From: a virus
Taxonomy: Duplodnaviria > Heunggongvirae > Uroviricota > Caudoviricetes
Virus record (IMG/VR): IMGVR_UViG_3300032046_000009
Length of the DNA stretch: 64,000 nucleotides
Reading direction: 5' to 3' (one strand)
Shown: positions 1 to 64,000 of the stretch, in pieces
How positions within the stretch are numbered: the first letter of the stretch is position 1
Layout of the letters: each line of letters begins with the position of its first letter
Position numbers and translations under genes: made by a program
The notes under the pieces: generated by a model
What the model saw: the letters and a program-made list of their open reading frames with translations, nothing else
The model's database searches: none
What the model was told of the DNA's origin: nothing

Positions 1-26
1 TAGAACAGGAACTATGAAGTCAAATA

Positions 27-101
27 GGTAGTATATAAGGGTTTCGGTATAGGGTAGTATATAAACGTTTCGGTATGGCGACCTATATAAAGGTTGTGGT
101 C
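27..101 (-). repeat. three tandem ~25-bp units, each with a TATA-like box
   Basis: units at 27-50, 52-75, 77-101; third matches class I core tatataaaggttgtggt. Confidence 0.6.
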
Positions 102-351
102 AACCGAAAGTTGAACTTCTGGGGGTAACTGTCTGGGGTGTAACGCACATAGGTATATATTAAGTTAAAATTTGTTTTTCCGCTAAGTTTGCAAGTCAAA
201 AAAAGAGGGAGTTTTATCGGTTCTGTTCGAGCAGTTCAAAAAATCGCTTATTAAACAGTTTGCCGAGATTTCCTTTTAATTTCGGTTGTGTCCGAATTCG
301 TCTTTTTTGTTCCATGATTATCACCAAAAAAACAAAAAGGGGGTAGGGGGG

Positions 352-612
352 TTAATAGCCGTATTTGTTGTTTAATTCGGTTCTGAATTGCTCTTTTTCT
401 GTTTCGGTCAAAGCGTCCGTCTTTTCTAGCAGTTTATGTATGACGGTTTCGAAGTCAAATTTCTCCCATGTTCTGTTTACGTAGCATACTTTAGCCTTTT
501 CGTATTCATTGCCATTTTTGAACAGCCTTGCATCATGTCTAAAACCGCTTCTTGTGCTCACAAATTCACAGAGTATTTCTGTGGTTTCATTCACTTTAAA
601 GATTCTTGCCAT
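352..612 (-). CDS. hypothetical small protein
   Basis: track 352..618; ATG 5 nt after leader AAGGACGTG; promoter just upstream. Confidence 0.6.
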   Translation of the reverse strand: MARIFKVNETTEILCEFVSTRSGFRHDARLFKNGNEYEKAKVCYVNRTWEKFDFETVIHKLLEKTDALTETEKEQFRTELNNKYGY

Positions 613-660
613 TTTCACACGTCCTTAATACCTATATGTCAGCGTCCCTTATAAACCTTT
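613..660 (-). promoter_or_regulatory. class I promoter cassette (BRE/TATA + AAGGACGTG leader)
   Basis: minus strand aaaggtttataagggacgctgacatataggtattaaggacgtg; TATA 649-656. Confidence 0.6.
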
Positions 661-943
661 AGGTGTTCGTTAATCCATAGCGATATTTGGCGTTAATGGT
701 TTGAATCACCTTAATAGCTGAGGCTTCAGGTTGAATAACCTGAACTTTACGGTATGCTAAAGCTATAAAGGTCTGACATTCACAGCATAAAACTTCGCAT
801 ACTTCTAAGTTGCTGTCAGGAACCGCTTCCCATGTGGTTTTTAGTTGTGCCTTTTTGTGCTCGCATGGGTTCTTATCTATGTCACGGTATCCGTCCATAA
901 CTTTTAGATAAGCGAAATATTCTTGTTGTTCTAGTTCGTCCAC
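659..943 (-). CDS. hypothetical Cys-containing protein
   Basis: track 659..949; GTG 5 nt after leader; TATA 981-988. Confidence 0.55.
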   Translation of the reverse strand: MDELEQQEYFAYLKVMDGYRDIDKNPCEHKKAQLKTTWEAVPDSNLEVCEVLCCECQTFIALAYRKVQVIQPEASAIKVIQTINAKYRYGLTNT

Positions 944-1033
944 GTTCACACGTCCTTAACTATAGTAATAGCATCGCCTCTTATAAAGGTTTGCCTAAAA
1001 TCGGAAAGTTTATATACTAGAAAAAAGGGTTGT

Positions 1034-1264
1034 TTAGAGTTGCTGTTCTTCAATGGCTTTTTCTCTGAGTCTAGCGATGAGTCTAAGATGTAGCTGTTCG
1101 ATTTGTTCAGGGTAGAGGTAAACAAAAGACTCTTCAATATCGGATTCGCTGAAAGCTATTGCCCCGTTGTCGTATTCGATAAGTTCAACTATGCTTGTGT
1201 TTGCCCCACAGCATCGATGACGCTTATTTACTAACTTAGTTCGACATTTTACATTATCTTTCAC
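1034..1264 (-). CDS. hypothetical protein
   Basis: track 1034..1321 runs through its own TATA (1301-1310); trimmed to GTG after leader. Confidence 0.5.
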   Translation of the reverse strand: MKDNVKCRTKLVNKRHRCCGANTSIVELIEYDNGAIAFSESDIEESFVYLYPEQIEQLHLRLIARLREKAIEEQQL

Positions 1265-1317
1265 TTTTCCACGTCCTTGTAATATAGTATAGCACCGACC
1301 TATATAAACGTTGCTAC

Positions 1318-1497
1318 TCAAAATTGAGTTCTGATGTCGGCGAATCTCGGTTGTCTCAGCCTAAACGCTCTTGTGAATGTAAAACCCTGTCTCGTGAGTT
1401 CAGCCCTCATATTTTCAACATTATGACCGCACAGTAAAAGCGTAGCTGTCCCGTGTGCCTCTGTTCGTGTTCCCGTAACGTAAAATAGCTGTGCCAT
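1318..1497 (-). CDS. hypothetical 59-aa protein (not in track)
   Basis: ATG after GGTGA; TATA 1529-1536; stop TGA inside TTGAGTAGC promoter element. Confidence 0.45.
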   Translation of the reverse strand: MAQLFYVTGTRTEAHGTATLLLCGHNVENMRAELTRQGFTFTRAFRLRQPRFADIRTQF

Positions 1498-1557
1498 ATT
1501 TTCACCAATAGCATATAGGCATCGTAGCTTATAAACCTTTACCTAAAAACCGAAGGT

Positions 1558-1665
1558 TTATAAAGGACGACCACAACAAGCGCAAAACGGTTTTGTGTGA
1601 ATCAAAGTTTTACCGTAACCTATTGATTCTTCAACATATCGCCATATAACCTTATTTTTCTCCAT
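1558..1665 (-). CDS. hypothetical 35-aa protein (not in track)
   Basis: ATG 5 nt after AAGGACGGTG leader; hand translation. Confidence 0.3.
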   Translation of the reverse strand: MEKNKVIWRYVEESIGYGKTLIHTKPFCACCGRPL

Positions 1666-1892
1666 TTTGTCACCGTCCTTAATCAGTTGATTAATTGGTG
1701 AGGCTTACGGATTCGCACCGTCAAACCCGAACCTACGCGAAGTTTGCACCTTCGCACGATTTGAGGCTTCGGTTTATAAGTCCTCGCCTCGCCTCTTCGG
1801 TTGTGCACCGAGTTCGCTACCGAGTAGAGCAAGTCCTCAATAGTATAATAGTACCGTCCTTTATAAAGGTTTCTGTACTAAAGTGTACGCAA

Positions 1893-1945
1893 AGGTTTAT
1901 ATACCCGTGTGCTATAGTAGTATTAGGGACGGTGGCGACACGAAT
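1893..1945 (+). promoter_or_regulatory. plus-strand copy of the class I promoter cassette
   Basis: gcaaaggtttatatacccgtgtgctatagtagtattagggacggtgg read on plus strand. Confidence 0.5.
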
Positions 1946-2086
1946 CGGATATTACATGGACACGAATGCCATGAGTTCGGTTGCACCACGAGTTGAACTT
2001 TTGGTGTTCCGAAAAAATAATAGAAAAAAGGTGTCGGGAGTCCCGTTTAGTGTTTTGCACTTTTTTGGGTTATCCGTCTTTACGCT

Positions 2087-2164
2087 CTACCGTTCATCGA
2101 CTTACACTCCTATCGAACGTTTCGAACCGTTCTACCGTTCATCGGTAAGCACTCCTATCGAGCG
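2087..2164. repeat. 33-bp direct repeat, two copies 45 bp apart
   Basis: ctaccgttcatcgacttacactcctatcgaacg / ctaccgttcatcggtaagcactcctatcgagcg; ggctaattgtccct x2 follows. Confidence 0.7.
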
Positions 2165-2663
2165 TGTGTCAGAAGGCTAATTGTCCCTTTGTTAAGGGCT
2201 AATTGTCCCTCGTCCTTGTGAGGCTTCACGAGTTCGCCGTCTTGGGTCGCCCGCGCCTCAATAATATACTATGTCAGCGTGGTATATAAACCTTTCTCAA
2301 TTTGTGATTATAGAAAGTTGAACTATTGTCCCTTGCTTATAAAGGTTTCGACTTAATCAGTTGATTAAAAAATGCCAAATTCGCCGTTCCGCTTCGCCGT
2401 ACCGTTCCATCAATACCTACGATGTTTCCGAATTTCGTGATGAAAAGTGGGCAACTGTGATTGAAAAGCATGGGAAAAGACCATACCTACACGTCTGTTC
2501 ACGATTCATCACAATGGGAGCTATGGGAAAAAAGCATGGTATTGTGGTGAATAGTGAGCAACTGTGTATTGTGTGGCTAAACGAAAAATTCTCTAAGTTT
2601 TCAGTTAATAGAAAGTTGTACTAAAAAAAGAAGGGAAAGTTGCACCGTCTATATCACGGTGGT

Positions 2664-2897
2664 TTAACTCCACAGGCGCACCACAAGTCTGTTTACCGTT
2701 GCAAACTCTGGGTTGACCACGTTAGTTATCCCTGCAAGTTTAACTATTTCGCCGATTATGGTTATTCTTGCAGTTGTTCCGCAGTTGATACATTCGCTTG
2801 TACGCTGTGGTAGTCTCGCAGTTGCACTTTTTATAGCCTTCACGGATTTAACTATCGTGTGGTGTCTGCATTTGGGACAATTTCCGAAATATTCCAT
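2664..2897 (-). CDS. small Zn-ribbon protein
   Basis: CPKC...CINC; TAATG overlap with upstream gene. Confidence 0.6.
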   Translation of the reverse strand: MEYFGNCPKCRHHTIVKSVKAIKSATARLPQRTSECINCGTTARITIIGEIVKLAGITNVVNPEFATVNRLVVRLWS

Positions 2898-3490
2898 TAT
2901 TCATTCACCTCTTTATTAGTTGTATAGTAGTCTAGTGAGTTAGGGCTGACGGTTGCACTTTTGATTATCTTTATTATTCGTTTCGCTCTTATATAATCTA
3001 TGTGTCCGTGTTTGCCCTTATATACTACAGGAACCGTTAGACTTCGAATCCCGACCCGTTTTAAGAGCCTTCTACGCAATGCGTCACGTCTTACGACTAA
3101 AAGGTAATTCTTGTGCCAATTTGGGCTTATTTCTATGTCAATTTGGGTCTTAGGGTCAAAGAAGTCTAATTTGAAAATGTGCCAGCGGTTGCACCTATCC
3201 TTAACTTTTATGCGTACCTCATGGTTCAACTCTAGGTTAAAGTCGTCCACTAATCTCTTGAATTGTGCCTCTAAATGGGTAAATACGTTAGGATTACGCT
3301 TAGAATTCAATTTCCAGCAATTTCCAAAGCCCTTTCCTTTAGCCTTGCCTTTTTCACAGTCCTTATAGTGTTTAAAGAATTCTAAGAACTGCACTTGTGA
3401 TTCTAGGCTTAAATCGAAGAGTCCGATAACGTCCGTGTCCTCTAGTTGTGTTAAGTGTTCGCATATTACGCTAAGTTGTAAGTGTTCCAC
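2897..3490 (-). CDS. hypothetical protein, weak PD-(D/E)xK / DUF559-like C-terminus
   Basis: 197 aa; GTG 5 nt after leader; D..IEI..H..R..L..G pattern only suggestive. Confidence 0.6.
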   Translation of the reverse strand: MEHLQLSVICEHLTQLEDTDVIGLFDLSLESQVQFLEFFKHYKDCEKGKAKGKGFGNCWKLNSKRNPNVFTHLEAQFKRLVDDFNLELNHEVRIKVKDRCNRWHIFKLDFFDPKTQIDIEISPNWHKNYLLVVRRDALRRRLLKRVGIRSLTVPVVYKGKHGHIDYIRAKRIIKIIKSATVSPNSLDYYTTNKEVNE

Positions 3491-3564
3491 GTTCGCACGT
3501 CCTTCAATACTATAATGTCAGCGTCCTATATAAACCTTCGCATTAAAAAAAGAAGGGAATTGTT

Positions 3565-3858
3565 TCAAACGAAATACGGATGTCCGTTTATGCTTATCAG
3601 TTGACTCTTCTGTGAGCATATCCGCTTTAAATCTTCGCCGTATTTAAGTATTTGTTCAGGAGAAACCACGGTTGAACTTTCGATTATCCAAATTTGCACG
3701 TTGTCCAGATACAATTTTCCGTTGTCCAGCCATAGACCCTCACAGTTGTTAATGATAGTTAAACCGCCGAATGCACCGCACAGTTGAACTTTCACAGCAT
3801 CCAATTTCGTTTTATCTGGGTTCTCAGTTGTGACCACGTAGATTTTTATTTCTACCAT
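3565..3858 (-). CDS. hypothetical protein
   Basis: 97 aa; ATG 5 nt after AAGGACGTG; TATA 3895-3902. Confidence 0.6.
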   Translation of the reverse strand: MVEIKIYVVTTENPDKTKLDAVKVQLCGAFGGLTIINNCEGLWLDNGKLYLDNVQIWIIESSTVVSPEQILKYGEDLKRICSQKSQLISINGHPYFV

Positions 3859-3894
3859 CTTTCCACGTCCTTAATAGTGTAATAGCACCGTGAC

Positions 3895-4416
3895 TTATAA
3901 ACCTTCGCTTTTTTTGGTAAACTTAGCGAATTTTGAGATAACGCTCTGCTGTAGCTCTAGCTGTGCATCTATTGTACATGTCCCGATAAACTCACAATAG
4001 ACCCACTCGTTTATCGTTTCTTGTATCAATTCCAACACTAGAGGGTCTGGATTATTATCAAGCAATTCATTTATTGCTGTTTTCCAAGCATAAACCTCTT
4101 GTTTCAGCAAAAATTCTCTATCGTATGACAGGCAAAATTCGGCAATATCCATATTAGGGTAAAGCGTTTGATATACGATAATATGTCCTATTTCGTGATT
4201 CAGAATTAACGCTTTTACCTTATCAGGTATTGAACCATAACCATTAATATAATTAGTTGAATAGTTCTTAGTTCCAATAATGATTTTTCGCTCAGGGTAA
4301 AATGAAGCCTTCGAATGATTCCAGCTTAGGATATAACTGTACTCGATACGGAAACCTAGTTTTTGCGCTAAGTTTTCAAGTCGTGTCAATTCATCCTTAT
4401 CGTTCAAATGTTCCAC
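3895..4416 (-). CDS. HExxH metallopeptidase-like protein
   Basis: LNHEIGH motif; tandem TATA boxes 4441-4453 and 4479-4486. Confidence 0.6.
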   Translation of the reverse strand: MEHLNDKDELTRLENLAQKLGFRIEYSYILSWNHSKASFYPERKIIIGTKNYSTNYINGYGSIPDKVKALILNHEIGHIIVYQTLYPNMDIAEFCLSYDREFLLKQEVYAWKTAINELLDNNPDPLVLELIQETINEWVYCEFIGTCTIDAQLELQQSVISKFAKFTKKSEGL

Positions 4417-4504
4417 GTCCTTAAAGATGATATAACACCGTCCTTAATAAAGAGTTCTATGGTTTTTCTTGTAATAGGTATATAAACCTTTCGCTCTGTT
4501 CGAA

Positions 4505-4800
4505 CCTGTCCGTGCCAGCGATACCCAAAAGGACTGTATATCAAACCCGTTTGTCAAAAACAAGCCCTGAGCATGTCGTTCGGACGAATACGCTCAATTC
4601 CCTTTATATTTGCTCAACGATATTGAGCGAGCAAGCCCCGTTTAGTCGAATAAGGCTAAATCGTGGAGTTCGGGTCTATGTTAGGCATGGTCAATTCAAC
4701 ATCAGTCCTATGGTAACTATGGTTCGATGACGTTCGTTTAGCTAAATCAGCCTTAGAGCTAGTCATCGCGGCGAGTTCGAATCTATAAGATGCCTCTATT
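4505..4800. ncRNA. candidate noncoding RNA locus, paralog of 19105-19400
   Basis: ORF-poor; shared blocks cccaaaggactgt, cctgagc, aacgatattga, catcagtcctatgg. Confidence 0.4.
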
Positions 4801-5871
4801 AACTGATTCCGCCTCAAATCGGGGTCCGATGATGTGTAGCTAAAGTGTATCTGTGTTCTACAACTAAAAGCAAACGTTTATATAGGACGCTGAGAACGTA
4901 GTATTTGGCGGCGGCGGTTCGCGTTAAGCGTATATTACATAGTTACGCATCTTATGAATTCAGTTGCACTAAAAGTTCAACTTTGGGTTGCCTCTCTCCC
5001 GTGTCTTGCGTCAAGCTACTAGCAGATACGCACAGCCCTATATAAACCTTCCTATTAAAGTGTAGAACAGAGATACAATAGGAACCTTTATATACCTCGC
5101 TATCCTCTTCTCAGCGCGCCTCAAATCGTGCTTCGTTTGGCTAATCCGCCTCGATTCAGCCCTAATTGAACATGGTTGTTCTAGGCAAACATTTATAAGC
5201 AACCATGCCTTTTATATGGTATGTATCGAAAGACGTGATTAAACCCAGAGTTGTACTTTATGGTTCGAATTTTGCTAAGTTTGCACATATATAAGCAACC
5301 GATAGGTTTAAATAGCTACTATATAAGGCTATCGGCGATACGCTTAAATAGGGGGTATATAAACGTTTTGGTCTAGCACAACTTCTAGTGTAACAAAAAG
5401 TGCAACTTTTGGGGTAACGCCTCGGCTAACAGGAAATTGTCCGTAGAATGCAACTGAGAATGTCACATAAGCGCACATAGGCGTTTTTTTGATTCCAATT
5501 ATTTTCTGGTCAGAGCTTCCACGCCGTCCGTTTTACCTGTCGGTTTGCCCTGCTTAATCACCTGATTAAAAGTTCTCCACAGTTCCGCGAGCCTTTCGGA
5601 TAATAAAGTCACCGTTTGCCAAAACGTCTTTTTTTCAGGGCTATTTTGGCATTCAGGGGAGCTAGAGGGGGGGGACTTGTTTATAATGGGGTATTAATCA
5701 GTTGTTTAAAATAGAGCTATAGCACTATGTCAGTCAGCACGTTGTCGTATGCCAACTATTCACTCCATAGACCCTTTACGTATGACAACCCTTTTCTTTA
5801 CGTATGTAAAGGTCATCAGTATCTTTTATCGAGCATTTCTTTTATCCATGTACTCCACTTTTTAGCTATTC

Positions 5872-6040
5872 TGGGGGTCTAGTACCACTTTTAGGGGTCT
5901 TTTGAGGGGTATAGGGAGTCATCTAGGGGGTTAGTGATTAGAGGTCGTTAGGGGTTCGTGGTTAAGGGGGTCGGACGGGGGTTCTCTGGGGTTCGGGAAT
6001 TTACTTAACAATTTCTGTTAATGGTTAGGGGGGTCGGGGT
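5872..6040 (+). repeat. G-tract iteron array (about 10 runs of G4-G6)
   Basis: taggggtc, gaggggta, tagggggtt, ttaggggttc, taagggggtcgg, acgggggttc, ctggggttcgg, ttaggggggtcgggg. Confidence 0.75.
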
Positions 6041-6389
6041 AAAGGGTGCATGTGGCATGAGAGAGCCTGTTACGAGCTACGATTCGTTAATCAGTTGATT
6101 AAAAGTTCGGGTTTGCCTGTGTCGCCTTGCTACGGGCTTGGCAGAACTTGGGTCAGTCTGGGTTGACTAGGTGAAATCAAAAAGTGTTAAGGATTCTTAA
6201 CAAAAATTGTCTAAGTTTGCAGAGGGTAAAAGAGGGGGTTTCGAGAGAGGTTAGAAGGAATGAGTAGAACGGGCGAAGGGAAAGCGCGAGAAAGGACGGT
6301 GAAAAAATGGAACAATATCCCTTCGCCCTTGATAGAGTAGTATGTCAAACGGGTATATAAAGGTTGTGGTAGAAAGACCATGCTCGAAT

Positions 6390-6608
6390 CTAGTGTTCGA
6401 CTTTATAGATTCCATAGAGCAGTACCAATATTCCAACAGGGACACCCAAAAATAGAAGCGGTGAAAATAGCGCACCAAAAGTAGCAGAAAAAGCGAAAAT
6501 GAAAATTCCACCCAGAATTGCCCCTATACTTTGGGTTAGAGGGTCACGTATGACTTCGATGGTTCTTGTGTAGAGCCACTTAAAGAATCCTATTTTTTGC
6601 TTGACCAT
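6390..6608 (-). CDS. small membrane protein
   Basis: track 6390..6617; hydrophobic stretches; ATG 5 nt after AAGTGA; TATA 6643-6650. Confidence 0.55.
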   Translation of the reverse strand: MVKQKIGFFKWLYTRTIEVIRDPLTQSIGAILGGIFIFAFSATFGALFSPLLFLGVPVGILVLLYGIYKVEH

Positions 6609-6671
6609 CTTGTTCACTTGATAATAACAACAACACCGAGCTATATAAAGGTTTCCTAAGAACGTCCATGC

Positions 6672-6809
6672 TCAAAATTCAATGTGAACTTTGAGTATTC
6701 CAGAAAGTATTAGAGCTATTACAACTACGAAAAAGGCTATCGGGGCAAATGCCATGATTATGCCAGCGTTCTCTTTTACTTTCTTAATCACGGTTTTTAG
6801 TGTTATCAT
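6672..6809 (-). CDS. 45-aa membrane protein (not in track)
   Basis: hand translation; one TM; stop TGA in TTTTGAGCATGG element. Confidence 0.4.
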   Translation of the reverse strand: MITLKTVIKKVKENAGIIMAFAPIAFFVVVIALILSGILKVHIEF

Positions 6810-6982
6810 TTTAGACCACTTAGATTAGCGCGGAACACGGACGATTCTCCAATAAGCGTCCATCACTCGTCAGCTAAGGACGTAGTTTGGAAACCTTGTT
6901 TCCGTGCTCATACGAGTAATACAATAATCAAACAACTATATAAAGATTGTGGTAGAAACATCATACTCAAAAAAAGAGAGTT

Positions 6983-7162
6983 TTAGAGAAATTGTTTATT
7001 CTCTGTCCGTATCTGAATGTCAATGTCCGTAACGAGTATTTCAATGCTGTCTATGTTTTGTTGTTTCTTGCGTCTTTTAGTCTTTACGGCATCTTTTAAG
7101 AGCTTTATGACGTATCGAGCTTGTTTCGGGGTTATTTTGACCTTAAACTCTTTGTCTATCAT
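6983..7162 (-). CDS. 59-aa basic protein (not in track)
   Basis: ATG 3 nt after stop of 7166..7513; hand translation. Confidence 0.45.
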   Translation of the reverse strand: MIDKEFKVKITPKQARYVIKLLKDAVKTKRRKKQQNIDSIEILVTDIDIQIRTENKQFL

Positions 7163-7165
7163 GGC

Positions 7166-7513
7166 TTAAGCGTCCTTCAAGTAAAGCGTATATCCGACTG
7201 AGAACCATCCCGTTTGGCAGAAGCCAATAATAACGGTTTCTCCGCGCGTTTCGCACTCTTTTATCTTGTCTTTCAGCAATTCGGTCATTGCTTTCGGGTC
7301 TGTTCCAGATTCACCCATAGTTGCTATCCATCCAGAATGAAGGTGTTCATTTTGAAGCCCTGTGCCTGAACGGGTCGTAATTTTGTCGTCATTTCCTAGT
7401 TCAATAGCGTGGTAGCCCCGTTTCTTTGCCAGCGCGTCTAATCTGTCATAGTCTTGGAAAACATTGCAATGGACGGGTGGGAATTTGTCTTTTGATGTTA
7501 GGAAGTTCTTCAT
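7166..7513 (-). CDS. hypothetical protein
   Basis: 115 aa ORF, co-oriented, 11-nt gap to upstream gene. Confidence 0.65.
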   Translation of the reverse strand: MKNFLTSKDKFPPVHCNVFQDYDRLDALAKKRGYHAIELGNDDKITTRSGTGLQNEHLHSGWIATMGESGTDPKAMTELLKDKIKECETRGETVIIGFCQTGWFSVGYTLYLKDA

Positions 7514-7524
7514 TGCTCAGTCAC

Positions 7525-7914
7525 CTATTGATGTCCGTCTTGAATATTCTGGAAAACTTCAATGAATCCGTGCATGTGAACGGCACACGCGAATAACTCA
7601 TAGATTCCATAGTATGACGCAAAGTTGTCATAACCAACACCCGAATCTACGAAGATTCTGGGTCGCTTTTGGACATTGCCCTTCTCTGTGAGTCCCGCTA
7701 GAACAACGACACGTTTTTCTGGGTTCTTTAGAAGATATTTTTCTAATTGTTCTCTTGCCTCTTTGCCGAAGTTGTCCTCAATGTTCGCTAGGTTCAAGTA
7801 TGTCAGCTTAGAGTATCGTTCAGATGGTTGTGCTGGATATTGGTTTTCGAGCCATGACTCTGAGGGTTTAACGTTCTTCGATGTCAGCTTTTCCTTTAAC
7901 TCTTGTAACTTCAT
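7525..7914 (-). CDS. hypothetical protein
   Basis: 129 aa; AAGGTTGAAACT-ATG leader; TATA 7949-7956. Confidence 0.65.
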   Translation of the reverse strand: MKLQELKEKLTSKNVKPSESWLENQYPAQPSERYSKLTYLNLANIEDNFGKEAREQLEKYLLKNPEKRVVVLAGLTEKGNVQKRPRIFVDSGVGYDNFASYYGIYELFACAVHMHGFIEVFQNIQDGHQ

Positions 7915-7985
7915 AGTTTCAACCTTTGAAGAGTAGTGTTCGCCGTCCTATATAAAGGTTCGCTAAGAACGAACGTGCTCAAAAT
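7915..7985 (-). promoter_or_regulatory. class I promoter cassette with distal TTGAGCACG..TTCTTAGCG element
   Basis: plus strand cgccgtcctatataaaggttcgctaagaacgaacgtgctcaaaa. Confidence 0.6.
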
Positions 7986-8149
7986 TTTAGGGGGGTCTTG
8001 GCTAGTGCGTTTCGCCGTGACCCTAGTTTTATTTAATGTAGAGGTTGAAATTTGCCCTATGTCGTATCGCACCGCATAAGGATTTTTCAACGTGCGGAAT
8101 AGACATATACACACCGAAGTATATAAACTTTCGCTAAGAACAACCATAC

Positions 8150-8533
8150 TCAGAGAGGAATAACACCTAGCCATTTATAAACTTCGGTGTTAATTTCAGC
8201 CATACCCGAACCCGTCCATACGTTGTGAGGAATAGAAGTATGAAGAGACTCTGGAATGAAAATAACGTGTGATTTATCGATGTGGTGTCCTTCTGAACCG
8301 TTAAAAGGTGCGTTTAGAATAATAGAGCCTAATTCTCGGCGTTTAGCTTGAATCCTAGCTTGCGTTTTCTTGTGATAAATTCGATGTTCTCTCTCATATT
8401 TTCTCTCATAGTTTGGGTTTTCTAATCTCCATTTCCTCTTATATAACTTTACCTCTTTCTTATGTTTCAAACGCCAATTCTTGTAATATGTAATACGTTT
8501 TTCTCTTGAATCTGTGAGCGTCATTTGATTCAC
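8150..8533 (-). CDS. His-rich nuclease-like protein, paralog of 9378..9704
   Basis: shared KRRELG and GHHID..VIxIPxxLHxSIxHxVWTGxGMAEIN. Confidence 0.65.
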   Translation of the reverse strand: MNQMTLTDSREKRITYYKNWRLKHKKEVKLYKRKWRLENPNYERKYEREHRIYHKKTQARIQAKRRELGSIILNAPFNGSEGHHIDKSHVIFIPESLHTSIPHNVWTGSGMAEINTEVYKWLGVIPL

Positions 8534-8579
8534 ATTAAACTAAATGTTAAACGTGCTTATAAAGGTTTCGGTAAAAGTT

Positions 8580-8830
8580 AGTTGGAACACGGGGGAGAGT
8601 GTGCCCCCGTGTTCTCGGACGTGGTTTGTGGTTTTTTGTCAGTTGAAGCACAAGTTGGTGGAATGCCCCGTGTACGGGACAAACCTTCGGTCTTGTGCGG
8701 TTCCGTTCTTTGTCGCTTATTTCGAACGTAACCCTAGCGACTATGAAGGGTCGGCAAGTTTGTGAGCGTATAGCTCTTTGGTCTTGCGCGCCCTTTGTTT
8801 AGACGCAAGCGCGTCATGTATTATTGAGAT
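8580..8830 (-). ncRNA. candidate GC-rich structured RNA
   Basis: TATA 8841-8848 fires leftward; no minus ORF; perfect 11-bp hairpin gaacacggggg/cccccgtgttc 8585-8614. Confidence 0.45.
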
Positions 8831-8870
8831 GTCAAACGACTATATAAACTTTTCGGGAGAAAGACCATGT

Positions 8871-9254
8871 TTATTGTCTGGGTTTGTTTGCCCTTTCTCT
8901 AAAATCGTCTGTTTCTTGTTGTGTGAAAACTTTATCAATAGCTGGAAGTCTATCGCTCTTTACATAACCATGTAAAAGGTTTCTCTCTTCTACATATTCA
9001 TTATCGCTTTCAGCGTTCAAGTTGTGAGAAATAGCTGATAAACTTTCGTATGGAAGAATTCGGTTTAATACTTCATAAATTGCAACTTCATTGAATTCGT
9101 GAACGAACAACTCAGCACCAATATCATCAGCGATTATACTGTCAATGGAATAGATAACTTTGGTAATTTTAGTATCATATCTTGAAATAGTCCCAGAAGC
9201 CAAAGCTGTTCCATCGAGTTCAGCGTTATCGAAGTAAATTTTCTCCGTGTTCAT
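8871..9254 (-). CDS. hypothetical protein
   Basis: track 8871..9266; ATG 6 nt after GGTGA beside palindrome 9267-9282. Confidence 0.6.
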   Translation of the reverse strand: MNTEKIYFDNAELDGTALASGTISRYDTKITKVIYSIDSIIADDIGAELFVHEFNEVAIYEVLNRILPYESLSAISHNLNAESDNEYVEERNLLHGYVKSDRLPAIDKVFTQQETDDFRERANKPRQ

Positions 9255-9266
9255 CGCGTTCACCAA

Positions 9267-9282
9267 TTAATCAACTGATTAA
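9267..9282. promoter_or_regulatory. 16-bp palindrome TTAATCAACTGATTAA (between TATA and start)
   Basis: read directly; second copy at 9332-9347 flanks the same promoter. Confidence 0.7.
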
Positions 9283-9331
9283 TCAGTACAGCGCGCTATA
9301 TAAAGTTTCGCCTAGAACGTCCATGTTCGAG

Positions 9332-9347
9332 TTAATCAACTGATTAA
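9332..9347. promoter_or_regulatory. 16-bp palindrome TTAATCAACTGATTAA (promoter-distal copy)
   Basis: read directly. Confidence 0.7.
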
Positions 9348-9377
9348 AAATTCGCTAAAAACCACTTGTCGCCACGT

Positions 9378-9704
9378 TTATGTGGTAAGCCATTCGAAAA
9401 CTTTATCATTTATTTCTGCCATACCCTGACCTGTCCAAACGCAATGATGAATAGAAATATGAAGTTCTCTGGGAATATAGATAACACATTCAAAATCTAT
9501 ATGATGAGCAACAGAGCCAATAAATCTCCCATTAAAAGGGTCAAACCCTAATTCTCGCCGTTTTGCATTCTTCATTTTAGTTCGCTCTGGGTGTTTTTTT
9601 CCCCACATTTTTATTTGTTCTCGTTGTCTCTTTTTTTGTGATTCAGTTTTCTCTTTTATTTCAACGTCAAAATTTCCAATAGACTTTAATCGCATCTGAA
9701 TCAT
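9378..9704 (-). CDS. His-rich nuclease-like protein, paralog of 8150..8533
   Basis: VAHHIDFECVIYIPRELHISIHHCVWTGQGMAEIN; class II TATA 9730-9737. Confidence 0.65.
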   Translation of the reverse strand: MIQMRLKSIGNFDVEIKEKTESQKKRQREQIKMWGKKHPERTKMKNAKRRELGFDPFNGRFIGSVAHHIDFECVIYIPRELHISIHHCVWTGQGMAEINDKVFEWLTT

Positions 9705-9745
9705 CTAAAGATAAAATAGTAGAAGTTGCTTATAAAGGTTATGGT

Positions 9746-9961
9746 TTATGTAAATTGAACCTGTTCTATGTCTTTCTTTTTGATGATTTTTTCGAAACAG
9801 TCAGGGCAGAGCCACGTTAAAGTTATGCCAATTTTTCCTCTTTCTTGTACTTTTCCTTTCAAACGATAAACTTTTAGGCTGTTTTTCCAACAATTAGTGC
9901 AACTATAATAGCTTATTGATGAAATACAAATATTATAATCGGTTTTTGTTAGTTGAATCAT
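9746..9961 (-). CDS. small Zn-ribbon protein, last cassette of array A
   Basis: ATG in JM; ends EQVQFT then TAA (start of JM lost). Confidence 0.65.
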   Translation of the reverse strand: MIQLTKTDYNICISSISYYSCTNCWKNSLKVYRLKGKVQERGKIGITLTWLCPDCFEKIIKKKDIEQVQFT

Positions 9962-10200
9962 GTAAACTCTACCTTCTCTTTGCTGTTGAGAAAATCCTTA
10001 AACCACTTTTCCTTTTCCCATTCTTCAATGGGCGTATGAAAACCTAAAAGCGTCCCATGTTCTTTGTCAAACCTTTTTGAAAAATATCTCTTCCATTCTT
10101 CGTTACAACTTTCGCAGAGAACAGCCAATAATAGTTTAATTGGAAATTGACCGCTAACTATTCTTTTGCATTTTCTACAACGTCCTTTAAATTTTGTCAT
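9958..10200 (-). CDS. small Zn-ribbon protein (family B)
   Basis: JM both ends; CRKC..CESC-x3-W; ends EKVEFT. Confidence 0.7.
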   Translation of the reverse strand: MTKFKGRCRKCKRIVSGQFPIKLLLAVLCESCNEEWKRYFSKRFDKEHGTLLGFHTPIEEWEKEKWFKDFLNSKEKVEFT

Positions 10201-10424
10201 GTAAATTCAACCGTTTCCCGTTCACTCTTCCAATACTCACATGAACAACCTAAACGATAAGAATGTCTAGGACTACCTAACGGAGTTTTCACGTCCCTTA
10301 AAAATCCTGTAGCTTTCCCGTTCGGTTCAGTTAAGTTAGGTTGTGAGCGCATCTCTGTGCATTTATAATAAATCTTGTCGAGATTCCTCTTGTTCGAACA
10401 GTTAAAGCAACCTTTCTCTTTCAA
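10197..10424 (-). CDS. small Cys protein (family C, GCFNC..GCSC)
   Basis: track 10197..10493 trimmed to TTG in JM 10421-10441; ends ETVEFT. Confidence 0.6.
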   Translation of the reverse strand: MKEKGCFNCSNKRNLDKIYYKCTEMRSQPNLTEPNGKATGFLRDVKTPLGSPRHSYRLGCSCEYWKSERETVEFT

Positions 10425-10660
10425 GTGAAATTGACCTTCTCTTTTGTTGTTACTTTGCGTTTTAATAGCCACTTTTTGAAAAAAGACTCCCAAGTATTAT
10501 CTCTTCTATCGTGAAAGAAGTCATGTCGTTCTTGTGATTTTTCCCACAAAATACCATGTGAGTCGCAAAGATAAAGTTTTTCCTCAGTCTGTATATCGTG
10601 ATAATTTGCATAACCTTTTTTACCGCAAATACAACACTTTTTACGGTTTGAATTTATCAT
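10421..10660 (-). CDS. small Zn-ribbon protein (family B)
   Basis: JM both ends; CCICG..CDSHGILW; ends EKVNFT. Confidence 0.7.
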   Translation of the reverse strand: MINSNRKKCCICGKKGYANYHDIQTEEKLYLCDSHGILWEKSQERHDFFHDRRDNTWESFFKKWLLKRKVTTKEKVNFT

Positions 10661-10836
10661 GTGAACTCGACCTGTTCTTTTTCGTTAGCCTTTTTATAAC
10701 AAACATTTAGGGTATTGCCTTTGAATCCTCTTTCTATTGAACATGGTTTGCAATAACACACGTTCGCGCTCAATTTATGCAAACTATCACATATATTATT
10801 GCAAGTGAATCTCTTTCCACAAACTTTACAAATCAT
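10657..10836 (-). CDS. 59-aa 8-Cys protein (family A; not in track)
   Basis: hand translation MICKVCGKRFTCNNIC..CYCKPC..EQVEFT; ATGA overlaps. Confidence 0.6.
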   Translation of the reverse strand: MICKVCGKRFTCNNICDSLHKLSANVCYCKPCSIERGFKGNTLNVCYKKANEKEQVEFT

Positions 10837-11051
10837 GTGAACGTCACCGTTTCCCGTCCCTTTAGACGGTTAATAATCTCTCGCGCCTTCATTTTGTCTA
10901 AGAGTTCCATTATCTCTGGGTTATCGGAAAGTAACTTGTCTATGCGTTCGCCTTGCTCTCTGAGCCTGTCTAGCTCGTACATCATACAATTAAAGCATAA
11001 TTTCTCGTTAATTCGTTGTTTGAACTCGTTTCCACATTTAGAACAAATCAT
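10833..11051 (-). CDS. small Zn-ribbon protein (family B)
   Basis: track 10833..11087 trimmed to ATG in JM; ends ETVTFT. Confidence 0.65.
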   Translation of the reverse strand: MICSKCGNEFKQRINEKLCFNCMMYELDRLREQGERIDKLLSDNPEIMELLDKMKAREIINRLKGRETVTFT

Positions 11052-11194
11052 GTGAAACAGACCTTTTCTCTTCCTTTGTTGTTGCATTGCTTACACATTC
11101 TTGAACCTATCTTCTTTGCATCCGCATAGTTTTTAACGGGAATATTGAGAGGTCTGCCACATTTTGAACACGGTATAACGAGAACGCCCGTCAT
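11048..11194 (-). CDS. 48-aa Zn-ribbon protein (not in track)
   Basis: CSKCG..CKQC; ends EKVCFT; ATGA overlaps. Confidence 0.55.
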   Translation of the reverse strand: MTGVLVIPCSKCGRPLNIPVKNYADAKKIGSRMCKQCNNKGREKVCFT

Positions 11195-11397
11195 GTGAAT
11201 AACACCTTCTCTTTTGGCTCTGGGGTTTTATATAGTTTGGTTCCTCGCGCTTTCATTTGAGAATTAAGTTCTTGACAACATTTATCAATTTCATCATAAT
11301 CAATACTGTTTTCGTGACATTTATCGTGCATCTTGCATTCCGTACACAAATCCTCATAATCGTACTCGATATAACCGTTATCGTCTATTGTTGTCAT
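11191..11397 (-). CDS. acidic Cys-containing small protein
   Basis: track trimmed to ATG in JM 11394; ends EKVLFT. Confidence 0.65.
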   Translation of the reverse strand: MTTIDDNGYIEYDYEDLCTECKMHDKCHENSIDYDEIDKCCQELNSQMKARGTKLYKTPEPKEKVLFT

Positions 11398-11588
11398 GTG
11401 AAACATACCTTCTCCTTTTGTTGTAATTCGATTAAATCTGTATCAGATACAACATACCTTTCGGTTTTATATCTTATATCAATGGTTCTGTTTGACATAA
11501 TTCTTGTAATTTTAACAAATGAACCTTTGGGGCAATGCCTAAAGCCAGCGTATTTTAGCTTTGCCTTATCGCCAACTTGAAACGTCAC
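11394..11588 (-). CDS. small beta-barrel (SH3/KOW-like) protein
   Basis: GTG after GGGTGAT; VGDKA motif; ends EKVCFT. Confidence 0.6.
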   Translation of the reverse strand: MTFQVGDKAKLKYAGFRHCPKGSFVKITRIMSNRTIDIRYKTERYVVSDTDLIELQQKEKVCFT

Positions 11589-11704
11589 GAGAAAATCACC
11601 CGTTCTTTTCTTCTGTCTAGCCAGCGATTAAACTCTGCCGTATGAATGAAACATCTAAGTTTTCCTGTATCTTTGTCGAACACTATTATAGCACAGTCAG
11701 TCAT
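11585..11704 (-). CDS. 39-aa protein (not in track)
   Basis: ATG in JM 11701; ends ERVIFS; GTGA overlap. Confidence 0.45.
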   Translation of the reverse strand: MTDCAIIVFDKDTGKLRCFIHTAEFNRWLDRRKERVIFS

Positions 11705-11994
11705 GTAAACGTCACCTTTTCCCTTTTGTCGTATTCTGTTTTTAAACTGTCCTTTAAAAGCCATCCATTCGGATTTTCTCTCATAAATTGTTCAGCATGA
11801 CTTTTTGCCTCTTCATAAGTGTTAAAGATTCCCTCAGTATCGTATTTTCCTGTTTTATCATCTCTGAGCCAAATCTCTGTGCACTCACATTCATTGGGAG
11901 TATGAGTTTCACAATCTTCATAAACGTCTAAACTAAGAAATTCGGTTCCTATTCTCCACGAATTAGTTCCATCCCAGACCCATTTACCCGTCAT
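11701..11994 (-). CDS. hypothetical small protein
   Basis: track 11701..12042 trimmed to ATG in JM; ends EKVTFT. Confidence 0.65.
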   Translation of the reverse strand: MTGKWVWDGTNSWRIGTEFLSLDVYEDCETHTPNECECTEIWLRDDKTGKYDTEGIFNTYEEAKSHAEQFMRENPNGWLLKDSLKTEYDKREKVTFT

Positions 11995-12188
11995 GTAAAG
12001 TTCACCTTTTCCTTTGCGTCTGGGTATCTTTGCGCTTTGCATTCTTTATGTTTATAGTTAAGAAAAGGCAATAAGCATAGAGGTTTATAGGGGTTCTTTC
12101 TGTGAACCTTATGAGGACATTCTGCCTCATCAATGCAAATAGGGACATCGTGATTTTTCAGAAGAGCCTTTAAGTTTAAATCCGTCAC
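11991..12188 (-). CDS. hypothetical small protein, first gene of array A
   Basis: GTG after GAGGGG; ends EKVNFT. Confidence 0.6.
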   Translation of the reverse strand: MTDLNLKALLKNHDVPICIDEAECPHKVHRKNPYKPLCLLPFLNYKHKECKAQRYPDAKEKVNFT

Positions 12189-12368
12189 GCTTTCAACCCC
12201 TCTCTAAACTTGCCATGTGCGAACGGTTGACCGTGATGTGAGCCTGTCGGCAGACTTGAATAGAAACGTCTAAGTTTTCGGACGTTCAACGGCAGACCCC
12301 CGTGACTTTGCGTTTTGCGAGTTTGCGCTTTATCCTATGAAGTTTTCCCGTATTAATCACCTGATTAA

Positions 12369-12420
12369 CTAGAACAACACCGTGACTTATAAAGGTTGTT
12401 CCAGAAAGACCATTCTCGAA
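12369..12420 (-). promoter_or_regulatory. class I promoter for array A, palindrome 12353-12368 adjacent
   Basis: cgtgacttataaaggttgttccagaaagaccattctcgaa; about 160-nt ORF-free leader follows. Confidence 0.55.
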
Positions 12421-12635
12421 ATACTGTTCCGTATCTTACAACTTTCGAGTTTAAGCCCATATTCAGCCTCTAATTGCTTCGCCCTCTTCGCCAGCCCGTC
12501 CTTATAGGATTTAACGCCCAGAATGAGCAGACAATCTTTCATCCATCCCTCATAAACGATTAGTTTGTCCCCCTCAATTCGAACTCCAAATCCAATATGC
12601 CCAAGTTTTCGAGCTACGTTCTTCAAATCAGTCAT
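12387..12635 (-). CDS. hypothetical small protein
   Basis: 82 aa; ATG in JM 12632. Confidence 0.65.
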   Translation of the reverse strand: MTDLKNVARKLGHIGFGVRIEGDKLIVYEGWMKDCLLILGVKSYKDGLAKRAKQLEAEYGLKLESCKIRNSISRMVFLEQPL

Positions 12636-12853
12636 GTAAATTCAACCCTCTCAGGAACCATGAATTTCACCTTTCGAATTATGTCACCGTGAACGAAATA
12701 CTTTGACCATTTTCGTTTTACCACACACACGGTAAAAACAAGTGGGGTTTTTTTTGTAATTGATTCAACTTCTAGTATCGTGCCTACGGGAACGTAAGGA
12801 TTATTTGATTTAAGCAACCGTACAAAATCGCCAGCTTTTATTATTTGATTCAT
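12632..12853 (-). CDS. small beta-barrel (SH3/KOW-like) protein
   Basis: AGDFV motif; JM both ends; ends ERVEFT. Confidence 0.65.
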   Translation of the reverse strand: MNQIIKAGDFVRLLKSNNPYVPVGTILEVESITKKTPLVFTVCVVKRKWSKYFVHGDIIRKVKFMVPERVEFT

Positions 12854-13005
12854 GTAAATGCAACCTTTTCCTTCGTCCGTTTGACCTCTACGACTGTGAG
12901 AATGCCCCCTTCGTCCATTCCGTTTGATAACAGACAGTCTTTCATGTCGAGCAATGTCGGGGGGTCGTCCCCTTCGTATGTAACTAAGAATTTCTTTTTA
13001 GACAT
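12850..13005 (-). CDS. 51-aa acidic protein (not in track)
   Basis: hand translation; ends EKVAFT; ATGA overlap. Confidence 0.5.
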   Translation of the reverse strand: MSKKKFLVTYEGDDPPTLLDMKDCLLSNGMDEGGILTVVEVKRTKEKVAFT

Positions 13006-13166
13006 TATTTCACGCTCTTGTTCTCTAGTTTGTAAAGGTCTGAATTAAGAAACGCTTCGGAAAATTCACAACCGTTCAGCCAATTTTCTACTAATCCCCG
13101 TCTAACTTCGTTGCGTGTCAAAATTCGGTTATCCGTCCACGAAGGTTGTTTTGTCAAAGTTTTCAC
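13005..13166 (-). CDS. 53-aa protein (not in track)
   Basis: GTG in GGACGTGA; TAATG overlap downstream. Confidence 0.4.
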   Translation of the reverse strand: MKTLTKQPSWTDNRILTRNEVRRGLVENWLNGCEFSEAFLNSDLYKLENKSVK

Positions 13167-13279
13167 GTCCGTTCCTTAAAGATTTTTTTCGCTAACGGGT
13201 GTTCTGAAAACTTTTTGCCACCCTCAGTTTCACTAAAGATTTTACGAAATATTTCGTAGCCCGTTAGTTCTTTACTCAT
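13163..13279 (-). CDS. 38-aa protein (not in track)
   Basis: ATG 3 nt after stop of 13283..13561; GTGA overlap. Confidence 0.4.
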   Translation of the reverse strand: MSKELTGYEIFRKIFSETEGGKKFSEHPLAKKIFKERT

Positions 13280-13282
13280 TTT

Positions 13283-13561
13283 TTAATCTTCCTTAATGTG
13301 TGGATTTAATGCAATTCCGTAGGCAACTAAGACTTCTTTAATTTTGCCTATGTCTTTTGTCGAAACATAAAAAGTGGACTCGGTACTAACCTCATATTCA
13401 AATTGAGAAAGAAGGTTGCATATAAGGTCAATATCTTCCTGTTCTTCTATGTCGAAACCGTCTTTTCTAATGAGCAACAGAGAACATGGTACTTTAAGGT
13501 TTGAGAACAGTTTAGCGTCCTCTTCTATTTCTTTGGTTGAAATTATATTGAATTGAAACAT
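13283..13561 (-). CDS. hypothetical acidic protein
   Basis: 92 aa; GCGTGAAAGAAA-ATG leader. Confidence 0.65.
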   Translation of the reverse strand: MFQFNIISTKEIEEDAKLFSNLKVPCSLLLIRKDGFDIEEQEDIDLICNLLSQFEYEVSTESTFYVSTKDIGKIKEVLVAYGIALNPHIKED

Positions 13562-13593
13562 TTTCTTTCACGCTCGAATTTTTGTCTAAGTTT

Positions 13594-14283
13594 TCAGTCC
13601 TCTTCTTTCTTGTTCTTCTTTGCCTTTTCTGCCTTTTGGTCACAGAGAAAACTTTCGCATTGCCCGTTCAATTCGTCCAGCATATTCACGGTGTCTAACA
13701 TTTCGTTATATCGCTCGTGTCCCTTCATGCTTTCGATGTGTGAATTGCAAATCTCAACTGCTTTTCGACATCTCCAAAGTGTGCTCTGAGCCATGCGTTT
13801 GTCTTTTAACCCGTCCTCTGCCATCTTGACGTGTTCCATTATGAAGTTAAGAATGAACTCTGCTTTCTTGTCTTTGTAGTTTTCGAATCCTTCTGGGGTC
13901 GTGAAAATCGGAATGATTTTTATGCGTCTGTCGATGTCCTCAAATCCTTTGCTCTTTGCCTTTGCCTTTATCTCTTCAATTTCTGCAACAGCTAAGTCCA
14001 GCTTATCGCCGTCCAGAAGCCAACTGCTTTCGAGATGTTTCACAGCGTCCAGCTTGAATTTCAGAGCGAACACAATTGCGTTTCTGAAAATTCGCGCAAG
14101 TTTGTTGAATCGCGTGTTTGCGTCCCGTTGTTCTTTTGTCAACTTTTTCTTTTCCGCGTCCGTCAGATATTTCTCGCTGTAAAGGTCATACTCTATTGTA
14201 TAAATCGTTTCGCCGTGTAGTCCTAACGATTCAAGAGCCTTTTCGTCTATGATGAGTTTGTTTGTCGTTTTTTGGTCAGCCAT
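13594..14283 (-). CDS. hypothetical coiled-coil protein
   Basis: track 13594..14292; ATG after AAGTGATTAAA, i.e. palindrome 14285-14300 supplies the SD. Confidence 0.7.
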   Translation of the reverse strand: MADQKTTNKLIIDEKALESLGLHGETIYTIEYDLYSEKYLTDAEKKKLTKEQRDANTRFNKLARIFRNAIVFALKFKLDAVKHLESSWLLDGDKLDLAVAEIEEIKAKAKSKGFEDIDRRIKIIPIFTTPEGFENYKDKKAEFILNFIMEHVKMAEDGLKDKRMAQSTLWRCRKAVEICNSHIESMKGHERYNEMLDTVNMLDELNGQCESFLCDQKAEKAKKNKKEED

Positions 14284-14284
14284 T

Positions 14285-14300
14285 TTAATCACTTGATTAA
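14285..14300. promoter_or_regulatory. 16-bp palindrome TTAATCACTTGATTAA between TATA and start
   Basis: read directly; TATA 14318-14325. Confidence 0.7.
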
Positions 14301-14352
14301 CTATAAATACAGCGTCCTATATAAACGTTTGCTAGGAATCTCCATTCTCATT

Positions 14353-14706
14353 TTACTTAATCAGGTGATTAAACGATTTATGACTAATAATTCTGTGACA
14401 ATTCGCGCAGACTAATCGAACGTCCTCTGGAATTTTCTCTGCCCTTCTCCAACGAACCAATTCTTTTACTCTTCGATTCGCATTTTTTTGTTGTTCATTG
14501 CAACGAAGCCATGTATCGTTTCCTTCATGGTGAAAATCATAAACACAAGAATCAAAATGTTTATCGCAATGAAAACACTTATCGCCTAACTTTTGAATCG
14601 CCCAGAGTTTTAATTCTTCTAGCCATTTTTGGTGATATATCTTTTGGCATTCAGGACATCTTTGAGATTTTGTATTTGTTTCTTTTTCACAGTCTTGACA
14701 TTTCAT
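14353..14706 (-). CDS. HNH endonuclease
   Basis: CPEC..CFHC..HH..N..CANCH; class II TATA 14741-14750. Confidence 0.7.
   Translation of the reverse strand: MKCQDCEKETNTKSQRCPECQKIYHQKWLEELKLWAIQKLGDKCFHCDKHFDSCVYDFHHEGNDTWLRCNEQQKNANRRVKELVRWRRAEKIPEDVRLVCANCHRIISHKSFNHLIK
14357..14372. promoter_or_regulatory. 16-bp palindrome TTAATCAGGTGATTAA, promoter-distal copy
   Basis: read directly; flanks the same promoter about 72 bp away. Confidence 0.7.
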
Positions 14707-14762
14707 TTGAAACACTAATTAATAGATGGTTAATTAAGTATTTAAGTCTTATGGTTGATTAA

Positions 14763-15050
14763 TTAGGTGAATTGAACACATTCTCTCTCAGGAGCTAAGA
14801 GGTTCCATCTGCCCTTATCATAAATGAATTGTTTTCCTTTGAAAAATAAAAAGTCAAAAGGCAAATCATTTTTACGACAAACTTCGCAAAAATAATGCAA
14901 AAAGTGAGTTTCCCTTATTTTTTGTCTATCGTGTTGTGAAAAACTATCTGTGAAAAAAAGTGTTCCACTTTGTTCTTCCAGAATAGAACCACAAGACGGA
15001 CATTTTCGAGTCAAGCGAATTGAACCGCAAGACGGACAATTTTGAATCAA
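14763..15050 (-). CDS. small double Zn-ribbon protein, terminal cassette
   Basis: TTG in JM 15047; CPSCG x2; ends ECVQFT then TAA. Confidence 0.65.
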   Translation of the reverse strand: MIQNCPSCGSIRLTRKCPSCGSILEEQSGTLFFTDSFSQHDRQKIRETHFLHYFCEVCRKNDLPFDFLFFKGKQFIYDKGRWNLLAPERECVQFT

Positions 15051-15262
15051 GTAAATTGCACCTGTTCTCTAGCTTCGGATTCTGCTAGATAAGTTGTGCA
15101 ACAACAACCATAACGATAATCTTCCGCACCGTCCTTCAAAATCTCCATAAAATTAATTCCATTTCTTCTTTGTCCCTCAATAAGATGACATTTTTTGAAT
15201 CGAGCGCAATTAAAACAACCACGCTCTATCGTTAATTCTTCGTCTTGCCCGATATATGTCAT
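15047..15262 (-). CDS. small Cys protein (family C, GCFNC..GCCC)
   Basis: track trimmed to ATG after GGTGAAAAA; ends EQVQFT. Confidence 0.6.
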   Translation of the reverse strand: MTYIGQDEELTIERGCFNCARFKKCHLIEGQRRNGINFMEILKDGAEDYRYGCCCTTYLAESEAREQVQFT

Positions 15263-15266
15263 TTTT

Positions 15267-15419
15267 TCACCAATGGAAAATTTCCCGTTCAACTTTCTTT
15301 TTCGGTTTCGATTTTCGTTTGTGAGTTTGAGCGTATTTTTTCTGATAGTCTTTTCTTCTCTCGATTAGAAATTCTTGCATTTCTCTTCGCGCTAACGCCT
15401 CTTCAATATAATCAGTCAT
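15267..15419 (-). CDS. 50-aa basic protein (not in track)
   Basis: hand translation; K/R-rich. Confidence 0.45.
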   Translation of the reverse strand: MTDYIEEALARREMQEFLIERRKDYQKKYAQTHKRKSKPKKKVEREIFHW

Positions 15420-15452
15420 TTTGGTTTTCCTCAAAAAAGTGGAATTTTGGGT

Positions 15453-15779
15453 TTACCATTTATCGTGTAGCCATAGCCAAATTGCACGTTGTTCAATTGG
15501 TAACTCTTCGAATTCTTTACAGTAGAAATGACGTATGAATTCGAGAAGTTTTCCATCTGCAATTTTGTGGCATTTTTTGTGAATATAGTGAATCCGTCCG
15601 TGTGCTTCGCAATGTGCAGTTTTGTGTTTCGGGTCTAGGCAAATTTCACAGATACCTTTCGGGGGGTTTTTGGGGTCAAACGGTTTCTGCAAAGTTTTTC
15701 GTGTCGGTTGTGGTGTTGGGGGTTCTTCGCCAGCAGGGTTCGCTACTATAATTTTTCTATTGCAAAAGAATCTATTCAT
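15453..15779 (-). CDS. Cys/His-rich Zn-binding protein
   Basis: CEIC..H..HC..H..H..KKCH; TAAATG junction with MoxR gene. Confidence 0.65.
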   Translation of the reverse strand: MNRFFCNRKIIVANPAGEEPPTPQPTRKTLQKPFDPKNPPKGICEICLDPKHKTAHCEAHGRIHYIHKKCHKIADGKLLEFIRHFYCKEFEELPIEQRAIWLWLHDKW

Positions 15780-16667
15780 TTAGGTATCCTCTTCTTTCTT
15801 TTTCAACTTTTCTACGTCTATCTCAGAGCTATCTTCGAAGAACGACCTAAATAAATTGCGCTCTTCTCTTGCGGTGTAAAGCGAACTTGCTATATCGATT
15901 ATGTCCTCTTCGGACATCTTCGCTTTGTAGAGTTTGCCGTAGTTTATTAGGTTGCCTGTCGTGAGGGGCGTTCTAAGTTTTCCGTTCTCGTATTCGGTTC
16001 GCGTCTTTTTGGCAATTTCTACGAACTTCGCAGAAAAGTCATAGTTTCCAGAGAACTTCTTTACCAATTCGCGTTCTTTCTGGGGGCTAAGGTATTCGAT
16101 TATCAGACCTTCAAATCGTCTAATGGTTGCAATGTTCTCGATGAATGTCCCAGAGTAACCCGATTTTTCTGAGGGGTTATAGCTGATAACGAGATAGTGC
16201 TGTGCTGTCCGTGTGAATTGCTTCTTGTATTCTGGAATATACACGTTTCCCCTAAAGTCTGCCAATGATTCCAGAAGTGAAATTATCGATGGTTCTGCAT
16301 AGTTGAACCCGTCTATGTAAAGCAGACCTTTCTCGCTGTTCAACCATTGAATTATGATTCCATCTCTTGTTTCTGTGCTTCCAGCTTTCAGAGTATCACA
16401 TGCCAGCAAATCCCACTTTGTCACGTCCCGTGTTAAGACAATTTCAAAAAGCGGAACCTCTAACAATTCAGCCAACTTGTGAACAAGAGTTGTTTTGCCC
16501 GTCCCCGTTTCGCCGACTAATCTAAGGTTGCCGACAATTTCAAGAATCGCTCTTGACTTTTCAATGTAGCCATGTTCGTCCACGAACTCGATGCCTTTGA
16601 CGTAGATGCCAGCACCTTCAAGTGCTGATTCGACCTTTGCATGAATCTTTTCAAATTCTGAGTTCAT
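15780..16667 (-). CDS. AAA+ ATPase, MoxR/CbbQ/NorQ-like
   Basis: Walker A GETGTGKTT; Walker B LLYIDGF; VWA partner in the adjacent unit. Confidence 0.8.
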   Translation of the reverse strand: MNSEFEKIHAKVESALEGAGIYVKGIEFVDEHGYIEKSRAILEIVGNLRLVGETGTGKTTLVHKLAELLEVPLFEIVLTRDVTKWDLLACDTLKAGSTETRDGIIIQWLNSEKGLLYIDGFNYAEPSIISLLESLADFRGNVYIPEYKKQFTRTAQHYLVISYNPSEKSGYSGTFIENIATIRRFEGLIIEYLSPQKERELVKKFSGNYDFSAKFVEIAKKTRTEYENGKLRTPLTTGNLINYGKLYKAKMSEEDIIDIASSLYTAREERNLFRSFFEDSSEIDVEKLKKKEEDT

Positions 16668-16805
16668 CTTTATTACCTTACGAGTATAGATGCCAGCGTC
16701 CTATTTAAATGTTTGCTTAGAAAGACCATGTTCATTTTAGTTAATCAACTGATTAAAATTTCTCAAAACCCCTCTCCCGCCCGAACCAAAGGTTGCACCA
16801 AAAGT

Positions 16806-17033
16806 TTAAGTAAATTGCACTTCTTCTCTGCCCGATTCTTGGCAATGAAATTGAACAACGTTAAAAGATTCATAAGTAGAGTCTGCCCCAGACAACTTTG
16901 AAAACTCTTCCGAAACTTTTTTTACACACTCAAGACAATAACAGTCATTCGGATTTTTAAGTCTATCACTTTTGCATTTTCCGTTGCAGAAAAAATTGTT
17001 CTTACAATGTGTGCAATGTCTTTTATATTTCAC
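16806..17033 (-). CDS. 8-Cys small protein (family A)
   Basis: CTHCKNNFFCNGKC..CYCLEC; ends EEVQFT then TAA. Confidence 0.65.
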   Translation of the reverse strand: MKYKRHCTHCKNNFFCNGKCKSDRLKNPNDCYCLECVKKVSEEFSKLSGADSTYESFNVVQFHCQESGREEVQFT

Positions 17034-17039
17034 AAGTTA

Positions 17040-17204
17040 TCACATTCGAGTTTTGTTAAGTTTACTTCGTTTCAATTCGCAATAAAGCATAGTCCACAAG
17101 AATTTTTTGGTTAGCTTTATCTTGTGTTTATTGTATTCGAAGAGGTCTTTAGAAATTTCGTCTGCCAATTTTCTACATTCTTTATCGTCAATTATGCAAA
17201 CCAT
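17040..17204 (-). CDS. 54-aa protein (not in track)
   Basis: ATG 6 nt after VWA gene stop; hand translation. Confidence 0.45.
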   Translation of the reverse strand: MVCIIDDKECRKLADEISKDLFEYNKHKIKLTKKFLWTMLYCELKRSKLNKTRM

Positions 17205-17210
17205 TTTTAC

Positions 17211-18938
17211 TCACTTCTGGGTTTCTACGTTTAGATACACGTTTAGGAATCTCTGAGGTAATTCGGATATTTGGTTTATCCGTGTTCGTGAGCACTTCAA
17301 GTTTTTCACTTTGCTTGCGAAGGTTTCTACATTCTCACAGTCACAGAAACCTATGAAGATACATTCAATTCCAGCTTTCGCATATTGGTCGATTAATTCC
17401 TCTGCTTTCGTTTCTTCATCACCACAGAAGCAGAAATCGGACGCAATGACCAGAATCTTTCGGCGTTCGCCTTTAATCGTATTGAACATTCTCAGGCTTG
17501 CCTCTAATCCAACGGAAACCTCAGTACCGCCAGCATTCACCGAAATAGCTCCAATTCTTGCCCGTGTGTTTTCGAAGGTTTCAAAGAAAGTCTTTACTTT
17601 CTGGGTATCTGCCCCAAAGCACCCAATACTGAACCCGTAATCGTCAACGTAATGTCCAAAGACCTCATTCAGTATAGTGGTTATCTTTTCAGCCTCTATT
17701 CGACTAACTGACCCTGAGAAATCGAACCAAAATTGAATTGCGACTTGTTCCTTCTCAAATTTTGTTGTTGTACGCAGATACACATTGCGAACGGTTCCCC
17801 TAAAGCTGTTTGTGTAGATGCGTGGAACAATTGGACTCATCATTTTTCCGCGTTTCTGGAAAATGTCCCGTTGAACTCTCGGTTTCATTTTCTTCTTTAG
17901 TTGATTCAATAGCTCGGAAATTTCAGGCTTGCATTCGTCCAGAAGTTTCGAATACGCCTCAAAATCTGGGTCTGGGGCTGGAATCTCTTCGCCTGTGCCT
18001 TCGCCAGCACCCGAACCTTTCTGCAAATCTTCTAGGTGTTTCTTCTTGTCCTCTTCTGCCTTTTCTTGCTCTTCCTCTTTTTCTAGTAATTGCCTAAGTC
18101 TGTCCGATATTTTGCCCTTTACGTTGCCCCCTCTTCTAGAAACGACATATTCCTTTGTCGTATAGTCAGCGTTCAAGTGTTTAGCTACCAATTCATAAAT
18201 CGTTTGGCAAGACCTTATTATGTCGAGTTTGACACGTTGATATTTCGTCCCCTCTAGCACTTTAAGGGCTGTTTCACAGTCCTTTCTAGCATCTGGGCTT
18301 AGTTTGTTCCATAACTCTGTGCATTTAGCCTCATATAGACCTTCATTGCACAAAATTGCAACCATGTAAACCCCGTCTTGTTGTCCAGCTTGAATTGTCA
18401 TGTTTGGAATTTCGTTTTCGCCTAAGTTTTCGCCCTTCGGTAAGATGGTTGACATGGCTATTTGTGGCTTTTCAATTGTGTTGTCTATCATGTCTTTTAG
18501 TATCAAATTCGCCAAAAGTAGCCTCTTGCCGACATCAAACCTGTATCTGAGAATTATGAAATGATTCACGCGCTTATCTTCAACTATGTTGCAAACTTCG
18601 TGAGCCAGCTTGTAAAATCCTCTCTGTCGTTTGATTTTTGTTGTCCAATTGTTGAAAAATTCCCAATTCGGTTTTGTTAGAATCAGATGACCGCACTCGT
18701 GAACCATGTCACCGTCTAGGATTTTTCGGAATAGACGGGGCGATGTTTTCACGAAATCGGGATAACTCTGTAAACTCAAAGAAATCTCAAAGTTTTCCAT
18801 ATTGAAAGCAGAAGTTGGTTGTTCTGGAATATACTTGATACGAATCCGTTTGTCCTTCGTAATTGCTATGGCAAGATTCCTCATCTCGTCAAGTATCTTA
18901 GAGAAGTTGTTCGTCTTTGCTTGTTTCTGCTTTGTCAT
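17211..18938 (-). CDS. VWA-domain protein with N-terminal HExxH (CbbO/NorD-like)
   Basis: HECGH; MIDAS DFSGS; VIASDF; acidic linker. Confidence 0.75.
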   Translation of the reverse strand: MTKQKQAKTNNFSKILDEMRNLAIAITKDKRIRIKYIPEQPTSAFNMENFEISLSLQSYPDFVKTSPRLFRKILDGDMVHECGHLILTKPNWEFFNNWTTKIKRQRGFYKLAHEVCNIVEDKRVNHFIILRYRFDVGKRLLLANLILKDMIDNTIEKPQIAMSTILPKGENLGENEIPNMTIQAGQQDGVYMVAILCNEGLYEAKCTELWNKLSPDARKDCETALKVLEGTKYQRVKLDIIRSCQTIYELVAKHLNADYTTKEYVVSRRGGNVKGKISDRLRQLLEKEEEQEKAEEDKKKHLEDLQKGSGAGEGTGEEIPAPDPDFEAYSKLLDECKPEISELLNQLKKKMKPRVQRDIFQKRGKMMSPIVPRIYTNSFRGTVRNVYLRTTTKFEKEQVAIQFWFDFSGSVSRIEAEKITTILNEVFGHYVDDYGFSIGCFGADTQKVKTFFETFENTRARIGAISVNAGGTEVSVGLEASLRMFNTIKGERRKILVIASDFCFCGDEETKAEELIDQYAKAGIECIFIGFCDCENVETFASKVKNLKCSRTRINQISELPQRFLNVYLNVETQK

Positions 18939-19005
18939 TTTTCCACACCTTTATAGATGCCAGCGTAGCTTATAAAGGTTTCCCCAGAACGACCATGCTC
19001 GTTTT
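18939..19005 (-). promoter_or_regulatory. class I promoter cassette, palindrome 19008-19023 upstream
   Basis: aaaggtgtggaaaaatg leader; gcttataaaggtttccccagaacgaccatgctcg. Confidence 0.6.
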
Positions 19006-19104
19006 AGTTAATCAACTGTTTAAAAAAGTGAAAGGTTGCACTCTGAGTGACTTAAATGTTGATGGTCAAAGGCATGGTCGAAACTTTTATTACACCTAGA
19101 GTTT

Positions 19105-19400
19105 AACTGTGCCCCGAAGTAGTGTCCCCCAAAGGACTGTGGATAATGCCCGACTCTCAATTTCATCCCCTGAGCGTTCTCTTCGGGGCAAATCGTTCAA
19201 TAATTTCGAACATATATAAACGATATTGAACGAGTGTCCTTCTTTTGTTCGAAGAGGCTCAAATAATGCTTTTCGACCAATGGAAACGATGTTAAAAAGA
19301 CCATCAGTCCTATGGAATCTGGGTTTCGTTCGGGTTCGTTTTGGAAAATCAGTCTTGGAAAACGGCAACGCGCAGACTTCGAATGTAAAGGCTTCGAGTT
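19105..19400. ncRNA. candidate noncoding RNA locus, paralog of 4505-4800
   Basis: 10-bp long-range pair gccccgaag/cttcggggc (19112-19193); no credible ORF. Confidence 0.4.
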
Positions 19401-19544
19401 TTGAAATTAATCATTTGATTAAATAAGCTCAACAGTTCGCATCGTGCCTCGGCGTGAAGGGGCGTGAAGCAGTTAATCACCTGATTAATTAAATGCGCCT
19501 CGCACCGCGTCCCGTTTGGCAAAAGCGACCATTGTGAAAGCTGT

Positions 19545-19620
19545 GCTGGAAATTGAGCATGGCGTTTTTAGGGAAAGATTTATAAGCTACCGTGTTGTAG
19601 TATTCACAAAGAGGCACAAA
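19545..19620 (+). promoter_or_regulatory. full class I promoter cassette on plus strand
   Basis: ttgagcatggcgtttttagggaaagatttataagctaccg read on plus strand. Confidence 0.55.
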
Positions 19621-19621
19621 T

Positions 19622-19753
19622 ATGTTTCCGTTTGATACTCTGGGTTTCATAATAGGTTTAATTGTTCTTGCAAAAGTAGTTAAAACTTTCAGGCGACCCG
19701 TTGGTTGTCCCGACCCGTCAGAACTTGAGGAAGCACTAGAGGACGAAGGCTAG
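19622..19753 (+). CDS. 43-aa membrane protein (not in track)
   Basis: ATG after AGAGGCAC; one TM; hairpin + T-run 19825-19845 downstream. Confidence 0.45.
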   Translation: MFPFDTLGFIIGLIVLAKVVKTFRRPVGCPDPSELEEALEDEG

Positions 19754-20028
19754 GTCACACTTTCGGTGTAACTTTCCGTCCCCTCGAAAATTAAATTTTT
19801 AGTAGAATCCTGAGTGTCACATAACGCACATAGGCGTTTTTTCTTCCCAATTAGATTTCGGTTTATGGTGAAGCCCTCTGCCAGCCCCCAACGTATTCCC
19901 CAGACTTTTAATCAACTGATTAAAAAAGCACCGACTTCAGGCTTCAGTTCCCATTGGCTTCGCCCTAGCATCCAGAACGTCTTTTTCCCTAGTCTATTTA
20001 CCTGTCAAATGTAGCTAGGGGTAGGGGA

Positions 20029-20154
20029 CTAATCGAACCGAACTTTCTCTTTTTGTTTATACAATAGTTTTAGACATTCGGGACAAAAAAGTGCACGACT
20101 TCCAGCGAAGGGTTTGCAGAACCAAAGTTTTCCACATCTAAAACATTCTATCAT
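20029..20154 (-). CDS. 41-aa Zn-ribbon protein (not in track), last cassette of array E
   Basis: CFRCG..CPEC; ends EKVRFD + TAG; abuts G-rich hub. Confidence 0.5.
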   Translation of the reverse strand: MIECFRCGKLWFCKPFAGSRALFCPECLKLLYKQKEKVRFD

Positions 20155-20165
20155 TTTCTCTTCTG

Positions 20166-20396
20166 TCAATCGAAACTCACCTTTTCTGGAATCCGAAACA
20201 TAAGTTCAGAAATTCTAATATCGACTTTTCTCTTCTTTATCAGACAAACCATTTGCATTGGAAAATTTCTCTCTTTTTTATGTAGTTCCGCAGACCTAGT
20301 TAATCGGTTGCTCAATGCTTGTAAAGTATGAATTTCACTTTTCAATTCGACAAGTGGTTTCTTTTTCCATTGTGCAAGCGGAGATTTATGGGTCAT
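20166..20396 (-). CDS. basic small protein
   Basis: ATG in JM 20393; ends EKVSFD. Confidence 0.65.
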   Translation of the reverse strand: MTHKSPLAQWKKKPLVELKSEIHTLQALSNRLTRSAELHKKERNFPMQMVCLIKKRKVDIRISELMFRIPEKVSFD

Positions 20397-20608
20397 GTGA
20401 ATGACACCGTTTCTTTAGCTTTACAGAATCGTGAACAAACTTCTTTCAAATCTTTTGGGTATTCCCCAACTTCGGATTTCTCAAACTTTCGCGCACAATC
20501 GGAGCAATAACAACCCCCGTATTGCACTTTGCCATGACTAAGACCTAATCTAGCGCACCCATTATTGCACACGAAATGTTTTCCGCATTTTCCACAAATT
20601 TTGTTCAT
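20393..20608 (-). CDS. 8-Cys small protein (family A)
   Basis: CGKCGKHFVCNNGC..CYCSDC; JM both ends. Confidence 0.7.
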   Translation of the reverse strand: MNKICGKCGKHFVCNNGCARLGLSHGKVQYGGCYCSDCARKFEKSEVGEYPKDLKEVCSRFCKAKETVSFT

Positions 20609-20883
20609 GTGAATCGAACAACCTCTCTCATATTAAACCAGAGATTCCAGCAATATTCCCATCTTCCAAAATGTTTCCCATGAAAGATGCCCCATTCGTC
20701 ATAACATCCTCTACAAATCCAGATGTTATGTTTAAATCCGCTATTTACTAAAAAGATTAAAACCGCATCTATCGTTTTGGTATCTTCGTCTTTATGTTCA
20801 AAATTATTAGAATTGCTTACGTGGAACCATTTCTTTTTTGGAAGAGTTACAGTTATTGGTTTTCCACATTTCGAACATTTCAA
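20605..20883 (-). CDS. small Zn-ribbon protein (family B)
   Basis: CSKCG..CRGCYDEW; ends EVVRFT. Confidence 0.7.
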   Translation of the reverse strand: MKCSKCGKPITVTLPKKKWFHVSNSNNFEHKDEDTKTIDAVLIFLVNSGFKHNIWICRGCYDEWGIFHGKHFGRWEYCWNLWFNMREVVRFT

Positions 20884-21089
20884 GTGAACTCTACCTTCTC
20901 TTTGAGTTTGGCTAAATATTCTGGAATATGGTCTGAAATTATTATGTCATTCGGATATTTTTCATGACTCCACTTGACAAAAACCATCCAACATTTTATA
21001 CAAAGAAACGCCCATTTTCCGTTATTCTTTTCTCCGCACACGGGACAAAAATCTGGAAGTTCTTCTTTATCAACGAGTTTGTTTGTCAA
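20880..21089 (-). CDS. small Zn-ribbon protein (family B)
   Basis: track trimmed to TTG in JM 21086; CPVCG..CIKCW. Confidence 0.65.
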   Translation of the reverse strand: MTNKLVDKEELPDFCPVCGEKNNGKWAFLCIKCWMVFVKWSHEKYPNDIIISDHIPEYLAKLKEKVEFT

Positions 21090-21283
21090 GTGAATAACAC
21101 CTTCTCTTTTTCGGGTATTCCCCCATAGCACAATTCAAGTGACCCTATATCTTCAGTAAATTTTGTTCCCCATTTTTTGATTGAACATTCTTTACAATAG
21201 CATAATGTAGCGTCTGGGGAACATTCTTCGTCACAATTACAGAAGAACTTTTTTCCGCAAACTTGGCACGTCATTTCTTTCAA
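21086..21283 (-). CDS. 8-Cys small protein (family A)
   Basis: TTG in JM; CQVCGKKFFCNC..CYCKEC. Confidence 0.7.
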   Translation of the reverse strand: MKEMTCQVCGKKFFCNCDEECSPDATLCYCKECSIKKWGTKFTEDIGSLELCYGGIPEKEKVLFT

Positions 21284-21423
21284 GTGAATTGAACCTCTTC
21301 TTTTTGTTTTCTCACTTCACAAATCGAACGTTGTCTGCAACTCTTTTGACAAAAATCGTCATAATGATTTATCTCCCCGACATCGCAGTAAATTATTTTT
21401 CCAGCGCAGTATATTTCCGTCAT
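21280..21423 (-). CDS. 47-aa Cys-rich protein (not in track)
   Basis: hand translation; ends EEVQFT; JM both ends. Confidence 0.55.
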   Translation of the reverse strand: MTEIYCAGKIIYCDVGEINHYDDFCQKSCRQRSICEVRKQKEEVQFT

Positions 21424-21629
21424 GTGAATTGCACCACTTCTTTTAAGTCAACCTCTTCGCAACCTTCTGGACGACCCGACCCATGATTGCATTTTTCACA
21501 CCAACAAACGCTATATTCGTGAGGACATTTTCCCGTTATTGAAGATTTAGTCCATCCTCTCCCTTTACAAGTGAAAGTTCTACCACAATTACCGCACTTC
21601 TTTGTTAGAGCTAATGGATATTTCTTCAT
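21420..21629 (-). CDS. 8-Cys small protein (family A)
   Basis: CGNCGRTFTCKG..CWCEKC. Confidence 0.7.
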   Translation of the reverse strand: MKKYPLALTKKCGNCGRTFTCKGRGWTKSSITGKCPHEYSVCWCEKCNHGSGRPEGCEEVDLKEVVQFT

Positions 21630-21841
21630 GTAAATTGCACTACCTCTTTATCTACCCTTTTAATAAACTTGTCCCAGAGAAAGGTTGCTTTTGCTTCGGA
21701 TTCTGGAATGTCGGCATCGTTTTTGTGAAGTTCGTAAAAATTATACCATTTTTCTCTGCATTTTTGACAAAGAATATCGTTATTCGTTTGAAAAGATTCA
21801 CCGCATTTTTCACAAATACGATTATAGGATTTTTGTGTCAT
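21626..21841 (-). CDS. small Zn-ribbon protein (family B)
   Basis: CEKCG..CQKCREKW; ends EVVQFT. Confidence 0.7.
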   Translation of the reverse strand: MTQKSYNRICEKCGESFQTNNDILCQKCREKWYNFYELHKNDADIPESEAKATFLWDKFIKRVDKEVVQFT

Positions 21842-21939
21842 GTGAATTGCACTCTCACGGGTTCTTTCTCAATTTCAAAACGGTCATACCATTTTTTGAG
21901 ACTTCTATATTTTGTAAAAATATGTTGTAGATGGTTCAT
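21838..21939 (-). CDS. 33-aa protein
   Basis: track 21838..22041 trimmed to ATG in JM 21936. Confidence 0.45.
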   Translation of the reverse strand: MNHLQHIFTKYRSLKKWYDRFEIEKEPVRVQFT

Positions 21940-22151
21940 GTAAATTGTACAACCTCTTGATAACGATATTTGTTTCGCTCCATTCGTTCTTCGCAAGAAC
22001 GACCATTTTCCCTTACTGTTTTTGCGTGGCATAATCCACATTCACAACCATTACTATGTTTGCTCTTTTCAAGTTTTCCACAATCATTATCACAGTAAAA
22101 AATTCGTCCACACGTTCTACAAGTTCTTTTGAAAAGTTCGGGGACTATCAT
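21936..22151 (-). CDS. 8-Cys small protein (family A)
   Basis: CRTCGRIFYCDNDC..CECGLC. Confidence 0.7.
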   Translation of the reverse strand: MIVPELFKRTCRTCGRIFYCDNDCGKLEKSKHSNGCECGLCHAKTVRENGRSCEERMERNKYRYQEVVQFT

Positions 22152-22528
22152 GTAAACTCAACCTTTTCTTTTGAATGTAAACGTACAAGTTCGCTATATC
22201 CCTCATTTATTTCTAGTGTCATATCTAAAATTTCTGAATATGCCAAGTCGGTTGTGACAGTCCCGTAACAAGTTCCACTAGCAATTACCTTATCGCCCTT
22301 CCAAATCTCATAGTCAAATTGGTAGCTATCATTTTCTTTATCTATCTCTTTGAAAGCTCCAATAGGAAAAATCAGTTCAAACCCCTTATCCCATAATTTC
22401 TCCCGTTTCAAAATGATAAGGATATTTTTCTCTATCGTGTCATCTGAATATTCTTCCATAATATCTGTTAGTTCGGTTTCAAACTCAGGTTCTTTGCGTA
22501 AAGTCCAATTCGAAAAAGTGCCACTCAA
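22148..22528 (-). CDS. acidic hypothetical protein
   Basis: 126 aa; TTG in JM 22525; ends EKVEFT. Confidence 0.65.
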   Translation of the reverse strand: MSGTFSNWTLRKEPEFETELTDIMEEYSDDTIEKNILIILKREKLWDKGFELIFPIGAFKEIDKENDSYQFDYEIWKGDKVIASGTCYGTVTTDLAYSEILDMTLEINEGYSELVRLHSKEKVEFT

Positions 22529-22671
22529 GTAAACTCAACTCGCTCTCTGTTATCTGGAATAAAGCAAGTCCAACTTGTGCAATACCACAATCCTCTTTTT
22601 GAATCCCATACTCTTCCCTCACAATCCAACTCACACTTTTTGCAATAATCAGGTTGTTCGTTTCGATTCAT
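22525..22671 (-). CDS. 48-aa Zn-ribbon protein
   Basis: track trimmed to ATG in JM 22668; CKKCELDC. Confidence 0.55.
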   Translation of the reverse strand: MNRNEQPDYCKKCELDCEGRVWDSKRGLWYCTSWTCFIPDNRERVEFT

Positions 22672-22895
22672 GTAAATTCTACCTGTTCTTTGTCTATAAT
22701 TCCTATGAACTTGTGATACTCTTCTTTCCAAACTTTATTTTGAAGTTGGAAACCTTCTAATATCTGAATCTTTTTCTCATAAATTTTTATCCAAACTGTT
22801 CTGCACCCCATACAAATAATTCTCATAGTTTCTTTAGATTCTCCTATCTTAACTTCTCGTCCCTGAATTTCTTTGTGACATTTAGCGCACTTCAA
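22668..22895 (-). CDS. small Zn-ribbon protein (family B)
   Basis: track trimmed to TTG in JM 22892; CAKCH..CMGCRTVW. Confidence 0.65.
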   Translation of the reverse strand: MKCAKCHKEIQGREVKIGESKETMRIICMGCRTVWIKIYEKKIQILEGFQLQNKVWKEEYHKFIGIIDKEQVEFT

Positions 22896-23050
22896 GTGAA
22901 CAATACCTTCTCTCTGATTTTGATTTCTCTGCACAAAATTTTGTAAGGATAATTTTCTCTGTCAGCACCACATGAATGACTTTTACAAGTTTTATAGCAG
23001 AAGTTAGCACAACCGTTGCAATGACACTTTTCACAATCGGGGTTATTCAT
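22892..23050 (-). CDS. 52-aa Cys-rich protein (not in track)
   Basis: 10 Cys; ends EKVLFT; JM both ends. Confidence 0.55.
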   Translation of the reverse strand: MNNPDCEKCHCNGCANFCYKTCKSHSCGADRENYPYKILCREIKIREKVLFT

Positions 23051-23313
23051 GTAAATTGCACTCGTTCTTTTTTAGGTTTGTCTATACTCTTATCCCAGAA
23101 GTTAGGAAGTTCGCCTAGAAAAACAGCCCAACTTGCGTGATGTCCATTTATGCCCTGAGTATATTTTCTTTCAATATCCCTTCCATATTTGTGATGAAAT
23201 TTGTGCCACATCGCAAGACAATCTTTGCACAAAGAAACGTCTATCATATCATCGTCCCGATTATATTCAGGAACCCATGCACCACATTTTAGACAATCCG
23301 TTTTCAACATCAT
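23047..23313 (-). CDS. small Zn-ribbon protein (family B)
   Basis: CLKCG..CKDCLAMW; ends ERVQFT. Confidence 0.7.
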   Translation of the reverse strand: MMLKTDCLKCGAWVPEYNRDDDMIDVSLCKDCLAMWHKFHHKYGRDIERKYTQGINGHHASWAVFLGELPNFWDKSIDKPKKERVQFT

Positions 23314-23576
23314 GTGAAGTCCACTTTCTCAGGTTTCATTGTTACCTGTAATTCAAAATCATCGTATGCAAGAAGGTCTTTGCCAACACGAACAAGATAT
23401 TGAACGTGTGTAGAATTTACGTCTTTAATGTCTGTTATAGAGCCTATTTTGTCAATGAACCCTATCTTGCCTTTGTTTTCCCCCCTCAATATTTTTACGT
23501 CATCGTCTAGTTTAAGTTTTGTTCGTTGCTTAACAAGTTTGTCTATCTGAGCGCGAAACGCTTTACTTCCTTCCAT
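23310..23576 (-). CDS. small beta-barrel (KOW/SH3-like) protein, first gene of array E
   Basis: track 23310..23585; GENKGKIGFI; ends EKVDFT. Confidence 0.6.
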   Translation of the reverse strand: MEGSKAFRAQIDKLVKQRTKLKLDDDVKILRGENKGKIGFIDKIGSITDIKDVNSTHVQYLVRVGKDLLAYDDFELQVTMKPEKVDFT

Positions 23577-23585
23577 TGCAGACAC

Positions 23586-23645
23586 TCAGTTATGTCTATG
23601 TGTTCGTCCTATATAAATGTATGCCTAGAACGAACGTACTCAGCA
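23586..23645 (-). promoter_or_regulatory. class I promoter for array E
   Basis: gttcgtcctatataaatgtatgcctagaacgaacgtactcagc. Confidence 0.6.
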
Positions 23646-23876
23646 AACGTAACCTCTAAGTCTTTCCTTCCTTTTTTCGGGGTTCTCAACCATTTCTTCC
23701 GAAAACGCCAACTCGGAAACGGCTTGTTTCTCCGCATTAAATTGTCGTGTGAATATCGGGGTCGGATTATCGCAGATGAAAAGAATCGCCGTTCCCTTCA
23801 TTCGTCTAAGTTCTGCATTCGGGTCTTTCTTTTTCTTTTGGGCTTCAATGTAAATCGAAGATTCAAGCGTTGGCAT
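23640..23876 (-). CDS. hypothetical small protein
   Basis: 78 aa; stop TGA in TGAGTACG promoter element. Confidence 0.6.
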   Translation of the reverse strand: MPTLESSIYIEAQKKKKDPNAELRRMKGTAILFICDNPTPIFTRQFNAEKQAVSELAFSEEMVENPEKRKERLRGYVC

Positions 23877-24033
23877 CGTCTATTTTCTCCATTGCTTTTC
23901 TTAATTCGATAACTATTTCTGTTGCATCTTCTTTTGAATAGCCTAGAACTCTGAGTCTTTCGTAAACTCTTGACCGAAAGTCTATCTTTCGAACTAGGTC
24001 TTTTACTTGTTCATCTGTTGCTTGTTTTGGCAT
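23863..24033 (-). CDS. 56-aa protein (not in track)
   Basis: hand translation MPKQATDEQ..; 14-nt overlap downstream. Confidence 0.45.
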   Translation of the reverse strand: MPKQATDEQVKDLVRKIDFRSRVYERLRVLGYSKEDATEIVIELRKAMEKIDDANA

Positions 24034-24034
24034 T

Positions 24035-24169
24035 TTACTTTTCTCCTAGAAACTTCTCAACTTTTTTTACAATCTCCGAAGCAACTATTTCTGAATCGAC
24101 ATCTTCTCCGTAGTATTTCAATTGTTTGTCCAATTCCTTTAAGACAACATCATAAAGGGTTTTTGGCAT
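24035..24169 (-). CDS. 44-aa protein (not in track)
   Basis: hand translation MPKTLYDVV.. Confidence 0.45.
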   Translation of the reverse strand: MPKTLYDVVLKELDKQLKYYGEDVDSEIVASEIVKKVEKFLGEK

Positions 24170-24170
24170 T

Positions 24171-24335
24171 TCATTCACCGCTAAGTTTTGCTTCCTGATT
24201 CCATGCTAAGTTGAAGAGAATCTTTTCGTCCCTGTCCAACTTTTTCTCTGCCTGTATGTAGGCTGTTTGCTTGTCCTTCGCTTTCTCAACCCAATTGCGT
24301 TTACTCGTAACTATTTTGAATTTCGGTTCAGGCAT
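24171..24335 (-). CDS. 54-aa protein (not in track)
   Basis: hand translation MPEPKFKIV..; TAATG overlap upstream. Confidence 0.45.
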   Translation of the reverse strand: MPEPKFKIVTSKRNWVEKAKDKQTAYIQAEKKLDRDEKILFNLAWNQEAKLSGE

Positions 24336-24544
24336 TAACCTTCGTCCTCTTCGAATGTTCGAGTTATATTTCCCTGTTTATCTAGGTAGCCAGCTTCGAT
24401 TAATTGGTGAGCCATGCGTCCGTAGGTTCCCTGTAAACTCCAAGCGTGTCCGTTTTTCACTAGCATCGAGAAAAGTTCCAGAGTTTTCTGTTCGTCTAGT
24501 TCGCCTGATTCGTAGGCGATAATCAAATCAACTTCGGAGTCCAT
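24335..24544 (-). CDS. hypothetical acidic protein
   Basis: track 24335..24556; ATG chosen; TATA 24576-24583. Confidence 0.6.
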   Translation of the reverse strand: MDSEVDLIIAYESGELDEQKTLELFSMLVKNGHAWSLQGTYGRMAHQLIEAGYLDKQGNITRTFEEDEG

Positions 24545-24605
24545 TTTTATCAACAAGAGTATATTAGCATCGTCCTATATAAACCTTAGCCCAGAACTAC
24601 CATAC

Positions 24606-24893
24606 TCAAGTGAACTGAACTACTTCTTTTATAGCGTTCCTTATATCGCCTAGTGAAGTAATTTTAATATCCAAAATCATCTCATCTGCCATCTGTTGAA
24701 AGTGTTCTATCTCGCTTTCGTGTATCTCTTCAAATGAACATTTAGATATATGTTCTCCGTCATCGTAGTCATCTTCAAAAAACATAGAGCAAAGAGCACA
24801 TTCCTCTGAACCCCCACTTATACCCCCTCTAAATTTTACTGCAAGAGGGTCATTAGAATACGCAAGCCATCTTAAACTAACTTTACGTGTCAT
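24606..24893 (-). CDS. acidic small protein, last cassette of array G
   Basis: ends EVVQFT; its TTGA continues as TTGAGTATGG promoter element. Confidence 0.65.
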   Translation of the reverse strand: MTRKVSLRWLAYSNDPLAVKFRGGISGGSEECALCSMFFEDDYDDGEHISKCSFEEIHESEIEHFQQMADEMILDIKITSLGDIRNAIKEVVQFT

Positions 24894-25105
24894 GTGAACT
24901 CAACCCTCTCTTTTCTTTTTTCTTTCAAAATTAGCTTTTTGAAACATTCGGGACAAAGCCACCAAAACTTGTGAGCAAATTTTACTCTTCCCCCATTGCC
25001 TATTTCTCTAATACTACTTGCGAACTTCTCACAATTATAACAAGTAAGTTTCTCTCTATAATCTGGGGGGTCATAATCTTCTTCTAGCGGAATTTTTTCG
25101 GTCAA
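24890..25105 (-). CDS. small Zn-ribbon protein (family B-like)
   Basis: track trimmed to TTG in JM 25102; CYNC..CPEC. Confidence 0.65.
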   Translation of the reverse strand: MTEKIPLEEDYDPPDYREKLTCYNCEKFASSIREIGNGGRVKFAHKFWWLCPECFKKLILKEKRKERVEFT

Positions 25106-25266
25106 GTGAAACACACAACTTCCTTTTTAGGCTTTTTGCCACTAACATCGCACACAGAATACATGTCACACTTTTGGCATCTGTCTTGTAAATAGTTTGT
25201 GCATATCAAAACTTTCAGAGTAGTTACGCCCGTTTTTATGTTAGCTTGCAGTTGCATTCTTCTCAA
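25102..25266 (-). CDS. 54-aa Cys protein (not in track)
   Basis: TTG in JM; ends EVVCFT. Confidence 0.5.
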   Translation of the reverse strand: MRRMQLQANIKTGVTTLKVLICTNYLQDRCQKCDMYSVCDVSGKKPKKEVVCFT

Positions 25267-25391
25267 GTGAAGGACACCTTTTCTTTATTCTCCAAGATGT
25301 AAATTAATGCCTGAGCAATTATTTGCTGATTCTGTTGGACATTTCCTGTTGGAACAGATTTTAGATTTTTGATTATCTGTTCTCGATTCAA
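25263..25391 (-). CDS. 42-aa protein (not in track)
   Basis: TTG in JM; ends EKVSFT. Confidence 0.45.
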   Translation of the reverse strand: MNREQIIKNLKSVPTGNVQQNQQIIAQALIYILENKEKVSFT

Positions 25392-25537
25392 GTGAATTGC
25401 ACTTCCTCTTGTTCTTCTAAATATGGAATCCCATGAACTATTTTTTGAACCAGATAACGATAACCGTTTTTGTGAAAGACATCTCCAACTTTCAACTCTT
25501 CTCTGTTGGCTTGTCCTCTGGGTATTATTTTGTTCAA
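25388..25537 (-). CDS. 49-aa beta-barrel-like protein (not in track)
   Basis: VGDVF motif; ends EEVQFT. Confidence 0.5.
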   Translation of the reverse strand: MNKIIPRGQANREELKVGDVFHKNGYRYLVQKIVHGIPYLEEQEEVQFT

Positions 25538-25707
25538 GTGAACATCACTATTTCCCTTTCATTTGGTTGCTTGACTTTAAGACATTCTACAAGTCTTTCT
25601 TTCTTTTTCACCCAACAATCAGGACATAAACATTGGTTCATCTTTCTATTTTTCGCATCACATGATTGCTTGCAATTAAACTCTTTTTTACAATTTTTAC
25701 ACTTCAA
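25534..25707 (-). CDS. 57-aa 8-Cys protein (family A; not in track)
   Basis: MKCKNCKKEFNCKQSC..CLCPDC; ends EIVMFT. Confidence 0.6.
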   Translation of the reverse strand: MKCKNCKKEFNCKQSCDAKNRKMNQCLCPDCWVKKKERLVECLKVKQPNEREIVMFT

Positions 25708-25931
25708 GTAAACTTCACCCTTTCCTTTACTTTCTCTTTATCCCATTTTGCGAAAAGGTCTATTCCTTGTTTCCAAGTTATACAACTGCTTCCTGTCGTC
25801 TTAATGGATTTTTCGCTGTGTTTTCCTATATTCTCATATCTCGTTCCATATTGTTCTCCTTTCGTATCACAATATCCTTTTTTTCGGTTGTTAAACAAAC
25901 AGTTGAAACAGCCCTGTGTTGGTAAACTCAA
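25704..25931 (-). CDS. small Cys protein (family C)
   Basis: TTG start; GCFNC..GSSC; ends ERVKFT. Confidence 0.7.
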   Translation of the reverse strand: MSLPTQGCFNCLFNNRKKGYCDTKGEQYGTRYENIGKHSEKSIKTTGSSCITWKQGIDLFAKWDKEKVKERVKFT

Positions 25932-26251
25932 CTGAATTGCACCTTAACCTTTGGTTCTTTACCGTCTTTAGTGAATGGTTTATTAGGGTCAATTATGTTT
26001 ATCGTAAATTGTTCTGAACTATTGTGGTATTCCCAATAAAAACAACCGTCAGCTAAATCTTTGAGAATATAGTCTATACAATCATCGTTACAAACTACGT
26101 CCTCAAAATCTGTGCCATTATATTCTTTCTTAACTTTCTCTTTCACTTGTTCAAGAGTCAAATCTAGCAAACCGCGTTTTCTCAGTTGTTCGACTAACTC
26201 TTCCGCGTCCCCAACTTGAAAATCATCTAAGATTTTTAATCCGACAATCAT
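25928..26251 (-). CDS. acidic hypothetical protein
   Basis: 107 aa; ends VKVQFS. Confidence 0.7.
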   Translation of the reverse strand: MIVGLKILDDFQVGDAEELVEQLRKRGLLDLTLEQVKEKVKKEYNGTDFEDVVCNDDCIDYILKDLADGCFYWEYHNSSEQFTINIIDPNKPFTKDGKEPKVKVQFS

Positions 26252-26469
26252 GTGAATTTCACCATTTCTGGTTCTACGTCCTCAACTTTTCTGTAACCGC
26301 ATTTTTTAATTCCTTTCGCGGTATCTAAGCGTTGTTTTCTCGTACATTCTTCACAATAACATTCATGTATCTTTTTGTGAAATTGTGAAACTCGAATGCC
26401 GACAGAACACATATCATTACCATTACAGTAAAATTCTTTTTTGCAATTCGCACATCTGACCTTAATCAT
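26248..26469 (-). CDS. 8-Cys small protein (family A)
   Basis: CANCKKEFYCNG..CYCEEC; ends EMVKFT. Confidence 0.7.
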   Translation of the reverse strand: MIKVRCANCKKEFYCNGNDMCSVGIRVSQFHKKIHECYCEECTRKQRLDTAKGIKKCGYRKVEDVEPEMVKFT

Positions 26470-26611
26470 TCTGTTGTTCTCCCTTTCAATGCTAAAACTA
26501 TTAATGGGTCATTGAGAAGGAAAAAAAGGAAAAGAAGAAATTCAGAATGGGTGTAATAGGCAATAATATTGCCCGTAACCAAAACCCATTTCTGATAAAC
26601 TTTCCAGAAAT

Positions 26612-27469
26612 TCATAGGAAAACTCTCTCGGCATGAATCCTTGTGTTAATGGTTTTGTCGTTAAATTCATAAGGTTTACCGTTCTGTTCGAACTTTGGAA
26701 ACGAAATTTTCATAGAGTTTTCGCCCTCTCTGTCAACCCAGAGAAATTCGCCTTTTCGCAAACTCATAACTACATTTGCTATTCTCTGTCCCTTCTCTGA
26801 ACCAAATGCCCTTTTCAATTTCGAGATGTCGTTATCGCCAGCGAGAGAACCTATCAGTAGATATTTTGTGCGCTCAACTATCTGAGTAGAAATGTCACTC
26901 AGACGTTGACCTATTCCTATGAAGAATTGACTATAATTTCTTGATTCGCTCCAAATCTTCAACCAGAAGTCAGATTTCTTGTAAGAACCAAACAAGTTCT
27001 GAATCTCTTCCAGAACGTAGATTCTCTGGATTTCTGCCGTCCCGTTGTTCTTGTTCATTGATTCTCTCTGAATGTAATAGTCTTGTCCGACTAAGTTTTC
27101 GACTAGGCTAACATTTTTTGCAGTTGATAAGAATCCCAAATCAAGCAAAACTGTTTTCTCGTCCTCTGGAATGCTCGGTTTCTTTGTTATGTCAACGTAG
27201 GGTATTTCATCAAATGTGAGTTTCCATGTATTAGCACTATCGCCTATTCGAATTACTATTTTTCCCTCTTTATATCTTTGTGAGTTTCGAATGTATCTTA
27301 CTATGTGCTTCACGGCGTTTGTCTTGCCCGTTCCCCCTAGCCCAATAACAAGCAATCTTCCGTTATCGACTAGGTTCTTCACTATCATTTCAAGTATTGC
27401 ATCGCTCATTTCTTGAACCTTATCGGGTTCAGATATTTCAACCGCGATTTTATTTTCTGTTTCGGTCAT
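26612..27469 (-). CDS. P-loop NTPase (FtsK/HerA/Zot-like)
   Basis: Walker A GLGGTGKTN; Walker B-like IYVLEE; ATG after AGGTGA. Confidence 0.65.
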   Translation of the reverse strand: MTETENKIAVEISEPDKVQEMSDAILEMIVKNLVDNGRLLVIGLGGTGKTNAVKHIVRYIRNSQRYKEGKIVIRIGDSANTWKLTFDEIPYVDITKKPSIPEDEKTVLLDLGFLSTAKNVSLVENLVGQDYYIQRESMNKNNGTAEIQRIYVLEEIQNLFGSYKKSDFWLKIWSESRNYSQFFIGIGQRLSDISTQIVERTKYLLIGSLAGDNDISKLKRAFGSEKGQRIANVVMSLRKGEFLWVDREGENSMKISFPKFEQNGKPYEFNDKTINTRIHAERVFL

Positions 27470-27478
27470 TCCATTCAC

Positions 27479-27736
27479 CTAAAGTGGTGTTGCCATACTG
27501 CTTAATAGTACATTCATAAACTCTATGAATGCCAAAGCTAACAACAAACCCCCGAAAATCCAAAAACACGCAAGTTTCTTCGAACGGAACATTGAAAACT
27601 CTTCCATACGTTTATCTCGAACAAGCATTGCTCTACGTTGTCTTTCTTTTAGCTTTTGAACTGCCGTTTCAATATCCATTTCGTTTTCTGGATTAACACT
27701 CAAATCACGCATTAATGTTTCTTTTTTCTTTGTCAT
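27479..27736 (-). CDS. small membrane protein
   Basis: 85 aa; C-terminal TM; TATA 27771-27778. Confidence 0.65.
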   Translation of the reverse strand: MTKKKETLMRDLSVNPENEMDIETAVQKLKERQRRAMLVRDKRMEEFSMFRSKKLACFWIFGGLLLALAFIEFMNVLLSSMATPL

Positions 27737-27799
27737 CTAATCTACCCTGAATTATTAATAGCATCGACCCTTATAAACCTTTGCCCTAAAACCCCATAC

Positions 27800-28090
27800 T
27801 CAAGTGAAGGACACCTTTTCTGCCCCATTCTTTGCCTTTTCCTCTTCTTGGCGTTTGTCATCTAAATCTCCTAGATAACAGTCAATAGTATCCCAAGTTA
27901 CACCTATTGTTGCGTCATGTCTATGTTCCATTATGTCAATAATTTCCTCTGCTTCATTTTTGGTAATTTTCATACCCCTGTCTTTTGCCCGTCCCAGAAC
28001 GTCCTCAACATTCCAAATTATTAGACAGATATGTTCGTTTGGCTTGTTATAATTCTGAATGTGCTTTATTGCATCTTCTCTTGTTGTCAT
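27800..28090 (-). CDS. acidic small protein, monocistronic cassette
   Basis: own promoter (TATA 28115-28122) yet ends EKVSFT. Confidence 0.65.
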   Translation of the reverse strand: MTTREDAIKHIQNYNKPNEHICLIIWNVEDVLGRAKDRGMKITKNEAEEIIDIMEHRHDATIGVTWDTIDCYLGDLDDKRQEEEKAKNGAEKVSFT

Positions 28091-28434
28091 ATTAGGATAT
28101 ATTATCAGCGTCCCTTATAAACTTTTGCCTAGAACATCCATGCCAATATAACCGTCTGTCCAAGCCCTTGTGCCATCAAAAGCCACTTTTTTAAACAGTT
28201 GATTAACTCGACTTTGGAAAAAATTCCACGGTCTTTCCAATAAATTAATTAATCAACTGATTAAAATTTCTCAAATTTGCCGTTCCGCCCACAGTAGTAG
28301 TGTTTAAGAAGGGTTCATATATAAAACCAGAAGAGTTTGTTATGTTTTAAAGTTACAGAAAATTAAAGCAGTATGCCCTAAAATGGATAACTAGATTAAA
28401 AAAGAGAAATATAGAGAGCAATTAAAAAAATGCT

Positions 28435-29115
28435 CTATTGTTTGGTATTTTTGTTTTTGGTTTCTTTGACGCAAACACACTTTCGATTGTTGAGCAATGC
28501 CCCAATTATCAGTCCTAGTATGAAAGTCAGTATGATTATCAAGAGCCAACATGGGTTACAGTCTTTCTTGTTGTCGGTGATATAGACGTAGAATGGCTTG
28601 TCAACGTAAACAACTCTGTTCACGTAAAGGACTTTCTCGATGTACTTGATGACTTCTTTTGGCACTTCGATATAGACCGTGTTGTTGCAGTATTTGATTA
28701 TTTCGACTTCCTTGATGACTTCGACAGGCACTTCCTTAATGACTTCTTTGATGACCTCTATTGGCACTTCAACGTAAACGACTGTTTCAACAACTTTGTC
28801 AACATAGACAATCTTTTCAACTATTCTGTCAATGTAAACAGTCTTTTCCACTATTCTGTCTTTGTAAACGATTTTCTCAACAACTCTGTCAACGTACACT
28901 ATTCTGTCCACGTAAACAGGAACTTCAACCGTTTGGTTGACGTAAACAATTCTGTCCACGTAGATTATTTTGGTCTTGTTGTTACAAGAGTTGCCATCGT
29001 CACCGTCATTGCAATTTGGCTTATCATTGTCGTCAGAAGCAAATGCTGGAACTATCACTATTGGTATCACTAACGCAATCAAAAGCGCGATTATTATCAA
29101 ATTTCTTTTTTTCAT
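28435..29115 (-). CDS. repeat-rich type I membrane protein
   Basis: N-terminal signal/TM, C-terminal TM; VYVDRIVEKIVY-type repeats, about 33-bp DNA period. Confidence 0.7.
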   Translation of the reverse strand: MKKRNLIIIALLIALVIPIVIVPAFASDDNDKPNCNDGDDGNSCNNKTKIIYVDRIVYVNQTVEVPVYVDRIVYVDRVVEKIVYKDRIVEKTVYIDRIVEKIVYVDKVVETVVYVEVPIEVIKEVIKEVPVEVIKEVEIIKYCNNTVYIEVPKEVIKYIEKVLYVNRVVYVDKPFYVYITDNKKDCNPCWLLIIILTFILGLIIGALLNNRKCVCVKETKNKNTKQ

Positions 29116-29202
29116 TTTTCTCGACCTTACTAGAATACTATAACAATCCTCTATATAAATGTTTACTAAGAAAACCCATATACAAAAAAAGAAAGGAAGA
29201 TT

Positions 29203-30099
29203 TTATGGAGTTGTCGAATTGGTTGGCAGTTGGAAGAACGGAATTATACCGCTTCCGTAATAGGTCGGCAGTTTGCCGTCCCATTGTTGCAGATAGAGAT
29301 ATTGAAGATATTCTGGGCTAACATTTAGTTTCTGTGCGATTAATTGCAATGCTTCCGCGTCTGCATTGGCTTTTGCCAAAGTTGCGTATGCGTATGCGTC
29401 TGCTTCAATTCTTGTCATGTTTGCTTGTGCTTGTTGCTTGAGAATTTCCTGTTCCTGTTGATAGCGAACTATTTCTAAGTTGTTCTTTTCTGTGATTGCT
29501 TGCTGTTCGGCTGTTACTTTGTTCTCAATGGCTTCGTTGAACTTTGTTGAGAATGCGAAGTTCTCTAGCTGAACGTCAACGACTGTTATGTGATAATCCT
29601 TTATTCGTGAGCGAAGTGTGTCTAAAAAGAGAACTTTTACTGCATCTCGTTTTTGGAGAAGTTCTTCTGCTTTGAAAGTAGAGATTGAACCTTTTAGACT
29701 TTCTTGCATGTTGTTGATTATAACCCGTGATTCCCAATCTGTGCGGAGTGTTCTGTAAATATCCTCTGCAAATCCAGACTCAATTCGATAGTTTATTGCA
29801 ACTGTGGTTGTGACTTCTTGCATGTCGTTAGTTCCACAAGACATGTTTGCTAGTTCTGCTTTATGAATCTGCAAGTCAATGTTCACTATGTCTTGTCCAA
29901 ACCAAATGTTGACCCAATGAATGCCTTCACCCGTTGTGCCTGTAATTTGCCCGAATTGAGTAGAAACGCCTATGTAACCGCTTGGAACAGTCCTGATTCC
30001 TAGAACGCCTGTCAACACTAGAAATGCGGAAATGATGACAACAATAGCAATTCGAATAATGCTCCATTCGCCGTTTTTATTCTTTAGTATATTTCTCAT
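29203..30099 (-). CDS. SPFH/band-7 (prohibitin/HflC-like) membrane protein
   Basis: N-terminal TM, SPFH core, Ala/Gln-rich coiled tail. Confidence 0.8.
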   Translation of the reverse strand: MRNILKNKNGEWSIIRIAIVVIISAFLVLTGVLGIRTVPSGYIGVSTQFGQITGTTGEGIHWVNIWFGQDIVNIDLQIHKAELANMSCGTNDMQEVTTTVAINYRIESGFAEDIYRTLRTDWESRVIINNMQESLKGSISTFKAEELLQKRDAVKVLFLDTLRSRIKDYHITVVDVQLENFAFSTKFNEAIENKVTAEQQAITEKNNLEIVRYQQEQEILKQQAQANMTRIEADAYAYATLAKANADAEALQLIAQKLNVSPEYLQYLYLQQWDGKLPTYYGSGIIPFFQLPTNSTTP

Positions 30100-30167
30100 T
30101 TATTCTCGACCTTACTGAAAGTAAGTTATCAGCGTCACTTATAAACCTTCGCTAAGAAAGTCCATGT

Positions 30168-30437
30168 TCAAGTAAATTGAACACGTTCGGGTTCGTTCCA
30201 GATTTCAACTCGTCTTTGCCAAGCTAAACGGCGAACCCCTAAATTAAGTGAAATAGAAGGATAATAAGATTCTCCGCTATGAAGTAGTGCCACGTTGTTG
30301 TGAACAATCGCACCATTATATAGTGCAAGAGAATGTATAAACGCATCTCTGTGAAGTTTCTCGTGTTCCTCTCTAGCAAGAAGAATAAATTTTGTTTTGC
30401 ATCCACATTGCAGATATTGTTTTACTTTTTCACTCAC
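30168..30437 (-). CDS. hypothetical small protein, terminal cassette
   Basis: GTG after AGGTG in degenerate palindrome 30440-30455; ends ERVQFT. Confidence 0.6.
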   Translation of the reverse strand: MSEKVKQYLQCGCKTKFILLAREEHEKLHRDAFIHSLALYNGAIVHNNVALLHSGESYYPSISLNLGVRRLAWQRRVEIWNEPERVQFT

Positions 30438-30455
30438 GGTTAAACACCTGATTAA

Positions 30456-30596
30456 TTAGTCAGAGGGAAATTTAGGAACGACAAAAAGAATTTCTTCGCC
30501 TTTCTCGGCTAGTTTCCACGCCTCTCGCTCCGCGTCTGCTTTTCTTTTAGCCTTAACTTCAAATTTACGTTTGCTAGTTACAACTGTCCACTTCAA
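30456..30596 (-). CDS. 46-aa basic protein (not in track)
   Basis: TTG in JM 30593; hand translation. Confidence 0.45.
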   Translation of the reverse strand: MKWTVVTSKRKFEVKAKRKADAEREAWKLAEKGEEILFVVPKFPSD

Positions 30597-30817
30597 GTGA
30601 ACATCACCTTTTCGCTAATAAAGCCTTTCCAGCGTTTGTTTGATTCCTCTCTCATTTCTCTAAGTTTTTGTTCTACGTTATCTCTGGAATAATCTATGTT
30701 AGTTTTCAAAGGATGAGTTTTCATATACGTCTGCCATTCTTTATTGCATTCAAAACAAGTGTCCGAAGGATTAAAGATTCTCCGTCCGCATCGAATACAA
30801 TGTCTTTCTTTAGTCAT
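30593..30817 (-). CDS. small Zn-ribbon protein (family B)
   Basis: CIRCG..CFECNKEW; ends EKVMFT. Confidence 0.7.
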   Translation of the reverse strand: MTKERHCIRCGRRIFNPSDTCFECNKEWQTYMKTHPLKTNIDYSRDNVEQKLREMREESNKRWKGFISEKVMFT

Positions 30818-30978
30818 TGATTCAACCTATTCCTTGCTAACCAAAGTTCTGATATTTGTAATTGCCCTTCACGTTCGCCTTTTACTCTGCTATCGCACCA
30901 CTTTCTAAATTCCATTTCGTCAACTAAGAAGCATCGTTCACGAAGAAGTTTCAATGCTCGGCGTTCGTCTTGATTCAT
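30814..30978 (-). CDS. 54-aa protein (not in track)
   Basis: ATGA overlaps at both ends. Confidence 0.5.
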   Translation of the reverse strand: MNQDERRALKLLRERCFLVDEMEFRKWCDSRVKGEREGQLQISELWLARNRLNQ

Positions 30979-31187
30979 AGTTTTCGCTCTCTAGTGTTTC
31001 TCCATTTGTGGTATCCTCTCGTGTGCGCTAAACACAAACAAGAATCTGGTACTCTTGCTGTTTGACCGCATTTGACACACGACCCATATAGCGCACGTTT
31101 TCGAAATTCCTCTTCGGATATTCCCAGATAATCCCAAATGGCAAGATGTTTTCGTAATTGTCCCCTATTCATACATCTTACGTTCAT
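30975..31187 (-). CDS. 70-aa Zn-ribbon protein
   Basis: track 30975..31241 trimmed to ATGA-coupled ATG; CVKCG..CLCLAH. Confidence 0.55.
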   Translation of the reverse strand: MNVRCMNRGQLRKHLAIWDYLGISEEEFRKRALYGSCVKCGQTARVPDSCLCLAHTRGYHKWRNTRERKL

Positions 31188-31336
31188 GCTAAACGCCCCA
31201 GATGTTGAATGAATTGCTGTCCCTGTGGTGAAGTAACCCAACTAAGAAACCATATCCAAGTTCCAAAGCTAGACATACCAATCCACACCCAATTTCGCCA
31301 ATCTCGGATTTCTTTCTTCCAATTTATTTTGTTCAT
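31184..31336 (-). CDS. 50-aa Trp-rich membrane protein (not in track)
   Basis: TAATG and ATGA overlaps. Confidence 0.5.
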   Translation of the reverse strand: MNKINWKKEIRDWRNWVWIGMSSFGTWIWFLSWVTSPQGQQFIQHLGRLA

Positions 31337-31599
31337 TATTGGTTCCCTTCCATATTGTAAAGTTGTGCTAGTGGAGATTTCTCAGTTGGCAACATTATGT
31401 GAGATGTGTGTAACCAATGAACGTGAGGATGACACTTCATAGATTCAAGACAACTTTCATAATGAGCCTTATCGCCAACAATTTCTCTTTTCGACCAAGC
31501 CCTCAAATTTCCCATACCTTCACCGTAATATCTAGCTTGCATACTGCAAACTGAGCATCGCCCGTTAGAACCCCAATGATGTTCTCGACATTCGCTCAT
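31336..31599 (-). CDS. Cys/His-rich small protein
   Basis: 87 aa; ATGA overlap. Confidence 0.6.
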   Translation of the reverse strand: MSECREHHWGSNGRCSVCSMQARYYGEGMGNLRAWSKREIVGDKAHYESCLESMKCHPHVHWLHTSHIMLPTEKSPLAQLYNMEGNQ

Positions 31600-31817
31600 C
31601 TGAAAACACCTTTGCTTTCTAGGTATAGGTCTGAATATTCTATTAGTTCACCTATATTCATTATCAGTATTCGAATGGTTTCTTGAGCAATCATTTTTTC
31701 TAAATCCCTTTCGATTCGTTTATCTTGTGTTCGAATTATTTTCAGTCTTTCTTTGAGCATTTTACGGGGAACTTCACGACAACCGTTGCACTCGTGACAG
31801 TTACAACCGCTATTCAT
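31596..31817 (-). CDS. small Cys protein
   Basis: CNCHECNGC at N-terminus. Confidence 0.6.
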   Translation of the reverse strand: MNSGCNCHECNGCREVPRKMLKERLKIIRTQDKRIERDLEKMIAQETIRILIMNIGELIEYSDLYLESKGVFR

Positions 31818-32067
31818 AGTTCCAATACCTCAGTTTGTAGTTGTCAAGCCAAACTCTAAGTTGCCAATACCGATATTGTAATTCTAGTTTGATTTTTGTT
31901 AATACCTGATGTCGTCTATGCCTTTCGCTTAGATAATTCTCATAATCAGAGCATCCCGTTGCATAAGCACATTTCGGACAAACCTTTTTTGGGTTAACCG
32001 TTTCCCCTATTTGACATTCTATTTCACTCTTTGGAGTTTCCCGATTTCTAAGTCTAACGTGTGCCAT
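31810..32067 (-). CDS. small Zn-ribbon protein
   Basis: CPKC..C; TAATG overlap. Confidence 0.6.
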   Translation of the reverse strand: MAHVRLRNRETPKSEIECQIGETVNPKKVCPKCAYATGCSDYENYLSERHRRHQVLTKIKLELQYRYWQLRVWLDNYKLRYWNYE

Positions 32068-32243
32068 TATCTTATTTCTCCTTTATAGCCACACTTTTTA
32101 CATGTTGCGTGAAAATCTGTCCGACCCTCTGACTTTACTATTCCCTCAATATGCCTGTACGCTTCTGCCTTTGCTTTCTTCGATAACTTTGAACGATTCA
32201 CATCGTATGCGATTTTTGAACTTCCGCAATTAGGACACTTCAT
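32067..32243 (-). CDS. 58-aa Zn-ribbon protein
   Basis: track 32067..32258; ATG just after upstream TAA; CPNCG..CKKCG. Confidence 0.6.
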   Translation of the reverse strand: MKCPNCGSSKIAYDVNRSKLSKKAKAEAYRHIEGIVKSEGRTDFHATCKKCGYKGEIR

Positions 32244-32244
32244 T

Positions 32245-32514
32245 TTAATCGCTTCCATTGTAGAGTTTCCAAATGTCTTTGCCGAAGATTTCCATAACTA
32301 ACTCGAAAGCATAGTGGTCATTATCGTTATCTTCACACCAATCTTCGCCGAGTTTTTCGTCCATGATTTTTTTGGCGAATGCGTAAACTTTACGGAAATA
32401 TTCTATCTTTTCTTTGTCTGTAAAAGATTCAAAAGTTCTGAGTTGTTTTGATTCTTTTTCCATCTCTGCAATCTTCGTCAATTCGCTTTCGAGTTTTCGT
32501 TTTCTTGTTTCCAT
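32245..32514 (-). CDS. acidic hypothetical protein
   Basis: 89 aa. Confidence 0.65.
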   Translation of the reverse strand: METRKRKLESELTKIAEMEKESKQLRTFESFTDKEKIEYFRKVYAFAKKIMDEKLGEDWCEDNDNDHYAFELVMEIFGKDIWKLYNGSD

Positions 32515-32516
32515 CT

Positions 32517-32624
32517 TCAGTCACTATCTATGTTTGTTTCTTCGACAACTATTTCTTTATCCTTCTCAACGATTTCGCAAACTTTTCCGAATTGAGTTGT
32601 GTAGCCCAATATCTTCTTTGTCAT
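32517..32624 (-). CDS. 35-aa protein (not in track)
   Basis: first ORF after TATA-like 32659-32668; GTGGTTGAA-ATG leader. Confidence 0.4.
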   Translation of the reverse strand: MTKKILGYTTQFGKVCEIVEKDKEIVVEETNIDSD

Positions 32625-32689
32625 TTCAACCACTTTATACTTATGTTATAACAGCGTAACTAATAAAGGTTTCCCTAGAAAGACCATAC

Positions 32690-32806
32690 TCAATCACGTT
32701 TGAACGGTTCTGGGGGTTTGTGCTTCTCATACTTCAAGTGAGCGAATATAACCACACCGAGAAAGTAGAGAGCCATCAAGCCGTAGAATTGAAGTTCGGT
32801 CAACAT
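32690..32806 (-). CDS. 38-aa membrane protein (not in track)
   Basis: palindrome 32808-32823 supplies AAGTGATTAAT-ATG; stop in TTGAGTATGG. Confidence 0.45.
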   Translation of the reverse strand: MLTELQFYGLMALYFLGVVIFAHLKYEKHKPPEPFKRD

Positions 32807-32811
32807 ATTAA

Positions 32812-33756
32812 TCACTTGATTAATTGAAGTATCCCATCTTTACTTATTTGGAGTTTGTGGTATCGCATATCAGCCTTGCCTAGCCGACACTTGAGAACCC
32901 GTATGAAGTGTAGAAGTTCGCCTTGTTTTGCTTCGGTGTCGATTTTCATTTGAGCGTCCCAACTTGAGAGTTTCTTAAAGTTGATTTCAAACTCCACGTC
33001 TAGCAAATGGCTTAATGCAATGCCCCCTGCAAGTCCGTGTTGGTCAACTGATTCCTCATTTGCTTTCTGTGAGATAAAGATTCCTGTCACGCCTTTCTTC
33101 TGATTATAGCGGACAAATTCGCCTAAGTGGAATTTCAGTCCAGCACGATAATCATCTAGGAGAGTTAACGAATCGACAATTAGAAACTCAGCCTTTTCCT
33201 GTTCTACGAGTACGCGATAAGTTGAAACAAGTGTATTCCATTCTCTAAGTTCGCCGTGTGCAATAACGTCCAGCACAAAAAGATTCTGCTTTATGTTTTC
33301 CCAACTCAGTCCCAGAAAAGTTGCCATCTGTTTCATTCGACTCTGCAAATCAAATCTGTCGTTGTCAGCTTGGAAAATATCTTCGCTAGTTGTGAAAATA
33401 ACTTTGTTTCCGTCACTAGCTAATCTGAGCGCAACTTCCTGAGCGATTAAAGACTTGCCGACATCTGGGTTTCCGACCACACCTATCTGTGCAACTTTCG
33501 GAATGCCCCCCATAGGTTTATCGTCTTTGTCTAAGAAGAAATTGTCTAGGAAGGTTCTGCTTTTGAATAATGCTATTTGTGTCTTTATCTTTGCATCGTT
33601 CGGTCTAGTGGTCAGAAAGTCTTTAGTAAGTTGAATTGGTTTGTTAAAACTCTCTAGCGTTCCATCATTCTGAGCCTTAGCGATTATCTCTTCCATTCTC
33701 TCCATTACAGATTTAGCTCTTTCCTCTAGTTCTTTTTTACTTTGTTCTTCGCTCAT
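32812..33756 (-). CDS. RecA-superfamily ATPase (KaiC/RadB/DnaB-C-like)
   Basis: Walker A GNPDVGKS; Walker B FLIVDSLT. Confidence 0.7.
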   Translation of the reverse strand: MSEEQSKKELEERAKSVMERMEEIIAKAQNDGTLESFNKPIQLTKDFLTTRPNDAKIKTQIALFKSRTFLDNFFLDKDDKPMGGIPKVAQIGVVGNPDVGKSLIAQEVALRLASDGNKVIFTTSEDIFQADNDRFDLQSRMKQMATFLGLSWENIKQNLFVLDVIAHGELREWNTLVSTYRVLVEQEKAEFLIVDSLTLLDDYRAGLKFHLGEFVRYNQKKGVTGIFISQKANEESVDQHGLAGGIALSHLLDVEFEINFKKLSSWDAQMKIDTEAKQGELLHFIRVLKCRLGKADMRYHKLQISKDGILQLIK

Positions 33757-33758
33757 TT

Positions 33759-33968
33759 TTATTCCTCTGTCTTTACTATCGCTTGAAGGATAATTTCTCG
33801 AAGTTTTACAACAGCCAGCGCAGTTGCTTTCGGTCTTGAACGCTGTGCATCGCCAGCACTTATAGAAACGGTTACTCTATGTCCACAATCATATTCAATC
33901 GACAAGTAACCTAATTCTTTCAGCGCGTCTAGTATTCCCTGTGCTTGTGCTTTTTGTTTTTCAGACAT
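33759..33968 (-). CDS. hypothetical small protein
   Basis: track 33759..33977; ATG after AAGGTGATTGAA. Confidence 0.6.
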   Translation of the reverse strand: MSEKQKAQAQGILDALKELGYLSIEYDCGHRVTVSISAGDAQRSRPKATALAVVKLREIILQAIVKTEE

Positions 33969-33973
33969 TTCAA

Positions 33974-34165
33974 TCACCTTAAATTAGTGAATTTAAAGAA
34001 TCTCCAATGAATCTTCTTGTCCTCAAAGTCTATCTGCAAATAGATAAAATGTTCTATCTTTGGGTTTGGAACTATGCCTATCTGGAAATAGAAAGCTAGA
34101 TTAGAAAGCATCGCGTAGAATCTTTCGCCTAAATGGAAAGTACCTACGAATTTTATTTCGGACAT
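33974..34165 (-). CDS. hypothetical small protein
   Basis: track 33974..34174; ATG after GTTGATTGAA. Confidence 0.55.
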   Translation of the reverse strand: MSEIKFVGTFHLGERFYAMLSNLAFYFQIGIVPNPKIEHFIYLQIDFEDKKIHWRFFKFTNLR

Positions 34166-34175
34166 TTCAATCAAC

Positions 34176-34409
34176 TCAAGTGAATTGAACCTTTTCTTTT
34201 CCCGTCAACTTCTTTAACTCTTTTCTTAAACCTTCGTTTTCCTCTTTCAAGTCTAAGTATCGTAATTCGAAATGGTGAAGATAATTCGTAAGTGTTTCCA
34301 TTCTGTCGCGGTAAGTACGAATCGTTTCGCTCTCTAATCTCATTGCGTCCTCTAAAATTTTCGCTGTTGGACAACTATCGCATTTATCTTTCTTTCCCCA
34401 TCCGAACAT
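34176..34409 (-). CDS. coiled-coil small protein
   Basis: 77 aa; ends EKVQFT. Confidence 0.65.
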   Translation of the reverse strand: MFGWGKKDKCDSCPTAKILEDAMRLESETIRTYRDRMETLTNYLHHFELRYLDLKEENEGLRKELKKLTGKEKVQFT

Positions 34410-34410
34410 T

Positions 34411-34728
34411 TCAATCGTCCTCTATTTCTTTGATTTCGATTTTGCCTTTTTGTATTTTGTTCTTTACCGAGTAAACTGTGACTAGAACCCAATATGCAAC
34501 TGTTGGAAGAGCGAAGAAAAATGAAACCCAATAATTTCCCAAACCCTGTCCGATAAAGACAATATACGCTCCCTGAACGCAAGCCATCGCCGACAAAGTT
34601 AGCAATGCCCCTAGCCAATCGTAGCCTTTCAAGATGTTTCGGTTCTTCAATACTGCCCTAATCAGCGCAGATGTGCCAAGCAGAAAGAGAATGTTAGAAA
34701 TGTTGAAAAGCATTGAGGGGTCTATCAT
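34411..34728 (-). CDS. three-TM small membrane protein
   Basis: 105 aa, three hydrophobic segments; ATGA overlap. Confidence 0.6.
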   Translation of the reverse strand: MIDPSMLFNISNILFLLGTSALIRAVLKNRNILKGYDWLGALLTLSAMACVQGAYIVFIGQGLGNYWVSFFFALPTVAYWVLVTVYSVKNKIQKGKIEIKEIEDD

Positions 34729-34994
34729 TCTCTTTTCCCCTTTGCCTTTCCGCTTAGATATTCTTCTTTTGAAAAAATAAGAGCCAAACTAACATCGTGA
34801 ACTAATTCAATCGTTTTCACTACTCTTCCGTTGTTTTCAAGATATTTTATCTTCTCGCGTATCGCTTTTCGCAACTCTTTAGGAGTTTTCCCTTCTGCAT
34901 AAGCAGTATAATGATACTCTGCTCCCCGTTGCTTCTCTTCTGGAACTATGAAACCTATTTTTGCATTCCATTTGTCGTGTTTTTCTACTTGCAT
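34725..34994 (-). CDS. hypothetical protein
   Basis: track 34725..35054 trimmed to ATG 2 nt after upstream TAG. Confidence 0.55.
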   Translation of the reverse strand: MQVEKHDKWNAKIGFIVPEEKQRGAEYHYTAYAEGKTPKELRKAIREKIKYLENNGRVVKTIELVHDVSLALIFSKEEYLSGKAKGKRE

Positions 34995-34995
34995 T

Positions 34996-35154
34996 CTAAT
35001 CTTCTCTACGTTTTCGTTTGTTCTTTTTTCCACCCAAATTCGGGTTTGGAACAAGCATCGTGACTAACGTATCGTAGCCATGTCTTTGTTGAATTTGTGT
35101 TATCCAAATCTTCTCGGACTTGGTATCTATCTTTTTCGTATCTCTGTCAACCAT
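34996..35154 (-). CDS. 52-aa basic protein (not in track)
   Basis: AGTGATTGAA-ATG leader; TATA 35191-35198. Confidence 0.45.
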   Translation of the reverse strand: MVDRDTKKIDTKSEKIWITQIQQRHGYDTLVTMLVPNPNLGGKKNKRKRRED

Positions 35155-35223
35155 TTCAATCACTTTACTTCTATACTATCTCAATGTGACTTATAAACTT
35201 TGCGTTAGAACGTCCATGCTCGA

Positions 35224-35421
35224 TTAATCGTGCATCACGGGGATTCCTTTTGCTCTAAGTTTTGCTTTACGTCTTGCAACCTCTTCAAAATCGTCCGCGC
35301 CAGCGTCATAACCCTCTGAAAATCCAGCTTCATGTGCTTCCCATTCTTTTTCTTCGGACGTTTGTTTTATTTTCTTTCCTTCTAAAAAAAGGTGAAGTTT
35401 TTTGGTTTTTATCGTGTTCAT
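35224..35421 (-). CDS. acidic small protein
   Basis: 65 aa; ATGA overlap. Confidence 0.6.
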   Translation of the reverse strand: MNTIKTKKLHLFLEGKKIKQTSEEKEWEAHEAGFSEGYDAGADDFEEVARRKAKLRAKGIPVMHD

Positions 35422-35825
35422 CGAGATAGCAATGCTCCTATCAAAGCTCCTATGAACACCGTGACTACGAGTGTTGAAACGGCAAAAAGAATTATTCCGA
35501 TAATCAGGCAGTAAATCAATGGGGCATAGATTAGCAAGTTTGTGAAGGTTGCTGTTTGTGCAGTTGTAAAGTTTCCCAGACTAATCAGTAATTGATTTAG
35601 TTGTATCGCCCAGACCCAATAGAGATATATGCCAACGTAGGGAATAAGCGAAGCCAGCATTATGAGTTCAGTCAGGAAAACCATAACGAAGCCGACTATG
35701 AATCCTTGTATGCTTGACGTAATTAGAAAGCCGACAGCACCGACTATGAGTGCGATAATCAGCGAAGTTATCCACGAAGTTCCATAGGTTTTTACTACGA
35801 CTTGAGTTGATTTCTTGTCGTTCAT
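35418..35825 (-). CDS. multi-pass membrane protein
   Basis: track 35418..35834; ATG after GTGATTGAA; about 4 TM. Confidence 0.65.
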   Translation of the reverse strand: MNDKKSTQVVVKTYGTSWITSLIIALIVGAVGFLITSSIQGFIVGFVMVFLTELIMLASLIPYVGIYLYWVWAIQLNQLLISLGNFTTAQTATFTNLLIYAPLIYCLIIGIILFAVSTLVVTVFIGALIGALLSR

Positions 35826-35889
35826 TTCAATCACTACACACTAAGATAGCAATGTCCCTTATAAACTTTCCCTAAGAATTGCCATGCTC

Positions 35890-36300
35890 AGTTTCGAAGT
35901 TAGTTCGAAAAAGTATATGAATTAAATTTAAGATTTAATGGGACTGTTATATAATTTTTCATGGTCTTTTCCCATAGGTTATAAACTATTCCATAAATCC
36001 TAAATATAATCCTTGATAGATTTCGGAGTTAGTTCGAAACATCAAAAAGTCCATACTTTTACCATAGACTATTCGAACAATTTTCGAAAAGAAAATATAA
36101 TTATTTAGGATTTTATGGATTAAAATAACTATCCGATTGCCCAGAGAAGCCATAAGAATGCCCCGTTTGACAAAAGGACATAGATATAAAAAATATTAAA
36201 ATTATATTTTAGAATTTTAATCAGGTGATTAACCGTGGTCGTATATTGCATGGACAATATAGGATAATTAATCAACTGATTAAAAATTCGAAAAATCGGG
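35890..36300. other. AT-rich ORF-free region with TTCGAA repeats and an inverted repeat
   Basis: tttcgaagttagttcgaaa / tttcggagttagttcgaaac; IR ccataaatcctaaatataat vs ataattatttaggattttatgg. Confidence 0.5.
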
Positions 36301-36486
36301 TGAGTCGCGCTCGCGCAAAATTTTGAGCATTCGAAAAAAAACTAACGTAGAAAAATTGAAAATGAAACATCCAAAACGGAACAGCCGTTAGGGGGTTTCG
36401 CTTCGTCCACTTGAACGGGACGGGCACGATTAGGCTAGAAGTACGTGTTTCTTTCTACACGCATTTTAATTCTATATACCAATTCA

Positions 36487-36582
36487 TTAAATATATATAA
36501 TGGAAACAGTAATCGTTGTTTCAAGTCCTATTCTAGCATTCAGACGATTCGTTGTGGTGTAGTTTTCCATGCTATCACCCAT
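36487..36582 (-). CDS. 31-aa micro-ORF (not in track)
   Basis: ATG about 27 nt from TATA 36609-36616; weak. Confidence 0.3.
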   Translation of the reverse strand: MGDSMENYTTTNRLNARIGLETTITVSIIYI

Positions 36583-36639
36583 AGCTGAGAAGTAGTATGT
36601 GCAAACTACTATATAAAGGTTGTGGTAGAAGAACCATGC

Positions 36640-36786
36640 TCAAGTAAAGGTTACTTTCTCCACGTCCATTTTGTGCATACAGTCATAACAAAGCCACTTT
36701 CTTCCTTTAAGAACTACCACAATCTGTTTTCTTCCGCATCCGTCACACGTTAATCCTGTATAAGCCATAGTGATTTTGGCATTCAT
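36640..36786 (-). CDS. 48-aa Zn-ribbon protein (not in track), last cassette of array M
   Basis: CDGCG..CYDC; ends EKVTFT; TTGAGCATGG follows. Confidence 0.55.
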   Translation of the reverse strand: MNAKITMAYTGLTCDGCGRKQIVVVLKGRKWLCYDCMHKMDVEKVTFT

Positions 36787-37076
36787 GTAAATGCAACCTT
36801 CTCTTTTCTGGTTTCTATGTTTTTCAAAAACTCTTCAAAATATTTGTTCCAAATTTCGCTGAATTCTTTCCACGCTTTTTCACCCTCATCGTTATCATTT
36901 CCAAATTTTGCACTATTGTTATAATTTTTACGAGCATCATTTAATCTTTGTATTCTACTTCCTTTGTCAAGAAAGTGTGTCCATTTTGAAAAACAATCTT
37001 TACATATAGTATATGGGGCAATAGAATGGCATGTCTTTTCCTCATTACAAACAGAACAAATTTTCAGGTCTGTCAA
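36783..37076 (-). CDS. small Zn-ribbon protein (family B)
   Basis: TTG start; CSVC..CKDCFSKW; ends EKVAFT. Confidence 0.7.
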   Translation of the reverse strand: MTDLKICSVCNEEKTCHSIAPYTICKDCFSKWTHFLDKGSRIQRLNDARKNYNNSAKFGNDNDEGEKAWKEFSEIWNKYFEEFLKNIETRKEKVAFT

Positions 37077-37213
37077 GTAAACTCAACTCTTTCTTTCTGT
37101 TGAATATAAAATCCGTCAGCTATACAGAAATATTGTTTCTTCTCATCGTCCCATTCTTTGCCCCAACAATCCATTTGACAACCTTTGCACTTATGTTCTG
37201 GAAGTTCGGTCAT
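37073..37213 (-). CDS. 46-aa Cys protein (not in track)
   Basis: CKGCQMDC; ends ERVEFT. Confidence 0.55.
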   Translation of the reverse strand: MTELPEHKCKGCQMDCWGKEWDDEKKQYFCIADGFYIQQKERVEFT

Positions 37214-37368
37214 GTAAACTGTACCTTCTCCTTTGTATCCTTTATTGGTTTTCCCATGACAATCATTTTATCTCCTCTAATAGCAACCAAGAACCCGTCT
37301 TTCTCCATTATTTCTATGGCTTTCTGAATGTCAGCGTAGTCTATACTCATAGTGATTCTTTTGCTCAA
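37210..37368 (-). CDS. 52-aa protein (not in track)
   Basis: TTG in JM 37365; ends EKVQFT. Confidence 0.5.
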   Translation of the reverse strand: MSKRITMSIDYADIQKAIEIMEKDGFLVAIRGDKMIVMGKPIKDTKEKVQFT

Positions 37369-37688
37369 GTAAAACTCACAACCTCTGGAAGTGTATCAAA
37401 TGGTTCGCTAGTTCTGCCACAAATTTTTACCCACTCATTTTCGTTGTGCATGTGAAAATGTTCTCTAATTGGTTTGCCGTTTGTTGAGCCGAAATGATAC
37501 CATCCATCATTTTCAAGTTTCCACGAATTTAGTTGGTAAACTTGCCCGTCTGAATCTTCTTGAAAAATACTGCAACTACATTTGAAAGTGTCTCCAACTT
37601 TGGCTTTCAGTTTTTCGTCTTGAGTTACGCTTTGGTTGTTCGGTTGATGAAACATTTTTTGTTTGCAGAAGGGACAATAGTAAGTCAA
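37365..37688 (-). CDS. Zn-ribbon protein
   Basis: TTG start; CPFC..CSC; ends EVVSFT. Confidence 0.7.
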   Translation of the reverse strand: MTYYCPFCKQKMFHQPNNQSVTQDEKLKAKVGDTFKCSCSIFQEDSDGQVYQLNSWKLENDGWYHFGSTNGKPIREHFHMHNENEWVKICGRTSEPFDTLPEVVSFT

Positions 37689-37921
37689 GTGAACTCGACC
37701 TTTTCCTTATCAACATACTCTATTCTGAAAACTTTACCACATTTCTTGCAAGTTACTTTAAGAGGATAAGGGTCGTGTCCTTCAACAACTTTATATCCCA
37801 TTAAGAATTTATGTCCGTTCGGAACCCATTTTATGTCTTTTTGCTCAAAAGCAAATCCCCATTCATTCCATCCGTTTCCACATTTAGGACATTTTACGTT
37901 TTGTCTATTTTTCGGTTTCAA
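37685..37921 (-). CDS. small Zn-ribbon protein
   Basis: TTG start; CPKCG..CKKCG; ends EKVEFT. Confidence 0.7.
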   Translation of the reverse strand: MKPKNRQNVKCPKCGNGWNEWGFAFEQKDIKWVPNGHKFLMGYKVVEGHDPYPLKVTCKKCGKVFRIEYVDKEKVEFT

Positions 37922-38121
37922 GTAAATTGCACCCTTATTCTATCATCCACTTTAGGTTTCAAGTCGAAAATCTCTCGCTGTATATTCTTATATCTGAGCC
38001 ATTTATTTTCTTGTTTAAAATGTTCTTCACAAAGAAAAATTATTTCTACTCTGTTCACCTTTTTGTAAACGTGAACTTCTTTTACAGCTTCTTTATTGCA
38101 CATCGGAATTTGGCATTTCAA
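37918..38121 (-). CDS. small Cys protein
   Basis: TTG start; ends IRVQFT. Confidence 0.65.
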   Translation of the reverse strand: MKCQIPMCNKEAVKEVHVYKKVNRVEIIFLCEEHFKQENKWLRYKNIQREIFDLKPKVDDRIRVQFT

Positions 38122-38393
38122 GTGAATTGCACCTTCACAAAATCGTCCGCGAACTCTTTGGCTAATTCGTTTGCTTCACCTATTCCCTTTGAAAATATTA
38201 TAGACGCGCCCCATCTTTTCTTTTCAATTTTGATATTTGGGTCTTTCTCTTTAAGAAATTTCAACCACTTCCAAAAACAACCACAATCAGCACCAATATA
38301 AAATACAGGATTTAGTTTAAGAATGTTGGTTGTCCCCGTTTCCCTAAACATCGTGGCTTTTCCGTTTTCCTTTCCGCATTTAGCACAAATCAT
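38118..38393 (-). CDS. small Zn-ribbon protein (family B)
   Basis: track trimmed to ATG in JM 38390; CAKCG..CGCFWKW. Confidence 0.65.
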   Translation of the reverse strand: MICAKCGKENGKATMFRETGTTNILKLNPVFYIGADCGCFWKWLKFLKEKDPNIKIEKKRWGASIIFSKGIGEANELAKEFADDFVKVQFT

Positions 38394-38578
38394 GTGAACA
38401 GCACCTTTTCTTTGACAAACTCGTAATTTTGGCAACAACAGCCAGCACGATAAGGTATATTATTTCTACCTTTCTGAATTTCTTTTGGGTCTATTCCTTT
38501 TTCACTATCTATGGAACCACGACAATTTTTGTATTTCTTACAGTTGAAGCAACCACGATTAATTGATAAACCACTCAA
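38390..38578 (-). CDS. small Cys protein (family C)
   Basis: track trimmed to TTG in JM 38575; GCFNC..GCCC. Confidence 0.65.
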   Translation of the reverse strand: MSGLSINRGCFNCKKYKNCRGSIDSEKGIDPKEIQKGRNNIPYRAGCCCQNYEFVKEKVLFT

Positions 38579-38763
38579 GTAAAGTTCACCTTTTCCTTTA
38601 CCTCTATGCAAGTATGTCTAGGTTGTGGTTCTCCACTATTACTAACTGCTGTCCAGAGGCAATGTTCACAGCAGAAGTTTTGTTCACCAATATCGTGAGC
38701 GTCCCCGTATTGTTCATAAGACCGTCCGCAAACGTCACACTTAACAATTTGCCAAGTCGTCAA
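38575..38763 (-). CDS. small Zn-ribbon protein
   Basis: TTG start; CDVCG..CCEHC; ends EKVNFT. Confidence 0.65.
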   Translation of the reverse strand: MTTWQIVKCDVCGRSYEQYGDAHDIGEQNFCCEHCLWTAVSNSGEPQPRHTCIEVKEKVNFT

Positions 38764-38999
38764 GTGAACACAACCTTCTCTCTAGTATAGTCTGCAATTT
38801 TCCCCTTAAATACTTCCCAAGTTGGGTTTATTTTCTTAGGATATTTAGCAACAAAAAATGTATTATGGTCAGCAAAAAACTCTAGCCATTTTCTTAGACA
38901 AGAACCACAAAGAATAGCGTCTATAGAATGAGGATATTTTAGTTTATCTTCTGTCACCGTGAAAACTCGTCCACATTTCTCACAGTTTCTTTTAGTCAA
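38760..38999 (-). CDS. small Zn-ribbon protein (family B)
   Basis: track trimmed to TTG 38997-38999; CEKCG..CGSCLRKW. Confidence 0.6.
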   Translation of the reverse strand: MTKRNCEKCGRVFTVTEDKLKYPHSIDAILCGSCLRKWLEFFADHNTFFVAKYPKKINPTWEVFKGKIADYTREKVVFT

Positions 39000-39225
39000 A
39001 GCTAACAACTTCTGGACGTTCCTCTTCTGCAAGAACTTCCTTTGCACTTCCTTCCATGTTTCCTAAAATATAAGTGAATCCTTTTTCTTTACCTTCCGTA
39101 CAAAGTTCATACCATCTTGCAAGTCGTCTGAGATGTTCTTCACTTTTAAAATGAGTATCAACGCCTCTCTTTGTTGCAAAGTTTTTCTTGCACAAACCAC
39201 AACGCGCGTAGAATTTCTTAGGCAT
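38992..39225 (-). CDS. C2H2 zinc-finger protein
   Basis: C-x2-C-x12-H-x5-H (CGLCKKNF..HFKSEEH); ends EVVSFD. Confidence 0.65.
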   Translation of the reverse strand: MPKKFYARCGLCKKNFATKRGVDTHFKSEEHLRRLARWYELCTEGKEKGFTYILGNMEGSAKEVLAEEERPEVVSFD

Positions 39226-39315
39226 TAATCAAGTTCTCCTAAGTCGAATGGATTCCCGTGAGGCATCGGTCTAGTCGGGCGTTCATCGTCCTCAATGAAA
39301 GGACGCGGAATGAAT

Positions 39316-39972
39316 CTATGCTTCACCATTTATTATCTCCTTCAATTCCTTTATTCTTCTTCTATCGTAATATGTGTTTCGTTCATAATAGTTGACGTTT
39401 ACTTTTACGAATTGTCCCTTATCTTTTTTTGCTTTCCTGACTTGTTCCAAATCATCGGCTAGTTCTTTCTTCCAATATTCCAATTCCCGTTCAGCCCAGA
39501 ACTTTGTCAAATCCCATCTTTTACTTTTCGGATAATAGACATACAACATACTTCGCATGGGATTTTCTTCATGCTGTTTCTTGTCATAAGTTGAATAACC
39601 AGAGTGCATATAGAAAGATTCGAGTTTTTCTCTTTCCATGAATTGATGAATTGTATTTAGGTAATGTTCGACAGTTTCCATGTATTCGGGTGTTTGAGCG
39701 TCAATCTCCCCTCTGAGAGAAAGAAGGCATGACCAATATTGGTGTGACCAAATCCATCTACCTGTCGGATACCACGGATAAGGTATGTCCGAGTTCTCGA
39801 AAGACTTCTTTACTAACGCTAGAAAAACTTCACCGAGTTCATCAAGAACGTCATAATATTCATCTGTTGTACCTTTTCTACTCACACGAAACGGGTGTCG
39901 AATAGCTAAATGGTGAAGGTCTTGCAACCGTTCCATTGTAACTATAATTTTCTTTCTCTTTTCCTCAATCAT
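39316..39972 (-). CDS. hypothetical protein
   Basis: 218 aa; TAATG overlap. Confidence 0.7.
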   Translation of the reverse strand: MIEEKRKKIIVTMERLQDLHHLAIRHPFRVSRKGTTDEYYDVLDELGEVFLALVKKSFENSDIPYPWYPTGRWIWSHQYWSCLLSLRGEIDAQTPEYMETVEHYLNTIHQFMEREKLESFYMHSGYSTYDKKQHEENPMRSMLYVYYPKSKRWDLTKFWAERELEYWKKELADDLEQVRKAKKDKGQFVKVNVNYYERNTYYDRRRIKELKEIINGEA

Positions 39973-40193
39973 TATTCATCCTTCCCTGTATCAAGAAAGT
40001 GCATTGCTTCCATGACGCTAACGTATTGGTTTGTTCTCGTTAGAATCTTGAAAAATTCGGAGTCAAGATATTCAGTTAAGACTTTTGGGTGTTTCTTTGC
40101 AACCCATTGAATGAGACATTGAGCATTATCGAGATTGGTTTTCGGTCTGTTCCTGATTCCTATCTGCTTCATTGTATCTCTAACTTTTCCCAT
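39972..40193 (-). CDS. hypothetical small protein, first gene of array M
   Basis: 73 aa; TATA 40227-40234. Confidence 0.65.
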   Translation of the reverse strand: MGKVRDTMKQIGIRNRPKTNLDNAQCLIQWVAKKHPKVLTEYLDSEFFKILTRTNQYVSVMEAMHFLDTGKDE

Positions 40194-40265
40194 TAATCGG
40201 TCACTACCTAGAGATATAGCTTTCCCCTATATAAAGGTTTAGTAAGAACTCCCATGCTCAAAACC
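40194..40265 (-). promoter_or_regulatory. class I promoter for array M
   Basis: ttcccctatataaaggtttagtaagaactcccatgctcaaaa. Confidence 0.6.
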
Positions 40266-40481
40266 CTATGAGTATCGCTGGTTTGCATGGACTTCTCCAT
40301 GCCGAAGGTCATAAAAGGAACTATTTTAATCAGTTGATTAAACATTCGGTTTCCATGACCAGCAGGGTTGGGAGCTTTTTTGGCACTTCGAAAAATTTCG
40401 AAAGCCATTCTCTCCATACAAACATCCCCAACCAGCAAAAAAGTGATGGTCATTTGCGAGACCTGTAAAAATTATCTGCCT

Positions 40482-40614
40482 CGAAATTTGCTCGTTTTCG
40501 GAAATTCGACTCAGTTCGAAACTCACCCTATGGGAAATTTTCTCGGTGGGAAAGGGCGGGAGCCAAATCGCCCCGAAATTTGCTCGTATTGCCGAGTTCG
40601 ATTCAGTTCGGGGG
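40482..40614. repeat. about 41-bp direct repeat, two copies
   Basis: cgaaatttgctcgttttcggaaattcgactcagttcgaaac / cgaaatttgctcgtattgccgagttcgattcagttcggggg. Confidence 0.7.
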
Positions 40615-41088
40615 TCAGATGGCTTTTTTCCACCCCCTCGGCTCCATGCCCCAAACTTTTAATCAGTTGATTAATAACTACCGAAAGGTTTATATGGTGC
40701 AACTCGTATTATATAAGGAAGAGTTGAACTTTCAATGACACAGAAAGTTACACTAACCGTAACCTCGAAAGTGACCCAGACGGAAACACGGAAAAGGGTA
40801 ACGCAGAAAAACCTTTAGGAAAAAACCATCGGTCACACTTTTTGAAACCACATACCCACACATAGGCGGCGCGCAGGCGAAAATTTGATTTTGGTCGGCG
40901 AACTTTGTGATTTCTGTTATGATTGTTATTTTGGTATTATTTTTATTTCCTATTTCCTGAGCATTTCGATTTAGATTTACTAAGGATTCGAGAAAAGAAA
41001 ATAACTGAAAACGTCTTTTTTTCAGGGAGTTTTGAACGTCTAGGGGAGCTAGGGGTAGGGGACTATCCCAGAGAAAGTTGGTATATGC

Positions 41089-41277
41089 TCAGAAGGAAGC
41101 GGGTGGCGGGGAAGCTGTTGTAATAAAGTCTGGGCACTTGCCATTCTCCTTTATTGCCTGAACGATAAGGTCGTTTACTGGAATACGCTTGCAGTATTCT
41201 TCCCTTAAACATTCCTTACATTTTGCACGTTCCTTTATCTCTTCAAATGGTATCTTATTCACCACCCTTATTGCCAT
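41089..41277 (-). CDS. small Cys protein, last gene of array N
   Basis: 62 aa; CKEC..C..C; abuts G-rich hub. Confidence 0.55.
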   Translation of the reverse strand: MAIRVVNKIPFEEIKERAKCKECLREEYCKRIPVNDLIVQAIKENGKCPDFITTASPPPASF

Positions 41278-41552
41278 ATTTCCCTTAATATTTCGTGGTA
41301 GTACAATCCAAGACTCTCTAAGTATTTGTCATATTGTTTAGGTCTTGTTTTTGTCATATTTGTAATTATCCAATGAAGAAACTCGTGATTAAGAACGCAA
41401 CACATATCTTCTACATTAAGCCACTTTTCTTGGTCAGTAATCTCCACTTTAGCCGAACCTTTTTTAACCCAAATTTTTGCTCGTCTATGATTTTTAGGCG
41501 TACTTTTTCGCACCTTAATAATGAGGTTTTCAAGATTTATTTCTTCGGTCAA
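41268..41552 (-). CDS. small HExxH metallopeptidase-like protein
   Basis: track trimmed to TTG in JM 41549; NHEFLH. Confidence 0.6.
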   Translation of the reverse strand: MTEEINLENLIIKVRKSTPKNHRRAKIWVKKGSAKVEITDQEKWLNVEDMCCVLNHEFLHWIITNMTKTRPKQYDKYLESLGLYYHEILREIWQ

Positions 41553-41788
41553 GTGAATTGTACCTTCTCTATCCATTCAGCCAAAAACTTGGCGTAAATT
41601 TTTTCCCATAATTCAGACCATTTAGGAGTTCTCGCTACATCATGAAGTTTGGAAAGAAATGGTTGTATAAAATTACCCCATTCTGTACTACATTCTCTGC
41701 AAAGAAAATGTTCAAATTTGCCTAAAACCAATTCAGATTCTTTTCCACAACGGTCACATTTTCTACCTTTAAGCCAATTAGCTCTCAT
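41549..41788 (-). CDS. small Zn-ribbon protein (family B)
   Basis: CDRCG..CRECSTEW; ends EKVQFT. Confidence 0.7.
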   Translation of the reverse strand: MRANWLKGRKCDRCGKESELVLGKFEHFLCRECSTEWGNFIQPFLSKLHDVARTPKWSELWEKIYAKFLAEWIEKVQFT

Positions 41789-41964
41789 GTGAATTGCACT
41801 ACCTCTCTCGGTATTATCACTTTTAAATCCCCACGTTTTATTTCCCTTTCAATTGGAATTTTGATACTTTTACCACCATGAGTGCAAAAAATTTCTCCAT
41901 GTTTGTTAGTCCGTAATATGCATCCTTTGGTAAGTGTGCAACAAGTACATTTATATTCAGTCAA
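41785..41964 (-). CDS. 59-aa Cys-rich protein (not in track)
   Basis: TTG in JM 41961; ends EVVQFT. Confidence 0.55.
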   Translation of the reverse strand: MTEYKCTCCTLTKGCILRTNKHGEIFCTHGGKSIKIPIEREIKRGDLKVIIPREVVQFT

Positions 41965-42251
41965 GTAAACTGCACCTTTATTCTCTTTAATTCTTTCGGC
42001 ACATCTTTAGGCGTTCCCCACATATCCCTTTCATCATAAAATCTCCATTTGTCATTAAGAAGATGTTCCCATTTATTATCATAGAAAATCTTTGGAGTCC
42101 CATCTTCATTTTTGAATGCCTCGCTAATAATATTGTGCCCGCACTCACAAGCATAGAAACTCGCGCCTAAATCTCCAAACCAACCTATGCCATTTCGTTT
42201 TCCAGTAAATATCAGTTCACTTTTACAGAACGGACAAATCCAAACAGTCAT
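41961..42251 (-). CDS. Zn-ribbon protein
   Basis: CPFC..CECG; ends IKVQFT. Confidence 0.7.
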   Translation of the reverse strand: MTVWICPFCKSELIFTGKRNGIGWFGDLGASFYACECGHNIISEAFKNEDGTPKIFYDNKWEHLLNDKWRFYDERDMWGTPKDVPKELKRIKVQFT

Positions 42252-42499
42252 GTGAACTGCACTACCTCTGGGTCCTCTGGTACTATAAAAACTTTGTTGC
42301 TATGCTCAAAATATGTCCCATCTGTTTTTCTATTCCAAATACACGTCAATGATTCTTTGTCGAAAAGATGTACTCTTCGAACAAACTGAGCATGACAATC
42401 TTTACATTCCATACATACTTCTTTCTTTTCTATATTTCGTGAATGGCACATAGGGCATTTAGTGAAGTTGAATTTTAAACCAAAAGTATTGAGAGCTAT
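42248..42499 (-). CDS. Lar-like Zn-ribbon protein with ATA in the JM start slot
   Basis: homology to 44551..44823 (KCPMC.SRN) extends upstream of track ATG to JM 42496, which reads ACATAG. Confidence 0.5.
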   Translation of the reverse strand: MALNTFGLKFNFTKCPMCHSRNIEKKEVCMECKDCHAQFVRRVHLFDKESLTCIWNRKTDGTYFEHSNKVFIVPEDPEVVQFT

Positions 42500-42726
42500 G
42501 TGAATTCCACCTTCTCCTTTGCATCAATTCCAAAATCCATTCTACTTCTACAACGCTCTTTTCCAGAGACAATTTCTCTGCCACCCTTCTCTCTCTCAAA
42601 TTCTTGAATGCAAGCCCCACAATAGCAAGCAGTTTCTTGTTTAGCTTTAAGTTCTATTCCACATTCTCCGTGACACATAAAACTGCAATGGCAATAACAA
42701 CACTTTTTATGATACCATCGTTTCAT
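42496..42726 (-). CDS. 8-Cys small protein (family A)
   Basis: CCYCHCSFMCHGEC..CYCGAC; ends EKVEFT + TAG. Confidence 0.7.
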   Translation of the reverse strand: MKRWYHKKCCYCHCSFMCHGECGIELKAKQETACYCGACIQEFEREKGGREIVSGKERCRSRMDFGIDAKEKVEFT

Positions 42727-42971
42727 GTAAACTGCACCTTTACTGGTCTATTTATTCTCTTTGTTCTTACTTTTAGTCCTAAGTAATTTGAAAAATACAT
42801 ACCGAACTCATAAGCATGTTCTTCACAAAATTCATCGTGGCATATATGTGTTATTTTTGTAGCAAATTCACGAGTGCTCCCTTCGCTTCGCACCATTTTG
42901 TATGACAAAATAATCTCTGATTCTTTTCTACAATCAACCGCGAGACAACAGGTTAAAACACGACCATTCAA
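42723..42971 (-). CDS. small protein (family E), paralog of 44306..44554
   Basis: track trimmed to TTG in JM 42968; AYEFGMYFSNYLGLKV. Confidence 0.6.
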   Translation of the reverse strand: MNGRVLTCCLAVDCRKESEIILSYKMVRSEGSTREFATKITHICHDEFCEEHAYEFGMYFSNYLGLKVRTKRINRPVKVQFT

Positions 42972-43096
42972 GTAAACTGCACCTTTTCCCTTCTGTGTTT
43001 GTTCTGTCTCCAAATTGCAACAACAAGCATCCAATCTATTACTCTAGCTTTGTATTGAATTTCTGTATCCCAATTATCAAATAACTTTGACTTCAC
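42968..43096 (-). CDS. 42-aa protein (not in track)
   Basis: GTG in JM variant ACGTGA; ends EKVQFT. Confidence 0.4.
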   Translation of the reverse strand: MKSKLFDNWDTEIQYKARVIDWMLVVAIWRQNKHRREKVQFT

Positions 43097-43446
43097 GTAA
43101 ATTGCACCTTTTCTCTAGTGATTCCTTCTCTGGAAGCCCAACGTATATTAGATGCGATTCCATTTACACGACATTGAGTTTGTGATAAAAATTCAATCTC
43201 AGTTATTAGTATTTCCCCTGTAGTAGTTTCAATCATTGGTTTTGAATCCTTCATTGATGTACTTTCTATATGAAGCCTGAACATTTTGTTATTATCACAA
43301 TCTTTACATAATTTCTGTGCGTTATCTATTTTAAGTTCGATTTCCCAAATGTCGCCACCATTCACTTTTACTGTCATATCGACTGATGAAATCCCCTCAT
43401 ATTTCTTGTTACCCTGAACTAGATATGCCCGTAAAAATTTGCTCAT
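43093..43446 (-). CDS. hypothetical protein
   Basis: track trimmed to ATG in JM 43443; ends EKVQFT. Confidence 0.6.
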   Translation of the reverse strand: MSKFLRAYLVQGNKKYEGISSVDMTVKVNGGDIWEIELKIDNAQKLCKDCDNNKMFRLHIESTSMKDSKPMIETTTGEILITEIEFLSQTQCRVNGIASNIRWASREGITREKVQFT

Positions 43447-43658
43447 GTAAACTTCACCTTTACAGGTCTCTTTAATTCTTCTCTCCATTCAGTAGCAATT
43501 CTTTTCCATTTTGAAAGACGTAAAGTTTTATTACGGTCTTTGATATATATTCTTACTCTTTTTATCATTTTGCGTTTTTGTCTTTTTGCCTCTAATACCA
43601 TTGCAATAATTAGACCACAAATTGTACTTATCATTCCAATAATTAGTAGTTCAGTCAT
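43443..43658 (-). CDS. small membrane protein with basic tail
   Basis: N-terminal TM; ends VKVKFT. Confidence 0.65.
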   Translation of the reverse strand: MTELLIIGMISTICGLIIAMVLEAKRQKRKMIKRVRIYIKDRNKTLRLSKWKRIATEWREELKRPVKVKFT

Positions 43659-43882
43659 GTAAATTGCACTACCTCTCGTTCTAATTCTGGATGACTTTCT
43701 GGTTTAGCTATTATCTGTCCGCAATTGTGACATTGAACAACTTTGTTATAAGAATTCCATTTTATTGCTCCATTATATCCACAACCGAAACAAATATTAG
43801 AATGTATAGACCTATGTTCTCGCGTAGTCAAACGAACCAAACCACAATCTTTATCATAATGCAAAACTTTGAGTTGTTTCAT
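43655..43882 (-). CDS. small Zn-ribbon protein
   Basis: CFGCG..CHNCG; ends EVVQFT. Confidence 0.65.
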   Translation of the reverse strand: MKQLKVLHYDKDCGLVRLTTREHRSIHSNICFGCGYNGAIKWNSYNKVVQCHNCGQIIAKPESHPELEREVVQFT

Positions 43883-44061
43883 GTGAATTGAACCTTCTCC
43901 CGTTCATTCATAATTGACACATAAACCGTACAATGTTCTCTTATTCTGCAAGATTTTATGCAATATTCTTTGTTAAGCGAATTATGTACTGTGCATCCCG
44001 AAATACTCCATTTAACGTTCAGTTTAGAAGGATGCGTTAAAAGAACTGGTTCAGCACTCAT
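43879..44061 (-). CDS. small Cys protein
   Basis: 60 aa; ends EKVQFT. Confidence 0.6.
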   Translation of the reverse strand: MSAEPVLLTHPSKLNVKWSISGCTVHNSLNKEYCIKSCRIREHCTVYVSIMNEREKVQFT

Positions 44062-44309
44062 GTAAACTGCACCACTTCTCGTTCTTCATATTTCCCACTC
44101 ATAAAGTTTTCCCAAGAATTAGTCCACGCACTTTGGAATTTAATAGAATCAACATTCTTTACTTCCTTATCATAAACTTTTCCCCACGCCGCACGACAAT
44201 TTGGGCAAAGATAAACAGTTTCCAAATTTTGTCCATTTTTATCAATTGGATGTACTCTTACTAACGCATCAGACATATTATTGCACTTGTCACATGGTCT
44301 CTTCATCAT
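44058..44309 (-). CDS. small Zn-ribbon protein (family B)
   Basis: CDKC..CPNCRAAW; ends EVVQFT. Confidence 0.7.
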   Translation of the reverse strand: MMKRPCDKCNNMSDALVRVHPIDKNGQNLETVYLCPNCRAAWGKVYDKEVKNVDSIKFQSAWTNSWENFMSGKYEEREVVQFT

Positions 44310-52234: not shown

Positions 52235-52652
52235 ATTTTTTTGGCTTCCTTTTATGTAGTTTCTCTCGTAAATCTTTTAAATCAAATTGTGACGGTTTGG
52301 AAACACAGAGAGAACCAATATCGCTTACTTCTTCTGAAAAACCAAATCGCCGCATTATTCGATAAATTAATGCATGTTCCAACTCGTGGCTAATTACATC
52401 ATCAACGGTTTTCAATTGGAACAAACGTTTCAAATACATTTTGTTCAACCTAATAAGGTTGTAATAAGGTGAATATTCCCCACTAATACGACTATCGAGA
52501 TTAGAAGCCCTCAAAAATACATCGTTAAAATCCACGGCATATTCTTCTCTATATTTCTTGAAGCAACATACGCACAATTCACATTTATCTATCTGTGTAT
52601 CGGGGTTATATTTTTCTTTAAGACTCTTTTTAGCTTTTTTAAGCCAGTTCAT
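52227..52652 (-). CDS. SprT-like HExxH metallopeptidase-like protein
   Basis: VISHELEHALIY. Confidence 0.6.
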   Translation of the reverse strand: MNWLKKAKKSLKEKYNPDTQIDKCELCVCCFKKYREEYAVDFNDVFLRASNLDSRISGEYSPYYNLIRLNKMYLKRLFQLKTVDDVISHELEHALIYRIMRRFGFSEEVSDIGSLCVSKPSQFDLKDLREKLHKRKPKKYA

Positions 52653-52870
52653 TTTCTTCCCTCATTTATGTGCCAAGTTGAACAGTCTATTAGAGTATGC
52701 CCATTTTCACTATATACTTCAACGTCTGCCGCAAAGTGACTGTGCCATCTCTTCTTTTTATCCTGATGCCAACCACGATGACAAACATTACAAGTATAAA
52801 GGTCGGCATCTAGTTGAACGTTATGTCTGGGATTTACTAATTCTCCTTTTCTGCAATGTGGACATATCAT
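52649..52870 (-). CDS. small Zn-ribbon protein
   Basis: CPHC..CNVCH. Confidence 0.65.
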   Translation of the reverse strand: MICPHCRKGELVNPRHNVQLDADLYTCNVCHRGWHQDKKKRWHSHFAADVEVYSENGHTLIDCSTWHINEGRK

Positions 52871-52983
52871 TTTCTCATTACCTTTACAACTTTAAGATAC
52901 CTATAGACTCTGTTATATTCTCGCCTTGCTTCCAAATATTCTTTAAGACTTTCTGAAATTATTCGTAATTCTTCATCGGTCAT
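52867..52983 (-). CDS. 38-aa protein (not in track)
   Basis: ATGA overlap downstream. Confidence 0.45.
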   Translation of the reverse strand: MTDEELRIISESLKEYLEARREYNRVYRYLKVVKVMRK

Positions 52984-53012
52984 TTCTTTCTACTCTCCAT
53001 ATATCACTATCA

Positions 53013-53297
53013 TCATCTTTTTAAATAAGAAATTTTATTATCTTCGAGAAGTTTTTGGAGATAATGTTCGTAATGTAATCCACATTTGGCACATTCTGTA
53101 ACCCAATCATAATCACTTTGCCATTTATGTTCTGGGCAATGTTCTTCACAATAGTATTTGTCTTCGTAAAGATGACAAAGATTCATAACAAGCCGTGCAT
53201 TACAAATAGTACAATTTCGAAAGGATTCTATCTCTTTCTTTTTCTGTTCCCATTCCTCATTAGAAAGATTTAATATTCCTTCAAATGTAGCTTTCAT
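53013..53297 (-). CDS. Cys/His-rich protein
   Basis: track 53013..53336 trimmed to ATGA-coupled ATG. Confidence 0.6.
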   Translation of the reverse strand: MKATFEGILNLSNEEWEQKKKEIESFRNCTICNARLVMNLCHLYEDKYYCEEHCPEHKWQSDYDWVTECAKCGLHYEHYLQKLLEDNKISYLKR

Positions 53298-53410
53298 TTT
53301 TTCTTCTCCGTCCATTCTCTGCAACTTCCCCACCATCTATGGGTGCATTCTTCATTTCCACAGGTTGCACAACAATTATACGGTCTAAAGTTAACGGGAT
53401 ACCTTCTCAT
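53294..53410 (-). CDS. 38-aa Cys protein (not in track)
   Basis: ATGA overlaps both ends; CCATCG..C. Confidence 0.45.
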   Translation of the reverse strand: MRRYPVNFRPYNCCATCGNEECTHRWWGSCREWTEKKK

Positions 53411-54525
53411 TTCTTTCTTCGCTCCATGTAATCTTCATAGAATGTGAACAAGTTTCCACGACTTGAGTAGAGATGTTTTCGGCATTCTTCTGAAACGGCT
53501 TTAGCAATAAGTGGCATATCATGTTTTGGTGTACCATCTAATCCAAAGTCCGCTTCGACATGGCTTATTGCACCCATGATTTCGCTCTCTGGAATTTGTG
53601 GTAACTTTGGCGGTCCCTCTCGTATCCGTTCGACTATTGGCTTTGGAATATCTAGTTTCACTTTTGCTTGAATATACTCTCCTTCTTTATCGAATGTTTT
53701 CAGTACCATACCTTCATCTTTGCCGTAATCCTTTTCGGTGTTACAGTATTCCAGAACGTGATTAGAAAACTTTATCAAATCCTTTATTGTTCTGTGTCTT
53801 GTTGATGCGTAAAGCTGGACAACTGGAATTTTAGAGTGATAACAATATTGATATACCTGTGTATAAGGAAGGAAATTCTTGAGTGCGGTATCGTAGATGT
53901 CAACAACGAACAGGATAGGCTTTTCATACCTTCTTATCCCTGTGACGCTTGCACCTTTGGCACATTCTTCTACAATTACTCTGAATGTTGGATTAGCTTC
54001 GATTAGTGCTACGATTTTCTCATAATCCTCTACACAATCTTTTCTTACTCTGGCTTGAATATCCTTAGCGGCTATCTCTTGATTATGACTTGATATGACA
54101 AACTCGAACTGTTTCCGCGTATGTGGTTTCTTTCTCTTCCATATGGTAACATTTTCACCATCTTCTTTTATTGTCCATTGAAGTCTAAGTCCGAGCAATG
54201 ACCTTCTAAGTCTGGCATTAGTTGTCAAAATAGGAATATGAGGGTAGTGTTCCCACGGAAGTTCTTTTTGGCGTTTCTTTGTTCCAGTAAAGAATGGAGA
54301 TATACATATGGCTGGTTTATCGAAATCAACCTTAACAGATTCCTTAACCAACTTTCTCAGTTTTGCATTATTACATCTAGTATCAATCAATTCTTTAGCT
54401 TTAGGGTCCCATTCGAATCCTTCTGGAATCTTTCGTGGTTTTCTCATCTTCTTTCCTAATTTCTCCAACCTTTTGAATACTTTGGAAGGTTTCCAGATTT
54501 CGTCTGGATTATCTGCGCCTGTCAT
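53407..54525 (-). CDS. ATP-dependent RNA/DNA ligase (nucleotidyltransferase superfamily)
   Basis: motif I KEDGEN, motif IV EGMVLK, motif V AKVK. Confidence 0.7.
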   Translation of the reverse strand: MTGADNPDEIWKPSKVFKRLEKLGKKMRKPRKIPEGFEWDPKAKELIDTRCNNAKLRKLVKESVKVDFDKPAICISPFFTGTKKRQKELPWEHYPHIPILTTNARLRRSLLGLRLQWTIKEDGENVTIWKRKKPHTRKQFEFVISSHNQEIAAKDIQARVRKDCVEDYEKIVALIEANPTFRVIVEECAKGASVTGIRRYEKPILFVVDIYDTALKNFLPYTQVYQYCYHSKIPVVQLYASTRHRTIKDLIKFSNHVLEYCNTEKDYGKDEGMVLKTFDKEGEYIQAKVKLDIPKPIVERIREGPPKLPQIPESEIMGAISHVEADFGLDGTPKHDMPLIAKAVSEECRKHLYSSRGNLFTFYEDYMERRKK

Positions 54526-55238
54526 TACTTCTCAGCCTTTTGTGCTTTCTCAAGTTTCTTTTTCAGTTCGGCTATGTGAGCGTCTTTCTTCTTTACTTCT
54601 TCTATGATTTTTGCAGTTTCGGGGTCAATCAATGGTATCATTTCTTCTTTTGTGGGTATCATAGTTTCTGGTTTCTTAAATTGTTCGGCTAGTTTTGCTT
54701 GGCGTTCAGCTTCCATTGCGGCACGTTCTTTCTTCTGTAGTTCATATGCTTCCGCTTTTCTAGTTTCCTGATAGTCTGTCTGGGTTTTTCTGAAAATTTC
54801 ATATTTGTAAATATCAGCGTTACTTATCGAATCTGGAACCACCTTTATGTCATCAGGCACACCCATTGCAATTTTTCGTTCACGATTCTTGGTAGCTTGT
54901 TCGCTTCTAATTTGCCAATTACGACATTTCTGGCACATTGATTTCTCTGGAATCATAACATTGTCAACCTCTGTGTTCGGTTCCTTTATTAGTCTTTTTC
55001 CTTTTTCTTCGAGACTTCGAGTTGAACCCTCAATTTTTGTGCCCATACTATTCCATTCGGTTGGAACAGTTTTACGAAATACCTTCTTACATTTAGGGCA
55101 ACCAAAAATATTCCCATCAATAGACTTCGCCAATTCTGTTTTGTCGTCAGGGCAAGTATGTTTCTTGAAGACGTAAACCTTCAACATTGTTACGAAATAA
55201 TCTTGTCCACATGATGAACATTTCTGTTTTTGTTTCAT
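54525..55238 (-). CDS. Zn-ribbon protein with coiled-coil tail
   Basis: CSSCG, CPKC, CQKC; TATA 55274-55281. Confidence 0.7.
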   Translation of the reverse strand: MKQKQKCSSCGQDYFVTMLKVYVFKKHTCPDDKTELAKSIDGNIFGCPKCKKVFRKTVPTEWNSMGTKIEGSTRSLEEKGKRLIKEPNTEVDNVMIPEKSMCQKCRNWQIRSEQATKNRERKIAMGVPDDIKVVPDSISNADIYKYEIFRKTQTDYQETRKAEAYELQKKERAAMEAERQAKLAEQFKKPETMIPTKEEMIPLIDPETAKIIEEVKKKDAHIAELKKKLEKAQKAEK

Positions 55239-55303
55239 ATTTCAATCACTATAAAGGTATTACGCACTCGTCCTATTTAAACTTTGCGTCAGAAACTCCA
55301 TGC

Positions 55304-55483
55304 TCAACTTCTAATCAATGAGAGGGTCAACCATTCATTGACGAGAACCATAATGTCATCTGGGTATTTTGGAAACTCTGGAATATCTAAAAATAGAAAC
55401 AACTCGATAAAGAAGTAAGGCTTTCGGTCTGTCCAATAAATTCTTTGAACCATCGAAGGACGTATTCTAAGTTCTTTTATCAA
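55304..55483 (-). CDS. 59-aa protein (not in track)
   Basis: TTG in JM variant TTCGATTGA; stop in TTGAGCATGG. Confidence 0.5.
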   Translation of the reverse strand: MIKELRIRPSMVQRIYWTDRKPYFFIELFLFLDIPEFPKYPDDIMVLVNEWLTLSLIRS

Positions 55484-55659
55484 TCGAACTTCACCTTTTC
55501 AGACTCTACACGAACTTTATAACAGTCATCAAATGCATGGGGATTCTCAATATACGAACGAGTTTTCTTCCAACATTTTCTACAGAAACATTCTTTGGTT
55601 CTACAGTCTTTAAACTTGGCATCACATTCGAATTCGATACCGCAATTAAGGCATTTCAA
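55480..55659 (-). CDS. 59-aa 8-Cys protein (family A; not in track)
   Basis: MKCLNCGIEFEC..CFCRKC; ends EKVKFD. Confidence 0.6.
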   Translation of the reverse strand: MKCLNCGIEFECDAKFKDCRTKECFCRKCWKKTRSYIENPHAFDDCYKVRVESEKVKFD

Positions 55660-55805
55660 TCGAATTGGACCTTCTCTATTTTATGAAAATAGTTGTAATA
55701 TTCGTGAGCAAGTCGTACAAACCATCTCATACATGCTCTATGATTACTACCACATTGAGTGGTCGGTGGTGGTATTATACATCCCCATGTATTTTTTGGT
55801 TTCAT
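55656..55805 (-). CDS. 49-aa protein (not in track)
   Basis: ATG in JM 55802; ends EKVQFD. Confidence 0.5.
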   Translation of the reverse strand: MKPKNTWGCIIPPPTTQCGSNHRACMRWFVRLAHEYYNYFHKIEKVQFD

Positions 55806-55948
55806 GTGAACGTAACCTTTTCTTCTTCTACAAATTTAATTGCCATCATAATAAAACGAGTGTACCATCCTAAAGCCGCTCTGCATTTGTTATTTCCAAG
55901 TCGAAATTTGTGATTATGGATTTGCCTATATAATTTTGTTTGAGCCAT
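55802..55948 (-). CDS. 48-aa protein (not in track)
   Basis: ends EKVTFT; 23-nt overlap with upstream gene. Confidence 0.4.
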   Translation of the reverse strand: MAQTKLYRQIHNHKFRLGNNKCRAALGWYTRFIMMAIKFVEEEKVTFT

Positions 55949-56618
55949 CCCGCCATTCCCTCAGTCCGTAACTTTTGTTTGCCTTAATGAACACGAGTGG
56001 ACCGTGGGTATAACTCATTTCCTTAACTTCTCTTTGCAATCTTGGAATCAGATTAAGTTTATCTTGAACGGTCCATTCTGATTTTTGAGCGGCTTGAATA
56101 TCTTTCTTAATAAGGGCATCAGCCATAATGTTGACACAGCATATCTCACCACATTGTATAAGTCTGTCAGTCACGACATGAGTTAATTCGTTAAGTTCTT
56201 CTCCTGTAAAATCATTCACCGTAAAGTGTGAATTAACATTAATCATATGTGGTTGGTCTTTGAAAATAATTTTCGTCCTATATTGCCATTTCTTCCACCA
56301 CGACTGAACCCAAAAATGAACAAATTCCTCTGTGTCTTTTATATCTTGCAAATTTTTGGTTACGCCAAAATTTTCTACAATTAATGATATAATCTCTTCC
56401 ATGATTACTTGTTGCGAAGGTAGAAACTCTTGAGATATTTGTTTATCAACACTCATATGGTTTCTGTCAAGATATTCAGTATAATTCTTAAAGTCTTCAA
56501 TGCAGATTTCATAAACCTTTCGGTCTTCGCCAGTAAGACTTAGCAATGGACAAATTTCAGCTAGATTATTGAAAATTAACGTGTTAATCCAAAATCTCAT
56601 ATCTATATTAAGAGCCAT
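55926..56618 (-). CDS. hypothetical protein
   Basis: 230 aa; TATA 56658-56665. Confidence 0.7.
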   Translation of the reverse strand: MALNIDMRFWINTLIFNNLAEICPLLSLTGEDRKVYEICIEDFKNYTEYLDRNHMSVDKQISQEFLPSQQVIMEEIISLIVENFGVTKNLQDIKDTEEFVHFWVQSWWKKWQYRTKIIFKDQPHMINVNSHFTVNDFTGEELNELTHVVTDRLIQCGEICCVNIMADALIKKDIQAAQKSEWTVQDKLNLIPRLQREVKEMSYTHGPLVFIKANKSYGLREWRDGSNKII

Positions 56619-56792
56619 TATACATCAATACTCCAACTACTATAATCTCTCCGTCCCTTATAAACCTTACGCTAGAATAACCATGCTCAATTTAAAGGTT
56701 ATGATGCCAGTTAATCAACTGATTAAAATATTGGTTTTGATAACCTTCTCCGCCGTTTTCCCATGCTTTCAACATGCTTTATAATATAGTTA

Positions 56793-57068
56793 TCAAACTT
56801 TAGTTCTGATTTTTTTCTGCTTGGCGTGAAACTTTTTGTGACATTTTGTGTGAGCCAATACTAGATATTCAGGAGAATAAGAAACATGGTGAATATCAAC
56901 TTTGTCCCTTCCATCAATCGGAAAATCGGATGCATCAAAAGGCAAACCACAAAAGTAGCATATTGTTGGATTAGACCTTTGCATTATAGAAATTATGTTT
57001 ATCATGCGTTCTTTAAAAAGAAATGTGCGATAGGACTTAGAAATCTTCTTCGTCTTTTTGCTCTTCAA
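56793..57068 (-). CDS. HNH endonuclease
   Basis: CYFCG..DIHH..H..CH..H. Confidence 0.65.
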   Translation of the reverse strand: MKSKKTKKISKSYRTFLFKERMINIISIMQRSNPTICYFCGLPFDASDFPIDGRDKVDIHHVSYSPEYLVLAHTKCHKKFHAKQKKIRTKV

Positions 57069-57297
57069 GTTTCTTACCTCTAAGTTTGTATTCGGTTTCT
57101 ACTGGATTTTCTCCGAACCTAGCTTTATCGGAAAGTATTTCTTCCATAGTTGATTTGGGACTATCACCAGTTTCCCAATCCTTATCTGCAATACGCTCCC
57201 AGCATTTGGCACATACACCTATTTGACCCTTCTTTTTCCAAGTTATATAAACAATGGCTGGGTCTTCGAGAGTCTTGCACCGAACGTGAAGTTTCAT
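57037..57297 (-). CDS. small Zn-binding protein
   Basis: track 57037..57315 trimmed to ATG 1 nt after upstream TGA. Confidence 0.55.
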   Translation of the reverse strand: MKLHVRCKTLEDPAIVYITWKKKGQIGVCAKCWERIADKDWETGDSPKSTMEEILSDKARFGENPVETEYKLRGKKLEEQKDEEDF

Positions 57298-57298
57298 T

Positions 57299-57475
57299 TC
57301 ATTTACTTGGCACATTGAGTTCTTTTTCTCCTAAAGTCCATTCTAACAAATCTATGTAACTTTTCAAAATATGGAACATCGCCCACTCGTGGTCAACTTT
57401 AGCTTTTTCTCTCAACTTCTTGAAAGAATCAATCATCATATGAATTTCTTCAACAGTTTTTCTCTTATACGCCAT
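57299..57475 (-). CDS. 58-aa protein (not in track)
   Basis: hand translation MAYKRKTVEE.. Confidence 0.45.
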   Translation of the reverse strand: MAYKRKTVEEIHMMIDSFKKLREKAKVDHEWAMFHILKSYIDLLEWTLGEKELNVPSK

Positions 57476-57821
57476 AATGAAGTTGCTCCTGTAGTTTGAC
57501 TAAGAAACTAATCCAATTCTCATGATTCTTCATTGAACGAGTTGCACAATGAGAAAGTTCCTCAACCAAGACAGCACTCATGAATTGACTTATTCCGACC
57601 ATATCCTCTGGACAGTCATGCATCTTCTTAGCCATATAAAGATTCATCGTCACCAAGTTAATAGGCTTTGCATAGAATGTATTTCCAGATTGAAGTCTTT
57701 TGTTCCAGACCCAGATAATATAGGGGTCTTCATCTATATCAGGTTCTTTGAATATATACTTGTCTTTTATTCGTATTGTCTTTATCTGTGGTGCATTAGG
57801 AAAATTCAATTCAAGAGGCAT
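57465..57821 (-). CDS. hypothetical protein
   Basis: track 57465..57863 trimmed to MPLELNF. Confidence 0.6.
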   Translation of the reverse strand: MPLELNFPNAPQIKTIRIKDKYIFKEPDIDEDPYIIWVWNKRLQSGNTFYAKPINLVTMNLYMAKKMHDCPEDMVGISQFMSAVLVEELSHCATRSMKNHENWISFLVKLQEQLHYGV

Positions 57822-58125
57822 TTTTTTCTTCCTTCTCTTTTGGTACTTCTTGCATAGGACCACCTTGCCATTCTACTTTATCCTTCTTTGGTCGCCCACG
57901 CTTTCGTTTCTCAAGAGTTTCCCCAATTTCCATCTGAATGTCTTTGTCTGCTTTCCACTCAGTTTTTGGATAAATTTTAGCAAAACATTCTCTATTAAAA
58001 GTAGCCAAGCAAACTCTGAATGTGCATTTACATTTAGGACATTCAAGTAAACCTTCTGGACCTTTATTCTCTTCTTTGAGTTGAAGTTCTGCGTTACAAT
58101 GTGGACAATGAATGGTTACTGGCAT
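57811..58125 (-). CDS. Zn-ribbon protein with basic tail
   Basis: track trimmed to TAATG-coupled ATG; CPHC..CPKC. Confidence 0.6.
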   Translation of the reverse strand: MPVTIHCPHCNAELQLKEENKGPEGLLECPKCKCTFRVCLATFNRECFAKIYPKTEWKADKDIQMEIGETLEKRKRGRPKKDKVEWQGGPMQEVPKEKEEKNAS

Positions 58126-58514
58126 TATTGTATCAATCCTTCCTTTGCTAATTTCTTTGCTTCTCTCCAATTCGTTTTGAGCAATTTTCGTTTGCATTCC
58201 GCACAATTATCTACGCTGTCGTCATTTCCTAACTCATAAGTGTTTCCTAGATATAGCCAACGTCCGCAAAGCGCACGATGTTCCTTGACATAATGTGCCT
58301 TTTTGCTATTAAGAAACCAAACCCATCCTTCCTTAAGTGGTGCTGGTTGTCTCCAATCGTCACCAACCCGATAACCACATTTACGACATTCCATCTTTGT
58401 ATAAGTTTCTGAAACATATGTAAGTTTGACTTCTATTGAGCCGCACTTCGGACATTTCTCTTGATTGATAGGAAGAACTGGCTTGATTGTTGGTACTTTC
58501 GGTATTTCTGGCAT
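58125..58514 (-). CDS. Zn-ribbon protein
   Basis: CPKCG..CRKCG..CAEC. Confidence 0.65.
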   Translation of the reverse strand: MPEIPKVPTIKPVLPINQEKCPKCGSIEVKLTYVSETYTKMECRKCGYRVGDDWRQPAPLKEGWVWFLNSKKAHYVKEHRALCGRWLYLGNTYELGNDDSVDNCAECKRKLLKTNWREAKKLAKEGLIQ

Positions 58515-58681
58515 TATTCATTAACCTCTACTGATTTGGCTCCCATAACGATATAGGCTTTGAATGCTTCATTTATTTCCCTAAGAGCTTGTTCCATTAT
58601 CCAAAGATTATAGGATTCGCCTATTTTTCTTTGTGCCCATCTTCTCAAGCTCTCGTAATCCCTTATAGTTATTTTACCCAT
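58514..58681 (-). CDS. 55-aa protein (not in track)
   Basis: TAATG overlap; TATA 58715-58722. Confidence 0.5.
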   Translation of the reverse strand: MGKITIRDYESLRRWAQRKIGESYNLWIMEQALREINEAFKAYIVMGAKSVEVNE

Positions 58682-58744
58682 TTTTAGGTCACTATCCTAT
58701 TATATCAGTCGTCCTATATAAATCTTGCGTAAAAAACACCATGC

Positions 58745-59680
58745 TCAATATTTGAAATCTTTCACATAGGTAGCCCACGGACGGTTTTTTGCCGTTTCAT
58801 TAGACATAGCACCCAAATGAGCGAACTTTATTCTGAAATCAAGATGAACTGAATATCCCAAACTACCAGCTAAAAGACAAAATCCAAAGTCTTCGCTTGC
58901 CCCCTCTTCTTGTTTAGCCAAATCATGGCGTATAGGAACAAAATTCAATCTTTTATCATTAAGAATTTTTCTGCTTAACGCCAAAGCACCAGCACTTGTG
59001 CAAGTCGCTTTGTATATCTTTCCCTCGTCATAATCTTGATATTTAAAGCCGAGAACATTAAGATTAAGTTGTCTGGCTTTTCTTATCTCTTTTGCAATTC
59101 CTCGTTTTATAATCGGAACAGTCCCTTTCGGCATGTCCTTAATAGGAGCATCAATAGACCATACGGTTGCTACCATAGTTTCTTGTGGAAAATCCCTAGT
59201 ATATGACCCGCCACAAATATCGAGATTATTGTCGTAATAAATATTATCCAAAAACCTTTGAATAAAATCTTTATCCTGTGGGATACAGTCATCATCGAGA
59301 AATATCGCTATGTTTGCACCAAATGTTCTTGCCCGTGTTAAAAGCAGTTGACGAACATTAGCTATTGGCTCATAAGGTTGTCCCTTAGCGGCATCTTCTT
59401 TGAACCAAATACGAATAACTTCGTGTGGCAACTGAAACTTTTCAATCAGTTCAAGAGTATTATCTACGCTATTGTTTTCGCAGAAGATGACTTTTTCAGG
59501 CTGTGGGTCTAAGCGATAAAGTGCTCGTTCGAAAACTTTCCAGCAACGTCTTGTAGTATTGTAAATAGGCACAAGAAGAACTACATCTTTAGCTACTTTC
59601 CCTAAAAATGGGGTATCATCTCTAACCCAAAGAAGAGTGAAAGAAACTTTGAAGCCCTCAATTTCTATTAGTGGCAACAT
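58745..59680 (-). CDS. family 2 glycosyltransferase
   Basis: LLVPIYN..NNSVDNT..FLDDDC. Confidence 0.7.
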   Translation of the reverse strand: MLPLIEIEGFKVSFTLLWVRDDTPFLGKVAKDVVLLVPIYNTTRRCWKVFERALYRLDPQPEKVIFCENNSVDNTLELIEKFQLPHEVIRIWFKEDAAKGQPYEPIANVRQLLLTRARTFGANIAIFLDDDCIPQDKDFIQRFLDNIYYDNNLDICGGSYTRDFPQETMVATVWSIDAPIKDMPKGTVPIIKRGIAKEIRKARQLNLNVLGFKYQDYDEGKIYKATCTSAGALALSRKILNDKRLNFVPIRHDLAKQEEGASEDFGFCLLAGSLGYSVHLDFRIKFAHLGAMSNETAKNRPWATYVKDFKY

Positions 59681-59915
59681 TGATTATTTTTCTTCCCCAT
59701 TGTATTCTATTCCATCCACGTTCATTGAAATAGGTAATAGCATAACAAAGTCCTTCTATCCCAATTGCTACGCCTAAAGATTCCGCTGGACGTTGGAAGA
59801 TAAGGTCGAGAACTATGAAGTCAAATACTACTTCCAACATCTTTGCGGTTACACCTTTAAGGACTGTACGCAAACGACTTTCGCAGACCTTATGCTCGTG
59901 GTCGCATTTGGACAT
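59658..59915 (-). CDS. hypothetical protein
   Basis: track 59658..59966 trimmed to MSKCDHEH. Confidence 0.5.
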   Translation of the reverse strand: MSKCDHEHKVCESRLRTVLKGVTAKMLEVVFDFIVLDLIFQRPAESLGVAIGIEGLCYAITYFNERGWNRIQWGRKIINVATNRN

Positions 59916-60276
59916 TAGATTGCCTCTGTTTCTTCTTCGCTTGGAATGGTTTCTTTGCGCCAGCATCTCTAACTAATTCTTCTGCCGTCTTTGGTTTAGT
60001 CTTGTATGAGATGACTTCTGCACCAACTTTGAATTTCTGCCACGGATGGTCTTGGCATATGAAATATTTGGTGAGTCCTTCTCGGCATTTAGGCATGAAA
60101 TCTTTGCGGCATTTCAAGCATTTACGCATACCTTTCTTTTTCTCGGTCAAGATGAATGGCTTAGATTGACTTCTTTTACAGTTAGGGCATTCGGATAATC
60201 CCAAGTTAGTTATGAGTTTTCTGGTTCGCAGTAATCTAATACATTTTGGTTCTGGACATCTAGGGTTCAAACTCAT
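59890..60276 (-). CDS. basic multi-Zn-ribbon protein
   Basis: CPEPKC, CPNC, CLKC. Confidence 0.65.
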   Translation of the reverse strand: MSLNPRCPEPKCIRLLRTRKLITNLGLSECPNCKRSQSKPFILTEKKKGMRKCLKCRKDFMPKCREGLTKYFICQDHPWQKFKVGAEVISYKTKPKTAEELVRDAGAKKPFQAKKKQRQSNVQMRPRA

Positions 60277-60285
60277 TCACCACCT

Positions 60286-60516
60286 TTATTCTTCGCTCCA
60301 TTGATTGAAATGCGGTATTACCAATTGTATTGGTTTCTGCGATAATTCAATGGCTTTTTTATTATCCACTAGCCAGCTAAGAACTTTTAGATAGATAGTC
60401 TCATATGGGGTTCTCGGCATCTTCTTCTCTTGTAACTTACAAAGCAAATAGTATGCTTCTCGGTCAACAAGATAAGTTTTTTCTCCGATGTAAACCATTG
60501 ACATATAATCTGGCAT
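60286..60516 (-). CDS. hypothetical small protein
   Basis: 76 aa. Confidence 0.6.
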   Translation of the reverse strand: MPDYMSMVYIGEKTYLVDREAYYLLCKLQEKKMPRTPYETIYLKVLSWLVDNKKAIELSQKPIQLVIPHFNQWSEE

Positions 60517-60524
60517 AAAACCAT

Positions 60525-60794
60525 CTACTTCGTTTGTCTATTGGCGTATGTGAGAATCCCATGTAATTTGCCATTCCCGTTGTTGATTGTGCAGTAGAGA
60601 CATTCCTCAATAACGAATAGCTTTCCGTCAATATGTTGTGTGTACTTCATACGTTTATGTCGTCCACAAGTAAGACACGGTTCTTCAACATTAACTACAA
60701 CGATTCGCCCATCCATTTCCTTGATTTTTCGTTTCTCGTCTTCGCTTATGTTTTCTAAAGGAATCCGCATACAACTTCGGATTTGTTTTATCAT
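60525..60794 (-). CDS. small Zn-ribbon protein
   Basis: track start lies beside TATA 60831-60838; trimmed to MIKQIR. Confidence 0.6.
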   Translation of the reverse strand: MIKQIRSCMRIPLENISEDEKRKIKEMDGRIVVVNVEEPCLTCGRHKRMKYTQHIDGKLFVIEECLYCTINNGNGKLHGILTYANRQTK

Positions 60795-60865
60795 TTTTTT
60801 CTTACCTTGAATATATACACGCATTCGTCCTATATAAACCTTGCCCTAGAAAGACCATGCTCAAC
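60795..60865 (-). promoter_or_regulatory. class I promoter cassette
   Basis: cattcgtcctatataaaccttgccctagaaagaccatgctcaac. Confidence 0.6.
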
Positions 60866-61019
60866 TTTCGAGTCTCTGTTCTTTTCCAAGATGTCTCAGA
60901 ATAATAAATTGATGATGAAATCCCTCAACTGGTGGAATAAGATTTTCGCCCTTCATTTTCCATTCTATACTATATCTATCGGTTGCATGAATCCAAAGTC
61001 CATCATATTCGAAACTCAT
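60861..61019 (-). CDS. 52-aa protein (not in track)
   Basis: stop TGA in TTGAGCATGG. Confidence 0.45.
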   Translation of the reverse strand: MSFEYDGLWIHATDRYSIEWKMKGENLIPPVEGFHHQFIILRHLGKEQRLES

Positions 61020-61020
61020 A

Positions 61021-61422
61021 TTACCATCTTGGTCTATTTCTCTTTGTTACAGGTTCTAGGCAAGTGCCATTTACTCCATACAAAGAAATGAAGTGAGCTA
61101 TGAAAGTTCCTCTATATCCTTTAATGTTAAAGTCTGCATTCCAATCTTTGCGATACTTTATTAGGATTTTGATAATCTCAACTTCTGTGAATTCATGAAT
61201 ATATGTTCCTAAATCCTGAGAATATCTGGGAGCAATTTCTACTGTTTCTGTTGCAAAACAAACCCCAGTTTCGGAAAGATAAACTGGGCGAACATGGTCA
61301 TTGCATAAATGTCGAGAACGACAATGTTTACATATATCATGTTTCCATTCACTACATTCATGAACACATGTAAATTTGAAACCTAATAGGTCATGCTTTG
61401 TATATACCTTTCGTTCACTCAA
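61021..61422 (-). CDS. Cys/His-rich hypothetical protein
   Basis: 133 aa; TTG start. Confidence 0.65.
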   Translation of the reverse strand: MSERKVYTKHDLLGFKFTCVHECSEWKHDICKHCRSRHLCNDHVRPVYLSETGVCFATETVEIAPRYSQDLGTYIHEFTEVEIIKILIKYRKDWNADFNIKGYRGTFIAHFISLYGVNGTCLEPVTKRNRPRW

Positions 61423-61735
61423 TCAATATACCCTCGGACCTTAATTCTCTAATTACATCGTCACGAGAAATTGGTAGAAGTATTCTCTTATAATAGAGTG
61501 CCCAATCGAACATAACGTGCATCTTTGCTACTTCAATAAATCTTTCACGTTGTTTTATATCTGGGTAATCCTCTGGGTTGTATTTATCATAAATTGCAAT
61601 TGTATAGTGTGTATCTATCCAATGAGTACGTCCGTTAGTTCCATTATATGTTCCATCTATCCACTTATGAACTTCGGGATAAGATTCTCCAAAAATTTTC
61701 CAATCAATATCTTCATGAATTTTCGGGTTAGGCAT
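61415..61735 (-). CDS. hypothetical protein
   Basis: 106 aa; class II TATA 61771-61780. Confidence 0.65.
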   Translation of the reverse strand: MPNPKIHEDIDWKIFGESYPEVHKWIDGTYNGTNGRTHWIDTHYTIAIYDKYNPEDYPDIKQRERFIEVAKMHVMFDWALYYKRILLPISRDDVIRELRSEGILIE

Positions 61736-61813
61736 ATTTTCTCACTAAGGGATAACATAGAGTAAAGGAAGTATTTAAATCTTGCGGAAAAAGAGGGAGA
61801 GTGAAGGTAGTTC

Positions 61814-62677
61814 TTATTCTTGATGAGAACTGCCTTTTGGTGCGGGGAAGGACATTTTTCGTTCTTCCTCTTCCATTTTCGCCTTACGAAGTTCTGCACA
61901 TTTCTTGCTGTCGGTTGTCTTGTCGTAAACAAACTGGAAAAAGTTTTCTTCTAGGAAACGGTAGATACTATCAATCGGTATGAAAAATCCCATCCAAGTG
62001 ATTATGTCCACACCGAAACCAAGTTGCACACTTGCTACTCTAGCGGTATTTCCTATATATTCATAGGTATCTTCCAGAAAAACTGGACCGCCTGAGTTGC
62101 CAAAGATGATGTTGGCAGAAGTCATCCAGTATTCTTTTGCTTCTATTTGGTCGCCTTTGCTTGTCAAACTTCCAAAAGTGAAAAACGGATTATGTGCCAT
62201 CGAACAACCACAGCTTATCATTGATGTGCCGAGTTTTATATCATCTCCTTTTTCTCTTGGAAAGAGTTTTGCAACATGTTCTACTTTATCAGAGCATTTT
62301 ACCTTGAGTAAAGCGACATCAAGTGGTTTATCATAAGCAACTATTTCGGCATCCAAAGTTGTGCCACCTATGCATCGACTCAACTTTTCGTATTTGAAAA
62401 GTTCCACACGCACAAGTTCGTTAGCTTCAACCGTGATGTCTTTCTTGGAAATGCTAGACCACTTTTTGACGAACTTGATTGCTTCTTCAACAACGTGGTG
62501 GCAAGTTACAACATATGATTCATACTCTTTGTCTTCGTCTGGTTTGTCGATAGTCTCTGGTGTTACAGCCGAGTAGATAACTACGCCAGTTCCAGCGGCA
62601 TGTTCCGTCAAAACTCTAACAATAGGATAAAGGATATTCCGATGAATTTCTTTTAGTTTTTCAGCAGATATTCCCAT
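61814..62677 (-). CDS. trypsin-like (S1) serine protease
   Basis: His TCHHVV, Asp DVALLKV, Ser GNSGGPVF; ATG 5 nt after AGGTGA. Confidence 0.8.
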   Translation of the reverse strand: MGISAEKLKEIHRNILYPIVRVLTEHAAGTGVVIYSAVTPETIDKPDEDKEYESYVVTCHHVVEEAIKFVKKWSSISKKDITVEANELVRVELFKYEKLSRCIGGTTLDAEIVAYDKPLDVALLKVKCSDKVEHVAKLFPREKGDDIKLGTSMISCGCSMAHNPFFTFGSLTSKGDQIEAKEYWMTSANIIFGNSGGPVFLEDTYEYIGNTARVASVQLGFGVDIITWMGFFIPIDSIYRFLEENFFQFVYDKTTDSKKCAELRKAKMEEEERKMSFPAPKGSSHQE

Positions 62678-62734
62678 CATAGTCACCTATAAAGTAATAG
62701 ACAACCCAAGTATATAAGTGTTATGGTTTATGGT

Positions 62735-63079
62735 TTAACCAAAACTTTGTCCTATATGGTCAATTACACCAGACCAACCACCATCGCCATCTTCATCCTC
62801 TTCTTCTTCTTCCTCATCTGGACCCATTAATTCATTCCAAATATTGTTTTCGCTTTTCTCTCCATCTTCGGGCGGTGGGGGCAAGACATCCTCTTCCATT
62901 CTTTCTAAAATATGAAAAGCGCAAAGATAAATTTGAACCATCTCATACATTCCTCTACGTTCACGTTTCACAAGAACAGGATACAAACTTTCAGTTGATT
63001 TACCACAAACATCACACTTCGGACCAATAGCTTTCTCTTTTGCTTCTTCTTCCTCTGGGCAATAATCGTCTTCTGACAT
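62735..63079 (-). CDS. acidic Zn-ribbon protein
   Basis: track 62735..63091; CDVCG..C; poly-E tail. Confidence 0.6.
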   Translation of the reverse strand: MSEDDYCPEEEEAKEKAIGPKCDVCGKSTESLYPVLVKRERRGMYEMVQIYLCAFHILERMEEDVLPPPPEDGEKSENNIWNELMGPDEEEEEEDEDGDGGWSGVIDHIGQSFG

Positions 63080-63121
63080 AATCAACACCAAGAAAGATAA
63101 AGTAGAAGTAGTATTTAAAGG

Positions 63122-63691
63122 TTATGGATGTGGTCTCTGAGCAGTTTCCGAAGCGTGTTTCTCGCGTTTTCGTTTGTTGAAATCATGACGTACATTAATG
63201 TTAATCATGTAAAGGGCTTGCAATATCTTGCCTTTAGAATCACAAACTCTACAAGTGAAATATTTCATACATTTTTCCTTTCTAAAGAGGCGGCAAACTG
63301 GAAACATATGACTATCCATATACCAAAAGAATCCTTTCTCTATGGTGTTCTCAAGAATAGAACGAACATTATCATCCCATCGTATAACTACTTCGTCAGA
63401 ATCTATAGCAAAAACCCAATCTCCTTCTGCCACATTTTCTATAGAAGCATCTCTGCATTTTTGTTCACTCATTGGGGACGATAACATAATATAGTCTGCT
63501 TTCGTCTTAGAGGTTTTAGAGAAATTTTCTATTATTTGTTTCGTATCGTCAGAAGAATGCAAAGTTGACGGGTTAATCAGCCAACAAGTATCGTAACAAT
63601 GAATCTCATCAACTTTTCCATCCACACTTCTTAGCGTTTCGAGTAGCATATCTCCGCAATTGTAAACTGGTATCACACAAATTATTCGCAT
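63122..63691 (-). CDS. family 2 glycosyltransferase
   Basis: IPVYNCGDMLLETLRSV..DSDE; paralog of 49519..50175. Confidence 0.75.
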   Translation of the reverse strand: MRIICVIPVYNCGDMLLETLRSVDGKVDEIHCYDTCWLINPSTLHSSDDTKQIIENFSKTSKTKADYIMLSSPMSEQKCRDASIENVAEGDWVFAIDSDEVVIRWDDNVRSILENTIEKGFFWYMDSHMFPVCRLFRKEKCMKYFTCRVCDSKGKILQALYMININVRHDFNKRKREKHASETAQRPHP

Positions 63692-63963
63692 TTATATCTA
63701 TCTCTTGGAAATGGGGTTGCATGTGGTCCGTAGTTCCGAACTATGCATTCCACTTCCTTCCAGCCTAACATTTTGCAAGCTCTCAATCTGTGAACACCTT
63801 CTACAACTTCATAGTAATCTTTTACTCGATGAATTTCTATCGGATTTTTCAAACCATTTTTTGAGATGTCTTCAGCTAATTCTTCTACACGCCGTTTAGC
63901 CGCTTTGAATCTACTATAATACAAGTCAAAGTCATCACGAATTTCATCAATTTTGACTAACAT
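63682..63963 (-). CDS. ParB/Srx-like N-terminal domain protein
   Basis: GLKNPIEI..VVEGVHRLRAC; paralog of 49268..49537. Confidence 0.7.
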   Translation of the reverse strand: MLVKIDEIRDDFDLYYSRFKAAKRRVEELAEDISKNGLKNPIEIHRVKDYYEVVEGVHRLRACKMLGWKEVECIVRNYGPHATPFPRDRYKCE

Positions 63964-63967
63964 TTTA

Positions 63968-64000
63968 TCACTTCGACTTTGGTGGACGTGGACTAGCCTG
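63968..64000 (-). CDS. 3' end of a gene continuing beyond the window
   Basis: open frame ..QASPRPPKSK then TGA, followed by GAAGTGATAAA-ATG. Confidence 0.35.
   Translation of the reverse strand, partial: QASPRPPKSK

What the first reader, a model, noticed from the sequence alone, without database searches (positions are those of the whole stretch)
1..41090. Four copies of a mosaic intergenic hub
Hubs at 95-352, 5385-5680, 19755-20030 and 40725-41065 share ordered blocks. First come GTAAC/AGTTGAACTT words. Next is (G)TCACATAACGCACATAGGCG, followed by a T-run in two copies (5471-5490, 19825-19845). A TTAATCA..TGATTAA palindrome, or a degenerate form of it, follows in the first three hubs; I did not see one inside the fourth. 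Then AACGTCTTTTTTTCAGGG (5621-5640, 19976-19990, 41011-41027, 291-310). Last is GGGGAGCTAGGGGTAGGGGAC (5655-5677, 20011-20030, 41041-41064, 339-351). In three of the four hubs this block directly abuts the 3' end of a minus-strand unit. Plus-strand promoters at 19545 and 40683 fire into the hubs, so short antisense-direction RNAs ending at the CACATAGGCG-T(n) element are plausible. Possible roles are bidirectional terminators or insulators, replication or packaging landmarks, or recombination sites.
Basis: seen in the sequence. Interest (0 to 1): 0.65.

Follow-up and report, generated by a model that had tools for sequence, protein, structure and literature searches.

The report
Repeated fixed-length terminator-like intergenic module
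A large uncultivated, probably archaeal, virus carries at least four copies of a ~205-bp non-coding module with fixed internal spacing, sitting where short backward-facing gene cassettes meet the ends of long forward operons; it most likely stops transcription from both sides and marks where cassettes get swapped.

Summary
Three hubs are clearly related copies: H2 5462-5677, H3 19815-20029 and H4 40848-41063. H1 (144-351) is a degenerate fourth copy. The ordered blocks are a CATAGG tandem ending in CACATAGGCG, a pair of T-tracts, AACGTC-T5-8, and AGCTAGGGG..GGGGAC. The palindrome and the GTAAC/AGTTGAAC words occur across the whole window and are not hub features.

Three points are new:
- The spacing is fixed. 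Block 1 to CGTC is 151-153 bp and CGTC to the end of the G block is 49-52 bp. This held in all 12 versions I measured, although the spacers do not align.
- Each hub lies downstream of a plus-strand promoter and a variable cassette. The G block lies 0-25 nt from the stop codon of the last minus-strand gene.
- The left flank is replaced wholesale between strains.

I found no stable RNA fold, no Rfam family, no conserved G-quadruplex and no GC-skew break.

My best reading (confidence about 0.45) is a convergent terminator or insulator of the archaeal U-tract type, probably protein-bound. It may also serve as a patch of homology for cassette exchange, as PeSLs do in T4-like phages. This is a new variant of a known kind, of moderate interest. 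No transcript data were available.

The parts
27..95 (-). H1 left flank: three tandem minus-oriented BRE/TATA boxes with a 26-nt period. The plus-strand promoter that fires into H1 lies just left of the window start.
   Evidence: TRF period 26. Promoter-matrix hits at 44-, 70- and 96-. The + promoter GGAAGGTTTATAAGTGACGG is seen in L004 9300-9330, reverse strand.
144..177 (+). H1 block 1 (CGCACATAGG, a single copy) and block 2, a T-tract pair (AAAATTTGTTTTT).
   Evidence: The leave-out HMM hits 144-194 at E=0.0015-0.009.
295..351 (+). H1 degenerate block 3 (AATTCGTCTTTTTT) and G block (GGGGGTAGGGGGG). On the minus strand the same stretch reads CCCCCUUUUUGUUUUUUU directly after the stop codon.
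   Evidence: Geometry is 153/52 bp.
352..612 (-). 86-aa gene whose stop codon (352-354) directly abuts the H1 G block.
   Evidence: gene called on 19 contigs.
5300..5370 (.). H2 left flank: interleaved TATA boxes. Plus-oriented: TTTAAATA 5307-5314 and CTTAAATA 5343-5350. Minus-oriented: 5320-5327 and 5356-5363.
5372..5461 (+). H2 variable plus-strand unit. It has no ORF, carries AGTGTAAC/AGTGCAAC words, and is replaced by unrelated sequence in strains L006/L022 and L021.
   Evidence: homology to L006/L022 ends at window 5462.
5462..5508 (+). H2 block 1 (GTCACATAAGCG CACATAGGCG) followed by T7 and a second T4 tract.
5554..5569 (.). Copy of the genome-wide operator-like palindrome TTAATCACCTGATTAA inside the H2 spacer.
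5621..5677 (+). H2 block 3 (AAAACGTCTTTTTTTCAGGG) and G block (GGGGAGCTAGAGGGGGGGGAC).
19553..19600 (+). Plus-oriented class-A promoter that fires into H3: TTGAGCATGG at 19553-19562 and TATA at 19578-19586.
   Evidence: (19574+, scores 13.3 and 20.4).
19622..19753 (+). 43-aa membrane-protein ORF. This is the plus-strand cassette of H3 and is conserved in relatives L052-L054.
   Evidence: Local alignment score 40 against shuffles 19 +/- 4.
19815..19860 (+). H3 block 1 (TGTCACATAACGCACATAGGCG), then T6, then block 2.
19908..19923 (.). Palindrome copy inside the H3 spacer.
19976..20029 (+). H3 block 3 (AACGTCTTTTTCCCTAG) and G block (AGCTAGGGGTAGGGGAC).
20029..20169 (-). Last gene (46-aa zinc-finger protein) of the long minus-strand array. 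Its stop codon overlaps the last base of the G block.
40681..40715 (+). Plus-oriented BRE/TATA promoter (CCGAAAGGTTTATATGG) that fires into H4.
   Evidence: (40684+, score 17.3).
40735..40846 (+). H4 plus-strand cassette: a 27-aa ORF (40735-40818) followed by the 3' remnant (AAAAACCATCGGTCACACTTTTTGA) of an HNH-like ORF that is intact in L051.
   Evidence: The ORF is kept in L055.
40848..40894 (+). H4 block 1 (CCACATACCCA CACATAGGCG), a GC-rich stretch, and block 2 (AAAATTTGATTTTGG).
41008..41063 (+). H4 block 3 (AAAACGTCTTTTTTTCAGGG) and G block (GGGGAGCTAGGGGTAGGGGAC).
41089..41277 (-). 62-aa minus-strand gene that ends 25 nt from the H4 G block. In L051 a transglutaminase-like gene abuts the block directly; L055 has the same GGGGAGTTATTG junction and a transglutaminase-core gene in the locus.

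Best explanation
Each hub core runs about 205 bp, from the CATAGG tandem to the G block. It is the space between two converging transcription units.

**What meets at a hub**
- From the left comes a short plus-strand unit driven by its own BRE/TATA promoter. Its content varies: a 43-aa membrane protein, a 27-aa ORF with an HNH-gene remnant, or non-coding RNA.
- From the right comes the end of a long minus-strand operon.

**Plus-strand direction.** I propose that transcripts stop at U-tracts without hairpins, as in archaea.
- The first stop is CACATAGGCG-U6-8 and/or AAAUUUGUUUUU.
- A backup stop lies 152 bp later at AACGUC-U5-8.
- As a result, antisense RNA would not enter the operon.

**Minus-strand direction.** The RNA leaves the last stop codon and immediately exposes a C-rich, CC-dinucleotide-rich block (GUCCCCUACCCCUAGCUCCCC). 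U4 tracts follow (GACGUUUU and others). I infer that this is an entry or cleavage site for factor-dependent termination (aCPSF1/FttA).

**Geometry and exchange.** The invariant non-U motifs and the fixed 152/50-bp spacing suggest that one or more sequence-specific proteins sit on the module as a roadblock or boundary complex. Because the module is repeated and conserved, it may also serve as a patch of homology at which the plus-strand cassettes are swapped between strains.

**Shown versus inferred.** Shown: the anatomy, paralogy, spacing, flank replacement and promoter orientation. Inferred: termination itself, the factor, and the archaeal host.
For: **Position and orientation**
- There is a plus-oriented promoter 100-250 nt upstream of block 1 at H3 and H4, H2 and H1.
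- The promoter grammar reads BRE-like CCGAAAG + TTTAWATA toward the gene. The independent plus-strand gene 46025-46453 shows the same grammar, which fixes its orientation.
- The G block lies 0-25 nt from the minus-strand stop codon at H1, H3, H4, L051 and L052.

**T-tracts**
- Block 3 has T5-T8 in all 12 versions, including distant L052 and L007.
- A T6-T8 tract, or a T3 tract plus a T4-5 tract, follows block 1.
- Minus-strand units elsewhere in the window end in plain multi-U tracts: U4, U5, U8 at 36370-36330 and U7, U6 at 28430-28400. U-tract termination is therefore the style of this genome.
- Methanococcus terminators are U4+ tracts. Two tracts give the highest efficiency, and no hairpin is required (PMC8716108).
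- aCPSF1/FttA cleaves exposed RNA at CA or CC dinucleotides once translation has ended (PMC8501993).

**Archaeal affinity**
- The promoter core TTTATATA matches the methanogen 'box A' (PMC2699501).
- The best NCBIfam matches of the KaiC-like ATPase are all archaeal families.
- The RNA ligase has a single match among phage records, in a Methanofastidiosa virus.

**Selection on geometry**
- Spacing is 151-153 bp and 49-52 bp (plus a manual count on L052).
- The spacers are only 53-63% identical between the paralogs.
- Adjacent segments vary in length. The distance from the + ORF stop to block 1 is 74 nt in the window and 33 nt in L052.

**Cassette exchange**
- The left flank is replaced in L006/L022, L021 and L051 with the break at or near block 1.
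- This resembles PeSL terminator/promoter repeats in T4-like phages (PMC4122927).
Against: - There are no transcript data, so termination is inferred from sequence alone.
- U-tracts in the minus direction are weak at H2 (U4 only). At H3 the first good tract, U6, lies about 105 nt past the stop.
- Other convergent junctions have no hub: 46453/46603, and 49537/49519 where the genes overlap. The module is therefore not a general requirement.
- A plain terminator does not need CACATAGGCG, AACGTC or AGCTAGGGG, nor a 152-bp ruler. The protein-bound part of the model is untested.
- The host domain is not proven. The single promoter-pattern match in a Bathyarchaeia genome could be chance; my estimate of the expectation is about 0.07.
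- If the host is bacterial, hairpin-less T-tracts would be poor terminators. The AACGC/GCGTT hairpin at block 1 is not conserved in L021 or L022.
Confidence: 0.45

Rival explanations
1. The hub is a recombination site. One version makes it the target or docking sequence of a homing endonuclease or site-specific recombinase that moves the plus-strand cassettes. The other makes it purely a homology patch with no role in transcription.
For: - Cassette replacement between strains ends at the CATAGG tandem.
- In L051 an HNH-like ORF sits directly against the hub. The window keeps only that ORF's last ~25 nt, and GGTCACACTTT is shared with H3.
- Several short blocks at fixed spacing recall att-type nucleoprotein sites.
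- The cassettes are diverse: HNH-like, DUF4258-like (L007) and a small membrane protein.
Against: - No recombinase was detected among the window proteins I scanned.
- The HNH assignment is below threshold: Pfam HNH E=0.33 and DUF968 E=0.09.
- The L051 allele that contains the HNH-like gene keeps an intact CATAGG tandem, which is unusual for a homing target.
- Strain breakpoints also fall at ordinary promoters and palindromes, at window ~659 and ~2350. Generic homologous recombination is enough to explain them.
- This model does not explain the conserved T-tracts or the abutment to stop codons.
Confidence: 0.2
2. The hub is a landmark at the DNA level, such as a replication origin, a partition site or a chromatin boundary. 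Proteins would bind block 1, block 3 and the G block and wrap or position about 150 bp of DNA, for example five archaeal histone dimers of 30 bp each.
For: - The 151-153 bp and 49-52 bp spacing is invariant across versions whose spacers do not align.
- No RNA structure explains that spacing.
- The H4 spacer is AT-rich and looks like an unwinding element.
- Next to H2 there is an array of 14 G-runs of four or more bases between 5873 and 6036.
Against: - Cumulative GC skew falls steadily through H3 and H4 with no inflection.
- The H2 and H3 spacers are not AT-rich.
- Gene orientation does not switch at the hubs.
- The histone idea is speculation and I did not test it.
- There are 4 copies in the first 41 kb and none in 41-64 kb.
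Confidence: 0.15
3. The virus infects a bacterium. The hub would then combine a weak intrinsic terminator for the plus-strand unit (AACGC-ACATAG-GCGTT hairpin plus a U-run) with a Rho-dependent terminator for the minus-strand operon, where the C-rich, G-poor block after the stop codon acts as a rut site.
For: - The terminator scan reports a 6-bp stem plus T-tail at 5469-5486.
- The C-rich unstructured RNA directly after the last stop codon matches the description of rut sites (PMC8501993).
- Shine-Dalgarno-like GGTG motifs precede the genes.
Against: - The hairpin is absent from L021, L022 and H4 while the sequence itself is kept.
- The scan found fewer terminator-like sites than the shuffles did (1 against 2.7).
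- No sigma-70 geometry fits the promoters. The conserved core is BRE + TTTATATA, 33-45 nt before the start codon.
- Protein affinities are archaeal.
Confidence: 0.1
4. The hub encodes a structured non-coding RNA, or a small protein, of conserved length.
For: - Length is conserved.
- A plus-strand promoter lies upstream.
- The block-3 U-run could pair with the G block through G-U pairs on the plus-strand RNA only (H3 fold).
Against: - Folding z-scores range from -1.5 to +1.2 for all segments and for the full cores, on both strands.
- There is no Rfam match.
- No reading frame is shared. The palindrome shifts phase between H2 and H3. The 37-aa minus-strand ORF in H2 collects about 6 amino-acid changes between strains by my hand translation of the sequences.
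- G-U pairing follows trivially from placing a U-run next to a G-run, and it is lost in L052.
Confidence: 0.05

Closest known systems
Archaeal U-tract terminators assisted by aCPSF1/FttA (Methanococcus maripaludis, Thermococcus kodakarensis)
   Same: - T/U tracts of 4-8 bases, often two within about 30 nt, with no conserved hairpin.
- They sit at the ends of transcription units.
- C-rich (CC/CA) RNA is exposed after the last stop codon, where FttA is reported to cleave (PMC8716108, PMC8501993).
   Different: - The hubs add invariant non-U motifs: CACATAGGCG, AACGTC and AGCTAGGGG..GGGGAC.
- They keep a fixed 152/50-bp geometry.
- They are paralogous copies, not independent simple signals.
- No 3'-end data exist here.
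PeSL (promoter-early stem-loop) composite terminator/promoter repeats of T4-like phages
   Same: - Short conserved regulatory modules repeated in the intergenic DNA of a large virus.
- They lie at the boundaries of variable genes.
- Insertions, deletions and replacements between close relatives end in the repeats, which implies exchange by homologous recombination (PMC4122927, PMC2839356).
   Different: - A PeSL is a bacterial sigma-70 early promoter plus a stem-loop terminator of a few tens of bp.
- The hub is about 205 bp with no stem-loop.
- Its signals are of the archaeal type, and it closes opposite-strand cassettes.
Phage morons (promoter-gene-terminator cassettes inserted between backbone genes)
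   Same: The plus-strand units carry their own promoter and a terminator-like 3' end. They sit between backbone operons and differ between strains. This comparison rests on my own knowledge.
   Different: Here one conserved 3' module is shared by unrelated cassettes, and the cassettes face against the backbone.
Roadblock terminators (Pol I Reb1/TTF-I site plus a T-rich element; mitochondrial mTERF)
   Same: A T-rich release element lies at a fixed short distance upstream of a sequence-specific site: the T-tract, then about 30 nt, then the G block. This comparison rests on my own knowledge and is an analogy only.
   Different: No binding protein is known here, and the system is in a different domain of life. 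Untested.

Membership tests
Archaeal U-tract (intrinsic or aCPSF1-assisted) terminator | One or more tracts of at least 4-5 T on the non-template strand at the 3' end of a unit | tested here: met
   Plus strand: block 3 has T5-T8 in all 12 versions, and T6-T8 (or a T3 tract plus a T4-5 tract) follows block 1. Minus strand: U5+U7 at H1, three U4 tracts at H4, only U4 at H2, and U6 about 105 nt out at H3.
Archaeal U-tract (intrinsic or aCPSF1-assisted) terminator | Transcript 3' ends map to the tract | not testable with these tools
   No RNA data are available.
Archaeal U-tract (intrinsic or aCPSF1-assisted) terminator | The host uses archaeal RNA polymerase | tested here: inconclusive
   The BRE/TATA promoter core TTTATATA matches methanogen box A (PMC2699501). 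The KaiC-like ATPase matches archaeal families. One promoter-pattern match lies in a Bathyarchaeia genome. There is no direct link to a host.
Bacterial intrinsic terminator | A GC-rich hairpin immediately followed by a U-run, with the pairing conserved | tested here: not met
   The 5-6 bp stem at H2 and H3 is lost in L021, L022 and H4 while the sequence is kept. Fold z-scores are not significant.
PeSL-like regulatory repeat that mediates modular shuffling | A repeated regulatory module at which insertions, deletions or replacements between close relatives end | tested here: met
   Homology of L006/L022 to the window ends at window 5462, which is block 1. The L051 cassette swap ends about 45 nt before block 1.
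PeSL-like regulatory repeat that mediates modular shuffling | A sigma-70 early promoter plus a stem-loop | tested here: not met
   There is no stem-loop and no sigma-70 geometry.
G-quadruplex element | Four G-tracts of at least 3 bases with short loops, conserved in all copies | tested here: not met
   H3 has two tracts, L009 has a single G7 run, and L055 has lost the middle tract.
Replication origin | A skew inflection, a strand switch, or an AT-rich unwinding element flanked by initiator sites | tested here: not met
   Cumulative GC skew falls steadily through 19.8 kb and 41 kb. The genes stay on the minus strand on both sides. Only the H4 spacer is AT-rich.
Known structured RNA family (Rfam) | A covariance-model match or a significant fold | tested here: not met
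   No match at gathering score. The only match at E<=1 is an irrelevant miRNA model at 36206. Fold z-scores range from -1.5 to +1.2.
Site-specific recombination site (att or attC type) | A cognate recombinase nearby and an inverted-repeat core | tested here: inconclusive
   No recombinase domain was found in the proteins I scanned. There is no inverted-repeat core. Not every small ORF was scanned.

The most novel reading that the evidence does not exclude
The hub is a nucleoprotein machine with a fixed shape. Virus- or host-encoded sequence-specific factors would bind the CATAGG tandem, AACGTC-T(n) and the G block at set distances of 152 and 50 bp. Together they would form a roadblock-type, two-directional transcription insulator, or a chromatin boundary, in a very large archaeal virus. 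Sequence-specific, factor-dependent insulation of this kind has not, to my knowledge, been described for archaea or their viruses. The same complex could mark the docking point for cassette exchange.
Probability: 0.15. Interest if true: 0.75.

Novelty: new variant of a known kind. Interest (0 to 1): 0.5.

Why it matters
If the reading is right, the hubs show how a very large virus keeps rare backward-facing cassettes from sending antisense transcripts into its long operons. This virus is probably archaeal and has almost every gene on one strand.

The hubs may also act as fixed docking points where new cassettes are swapped in. The strict 152/50-bp ruler across diverged copies gives a concrete handle for experiments:
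- changing the spacing
- pulling down whatever binds the blocks
- mapping RNA 3' ends

Sequence-specific steps in archaeal transcription termination are still poorly known, and these experiments would address them. The lineage itself is absent from the INPHARED and IMG/VR collections. It appears only as metagenome contigs of up to 152 kb.

Tried and rejected
- **Structured RNA.** I folded the plus-strand units, the block 3-4 segments and the whole cores on both strands. All z-scores fell between -1.5 and +1.2. Rfam gave nothing relevant in either mode. ARAGORN found no tRNA.
- **U-run/G-run helix.** A G-U helix between block 3 and the G block looked attractive in H2, H3 and L009. It follows trivially from the base composition and fails in L052 and L055. 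I did not pursue it.
- **Small conserved ORF in the spacer.** No frame is shared, and the strain differences I translated by hand are all amino-acid changes.
- **G-quadruplex.** It is not conserved.
- **Relatives in public virus collections.** Megablast and tblastn against the phage records gave nothing close. IMG/VR pattern scans gave 0 hits or only chance hits inside coding regions. Of the 38 hits in the metagenome pattern scan, 34 were unrelated chance matches.
- **Host search.** A protein search of genome contigs found nothing. The promoter-pattern scan gave one Bathyarchaeia contig, which shares no protein homology with the window.
- **Fifth hub left of the window.** The TAGGGGTAGGGG match at L003 14801 turned out to be a field dense in TATA boxes, not a hub.
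- **Distant relatives.** L008 has no recognisable hub and uses a different palindrome.

Full report
**Setting**

The window is about 38% GC. Nearly all ORFs are small and lie on the minus strand, and there is no tRNA. It has no nucleotide match among deposited phages, and only remote protein matches. The proteins I could recognise are:
- an RNA ligase
- a KaiC/RadB-like ATPase
- a MoxR-type AAA ATPase
- an SPFH protein
- glycosyltransferases
- a trypsin-like protease

The same sequence occurs on ENA metagenome contigs of 86, 137 and 152 kb. If the two longest contigs are collinear they span about 204 kb. That figure assumes no circular wrap-around.

**The observation**

The ordered blocks are real and far beyond chance.
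- CACATAGGCG occurs three times, only on the + strand, against 0.03 expected.
- The composite pattern AACGTCTTTTT-N20-45-AGCTA-N0-3-GGGG occurs three times against 0.00 expected.

Leave-one-type-out profile searches show that H2, H3 and H4 are related over most of the core.
- A model built from H2-type copies finds H3 at E=1.4e-15 and H4 at E=1.2e-6.
- A model built from H4-type copies finds H2 at E=3.5e-15 and H3 at E=3.8e-6.

H1 is degenerate. When it is left out of the model, only its block 1-2 part scores (E about 0.002-0.009).

- The palindrome TTAATCAnnTGATTAA has 20 exact copies, mostly next to promoters.
- The AGTTGAACTT/GTAAC words are enriched throughout the non-coding DNA (27 hits against 9.3 expected). 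They lie in the part of the hub that differs between strains.

A profile scan found no further hub in the window or in the 10 kb to its left.

**Genome grammar**

A 45-nt promoter repeat precedes most minus-strand genes. Its consensus is TTGAGCATGG-N3-TTCT-N5-AA-N2-TTTATATAGGACGcTG, placed 33-45 nt before the start codon.
- In 0.6-5.1 kb a second class lacks the upstream element and keeps only the BRE-like purine stretch and the TATA box.
- The plus-strand gene 46025-46453 has the same grammar on the + strand (CCGAAAGACTTAAATA, 33 nt, then ATG). This fixes the direction in which the motif reads.
- TTTATATA is the methanogen 'box A' TATA consensus (PMC2699501).
- The best family matches of the KaiC-like ATPase are all archaeal: thermo_KaiC_2 at 2e-32, then KaiC_arch_4, RadB and FlaH/ArlH.
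- One exact match to the 22-base promoter pattern lies in a Bathyarchaeia genome, next to thiolase and HMG-CoA synthase genes. I estimate the chance expectation at about 0.07.

I therefore treat the virus as probably archaeal, but this is not proven.

**Anatomy of a hub**

Every hub has a plus-oriented promoter 100-250 nt upstream of block 1.
- H3: 19553-19600.
- H4: 40681-40715.
- H2: the TATA boxes at 5307 and 5343.
- H1: just left of the window start.

What the promoter drives differs from hub to hub.
- H3 has a 43-aa membrane-protein ORF. It has a 40-aa positional ortholog in a relative of about 60% identity. The local alignment scores 40 against 19 +/- 4 for shuffles.
- H4 has a 27-aa ORF followed by the last ~25 nt of an HNH-like ORF. 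That ORF is intact in relative L051.
- H2 has about 90 nt with no ORF.
- The distant relative L007 has a 103-aa DUF4258-like ORF.

The conserved core follows these units (alignment).
- Block 1 is a tandem of CATAGG-type decamers ending in CACATAGGCG.
- Block 2 is the T-tracts that follow it.
- Block 3 is AAAACGTC-T5-8.
- Block 4 is AGCTAGGGG..GGGGA(C/G).

The G block then touches, or nearly touches, the stop codon of the last minus-strand gene.
- It touches at H1, H3 and L051.
- The gap is 8 nt in L052 and 25 nt at H4.
- At H2 the abutting minus-strand unit is non-coding.

**The ruler**

The distance from CACATAGG to CGTC is 151-153 bp in W_H1-H4, L003, L006/L022 (both their H1 and H2 copies), L021, L009, L051 and L055. 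It is 152 bp in distant L052, where block 1 has drifted to GACATATACC (counted by hand). The distance from CGTC to the last G of the G block is 49-52 bp.

The spacers are only 53-63% identical between H1, H2/H3 and H4, which is close to random. Neighbouring non-coding segments vary in length. The + ORF stop to block 1 is 74 nt in the window and 33 nt in L052. Length is therefore constrained independently of sequence. The most distant relative, L007, does not keep the spacing (177 or 192 bp, counted).

**Mosaicism**

Between strains the right part of H2, from block 1 to the G block, is kept (94% identity between the window and L022 over the 155-nt spacer). Everything to the left of block 1 is replaced by unrelated sequence in L006/L022 and L021. 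At H4 the cassette differs between the window and L051 up to about 45 nt before block 1.

Breakpoints also fall at ordinary promoter and palindrome repeats. L003 lacks window 660-2350, and L005 switches parent at about 2350. The hubs are therefore one class of recombination-prone repeat among several, much like PeSLs in T4-like phages (PMC4122927).

**What it is not**

- It is not a stable structured RNA. All fold z-scores lie between -1.5 and +1.2, and Rfam gives nothing relevant.
- It is not a conserved ORF.
- It is not a conserved G-quadruplex. H3, L009 and L055 lack four G-tracts.
- It is not a bacterial hairpin terminator. The AACGC/GCGTT stem is lost in L021, L022 and H4 while the sequence is kept.
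- Skew gives no sign of an origin.

**Most likely mechanism**

Archaeal termination needs only U-tracts. Two U4+ tracts are most efficient, and aCPSF1/FttA binds them (PMC8716108). FttA cleaves exposed RNA at CC or CA dinucleotides once translation has stopped (PMC8501993).

Elsewhere in the window, minus-strand units end in plain multi-U tracts. The hubs carry two tiers of T-tracts on the + strand, 152 bp apart. Directly after the last stop codon they carry a CC-rich block, followed by U4 tracts on the minus strand.

I therefore read the hub as a convergent terminator or insulator. It would stop the backward-facing cassette before its RNA runs antisense into the operon, and it would end the operon itself.

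The invariant non-U motifs and the ruler suggest a bound protein complex. This part is inference. Confidence in the overall reading is about 0.45. The rivals and their weights are listed separately.

**Limits**

- There are no transcript data and no host assignment.
- About two thirds of the genome was not inspected.
- H1 is only a weak member by sequence.
- Several convergent junctions have no hub, so the module belongs to one class of cassette site and is not universal.

Noticed in passing
window 6340-61000; for example 16688-16740 and 60817-60869: A 45-nt promoter repeat lies upstream of most minus-strand genes. Its consensus is TTGAGCATGG-N3-TTCT-N5-AA-N2-TTTATATAGGACGcTG, and 25 or more copies were counted. 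The TGA inside TTGAGC is often the stop codon of the previous gene. A second class in 0.6-5.1 kb lacks the upstream element and shares a conserved leader, TAAGGACGTG..ATG.
   Followed up: partly
window, 20 exact sites; for example 9267, 9332, 16741, 28249, 36268, 40659: The 16-bp palindrome TTAATCAnnTGATTAA (0.01 expected by chance) sits upstream of, or over the start of, promoters. It is probably the operator of a dimeric regulator. Distant relative L008 instead carries TTAACCAATTGGTTAA at 4138-4153.
   Followed up: partly
window about 20000-46000: There are dozens of small CxxC...CxxC zinc-finger genes. Their products end in the same peptide, (K)EKVxFT* or EKVxFD*. Their stop codons overlap the next start codon as ATGA or TTGA. 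The conserved DNA, GAGAAGGTGnnnTTCAC[AT]TGA, also serves as the next gene's ribosome-binding site.
   Followed up: partly
window 1891-2010 and 4872-5000; L004 9560-9700 (reverse strand): A repeated promoter-driven plus-strand non-coding element reads ..GGCGGCGG..CGCGTTAAGCGTATATTACATAG..AGTTGCAC..AGTTCAACTTTGGG. Each copy inside the window faces a convergent minus-strand promoter (2295-, 5051-), so overlapping sense and antisense RNAs are expected.
   Followed up: no
window 4498-4823 and 19100-19390; possibly 40340-40650: A ~300-nt non-coding element is conserved at 75-79% in relatives L003, L006 and L009, and it has a paralog next to H3. It is rich in GAGTTCGAATCT and GAGTTCGGGTCT words that resemble a tRNA T-loop. 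ARAGORN and Rfam find nothing.
   Followed up: partly
window 5860-6050: An array of 14 G-runs of four or more bases (GGGGTC, GGGGTT and similar) is conserved in L009. It lies downstream of the class-A promoter at 6366- with no ORF between. It would therefore be transcribed as a C-rich non-coding RNA that ends at the H2 G block.
   Followed up: no
window 27-95: Three promoters lie in tandem with an exact 26-nt period (TATATAAnnGTTTCGGTAT). Similar TATA-box arrays, some arranged as inverted pairs, occur at 5300-5370, L003 14650-14900 and L022.
   Followed up: no
L057 4237-4268 (Candidatus Bathyarchaeia genome JBEKKX010000005.1): This is the only genome in the 185,579-species collection with an exact match to the class-A promoter pattern. 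It lies next to host thiolase and HMG-CoA synthase genes and upstream of unknown ORFs. It shares no protein homology with the window. It may be a clue to the host, or to a host regulator that the virus borrows.
   Followed up: partly
whole window and contigs ena:ERZ27247916:k141_6238898 and ena:ERZ27247725:k141_946335: The lineage is absent from INPHARED and IMG/VR. Contigs of 152 and 137 kb overlap the window. If they are collinear they span about 204 kb, which to my knowledge would be unusually large for an archaeal virus. The left extension carries a B12-dependent ribonucleotide reductase and a dCMP deaminase.
   Followed up: partly
window 660-2350, 8150-8594 and about 2350: Insertions, deletions and parent switches between strains end at promoter or palindrome repeats. 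L003 lacks 660-2350 and 8152-8594. L005 is 99.4% identical to the window left of 2356 but only 88.6% identical to its right.
   Followed up: partly
window 28589-28980: A repeat with an 18/30-nt period (TCAACGTAAACnnCT..) lies inside the 226-aa ORF 28435-29115. The protein is therefore repetitive, and it gives a weak Pfam IMCp match.
   Followed up: no
L007 3728-4100 (reverse strand): The most distant relative has a diverged hub. It reads GTCGCACATAGACG, then CAC-T7-CAGACC, then 24 nt, then GGGTGGGGGAGAAC, ending close to a gene end. It follows an opposite-strand DUF4258-like ORF. Its spacing is 177/192 bp, not 152 bp.
   Followed up: partly

What the first reader, a model, noticed from the sequence alone, without database searches (positions are those of the whole stretch)
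613..63121. About 40 copies of a near-identical archaeal-type promoter cassette, about one per 1.5 kb
The minus-strand consensus is TTGAGCATGG-nCGTTCTAGG-nAAAGGTTTATATAGGRCG-nnn-TATAGTAATAG-nTTAAGGACGTG, followed by 5 nt and the start codon. The AAAnnTTTATATA core matches the BRE/TATA pattern known for euryarchaeal promoters. TATA cores lie near 649, 981, 1301, 1529, 3527, 3895, 4479, 6643, 6937, 7949, 8119, 8558, 8841, 9297, 12388, 14318, 16703, 18970, 23609, 24576, 27771, 28115, 29153, 30139, 32659, 35191, 35859, 36609, 40227, 45940, 50855, 55274, 56658, 58715 and 60831. A shorter class II form (gtatttaaaggttatgg) lies near 9730, 14741, 47071, 48822, 61771, 62711 and 63111. Inverted (plus-strand) copies lie near 1893, 4868, 5083, 5190, 19545, 40683, 45995 and 48815. 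The distal TTGAGCATGG often supplies the TGA stop of the preceding gene. It can also continue directly from a terminal junction (cacTTGAGTATGG at 24600, 27795, 30160, 36635). It may therefore act as both a 3' end signal and an upstream activating site. Such uniformity suggests one dedicated regulator or a strong TBP/TFB preference.
Basis: partly seen in the sequence, partly recalled or inferred. Interest (0 to 1): 0.7.

Follow-up and report, generated by a model that had tools for sequence, protein, structure and literature searches.

The report
Repeated archaeal promoter cassette in virus-like element
A large, uncultivated virus-like DNA element, probably of Bathyarchaeia archaea, starts about thirty of its gene groups with the same 43-base promoter; that promoter includes a new, rigidly placed upstream block that probably binds one dedicated regulator and is also a site where gene modules have been swapped.

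Summary
The repeat is real and far beyond chance. The pattern TGAGYATGG-N3-TTCT-N5-AA-N2-TTTATA (up to 2 mismatches) occurs 29 times against 0 expected. With 3 mismatches allowed there are 30 copies, 28 of them on the gene strand.

The distal block TTGAGCATGG..TTCT occurs only from 5166 onward. The TTAAGGACGTG block occurs only in promoters at 600-4500, and those lack the distal block. About 24 further strong BRE/TATA promoters and about 8 "CCATAAC" class II promoters also exist.

The archaeal-promoter reading holds:
- BRE and TATA point the same way as the genes.
- The start codon lies 27-47 nt after the TATA.
- The element carries a LonB whose named homologues are nearly all from Bathyarchaeia.
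- Relatives carry MCM.

So the host is archaeal but probably not euryarchaeal.

The distal block sits exactly 25 nt from the TATA in 84 of 97 copies and is never one base off. It is conserved at matching positions in related metagenomic elements. More distant IMG/VR relatives lack it. I read it as the binding site of a dedicated factor that defines one promoter class. A 3'-end signal role is not supported.

Cassettes also mark recombination junctions. This is a new variant of a known kind (compare halovirus HF2 repeats, SIRV2 early promoters and T4 PeSLs).

The parts
5166..5208 (+). Class A cassette (distal block + BRE/TATA); no ORF follows, so a possible ncRNA
   Evidence: conserved in L013 and L024
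6345..6387 (-). Class A cassette, 'ACCACAA...GTTTGAC' subtype; no ORF follows
   Evidence: its downstream half forms the L008 chimera
6633..6675 (-). Class A cassette upstream of the 75-aa ORF 6390-6617
   Evidence: its upstream half forms the L008 chimera
6928..6970 (-). Class A cassette, GTTTGA subtype; non-coding downstream
7940..7982 (-). Class A cassette upstream of ORF 7525-7914
   Evidence: kept in L013; in L008 a different gene follows it
8111..8153 (-). Class A cassette; followed by a conserved hairpin-like non-coding stretch
8832..8874 (-). Class A cassette (degenerate distal block), GTTTGAC subtype
9288..9330 (-). Class A cassette upstream of ORF 8871-9254, flanked on both sides by TTAATCA-NN-TGATTAA palindromes
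12377..12419 (-). Class A cassette; a palindrome lies downstream of the TATA
14309..14351 (-). Class A cassette upstream of the 229-aa ORF 13594-14283
   Evidence: kept in L024, L025, L027
16693..16735 (-). Class A cassette upstream of the MoxR-type AAA_5 ATPase 15780-16667
   Evidence: kept in L027, L031, L038
18960..19002 (-). Class A cassette upstream of the 575-aa ORF 17211-18938
19553..19595 (+). Class A cassette on the plus strand
23601..23643 (-). Class A cassette (3 mismatches) at the head of a long run of small genes starting at 23576
24567..24609 (-). Class A cassette; its TGA is the stop of ORF 24606-24893 (...VQFT*)
27761..27803 (-). Class A cassette; its TGA is the stop of ORF 27800-28090
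28105..28147 (-). Class A cassette upstream of ORF 27800-28090
29143..29185 (-). Class A cassette upstream of ORF 28435-29115
30129..30171 (-). Class A cassette upstream of the SPFH/Band-7 gene 29203-30099
32651..32693 (-). Class A cassette
35181..35223 (-). Class A cassette
35849..35891 (-). Class A cassette upstream of the membrane-protein ORF 35418-35825
   Evidence: kept in L010
36601..36643 (-). Class A cassette, ACCACAA subtype
40219..40261 (-). Class A cassette upstream of ORF 39972-40193
45930..45972 (-). Class A cassette at the head of the run of small genes from 45906 down to about 40500
50845..50887 (-). Class A cassette upstream of the Cys-phosphatase-like ORF 50419-50814
   Evidence: absent upstream of the orthologues in L011 and L028
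55265..55307 (-). Class A cassette upstream of ORF 54525-55238
   Evidence: kept in L011, L028, L016; indel junction in L028
56648..56690 (-). Class A cassette upstream of ORF 55926-56618
   Evidence: absent in four relatives
58706..58748 (-). Class A cassette; its TGA is the stop of the GT2 gene 58745-59680
60822..60864 (-). Class A cassette upstream of ORF 60525-60824
   Evidence: kept in 6 of 7 relatives
640..662 (-). Core-only promoter (BRE/TATA + GGACGCTG) with a TTAAGGACGTG leader, upstream of ORF 352-618
972..994 (-). Core-only promoter with a TTAAGGACGTG leader; back to back with the plus-strand promoter at 1002-1024
1002..1024 (+). Core-only promoter, divergent partner of 972-994
1293..1315 (-). 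Core-only promoter
1520..1542 (-). Core-only promoter; divergent pair with 1550-1572
1550..1572 (+). Core-only promoter
1852..1874 (-). Core-only promoter; non-coding downstream
1889..1911 (+). Core-only promoter; followed by the conserved non-coding ..ATCGGATATTACATGGACACG
2275..2297 (-). Core-only promoter; non-coding downstream
2328..2350 (-). Core-only promoter next to a TTAATCA palindrome
3519..3541 (-). Core-only promoter with a GAAGGACGTG leader, upstream of ORF 2897-3490
3886..3908 (-). Core-only promoter with a TTAAGGACGTG leader, upstream of ORF 3565-3858
4471..4493 (-). Core-only promoter upstream of ORF 3895-4416
4870..4892 (+). Promoter with an upstream CTGT..TTCTACA inverted-repeat block (third class)
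5031..5053 (-). Promoter of the third class; divergent pair with 5080-5102
5080..5102 (+). Core-only promoter
5348..5370 (-). Core-only promoter
8548..8570 (-). Core-only promoter upstream of ORF 8150-8524
40682..40704 (+). Core-only plus-strand promoter next to a palindrome
50..98 (-). Array of three closely spaced TATA cores (31-47, 57-73, 83-99)
9728..9744 (-). Class II promoter (CCATAAC BRE, pyrimidine-rich after the TATA) upstream of ORF 9378-9704
14738..14754 (-). Class II promoter upstream of the HNH-like ORF 14353-14706
45984..46000 (+). Class II-like promoter upstream of the plus-strand ORF 46025-46453
47070..47086 (-). Class II promoter upstream of ORF 46603-47040
48826..48842 (-). 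Class II promoter
61771..61787 (-). Class II-like promoter upstream of ORF 61415-61735
62710..62726 (-). Class II promoter upstream of the trypsin-like peptidase 61814-62686
63111..63127 (-). Class II promoter upstream of ORF 62735-63079/63091

Best explanation
The window is the small-gene arm of a large (at least 150 kb) virus-like element whose host is most likely a Bathyarchaeia archaeon.

Its transcription units start at archaeal promoters built from a shared core plus a class-specific upstream block. The shared core is a BRE (cRnAAAnn), a TATA box (TTTAWATA), a block tAGgaCGnTG just after the TATA, and then an AT-rich stretch.

In the main class ('class A', 30 copies in the window) the upstream block is tTGAGCATGGt-N2-TTCT. 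It begins exactly 25 nt before the TATA. If transcription starts about 30 nt after the first T of the TATA, the block spans roughly -56 to -40.

Inferred mechanism: TBP and TFB bind the core as at any archaeal promoter. A single sequence-specific factor binds the asymmetric distal block, on a fixed face of the helix next to TFB. That factor is probably encoded by the element, or by a narrow host lineage. It switches the whole set of about 30 units on or off together, which makes them one expression class. By analogy with other viruses this would be an early or accessory-gene class. The large-gene arm uses other promoter forms.

Shown: the repeat, its rigid geometry, its orientation, its conservation across relatives and its restriction to a sub-clade.

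Inferred: actual transcription starts, factor binding, and whether the factor activates or represses.

Side effect or second role: the same-orientation 43-bp repeats act as crossover points through which gene modules are deleted, inserted or replaced.
For: - Frequency: 29-30 copies against 0 expected. Weight-matrix counts are far above proper shuffles.
- Geometry: the distance from TGAG to TTTAWA is exactly 25 nt in 22 of 26 window copies and 62 of 71 copies in relatives, and never 24 or 26.
- Promoter anatomy: 28 of 30 copies are on the gene strand, and the start codon follows the TATA by 27-47 nt.
- Selection rather than recent copying: conserved blocks alternate with freely varying positions. 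An independent set of 68 distinct copies from relatives gives the same logo, including positions not used in the search.
- Orthologous genes in relatives (49-93% protein identity) keep the cassette in 20 of 29 cases. Motif positions are retained while the N positions differ.
- Class specificity: promoters at 600-5400 and beyond window position 1 share the core but have no distal block, or a different one (CTGT..TTCTACAG inverted repeat). The large-gene arm in L043, L051 and L052 has no class A copy.
- Lineage restriction: IMG/VR relatives at 43-70% protein identity lack the block. One lineage (L027) favours TGAGCATGTT in 6 of 10 copies, against 2 of 30 in the window.
- Archaeal context.
- Recombination: the L008 cassette is a clean chimera of window cassettes 6675 and 6387, and a 289-bp module is missing.
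- Precedents: PMC8707807, PMC11065993, PMC1635249, PMC5817253.
Against: - No transcription start data exist, so all positions relative to +1 are assumed.
- No candidate regulator was found. A Pfam screen of 150 ORFs gave no helix-turn-helix or ribbon-helix-helix protein at E up to 1e-3, and the TFIIB-ribbon hit is sub-threshold.
- The BRE/TATA is already close to consensus. Known archaeal activators usually help weak promoters, so an activator is not obviously needed and repression is equally possible.
- The block is not palindromic, unlike most archaeal regulator sites.
- Single copies occur in host-like contexts. One sits next to thiolase/HMG-CoA synthase genes in a Bathyarchaeia MAG, and others sit in methylase-rich islands. 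So the factor could be host-encoded.
- The L027 shift is affected by how the loci were found, since each locus needed at least one exact ATGG match.
Confidence: 0.62

Rival explanations
1. The distal block and the GGACGnTG block are not sites for a separate regulator. They are extended contacts of the basal machinery: a host or element-encoded TFB/TBP paralogue, or TFE/RNAP. On this reading the cassette is simply the optimal promoter for that variant machinery.
For: The spacing to the TATA is rigid. The GGACGnTG block lies where TFB contacts DNA downstream of the TATA (general knowledge of TFB/TFIIB), and it is shared by all strong classes. SIRV promoters also carry a virus-specific element beside the BRE/TATA (PMC1635249). 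The TTTC(T) part sits where Sulfolobus UV-inducible, TFB3-linked promoters carry A(N)TTTC at -39 to -44 (PMC5817253).
Against: Equally strong cores work with no distal block or with a different one, so the block is not needed for core recognition. TGAGCATGG would lie at about -55 to -47, outside the usual TBP/TFB footprint (own knowledge). No TFB or TBP gene was seen in the 64 kb or the flanks examined.
Confidence: 0.15
2. The cassette is a composite terminator-promoter unit, like the PeSLs of T4-type phages. The distal block ends the upstream transcript, as a 3'-end signal or roadblock, and the core restarts transcription.
For: The block abuts gene ends, and its TGA is the stop codon of the upstream ORF in 12 of 28 copies. 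Some copies are preceded by T runs or by the TTAATCA-NN-TGATTAA palindrome. PeSLs combine both functions (PMC4122927).
Against: Only 5 of 30 copies have 5 or more T within 30 nt upstream. There is no conserved hairpin in the cassette. The block is locked to the TATA at 25 nt, not to the stop codon, whose offset ranges from 0 to more than 250 nt. Plus-strand and non-coding copies have no upstream gene to terminate.
Confidence: 0.1
3. The cassettes persist mainly as recombination joints for shuffling small gene modules, and they spread with those modules. On this reading their uniformity reflects gene conversion or repeated copying more than regulation. This can coexist with promoter function.
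For: There is a clean crossover inside the cassette in L008, with a 289-bp module present or absent. The same cassette is followed by different genes in L008 and the window. A block of four genes is missing in L028, with the junction at cassette 55265-55307. The same gene carries different promoter classes in L024 and the window. Cassettes are gained or lost at 9 of 29 orthologous positions. PeSLs are a precedent (PMC2839356).
Against: Variable positions inside the cassette differ freely between copies, which argues against recent copying or conversion. Conservation is confined to discrete blocks, as expected for protein binding. Only a handful of junctions were examined, and on fragmentary contigs.
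Confidence: 0.3
4. These are bacterial sigma-70 promoters of a phage, with TTGAGC as the -35 element and TATA.. as the -10 element.
For: TTGAGC resembles TTGACA in 4 of 6 positions, and TATAAG/TATATA resembles TATAAT.
Against: The spacer between the two would be 20-22 bp instead of 17 +/- 1, as follows from the fixed 25-nt geometry. The strongest conservation is AAnnTTTATA, which is a BRE/TATA. Relatives carry MCM and Topo VI-A-like genes. The LonB is of the archaeal LonB type, and nearly all its named homologues are Bathyarchaeia.
Confidence: 0.02

Closest known systems
Intergenic repeats (IRs) of halovirus HF2 and other Haloferacalesviruses (PMC8707807)
   Same: Repeated intergenic sequences occur in two classes (58 bp and 29 bp). 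They contain AT-rich promoter motifs flanked by other conserved blocks, are shown to be promoters, and keep their sequence and position among related viruses.
   Different: HF2 has 7 + 2 copies, whereas this 64-kb window alone has 30 class A copies plus more than 30 others. The sequences are unrelated. Here a block sits at a fixed 25-nt offset upstream of the TATA. The host is probably Bathyarchaeia, not a haloarchaeon. Nothing here has been tested by experiment.
Consensus early-gene regulatory sequence of SIRV2 and other crenarchaeal viruses, used to predict anti-defence genes (PMC11065993); virus-specific SIRV promoter element and Sta1 (PMC1635249)
   Same: A near-identical strong BRE/TATA with conserved flanks precedes many small, fast-evolving genes of unknown function. 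The flanks are thought to bind a dedicated regulator (Aca8 or others). Host-encoded factors can also act on viral promoters.
   Different: Those viruses carry 3-12 such genes, mostly single-gene units. Here about 30 units include operons of up to about 25 genes. No Aca-like wHTH protein was found. Early timing and anti-defence roles are untested here.
PeSL promoter-terminator cassettes of T4-type phages (PMC2839356, PMC4122927)
   Same: Short conserved regulatory cassettes are scattered through regions of small variable genes. Insertions, deletions and replacements between related genomes have their junctions in the cassettes.
   Different: PeSLs are bacterial sigma-70 early promoters plus a stem-loop terminator. 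Here the promoter is archaeal and no stem-loop or terminator part is evident.
Upstream elements adjacent to the BRE in archaeal cellular promoters: A(N)TTTC at -39 to -44 in Sulfolobus UV-inducible promoters (PMC5817253), the Ara-box/XylR (PMC7264815), EarA at the fla promoter (PMC5512572)
   Same: A short element directly upstream of the BRE is needed for activity of a whole regulon. One of these elements is non-palindromic. The tTTCT part of the distal block would sit at about the same place as A(N)TTTC and shares TTTC with it.
   Different: Those promoters have weak BRE/TATA elements and depend on the activator, whereas here the core is near-consensus. The 9-bp TGAGCATGG part has no counterpart. 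The positional match rests on an assumed transcription start.
Class-specific promoter motifs of large viruses, such as the mimivirus AAAATTGA early motif and T4/T7 promoter classes (own knowledge, not checked here)
   Same: One short motif precedes a large fraction of genes and defines a temporal class.
   Different: Different domain of life and transcription machinery. Those systems use virus-encoded polymerases or sigma-like factors, and none was seen here.

Membership tests
Archaeal BRE/TATA core promoter | An AT-rich TATA box of about 8 bp (TTTAWATA) | tested here: met
   TTTATA/TTTAAA is nearly invariant in 30 window copies and 68 copies in relatives
Archaeal BRE/TATA core promoter | A purine-rich BRE directly upstream of the TATA that sets the direction of transcription | tested here: met
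   cRnAAAnn precedes the TATA; 28 of 30 copies point the same way as the genes
Archaeal BRE/TATA core promoter | Transcription starts about 25-30 nt downstream of the TATA | not testable with these tools
   No RNA data. Only a proxy is available: the start codon lies 27-47 nt after the first T of the TATA, which fits leaderless or short-leader mRNAs
Archaeal BRE/TATA core promoter | The host is an archaeon | tested here: met
   Nearly all named LonB homologues are Bathyarchaeota/Bathyarchaeia; MCM and a Topo VI-A-like Toprim in relatives; one cassette lies in a Bathyarchaeia MAG. The evidence is indirect: there is no CRISPR or Hi-C link
Virus intergenic-repeat promoters (HF2 type) | Repeated intergenic sequence whose sequence and position are conserved among related genomes | tested here: met
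   20 of 29 orthologous positions keep it; 24 syntenic loci carry multiple copies
Virus intergenic-repeat promoters (HF2 type) | Demonstrated promoter activity | not testable with these tools
   Needs a reporter assay or in vitro transcription
SIRV2-type early / anti-defence regulatory sequence | Precedes small, poorly conserved genes, mostly as single-gene units | tested here: inconclusive
   Most downstream genes have no known function (about 15 of 150 have Pfam hits), but many units are long operons
SIRV2-type early / anti-defence regulatory sequence | Immediate-early expression | not testable with these tools
   No time-course data exist for an uncultivated system
SIRV2-type early / anti-defence regulatory sequence | An associated Aca-like DNA-binding regulator gene | tested here: not met
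   No HTH, wHTH or RHH family at E up to 1e-3 among 150 window ORFs. Small domains may escape detection, and the rest of the element was not seen
PeSL promoter-terminator cassette | A stem-loop terminator joined to the promoter | tested here: not met
   No conserved inverted repeat inside the cassette; T runs of 5 or more in 5 of 30 copies
PeSL promoter-terminator cassette | Indel and replacement junctions between related genomes fall in the cassettes | tested here: met
   L008 chimera and 289-bp indel; gene replacement and a four-gene indel at cassettes. Few cases, on fragmentary contigs
Archaeal upstream activating site (Ptr2, TFB-RF1, EarA, XylR type) | Site lies upstream of and adjacent to the BRE | tested here: met
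   The block ends 5 nt before the AA of the BRE and starts 25 nt before the TATA
Archaeal upstream activating site (Ptr2, TFB-RF1, EarA, XylR type) | A weak core promoter that depends on the activator | tested here: not met
   Core scores of class A copies (about 12-20 bits) resemble those of promoters without the block
Bacterial sigma-70 promoter | -35 and -10 hexamers separated by 17 +/- 1 bp | tested here: not met
   The fixed geometry gives a 20-22 bp spacer

The most novel reading that the evidence does not exclude
The small-gene arm of a roughly 150-200 kb Bathyarchaeia virus may be organised as an archaeal 'gene-cassette' system. Dozens of tiny genes would be delimited by two conserved joints. 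One is the 43-bp class A promoter, read by one element-encoded factor of a new kind (no recognisable HTH protein is present). The other is a 20-nt gene junction that also gives 66 unrelated proteins the same C-terminal tail, E-x-V-x-F-T. Both joints would double as recombination sites that let the virus swap genes at high rate while keeping them under one regulatory programme.
Probability: 0.22. Interest if true: 0.78.

Novelty: new variant of a known kind. Interest (0 to 1): 0.56.

Why it matters
Bathyarchaeia are among the most abundant uncultivated archaea in sediments and peat, and nothing is known by experiment about how they or their viruses control transcription.

This cassette gives a sharply defined, highly repeated cis-element with fixed geometry. 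It can be synthesised and used directly for DNA-affinity capture, in vitro transcription with surrogate archaeal machinery, and read-mapping in existing peat and sediment metatranscriptomes.

It also gives a sequence tag for finding this family of very large archaeal elements, and a way to predict a co-regulated (possibly early or anti-defence) gene set of well over a hundred unknown genes. The cassette-bounded gene swaps suggest how such elements turn over their accessory genes.

Tried and rejected
- Megablast of 20 kb against INPHARED phages: no match.
- Rfam at gathering thresholds and a tRNA scan: nothing.
- My first shuffle control was faulty because the sequence was not mixed enough. I replaced it with a proper Altschul-Erickson shuffle.
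- Exact-pattern scan of IMG/VR: 0 hits. Protein-based scans later showed that IMG/VR holds only more distant relatives, which lack the block.
- Of the two exact hits in the genome collection, the Chthonomonadales one looks like chance. L012 lies inside a gene on the opposite strand.
- A blastn-based conservation profile across cassettes gave only 6 spanning pairs and was uninformative. I replaced it with an ortholog-anchored comparison.
- The TFIIB zinc-ribbon lead is a 63-aa ORF (32067-32258) scoring 28.4 against a cut-off of 29, matching a generic zinc knuckle only.
- PHROGs on large window ORFs gave only weak hits: 26612-27469 against terminase large subunit at 6e-6. Virus or plasmid therefore remains unsettled from the window alone.
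- L050 (LonB 57% identical, next to terminase, portal and HK97 capsid genes) shares almost nothing else and has no cassette. It is only a hint that LonB-bearing elements can be tailed viruses.
- The Bathyarchaeia virus survey (PMC10541130) does not mention promoters or such elements.
- A palindromic reading of the distal block (GARC-N6-GTTC) is too weak to defend.

Full report

Yes, with corrections. Reading the listed positions on the stated strands shows a BRE/TATA-like core at every one.

A pattern taken from the copies, TGAGYATGG-N3-TTCT-N5-AA-N2-TTTATA, matches 29 times with up to 2 mismatches (27 minus, 2 plus). The expectation is 0.00 in 100 dinucleotide-preserving shuffles. With up to 3 mismatches there are 30 copies.

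Weight-matrix scans give these counts against proper Altschul-Erickson shuffles (my first shuffle was faulty and is discarded):

| Matrix | Threshold | Observed | Expected in shuffles |
|---|---|---|---|
| 42 columns | 12 bits or more | 38 | 0.25 |
| BRE/TATA core only | 12 bits or more | 59 | about 3 |

- The proximal block TTAAGGACGTG occurs 7 times with up to 1 mismatch. Five of these sit in promoters at 618-4424 that have no distal block.
- The distal block TTGAGCATGG..TTCT occurs only between 5166 and 60864.
- The copies are not near-identical. Conserved blocks alternate with free positions: tTGAgcATGGt..TTCT..g..AA..TTTATAtag.acg.tg.

**2. Anatomy**

At least four promoter forms share one core. 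The core is BRE cRnAAAnn, TATA TTTAWATA, usually tAGgaCGnTG directly after it, and then an AT-rich stretch.

- **Class A** (30 copies) adds the distal block.
- **A second group** has no distal block and a leader AAGGACGTGnnAAnATG. This leader looks like a Shine-Dalgarno sequence one base away from AGGAGGTGA. The group lies at 640-4493 and continues beyond window position 1.
- **A third group** carries an inverted repeat of the type AACTGTAG-N7-CTACAGTT in place of the distal block. It often drives conserved non-coding DNA (4870+ and 5031- in the window, and L013, L024 and L047).

In class A the start codon lies 27-47 nt after the first T of the TATA, often behind GGTGA or AGTGA.

The distance from the T of TGAG to the first T of TTTAWA is exactly 25 nt in 22 of 26 window occurrences that have a TATA within 80 nt. 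The same holds for 62 of 71 occurrences in relatives. It is never 24 or 26.

If transcription starts about 30 nt after the first T of the TATA (general archaeal geometry, own knowledge), the positions are roughly:

| Block | Approximate position |
|---|---|
| TGAGCATGG | -55 to -47 |
| TTCT | -43 to -40 |
| BRE | -37 to -31 |
| GGACGnTG | -22 to -15 |

The TGA of the block is the stop codon of the upstream called ORF in 12 of 28 copies. So promoters are packed directly against gene ends.

**3. What the element is**

The window has about 200 ORFs, almost all on the minus strand. Only about 15 of 150 screened have Pfam hits: KaiC/RadA-like, MoxR AAA, SPFH, RNA ligase, three GT2, trypsin-like peptidase, ParB_N and a Cys-phosphatase.

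Identical proteins place the window on ENA metagenome contigs of 151,756, 137,451 and 86,048 bp. The 137-kb contig starts near window position 9290 and runs past position 1. The element is therefore at least 150 kb and possibly about 200 kb.

Beyond window position 64000 lie LonB and a glycan-synthesis block. Nearly all named LonB homologues are Candidatus Bathyarchaeota/Bathyarchaeia, at 52-57% identity. Syntenic relatives carry MCM, a Topo VI-A-like Toprim and a 921-985-aa Laminin_G/Kelch protein that matches a PHROG virion structural family. More distant relatives are filed as viral contigs in IMG/VR.

I call it a virus-like element. No capsid or terminase gene was seen in the parts available.

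**4. Evidence from related sequences**

An exact-pattern scan of JGI metagenomes returned 38 loci from sediment and peat samples.
- About 24 are syntenic relatives of the window, at 35-100% protein identity. They carry multiple cassettes, for example 12 in 9.9 kb (L013), 14 in 15 kb (L024) and 10 in 10.8 kb (L027).
- Sixty-eight distinct copies from relatives reproduce the logo. This includes positions not used in the search: the t after ATGG, the g after TTCT, and tag..cg.tg after the TATA.
- Upstream of orthologous genes the cassette is kept in 20 of 29 cases. Motif positions are retained and the N positions differ. In the other cases the gene sits inside an operon.
- The large-gene arm has no class A copy.
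- IMG/VR relatives at 43-70% identity lack the block altogether.
- One lineage (L027) prefers TGAGCATGTT.

Single copies also occur in host-like contexts. One lies next to thiolase/HMG-CoA synthase genes in a Bathyarchaeia MAG, where it precedes genes of unknown function. Others lie in methylase-rich islands.

**5. How it most likely works**

Together these features point to a protein-binding site that acts with TBP/TFB at one class of promoters:
- discrete conserved blocks;
- rigid helical phasing with the TATA;
- position just upstream of the BRE;
- class specificity;
- restriction to a sub-clade.

I favour a dedicated factor, from the element or from a narrow host lineage, that co-regulates about 30 units. 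Whether it activates or represses cannot be told.
- The position resembles archaeal activator sites: A(N)TTTC at -39 to -44 in Sulfolobus (PMC5817253), the Ara-box/XylR (PMC7264815) and EarA (PMC5512572).
- But the core is already near-consensus. This is also true of the SIRV2 early promoters, which are thought to be shut off by Aca8 (PMC11065993).

Rivals:
- Extended basal-machinery contacts are possible for the GGACGnTG block, less so for TGAGCATGG.
- A terminator or 3'-end role is weak. Runs of 5 or more T occur in only 5 of 30 copies, there is no hairpin, and the block is tied to the TATA rather than to stop codons.
- A bacterial sigma-70 reading is rejected. The spacer would be 20-22 bp and the context is archaeal.

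**6. Recombination**

Flank mapping shows cassettes at synteny breaks.

The clearest case is in L008. One cassette has the upstream flank and TTGAGCATGGACGTTCT of window cassette 6633-6675, then continues with ACCACAACCTTTATATACCCGTTTGAC of window cassette 6345-6387. The 289 bp between them, including the 75-aa ORF 6390-6617, are absent.

Other cases:
- The homologue of cassette 7940-7982 is followed in L008 by a homologue of 24335-24544 instead of 7525-7914.
- L028 lacks the four genes at 55304-55948, with the junction at cassette 55265-55307.
- The homologue of ORF 352-618 carries a class A promoter in L024 but a core-only promoter in the window.

This parallels the PeSLs of T4-type phages (PMC2839356, PMC4122927), without their stem-loop.

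**7. Comparison with what is known, and verdict**

Repeated virus-specific promoter cassettes are known: HF2 intergenic repeats (PMC8707807), SIRV elements (PMC1635249, PMC11065993), PeSLs, and the motifs of giant viruses.

What is new here:
- the sequence and fixed geometry of the distal block;
- the copy number (30 in 64 kb, against 3-12 in studied archaeal viruses);
- the setting in a very large, undescribed element associated with Bathyarchaeia;
- the modular layout with alternative upstream blocks on one shared core.

I rate it a new variant of a known kind, with interest 0.56.

Noticed in passing
window, 63 minus-strand sites, e.g. 9746, 20393-26469, 36640-39032, 41549-45906: Sixty-six of 203 called ORFs, otherwise unrelated and 42-117 aa long, end in the same peptide [KR]-E-x-V-x-F-T*. 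The DNA consensus is aaaGAaaagGTg.aaTTcACaTGA. It reads as a Shine-Dalgarno sequence, a spacer and an ATG/TTG start overlapping the TGA stop, which would couple translation of adjacent genes. However, synonymous variation (TTC 35 / TTT 31) and its persistence where no gene follows (stops at 9746, 14763, 16806) suggest that a C-terminal protein tag is also selected. The motif is frequent in close relatives and absent from host-like loci and distant relatives.
   Followed up: partly
window, 25 sites, e.g. 1679, 2353, 9267, 9332, 14285, 14357, 16741, 19407-19923, 36217/36268, 40326/40659, 56711: The palindrome TTAATCA-NN-TGATTAA occurs 25 times against 0.09 expected. It sits just upstream of the class A distal block, or between the TATA and the start codon, or in non-coding stretches. 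It is probably a second regulator site (an operator). It also occurs in relatives, including the IMG/VR locus L053.
   Followed up: partly
window 6345-6675 compared with L008 20-166; also L008, L024, L028: Gene modules are inserted, deleted or replaced between relatives, with junctions inside or at the edge of promoter cassettes. One is a clean chimeric cassette.
   Followed up: yes
window 1-6400 and L047 9200-15700 (beyond window position 1): This region is dense in promoters but poor in genes. It has back-to-back divergent promoter pairs (972/1002, 1520/1550, 1852/1889, 5031/5080) and an array of three TATA cores at 31-99. L047 13278-13443 has about four TATA cores spaced roughly 50-58 bp apart. 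A G-rich stretch lies at 5860-6060. Several promoters drive conserved non-coding sequence, such as ..GCGTTAAGCGTATATTACATRG.. at 1949 and 4932. It could be a control region, a replication origin or an ncRNA cluster. There are no Rfam hits.
   Followed up: partly
window 6345-6387, 6928-6970, 8832-8874, 36601-36643: A subtype of class A reads TTCTACCACAAcCTTTATATA...GTTTGAC instead of GGACGnTG. It is followed by non-coding sequence that is conserved in L008, L013, L024 and L027, so these are candidate small RNAs.
   Followed up: no
window 7990-8110 (downstream of cassette 8111-8153): A conserved stem CGCAC...GTGCG has a variable loop between the window, L008 and L013. It may be a structured leader or a small RNA.
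   Followed up: no
L043 1-10000; L051; L052: The arm beyond window position 64000 carries large genes: LonB, PIG-L, SDR, hexapeptide transferase, Anp1-type GT, asparagine synthase, UDP-GlcNAc 2-epimerase and UDP-glucose dehydrogenase. In relatives it also carries MCM, a Topo VI-A-like Toprim and a 921-985-aa Laminin_G/Kelch protein. It has no class A cassettes.
   Followed up: partly
L004 4238-4268 (Bathyarchaeia MAG JBEKKX010000005.1, identical to L006); L019 11193; L022 4512: Single class A-like cassettes occur in chromosome-like contexts. One lies beside thiolase/HMG-CoA synthase genes and precedes genes of unknown function. Others precede a 104-aa ORF next to an N6/N4 methylase-Mrr fusion, and a HATPase_c_3 protein next to a C5 methylase. 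They may be host regulon members or integrated fragments.
   Followed up: partly
window 8150-8524, 9378-9704, 14353-14706: Two paralogous small proteins share a basic N-terminal part and a ...GSxxHHID...H...H motif. A third is a CxxC/HNH-type protein (..HHEGND..CANCHRIISH). They are possible HNH-like nucleases sitting among the promoter cassettes.
   Followed up: no
L050 (183-kb Logan contig): A distant element (GC 33%) has a LonB homologue (56-57% identical) lying between portal/terminase genes and an HK97-type capsid gene. LonB may serve as a head-maturation protease in large archaeal tailed viruses.
   Followed up: no

What the first reader, a model, noticed from the sequence alone, without database searches (positions are those of the whole stretch)
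1679..56726. 16-bp palindrome TTAATCA-NN-TGATTAA in about 25 intergenic copies, often bracketing promoters
Copies start at 1679, 2353, 5554, 5694*, 6087, 9267, 9332, 12353, 14285, 14357, 16741, 19008*, 19407, 19473, 19908, 28191*, 28249, 30440*, 32808, 36227, 36268, 40326, 40659, 46539* and 56711 (* = one mismatch). At 9267/9332 and 14285/14357 two copies flank a single TATA, one overlapping the TSS/SD region and one 60-70 bp upstream. That is a classic operator geometry. Flanks are also conserved (ttaatcaactgattaaaatttctcaaa at 16741 and 28249; ..aaattcgccgttccgc at 2369 and 28275). One half-site (AGGTGATTAA) can double as the SD for the adjacent gene. Candidate roles are a dimeric repressor/activator operator or a centromere-like site.
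Basis: partly seen in the sequence, partly recalled or inferred. Interest (0 to 1): 0.7.

Follow-up and report, generated by a model that had tools for sequence, protein, structure and literature searches.

The report
Operator-like palindrome in an archaeal virus
A 16-base palindrome repeated 25 times in this stretch of a large, uncultivated archaeal (Bathyarchaeia) virus genome sits at a few preferred positions next to gene promoters and is conserved in related viruses, so it is most likely the docking site of a still-unidentified regulatory protein that switches a subset of viral genes.

Summary
TTAATCA-NN-TGATTAA occurs 20 times exactly and 5 times with one mismatch, against 0.01 and 0.09 expected. 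The spacing is always N2. Isolated half-sites are not enriched, and 24 of 25 site centres lie outside coding sequence (P=4e-11).

The window is part of a roughly 152-kb tailed virus genome, probably infecting Bathyarchaeia. It has about 50 archaeal-type BRE/TATA promoters. Sites avoid BRE/TATA and cluster at set offsets from the first T of the TATA box:
- +22 to +26, over the expected transcription start and 1-12 nt before the start codon;
- about -25, abutting the BRE;
- about -47, just upstream of a virus-specific upstream promoter element.

In orthologous intergenic regions of diverged relatives (143 non-redundant sites in 322 kb), the half-sites stay invariant while the centre and flanks drift.

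Best reading: an operator/upstream site for a dimeric DNA-binding regulator. This rests on site geometry and conservation. No regulator was identified and no binding was shown.

Rivals that remain open:
- landing or boundary sites linked to HNH-like endonuclease genes, which are enriched next to sites (p=1.5e-4);
- terminator or insulator;
- ParB/KorB-like sites.

This is a new member of a known kind, of moderate interest.

The parts
1679..1694 (.). Palindrome, exact. It lies in a long leader about 170 nt downstream of the TATA box at 1867 (minus strand) and 13 nt before the ATG of a 35-aa ORF (1558-1665).
2353..2368 (.). Palindrome, exact. It ends 9 nt upstream of a weak TATA box at 2343 (offset -25). 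It is also at -78 from the TATA box at 2290, which drives an ORF-free, T-run-terminated stretch.
5554..5569 (.). Palindrome, exact. It lies in a 1-kb ORF-free stretch between convergent promoters at 5192(+) and 6361(-).
5694..5709 (.). Palindrome with one mismatch, in the same ORF-free stretch.
6087..6102 (.). Palindrome, exact, in the same ORF-free stretch.
9267..9282 (.). Palindrome, exact, of the start-site class. It begins +22 from the TATA box at 9304 and lies 12 nt before the ATG of the 127-aa gene at 8871-9255.
   Evidence: the orthologous pair is present in L136
9332..9347 (.). Palindrome, exact, of the upstream class (-43 from the TATA box at 9304). It lies 31 nt after the stop of the HNH-like 'HHID' ORF 9378-9704.
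9289..9334 (-). Composite archaeal-type promoter: GAACATGG-N4-TTCT element, BRE and TATA box, flanked by sites 9267 and 9332.
12353..12368 (.). Palindrome, exact, of the start-site class (+25 from the TATA box at 12393). It is followed by a leader of about 165 nt.
14285..14300 (.). Palindrome, exact, of the start-site class (+25 from the TATA box at 14325). It lies 1 nt before the ATG at 14283 of the conserved 229-aa gene 13594-14283.
   Evidence: conserved in L135/L144/L171, L151, L168 and L230
14357..14372 (.). Palindrome, exact, of the upstream class (-47 from the TATA box at 14325). It overlaps the last six codons of the HNH-like ORF 14353-14715.
14310..14355 (-). Composite promoter flanked by sites 14285 and 14357.
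16741..16756 (.). Palindrome, exact, of the upstream class (-47 from the TATA box at 16709). It precedes the MoxR-type AAA+ gene 15780-16667.
   Evidence: sites also lie upstream of the orthologues in L010 and L230
19008..19023 (.). Palindrome with one mismatch, of the upstream class (-47 from the TATA box at 18976). It precedes the 575-aa gene 17211-18938, whose homologue in L128 has a weak VWA match.
   Evidence: in L157 the site at this gene is instead at the start-site position
19407..19422 (.). Palindrome, exact, first of a pair 66 bp apart. The pair is conserved in L157 and L162, with different centre bases.
19473..19488 (.). Palindrome, exact, second of the pair. It lies at -106 from the plus-strand promoter at 19579.
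19908..19923 (.). Palindrome, exact. It lies in the zone where the plus-strand unit starting at 19579 meets minus-strand genes.
28191..28206 (.). Palindrome with one mismatch, at -85 from the TATA box at 28121.
28249..28264 (.). Palindrome, exact, at -143 from the TATA box at 28121. It lies 58 bp from site 28191.
30440..30455 (.). Palindrome with one mismatch. It sits between the stop of ORF 30456-30596 and the GTG start at 30437 of an 89-aa gene. Its AGGTG half is SD-like.
32808..32823 (.). Palindrome, exact. It contains the TGA stop (32812-32814) of the KaiC-like ATPase gene and ends 1 nt before the ATG at 32806 of a small membrane-peptide ORF.
36217..36232 (.). Palindrome, exact, first of a pair 51 bp apart. 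The pair is conserved in L138 and L163. No strong TATA box was recognised nearby.
36268..36283 (.). Palindrome, exact, second of that pair.
40326..40341 (.). Palindrome, exact, at -106 from the TATA box at 40235.
40659..40674 (.). Palindrome, exact. It ends 14 nt upstream of the plus-strand TATA box at 40689.
46539..46554 (.). Palindrome with one mismatch, 49 nt after the stop of the HExxH ORF 46603-47040.
56711..56726 (.). Palindrome, exact, at -62 from the TATA box at 56664 (gene 55926-56618). It lies 67 nt after the stop of the HNH-like ORF 56793-57068.

Best explanation
The 16-bp inverted repeat is a DNA binding site (operator or upstream site) for a symmetric, probably dimeric, sequence-specific regulator. 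The regulator is most likely encoded by the virus itself. The virus is a roughly 152-kb head-tailed virus of Bathyarchaeia.

Each monomer would read one TTAATCA half-site, and the two central bases are not read. The host archaeal transcription machinery (TBP/TFB/RNA polymerase) uses the virus's BRE/TATA promoters, and the palindrome modulates a subset of them.

- A site starting 22-26 bp after the first T of the TATA box covers the expected transcription start. A bound protein there would block polymerase recruitment, giving repression.
- A site abutting the BRE (about -25), or just upstream of the virus-specific GAGCATGG-N4-TTCT element (about -47), could help or hinder TBP/TFB recruitment.
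- At the two promoters carrying both classes (65-72 bp apart), two bound dimers could cooperate for a tight switch.
- Sites in ORF-free stretches between convergent units probably serve weaker or non-coding-RNA promoters, or act as roadblocks.

Shown here: enrichment, strict N2 spacing, non-coding placement, positional classes relative to promoters, and conservation in relatives.

Inferred: protein binding, the transcription start positions, the direction of regulation, and that the regulator is viral.
For: Enrichment and spacing:
- 20 exact and 5 near-exact copies against 0.01 and 0.09 expected.
- Spacing is strictly N2, and isolated half-sites are not enriched.
- 24 of 25 site centres lie outside coding sequence, P=3.7e-11.

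Promoter context:
- The window has 50 BRE/TATA-type core promoters, against 0-3 in shuffles. Sigma-70-type sites are at chance level.
- Offsets in the window are +22, +25, +25; -43, -47, -47, -47; and -25, -30.
- Across the family, 77 site-promoter pairs peak at -50 to -46, -30 to -21, +20 to +29 and -110 to -106. Only one falls between -20 and +19.

Conservation:
- Palindromes are retained at orthologous promoters in relatives whose flanks and centre dinucleotide differ.
- These include the promoters of the MoxR, 575-aa and 229-aa genes, at protein identities down to about 54-63%.
- There are 143 non-redundant exact sites in about 322 kb of related loci. The centre varies: AT 53, AC/GT 52, CC/GG 15, and others.
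- What is conserved is the sequence, not a structure. The RNA hairpin is only -2.7 to -4.4 kcal/mol and no better than shuffles.

Subset and precedent:
- Only 9 of about 42 minus-strand promoters carry a site, as expected for a regulon rather than a general promoter element.
- An identical paired palindrome lies directly upstream of a TetR-family gene (Pfam TetR_N, E=9e-10) in L166, a bacterial metagenome contig encoding TetR with MFP and RND efflux genes. The same paired pattern also occurs in many Vibrionaceae genomes, whose gene context was not examined. This is the placement expected of a dimeric helix-turn-helix operator, but binding to it was not shown.
Against: - No DNA-binding regulator was found in the window. 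Pfam scans of about 200 ORFs gave no HTH or RHH hit. The concatenated-query method used for most of them loses sensitivity, and about 90 kb of the genome could not be examined.
- The most strikingly 'autoregulated' gene (13594-14283) gives a confident model (pLDDT 88.7) with no DNA-binding fold match. Its homologue in the more distant L128 lacks the sites.
- About 10 of the 25 sites are not within 150 nt of a recognisable promoter.
- Pair spacings (42-95 bp) show no clear helical phasing.
- Transcription starts are assumed from standard archaeal promoter geometry, not measured.
Confidence: 0.6

Rival explanations
1. The palindromes are recognition or landing sites for the virus's free-standing HNH-type (nicking or homing) endonucleases, and so mark the boundaries of exchangeable gene cassettes. 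Any regulatory role is secondary or absent.
For: - HNH-like small ORFs lie within 130 nt of a palindrome in 10 of 17 cases, against 90 of 539 other ORFs (Fisher p=1.5e-4).
- In L157 an HNH-like gene sits exactly between the equivalents of sites 19008 and 19407, replacing a 377-nt non-coding segment.
- A LAGLIDADG gene in L230 ends on a palindrome.
- Relatives are mosaic at single-gene level, and several homology blocks end at palindromes.
- A profile of the HNH-like ORFs weakly matches a nicking endonuclease (9qgv, E=0.005) and other HNH domains.
Against: - Most palindromes have no endonuclease gene next to them.
- Sites next to such genes are intact, whereas homing normally disrupts or diverges the target.
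- Most cassette breakpoints lie at the shared gene junction, not at palindromes.
- Homology blocks ending at a conserved island are expected for any conserved site.
- The HNH assignment is weak: Pfam E is about 0.1 and the AlphaFold2 (AF2) model has pLDDT 60.
- The loci were selected for having palindromes, which inflates the association.
- This reading does not explain the fixed offsets from the TATA box. It is compatible with the operator reading, since endonucleases often target conserved functional sites.
Confidence: 0.15
2. The palindrome, together with its T-rich 5' flank, is a transcription terminator or insulator. It would separate consecutive or convergent transcription units.
For: - In gene orientation the three bases before the site are T in 13-15 of 25 copies.
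- Many sites lie just after the end of an upstream unit and before the next promoter, or between convergent units at 5200-6350 and 19650-20165.
- In AT-rich relatives the site can extend to a 28-nt palindrome, AAAAGA...TCTTTT, which folds at -10.3 kcal/mol.
Against: - The window's hairpins fold at only -2.7 to -4.4 kcal/mol, no better than shuffles.
- Only 5 sites have a run of 5 or more T.
- In relatives the upstream flank in gene orientation is A-rich, not T-rich.
- The stem never covaries; its sequence is invariant.
- Start-site-class sites lie inside transcription units, directly before start codons.
- The terminator-like scan is at chance level.
Confidence: 0.08
3. The sites are centromere-like or ParB/KorB-type. 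A partition or genome-organising protein would bind the scattered palindromes and may also silence nearby promoters.
For: - The site is a 16-bp palindrome, the size of parS, scattered in many copies in both promoter-proximal and distal positions, as with KorB operators on IncP plasmids (the KorB comparison is from general knowledge).
- A ParB_N-domain ORF lies at 63682-63963 (E=1.3e-9).
Against: - That ORF is 93 aa with no helix-turn-helix or dimerisation domain.
- No ParA or full ParB was found in the window or in the 10 kb beyond it.
- The element is a tailed virus: relatives encode a terminase, PolB and an HK97-gp10-like protein.
- Sites show promoter-specific offsets rather than clustering near a partition locus.
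Confidence: 0.07
4. The element works at RNA level, as a hairpin or processing site in transcripts, for example by masking the ribosome-binding site.
For: At 14285, 30440 and 32808 the right half ((A/G)GTGAT) lies 1-2 nt before a start codon and resembles the archaeal Shine-Dalgarno sequence.
Against: - The fold is weak and there is no covariation.
- Many sites lie upstream of the TATA box, where they would not be part of the regulated transcript.
- At start-site-class promoters only about half of the palindrome would be transcribed.
- There is no Rfam match.
Confidence: 0.03

Closest known systems
Position-dependent palindromic operators of archaeal regulators, such as the Thermococcales glycolytic motif TATCAC-N5-GTGATA bound by TrmBL1/Tgr, or SurR sites (from general knowledge)
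   Same: An inverted repeat near BRE/TATA promoters. Copies downstream of the TATA box, over the start site, are expected to repress. Copies upstream of the BRE are expected to activate. One motif defines a regulon.
   Different: The half-site sequence and spacing differ (TTAATCA-N2-TGATTAA). The sites are on a virus genome rather than the host chromosome. No TrmB- or SurR-type protein, nor any other regulator, was identified here. Density is much higher, at 25 per 64 kb and up to 14 per 11 kb in relatives.
Operators of archaeal-virus regulators, such as the SSV1 F55 and SIRV1 SvtR ribbon-helix-helix repressors (from general knowledge)
   Same: Virus-borne sites overlapping start sites of selected viral promoters that use the host TBP/TFB/RNA polymerase.
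   Different: Those systems have a handful of sites on 15-35-kb genomes of Sulfolobales viruses, and the binding proteins are known. Here there are dozens of sites on a roughly 152-kb tailed virus of an uncultivated lineage, and the protein is unknown. Only a weak RHH_3 match (E=0.0014) was seen, in a distant relative (L202) and not in the window.
KorB operator (OB) network of IncP-1 plasmids (from general knowledge)
   Same: A short palindrome in many copies spread over a roughly 60-kb replicon, at promoter-proximal and distal positions, giving global control.
   Different: KorB is a full ParB-family protein with a helix-turn-helix domain, partnered with a ParA. The window has only a 93-aa ParB_N-only ORF and no ParA. 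The host is bacterial and the promoters are sigma-70 type.
TetR-family operator upstream of a bacterial RND efflux locus (L166; same paired pattern in Vibrionaceae genomes L174-L210)
   Same: The identical consensus, TTAATCA-NN-TGATTAA, occurs as a pair about 66 bp apart immediately upstream of the regulator gene in L166. The same paired pattern occurs in many Vibrionaceae genomes.
   Different: It is a bacterial chromosomal locus with one pair per genome. No TetR_N domain was found in the viral window. The resemblance is most likely convergent. Only the L166 gene context was examined, and binding of the TetR protein to the site was not tested.
PeSL (promoter-early stem-loop) cassettes of T4-type phages (from general knowledge)
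   Same: A repeated inverted-repeat-plus-promoter module between small, shuffled genes in a hyperplastic region of a large virus.
   Different: PeSL stem-loops are proposed to act as terminators and recombination substrates, and the promoters are bacterial sigma-70 type. Here the stem is weak, its sequence is invariant, and only a subset of the repeated promoters carries it.

Membership tests
Promoter-proximal operator of a dimeric transcription factor (generic) | Inverted repeat with fixed half-site spacing, far above chance | tested here: met
   20 exact copies against 0.01 expected, and only the N2 spacing occurs.
Promoter-proximal operator of a dimeric transcription factor (generic) | Non-coding location at discrete positions relative to core promoter elements | tested here: met
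   24 of 25 centres are non-coding. Offsets cluster at +22 to +26, -25 and -47, with none on BRE/TATA. About 10 of 25 sites have no recognisable promoter within 150 nt.
Promoter-proximal operator of a dimeric transcription factor (generic) | Sites conserved at orthologous promoters while surrounding non-coding DNA diverges | tested here: met
   Alignments with L135, L151, L136, L157, L162, L138 and L163. Sites are also present upstream of orthologues in L010, L168 and L230.
Promoter-proximal operator of a dimeric transcription factor (generic) | A cognate DNA-binding protein that binds the site | not testable with these tools
   No HTH or RHH domain was found in the window. The 229-aa candidate has no DNA-binding fold match. 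Binding requires an experiment.
TrmB/TGM regulon (Thermococcales glycolytic motif) | Motif TATCAC-N5-GTGATA and a TrmB-family regulator | tested here: not met
   The half-site and spacing differ, and there is no TrmB-family Pfam hit in the window.
parS / ParB (including KorB OB sites) | A full-length ParB (ParB_N plus HTH plus dimerisation domain) and a ParA partner encoded by the element | tested here: not met
   Only a 93-aa ParB_N-only ORF at 63682-63963. No ParA or ParB-HTH in the window or in 10 kb beyond it. About 72 kb of the genome was not examined.
Intrinsic transcription terminator | Stable stem-loop followed by a U-run | tested here: not met
   Folding energy is -2.7 to -4.4 kcal/mol, no better than shuffles. 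The T-rich flank is 5' of the stem. The terminator scan is at chance level.
CRISPR array | Regularly spaced identical direct repeats with unique spacers of constant length | tested here: not met
   Spacings range from 51 bp to several kb in the window. Clusters in L153 are spaced 75, 103 and 75 bp.
MITE / transposon terminal inverted repeats | Conserved element body between inverted ends, with target-site duplications | tested here: not met
   Flanks beyond about 5-10 nt are not conserved among the copies.
Homing-endonuclease target site | Endonuclease gene adjacent to the site | tested here: inconclusive
   10 of 17 HNH-like ORFs are adjacent, against 17% of other ORFs, p=1.5e-4. The HNH assignment is weak, and the loci were selected for having palindromes.
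Homing-endonuclease target site | Target disrupted or altered in endonuclease-containing alleles and intact in empty alleles | tested here: not met
   Palindromes next to HNH-like genes are intact, at window 14357, 9332 and 56711 and at L157 931/1522.
Known RNA family (Rfam) | Match to a curated covariance model | tested here: not met
   No match at gathering threshold anywhere in the window, and no tRNA.

The most novel reading that the evidence does not exclude
The palindrome is a multi-purpose 'punctuation mark' of a previously undescribed family of roughly 110-150-kb Bathyarchaeia tailed viruses. One viral protein would bind dozens of copies to run a genome-wide switch, repressing at start sites and activating or insulating upstream. 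The same conserved sites would serve as landing pads for HNH-type nicking or homing endonucleases and as borders of exchangeable gene cassettes. Regulation would thereby be coupled to the extreme single-gene mosaicism of these genomes.
Probability: 0.2. Interest if true: 0.65.

Novelty: new member of a known kind. Interest (0 to 1): 0.45.

Why it matters
Nothing is known about gene regulation in viruses of Bathyarchaeia, an abundant and uncultivated archaeal class. A sharply defined 16-bp site with clear promoter geometry gives a concrete handle on it. The site, together with the 46-nt viral promoter it accompanies, can be synthesised for three kinds of experiment:
- fishing the regulator out of candidate viral ORFs;
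- testing repression against activation in heterologous archaeal in vitro transcription;
- acting as a sequence tag to find further members of this virus family in metagenomes. The paired-site pattern alone retrieved about 30 related loci.

If the link to endonuclease genes and cassette borders holds, it would connect regulatory sites to genome mosaicism in archaeal viruses.

Tried and rejected
- Megablast and tblastn against deposited phage genomes gave no match.
- A protein-pattern scan of IMG/VR with the 575-aa protein found nothing.
- There are no tRNAs, although one flank looked tRNA-like by eye. There is no Rfam family.
The paired-site pattern worked instead.
- Seven metagenome hits were 12-bp tandem repeats, and several others were bacterial loci (a TetR operator, and an intergenic site near an smpB-like ORF recognised by eye, not Pfam-checked). 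All were set aside.
- A second apparent motif, TTTGGCAAA, is not enriched: 3 copies against 1.6 expected.
- The 229-aa gene with operators on both sides of its promoter was tested as a candidate autoregulator. It gave a confident AF2 model but no DNA-binding or other significant fold match in the PDB.
- The AF2 model of the HNH-like ORF 14353-14715 was too poor to use, at pLDDT 60 with only two homologues.
- The afdb50 fold library was unavailable.
- Walking along the contig to look for a regulator in the other ~90 kb was not possible, because only window proteins may be looked up. One look-up failed on a start-codon choice.
- An RHH_3-like ORF in L202 and L145 has no homologue in the window.
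- A literature search found no description of this motif, and the Bathyarchaeia virus survey PMC10541130 does not mention it.

Full report
**1. The observation**

The pattern TTAATCANNTGATTAA occurs 20 times exactly and 25 times with at most one mismatch. Dinucleotide-preserving shuffles give means of 0.01 and 0.09. All listed coordinates are correct except 36227, which should be 36217.

Only the N2 spacing exists. Every other inverted, everted or direct arrangement of the half-sites gives 0-1 copies. Outside the palindromes there are 12 isolated half-sites against about 22 expected.

Minus-strand ORFs of at least 60 aa cover 67% of the window, but only one site centre (40326) lies in one. That ORF runs across a promoter and is probably spurious (P=3.7e-11). 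Three sites touch gene ends:
- 14357 covers the last six codons of an ORF.
- 32808 contains a stop codon.
- 30440 sits between a stop and a start codon.

**2. What the window is**

Nearly all genes are on the minus strand and most are small. There is no similarity to deposited phages, no tRNA and no Rfam family.

The few recognisable proteins are an RNA ligase, a KaiC/RecA-like ATPase, glycosyltransferases, an SPFH protein, a MoxR-type AAA+ ATPase, a trypsin-like protease and a ParB_N-only protein.

The KaiC-like protein occurs identically on metagenome contigs of up to about 152 kb. Its nearest cellular homologues (about 42% identity) are from Bathyarchaeota. Two contigs start at different points of the same sequence, which implies a circular or circularly permuted genome of about 152-154 kb.

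Several lines point to a tailed archaeal virus:
- A related 112-kb contig is in IMG/VR. It encodes a family-B DNA polymerase, a T4-type large terminase and tail-fibre-like proteins.
- Another relative, an 82.8-kb contig binned in a Bathyarchaeia MAG from SPRUCE peat, encodes an HK97-gp10-like tail component.

The window is therefore part of a large head-tailed virus, most likely infecting Bathyarchaeia. The host assignment rests on homology and binning only.

**3. The promoters**

On the minus strand there are about 30 copies of a 46-nt composite promoter: TTGAGCATGG-N4-TTCTaGG-cAAAgg-TTTATA(T/A)AGGACGcTG. In total there are 50 BRE/TATA-type core promoters, 8 of them on the plus strand, against 0-3 in shuffles. 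Start codons follow 35-45 nt after the TATA box.

Sigma-70-type promoters and hairpin-plus-T terminators are at chance level. The TATA box preceded by a purine-rich BRE matches the archaeal promoter consensus (established knowledge). In that geometry, transcription should start about 25-30 nt after the first T of the TATA box. This start position is inferred, not measured.

**4. Where the palindromes sit**

Offsets are given from the first T of the TATA box, in promoter orientation:
- Start-site class: +22 (9267), +25 (12353), +25 (14285).
- Upstream class: -43 (9332) and -47 (14357, 16741, 19008). These lie just upstream of the GAGCATGG element.
- Close to the BRE: -25 (2353) and -30 (40659, for a plus-strand promoter).
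- More distant: -62 to -143 (56711, 28191, 28249, 40326, 19473).

Ten sites have no recognisable promoter within 150 nt. These include the cluster at 5554/5694/6087 in a 1-kb ORF-free stretch between convergent promoters, and 19908 in a similar zone.

Pooling the window with related loci gives 77 site-promoter pairs. They peak at -50 to -46, -30 to -21, +20 to +29 and -110 to -106, and only one falls between -20 and +19. The sites therefore avoid BRE/TATA itself.

Start-site-class palindromes end 1-2 nt before the start codon at several genes: 14285 in the window, L135, L230 position 11250, and L157 position 931. Site 9267 ends 12 nt before its start codon and 12353 is followed by a leader of about 165 nt.

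Only 9 of about 42 minus-strand promoters carry a site. The palindrome is thus a modifier of a subset of promoters, not a general promoter element.

**5. Conservation**

The palindrome is present in relatives whose KaiC-like protein is 79% identical (L007) and 63% identical (L010).

Scanning for two palindromes 30-60 nt apart found 2 stretches in IMG/VR, 41 in metagenomes and 37 in genomes. After setting aside seven tandem-repeat artefacts and some bacterial loci, about 30 are relatives of this virus, from sediment, peat and estuarine samples.

Orthologous intergenic regions keep both palindromes while the centre dinucleotide and the flanks change:
- Window 14285/14357 against L135 and L151.
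- Window 9267/9332 against L136.
- Window 19407/19473 against L157 and L162.
- Window 36217/36268 against L138 and L163.

The double site at the 229-aa gene persists down to 54% protein identity (L168) but is absent at 49% (L128).

At the 575-aa gene the site is upstream of the promoter in the window but over the start site in L157. In the AT-rich relatives L131, L153 and L154 the consensus extends to AAAAGA-TTAATCAATTGATTAA-TCTTTT, usually on one side only. There the site often ends 8-9 nt before the TATA box, abutting the BRE.

In about 322 kb of related DNA there are 143 non-redundant exact sites. Centre dinucleotides are AT 53, AC/GT 52, CC/GG 15, AG 8, GA 7, AA 5, TA 2 and CA 1. Invariant half-sites, a free centre and no compensatory stem changes point to sequence-specific protein recognition of double-stranded DNA, not to a structure. 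As RNA the window's sites fold at only -2.7 to -4.4 kcal/mol, no better than shuffles.

**6. Most likely mechanism**

The site is most likely bound by a symmetric dimer.
- At the start-site class, binding would block recruitment of RNA polymerase after TBP/TFB. This is the usual way archaeal repressors act (established knowledge for regulators such as TrmB-family proteins, SurR and MDR1).
- Upstream of the BRE, or of the viral upstream element, binding could activate or hinder.
- At the two promoters with both classes, two dimers 65-72 bp apart could cooperate.

All of this rests on site geometry and conservation. No binding was shown.

**7. The search for the regulator failed**

Pfam scans of about 200 ORFs gave no HTH or RHH domain. 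Ten ORFs were scanned alone and the rest as concatenated queries, which costs some sensitivity.

The 229-aa gene flanked by operators has more than 50 homologues, all unannotated. Its model is confident (pLDDT 88.7) but has no significant fold match in the PDB, so it looks like a target rather than the regulator.

A weak RHH_3 match (E=0.0014) exists in L202 and L145 but has no homologue in the window. About 90 kb of the genome lies outside the window. Of this, 10 kb on one side (Pfam-annotated: LonB and glycan-synthesis genes) and 6.4 kb on the other were inspected, leaving about 72 kb unexamined.

The genome scan for paired sites found only one archaeal contig, itself virus-like. There is therefore no evidence that host chromosomes use this motif, though single sites in host genomes could not be surveyed.

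**8. Rivals**

(a) *Endonuclease or recombination sites.* Small HNH-like ORFs lie next to palindromes in 10 of 17 cases against 17% of other ORFs (p=1.5e-4). The HNH assignment rests on a CxxC...HH...CxxCH motif, Pfam HNH hits at E of about 0.1, and a profile match to a nicking endonuclease at E=0.005.

In L157 such a gene replaces the segment between the equivalents of sites 19008 and 19407. A LAGLIDADG gene in L230 ends on a site. Relatives are mosaic gene by gene, and several homology blocks end at palindromes.

Against this:
- The sites next to these genes are intact.
- Most sites have no such neighbour.
- Most breakpoints lie elsewhere.
- The loci were selected through palindromes.
- The fixed offsets from the TATA box are left unexplained.

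This reading can coexist with the operator reading.

(b) *Terminator or insulator.* There is a T-rich 5' flank in about half of the copies, and some sites lie at unit ends. But the hairpin is weak, relatives have the opposite flank, and the start-site class lies inside transcription units.

(c) *ParB/KorB-like.* The only support is a 93-aa ParB_N-only ORF.

(d) *RNA element.* This is rejected for the reasons given in section 5.

**9. Comparison with known systems**

It works like the position-dependent palindromic operators of archaeal regulators and like operators of archaeal-virus repressors. In copy number and spread it resembles the KorB operator network of IncP plasmids. It is not a member of the TGM/TrmB, parS, CRISPR, MITE, terminator or Rfam classes, because defining features were tested and not met.

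The identical paired consensus lies directly upstream of a TetR-family gene next to an RND efflux operon on the bacterial contig L166 (Pfam TetR_N, E=9e-10), and the same paired pattern occurs in many Vibrionaceae genomes. This is the arrangement typical of a helix-turn-helix dimer operator, and the resemblance is most likely a coincidence of sequence.

No description of the motif was found in the searchable literature, including the survey of Bathyarchaeia viruses PMC10541130.

**10. Verdict**

The feature is real, strongly non-random and conserved. It is best explained as an operator-type protein-binding site of a viral regulon in an undescribed family of large Bathyarchaeia viruses (confidence about 0.6).

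It is a new member of a known kind. Its interest is moderate, because it gives an experimental handle on regulation in an uncultivated virus-host system. The possible link to endonuclease genes and cassette borders is worth following up.

Noticed in passing
window, minus strand, e.g. 60823-60868, 56649-56694, 24568-24613; about 30 copies: A 46-nt composite promoter, TTGAGCATGG-N4-TTCTaGG-cAAAgg-TTTATA(T/A)AGGACGcTG, is repeated about 30 times. There are 50 BRE/TATA-type cores in total. The conserved element 20-40 nt upstream of the BRE is not a standard archaeal promoter part and may be a second protein-binding site. It is shared by close relatives (L230, L136, L146) but not by L010.
   Followed up: partly
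window, 75 ORF ends, e.g. 9958-10200, 20393-20608, 43879-44061: 75 of 211 ORFs end in V-x-F-[T/D/S], mostly E-K-V-x-F-T. The underlying DNA is GAR-AAG-GTN-NNN-TTY-AC(A/T)-TGA, in which ATGA or TTGA overlaps the next start codon. This forms a shared 21-nt gene junction with an SD-like AAGGTG about 9 nt before the next start. It could also provide micro-homology for shuffling the small genes. 34 of these ORFs carry two or more CxxC motifs.
   Followed up: partly
window against L136, L162, L170, L173: Close relatives (70-90% DNA identity per block) are mosaic at the level of single small genes. Blocks from distant window positions sit side by side in them.
   Followed up: partly
window 14353-14715, 56793-57068, 8150-8533, 9378-9704; L230 6065-6598 and 3252-6014: Several free-standing HNH-like ORFs are present. 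In a relative there is a LAGLIDADG endonuclease gene, plus a LAGLIDADG-like insertion that enlarges the 575-aa protein's homologue to 920 aa, possibly an intein. These viruses appear rich in homing-type elements.
   Followed up: partly
window about 2040-2290, 19024-19222, 5200-6350 and 12190-12352: These are ORF-free stretches with higher G+C, each with its own BRE/TATA promoter and ending in T-runs. The one at 2040-2290 contains internal direct repeats. They are candidate non-coding RNAs or long leaders, and none matches Rfam.
   Followed up: no
window 13594-14283: This 229-aa protein is conserved across the virus family, with more than 50 homologues and no Pfam domain. It gives a confident AF2 model (pLDDT 88.7) with no PDB fold match at E<=0.001, only partial three-helix-bundle resemblances.
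   Followed up: yes
window 15780-16667 and 17211-18938; L128 8322-9992: A MoxR-type AAA+ ATPase gene sits next to a 575-aa protein whose distant homologue has a weak VWA-domain match. This conserved MoxR-VWA-like pair occurs in all relatives examined, and each gene is usually preceded by a palindrome.
   Followed up: partly
window 63682-63963, and beyond the right end (L226 1-10000): A stand-alone 93-aa ParB_N-domain ORF sits next to a block of glycan-biosynthesis genes: PIG-L, SDR, a hexapeptide transferase, glycosyltransferases, UDP-GlcNAc 2-epimerase and UDP-glucose dehydrogenase. A LonB protease gene is also in the block.
   Followed up: no
L153 5409-5720; L131 6881-7063; L152 2460-2591: In AT-rich relatives, three or four palindromes separated by 50-85-nt G+C-rich segments follow the conserved 288-aa P-loop ATPase gene (window homologue 26612-27478). 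These could be a small-RNA cluster or an origin-like region.
   Followed up: no
L166 6120-6201; L174-L210: The same paired palindrome lies directly upstream of a TetR-family gene adjoining an MFP/RND efflux operon on the bacterial contig L166, and the paired pattern recurs in many Vibrionaceae genomes. It is an unrelated bacterial operator that happens to share the consensus.
   Followed up: partly
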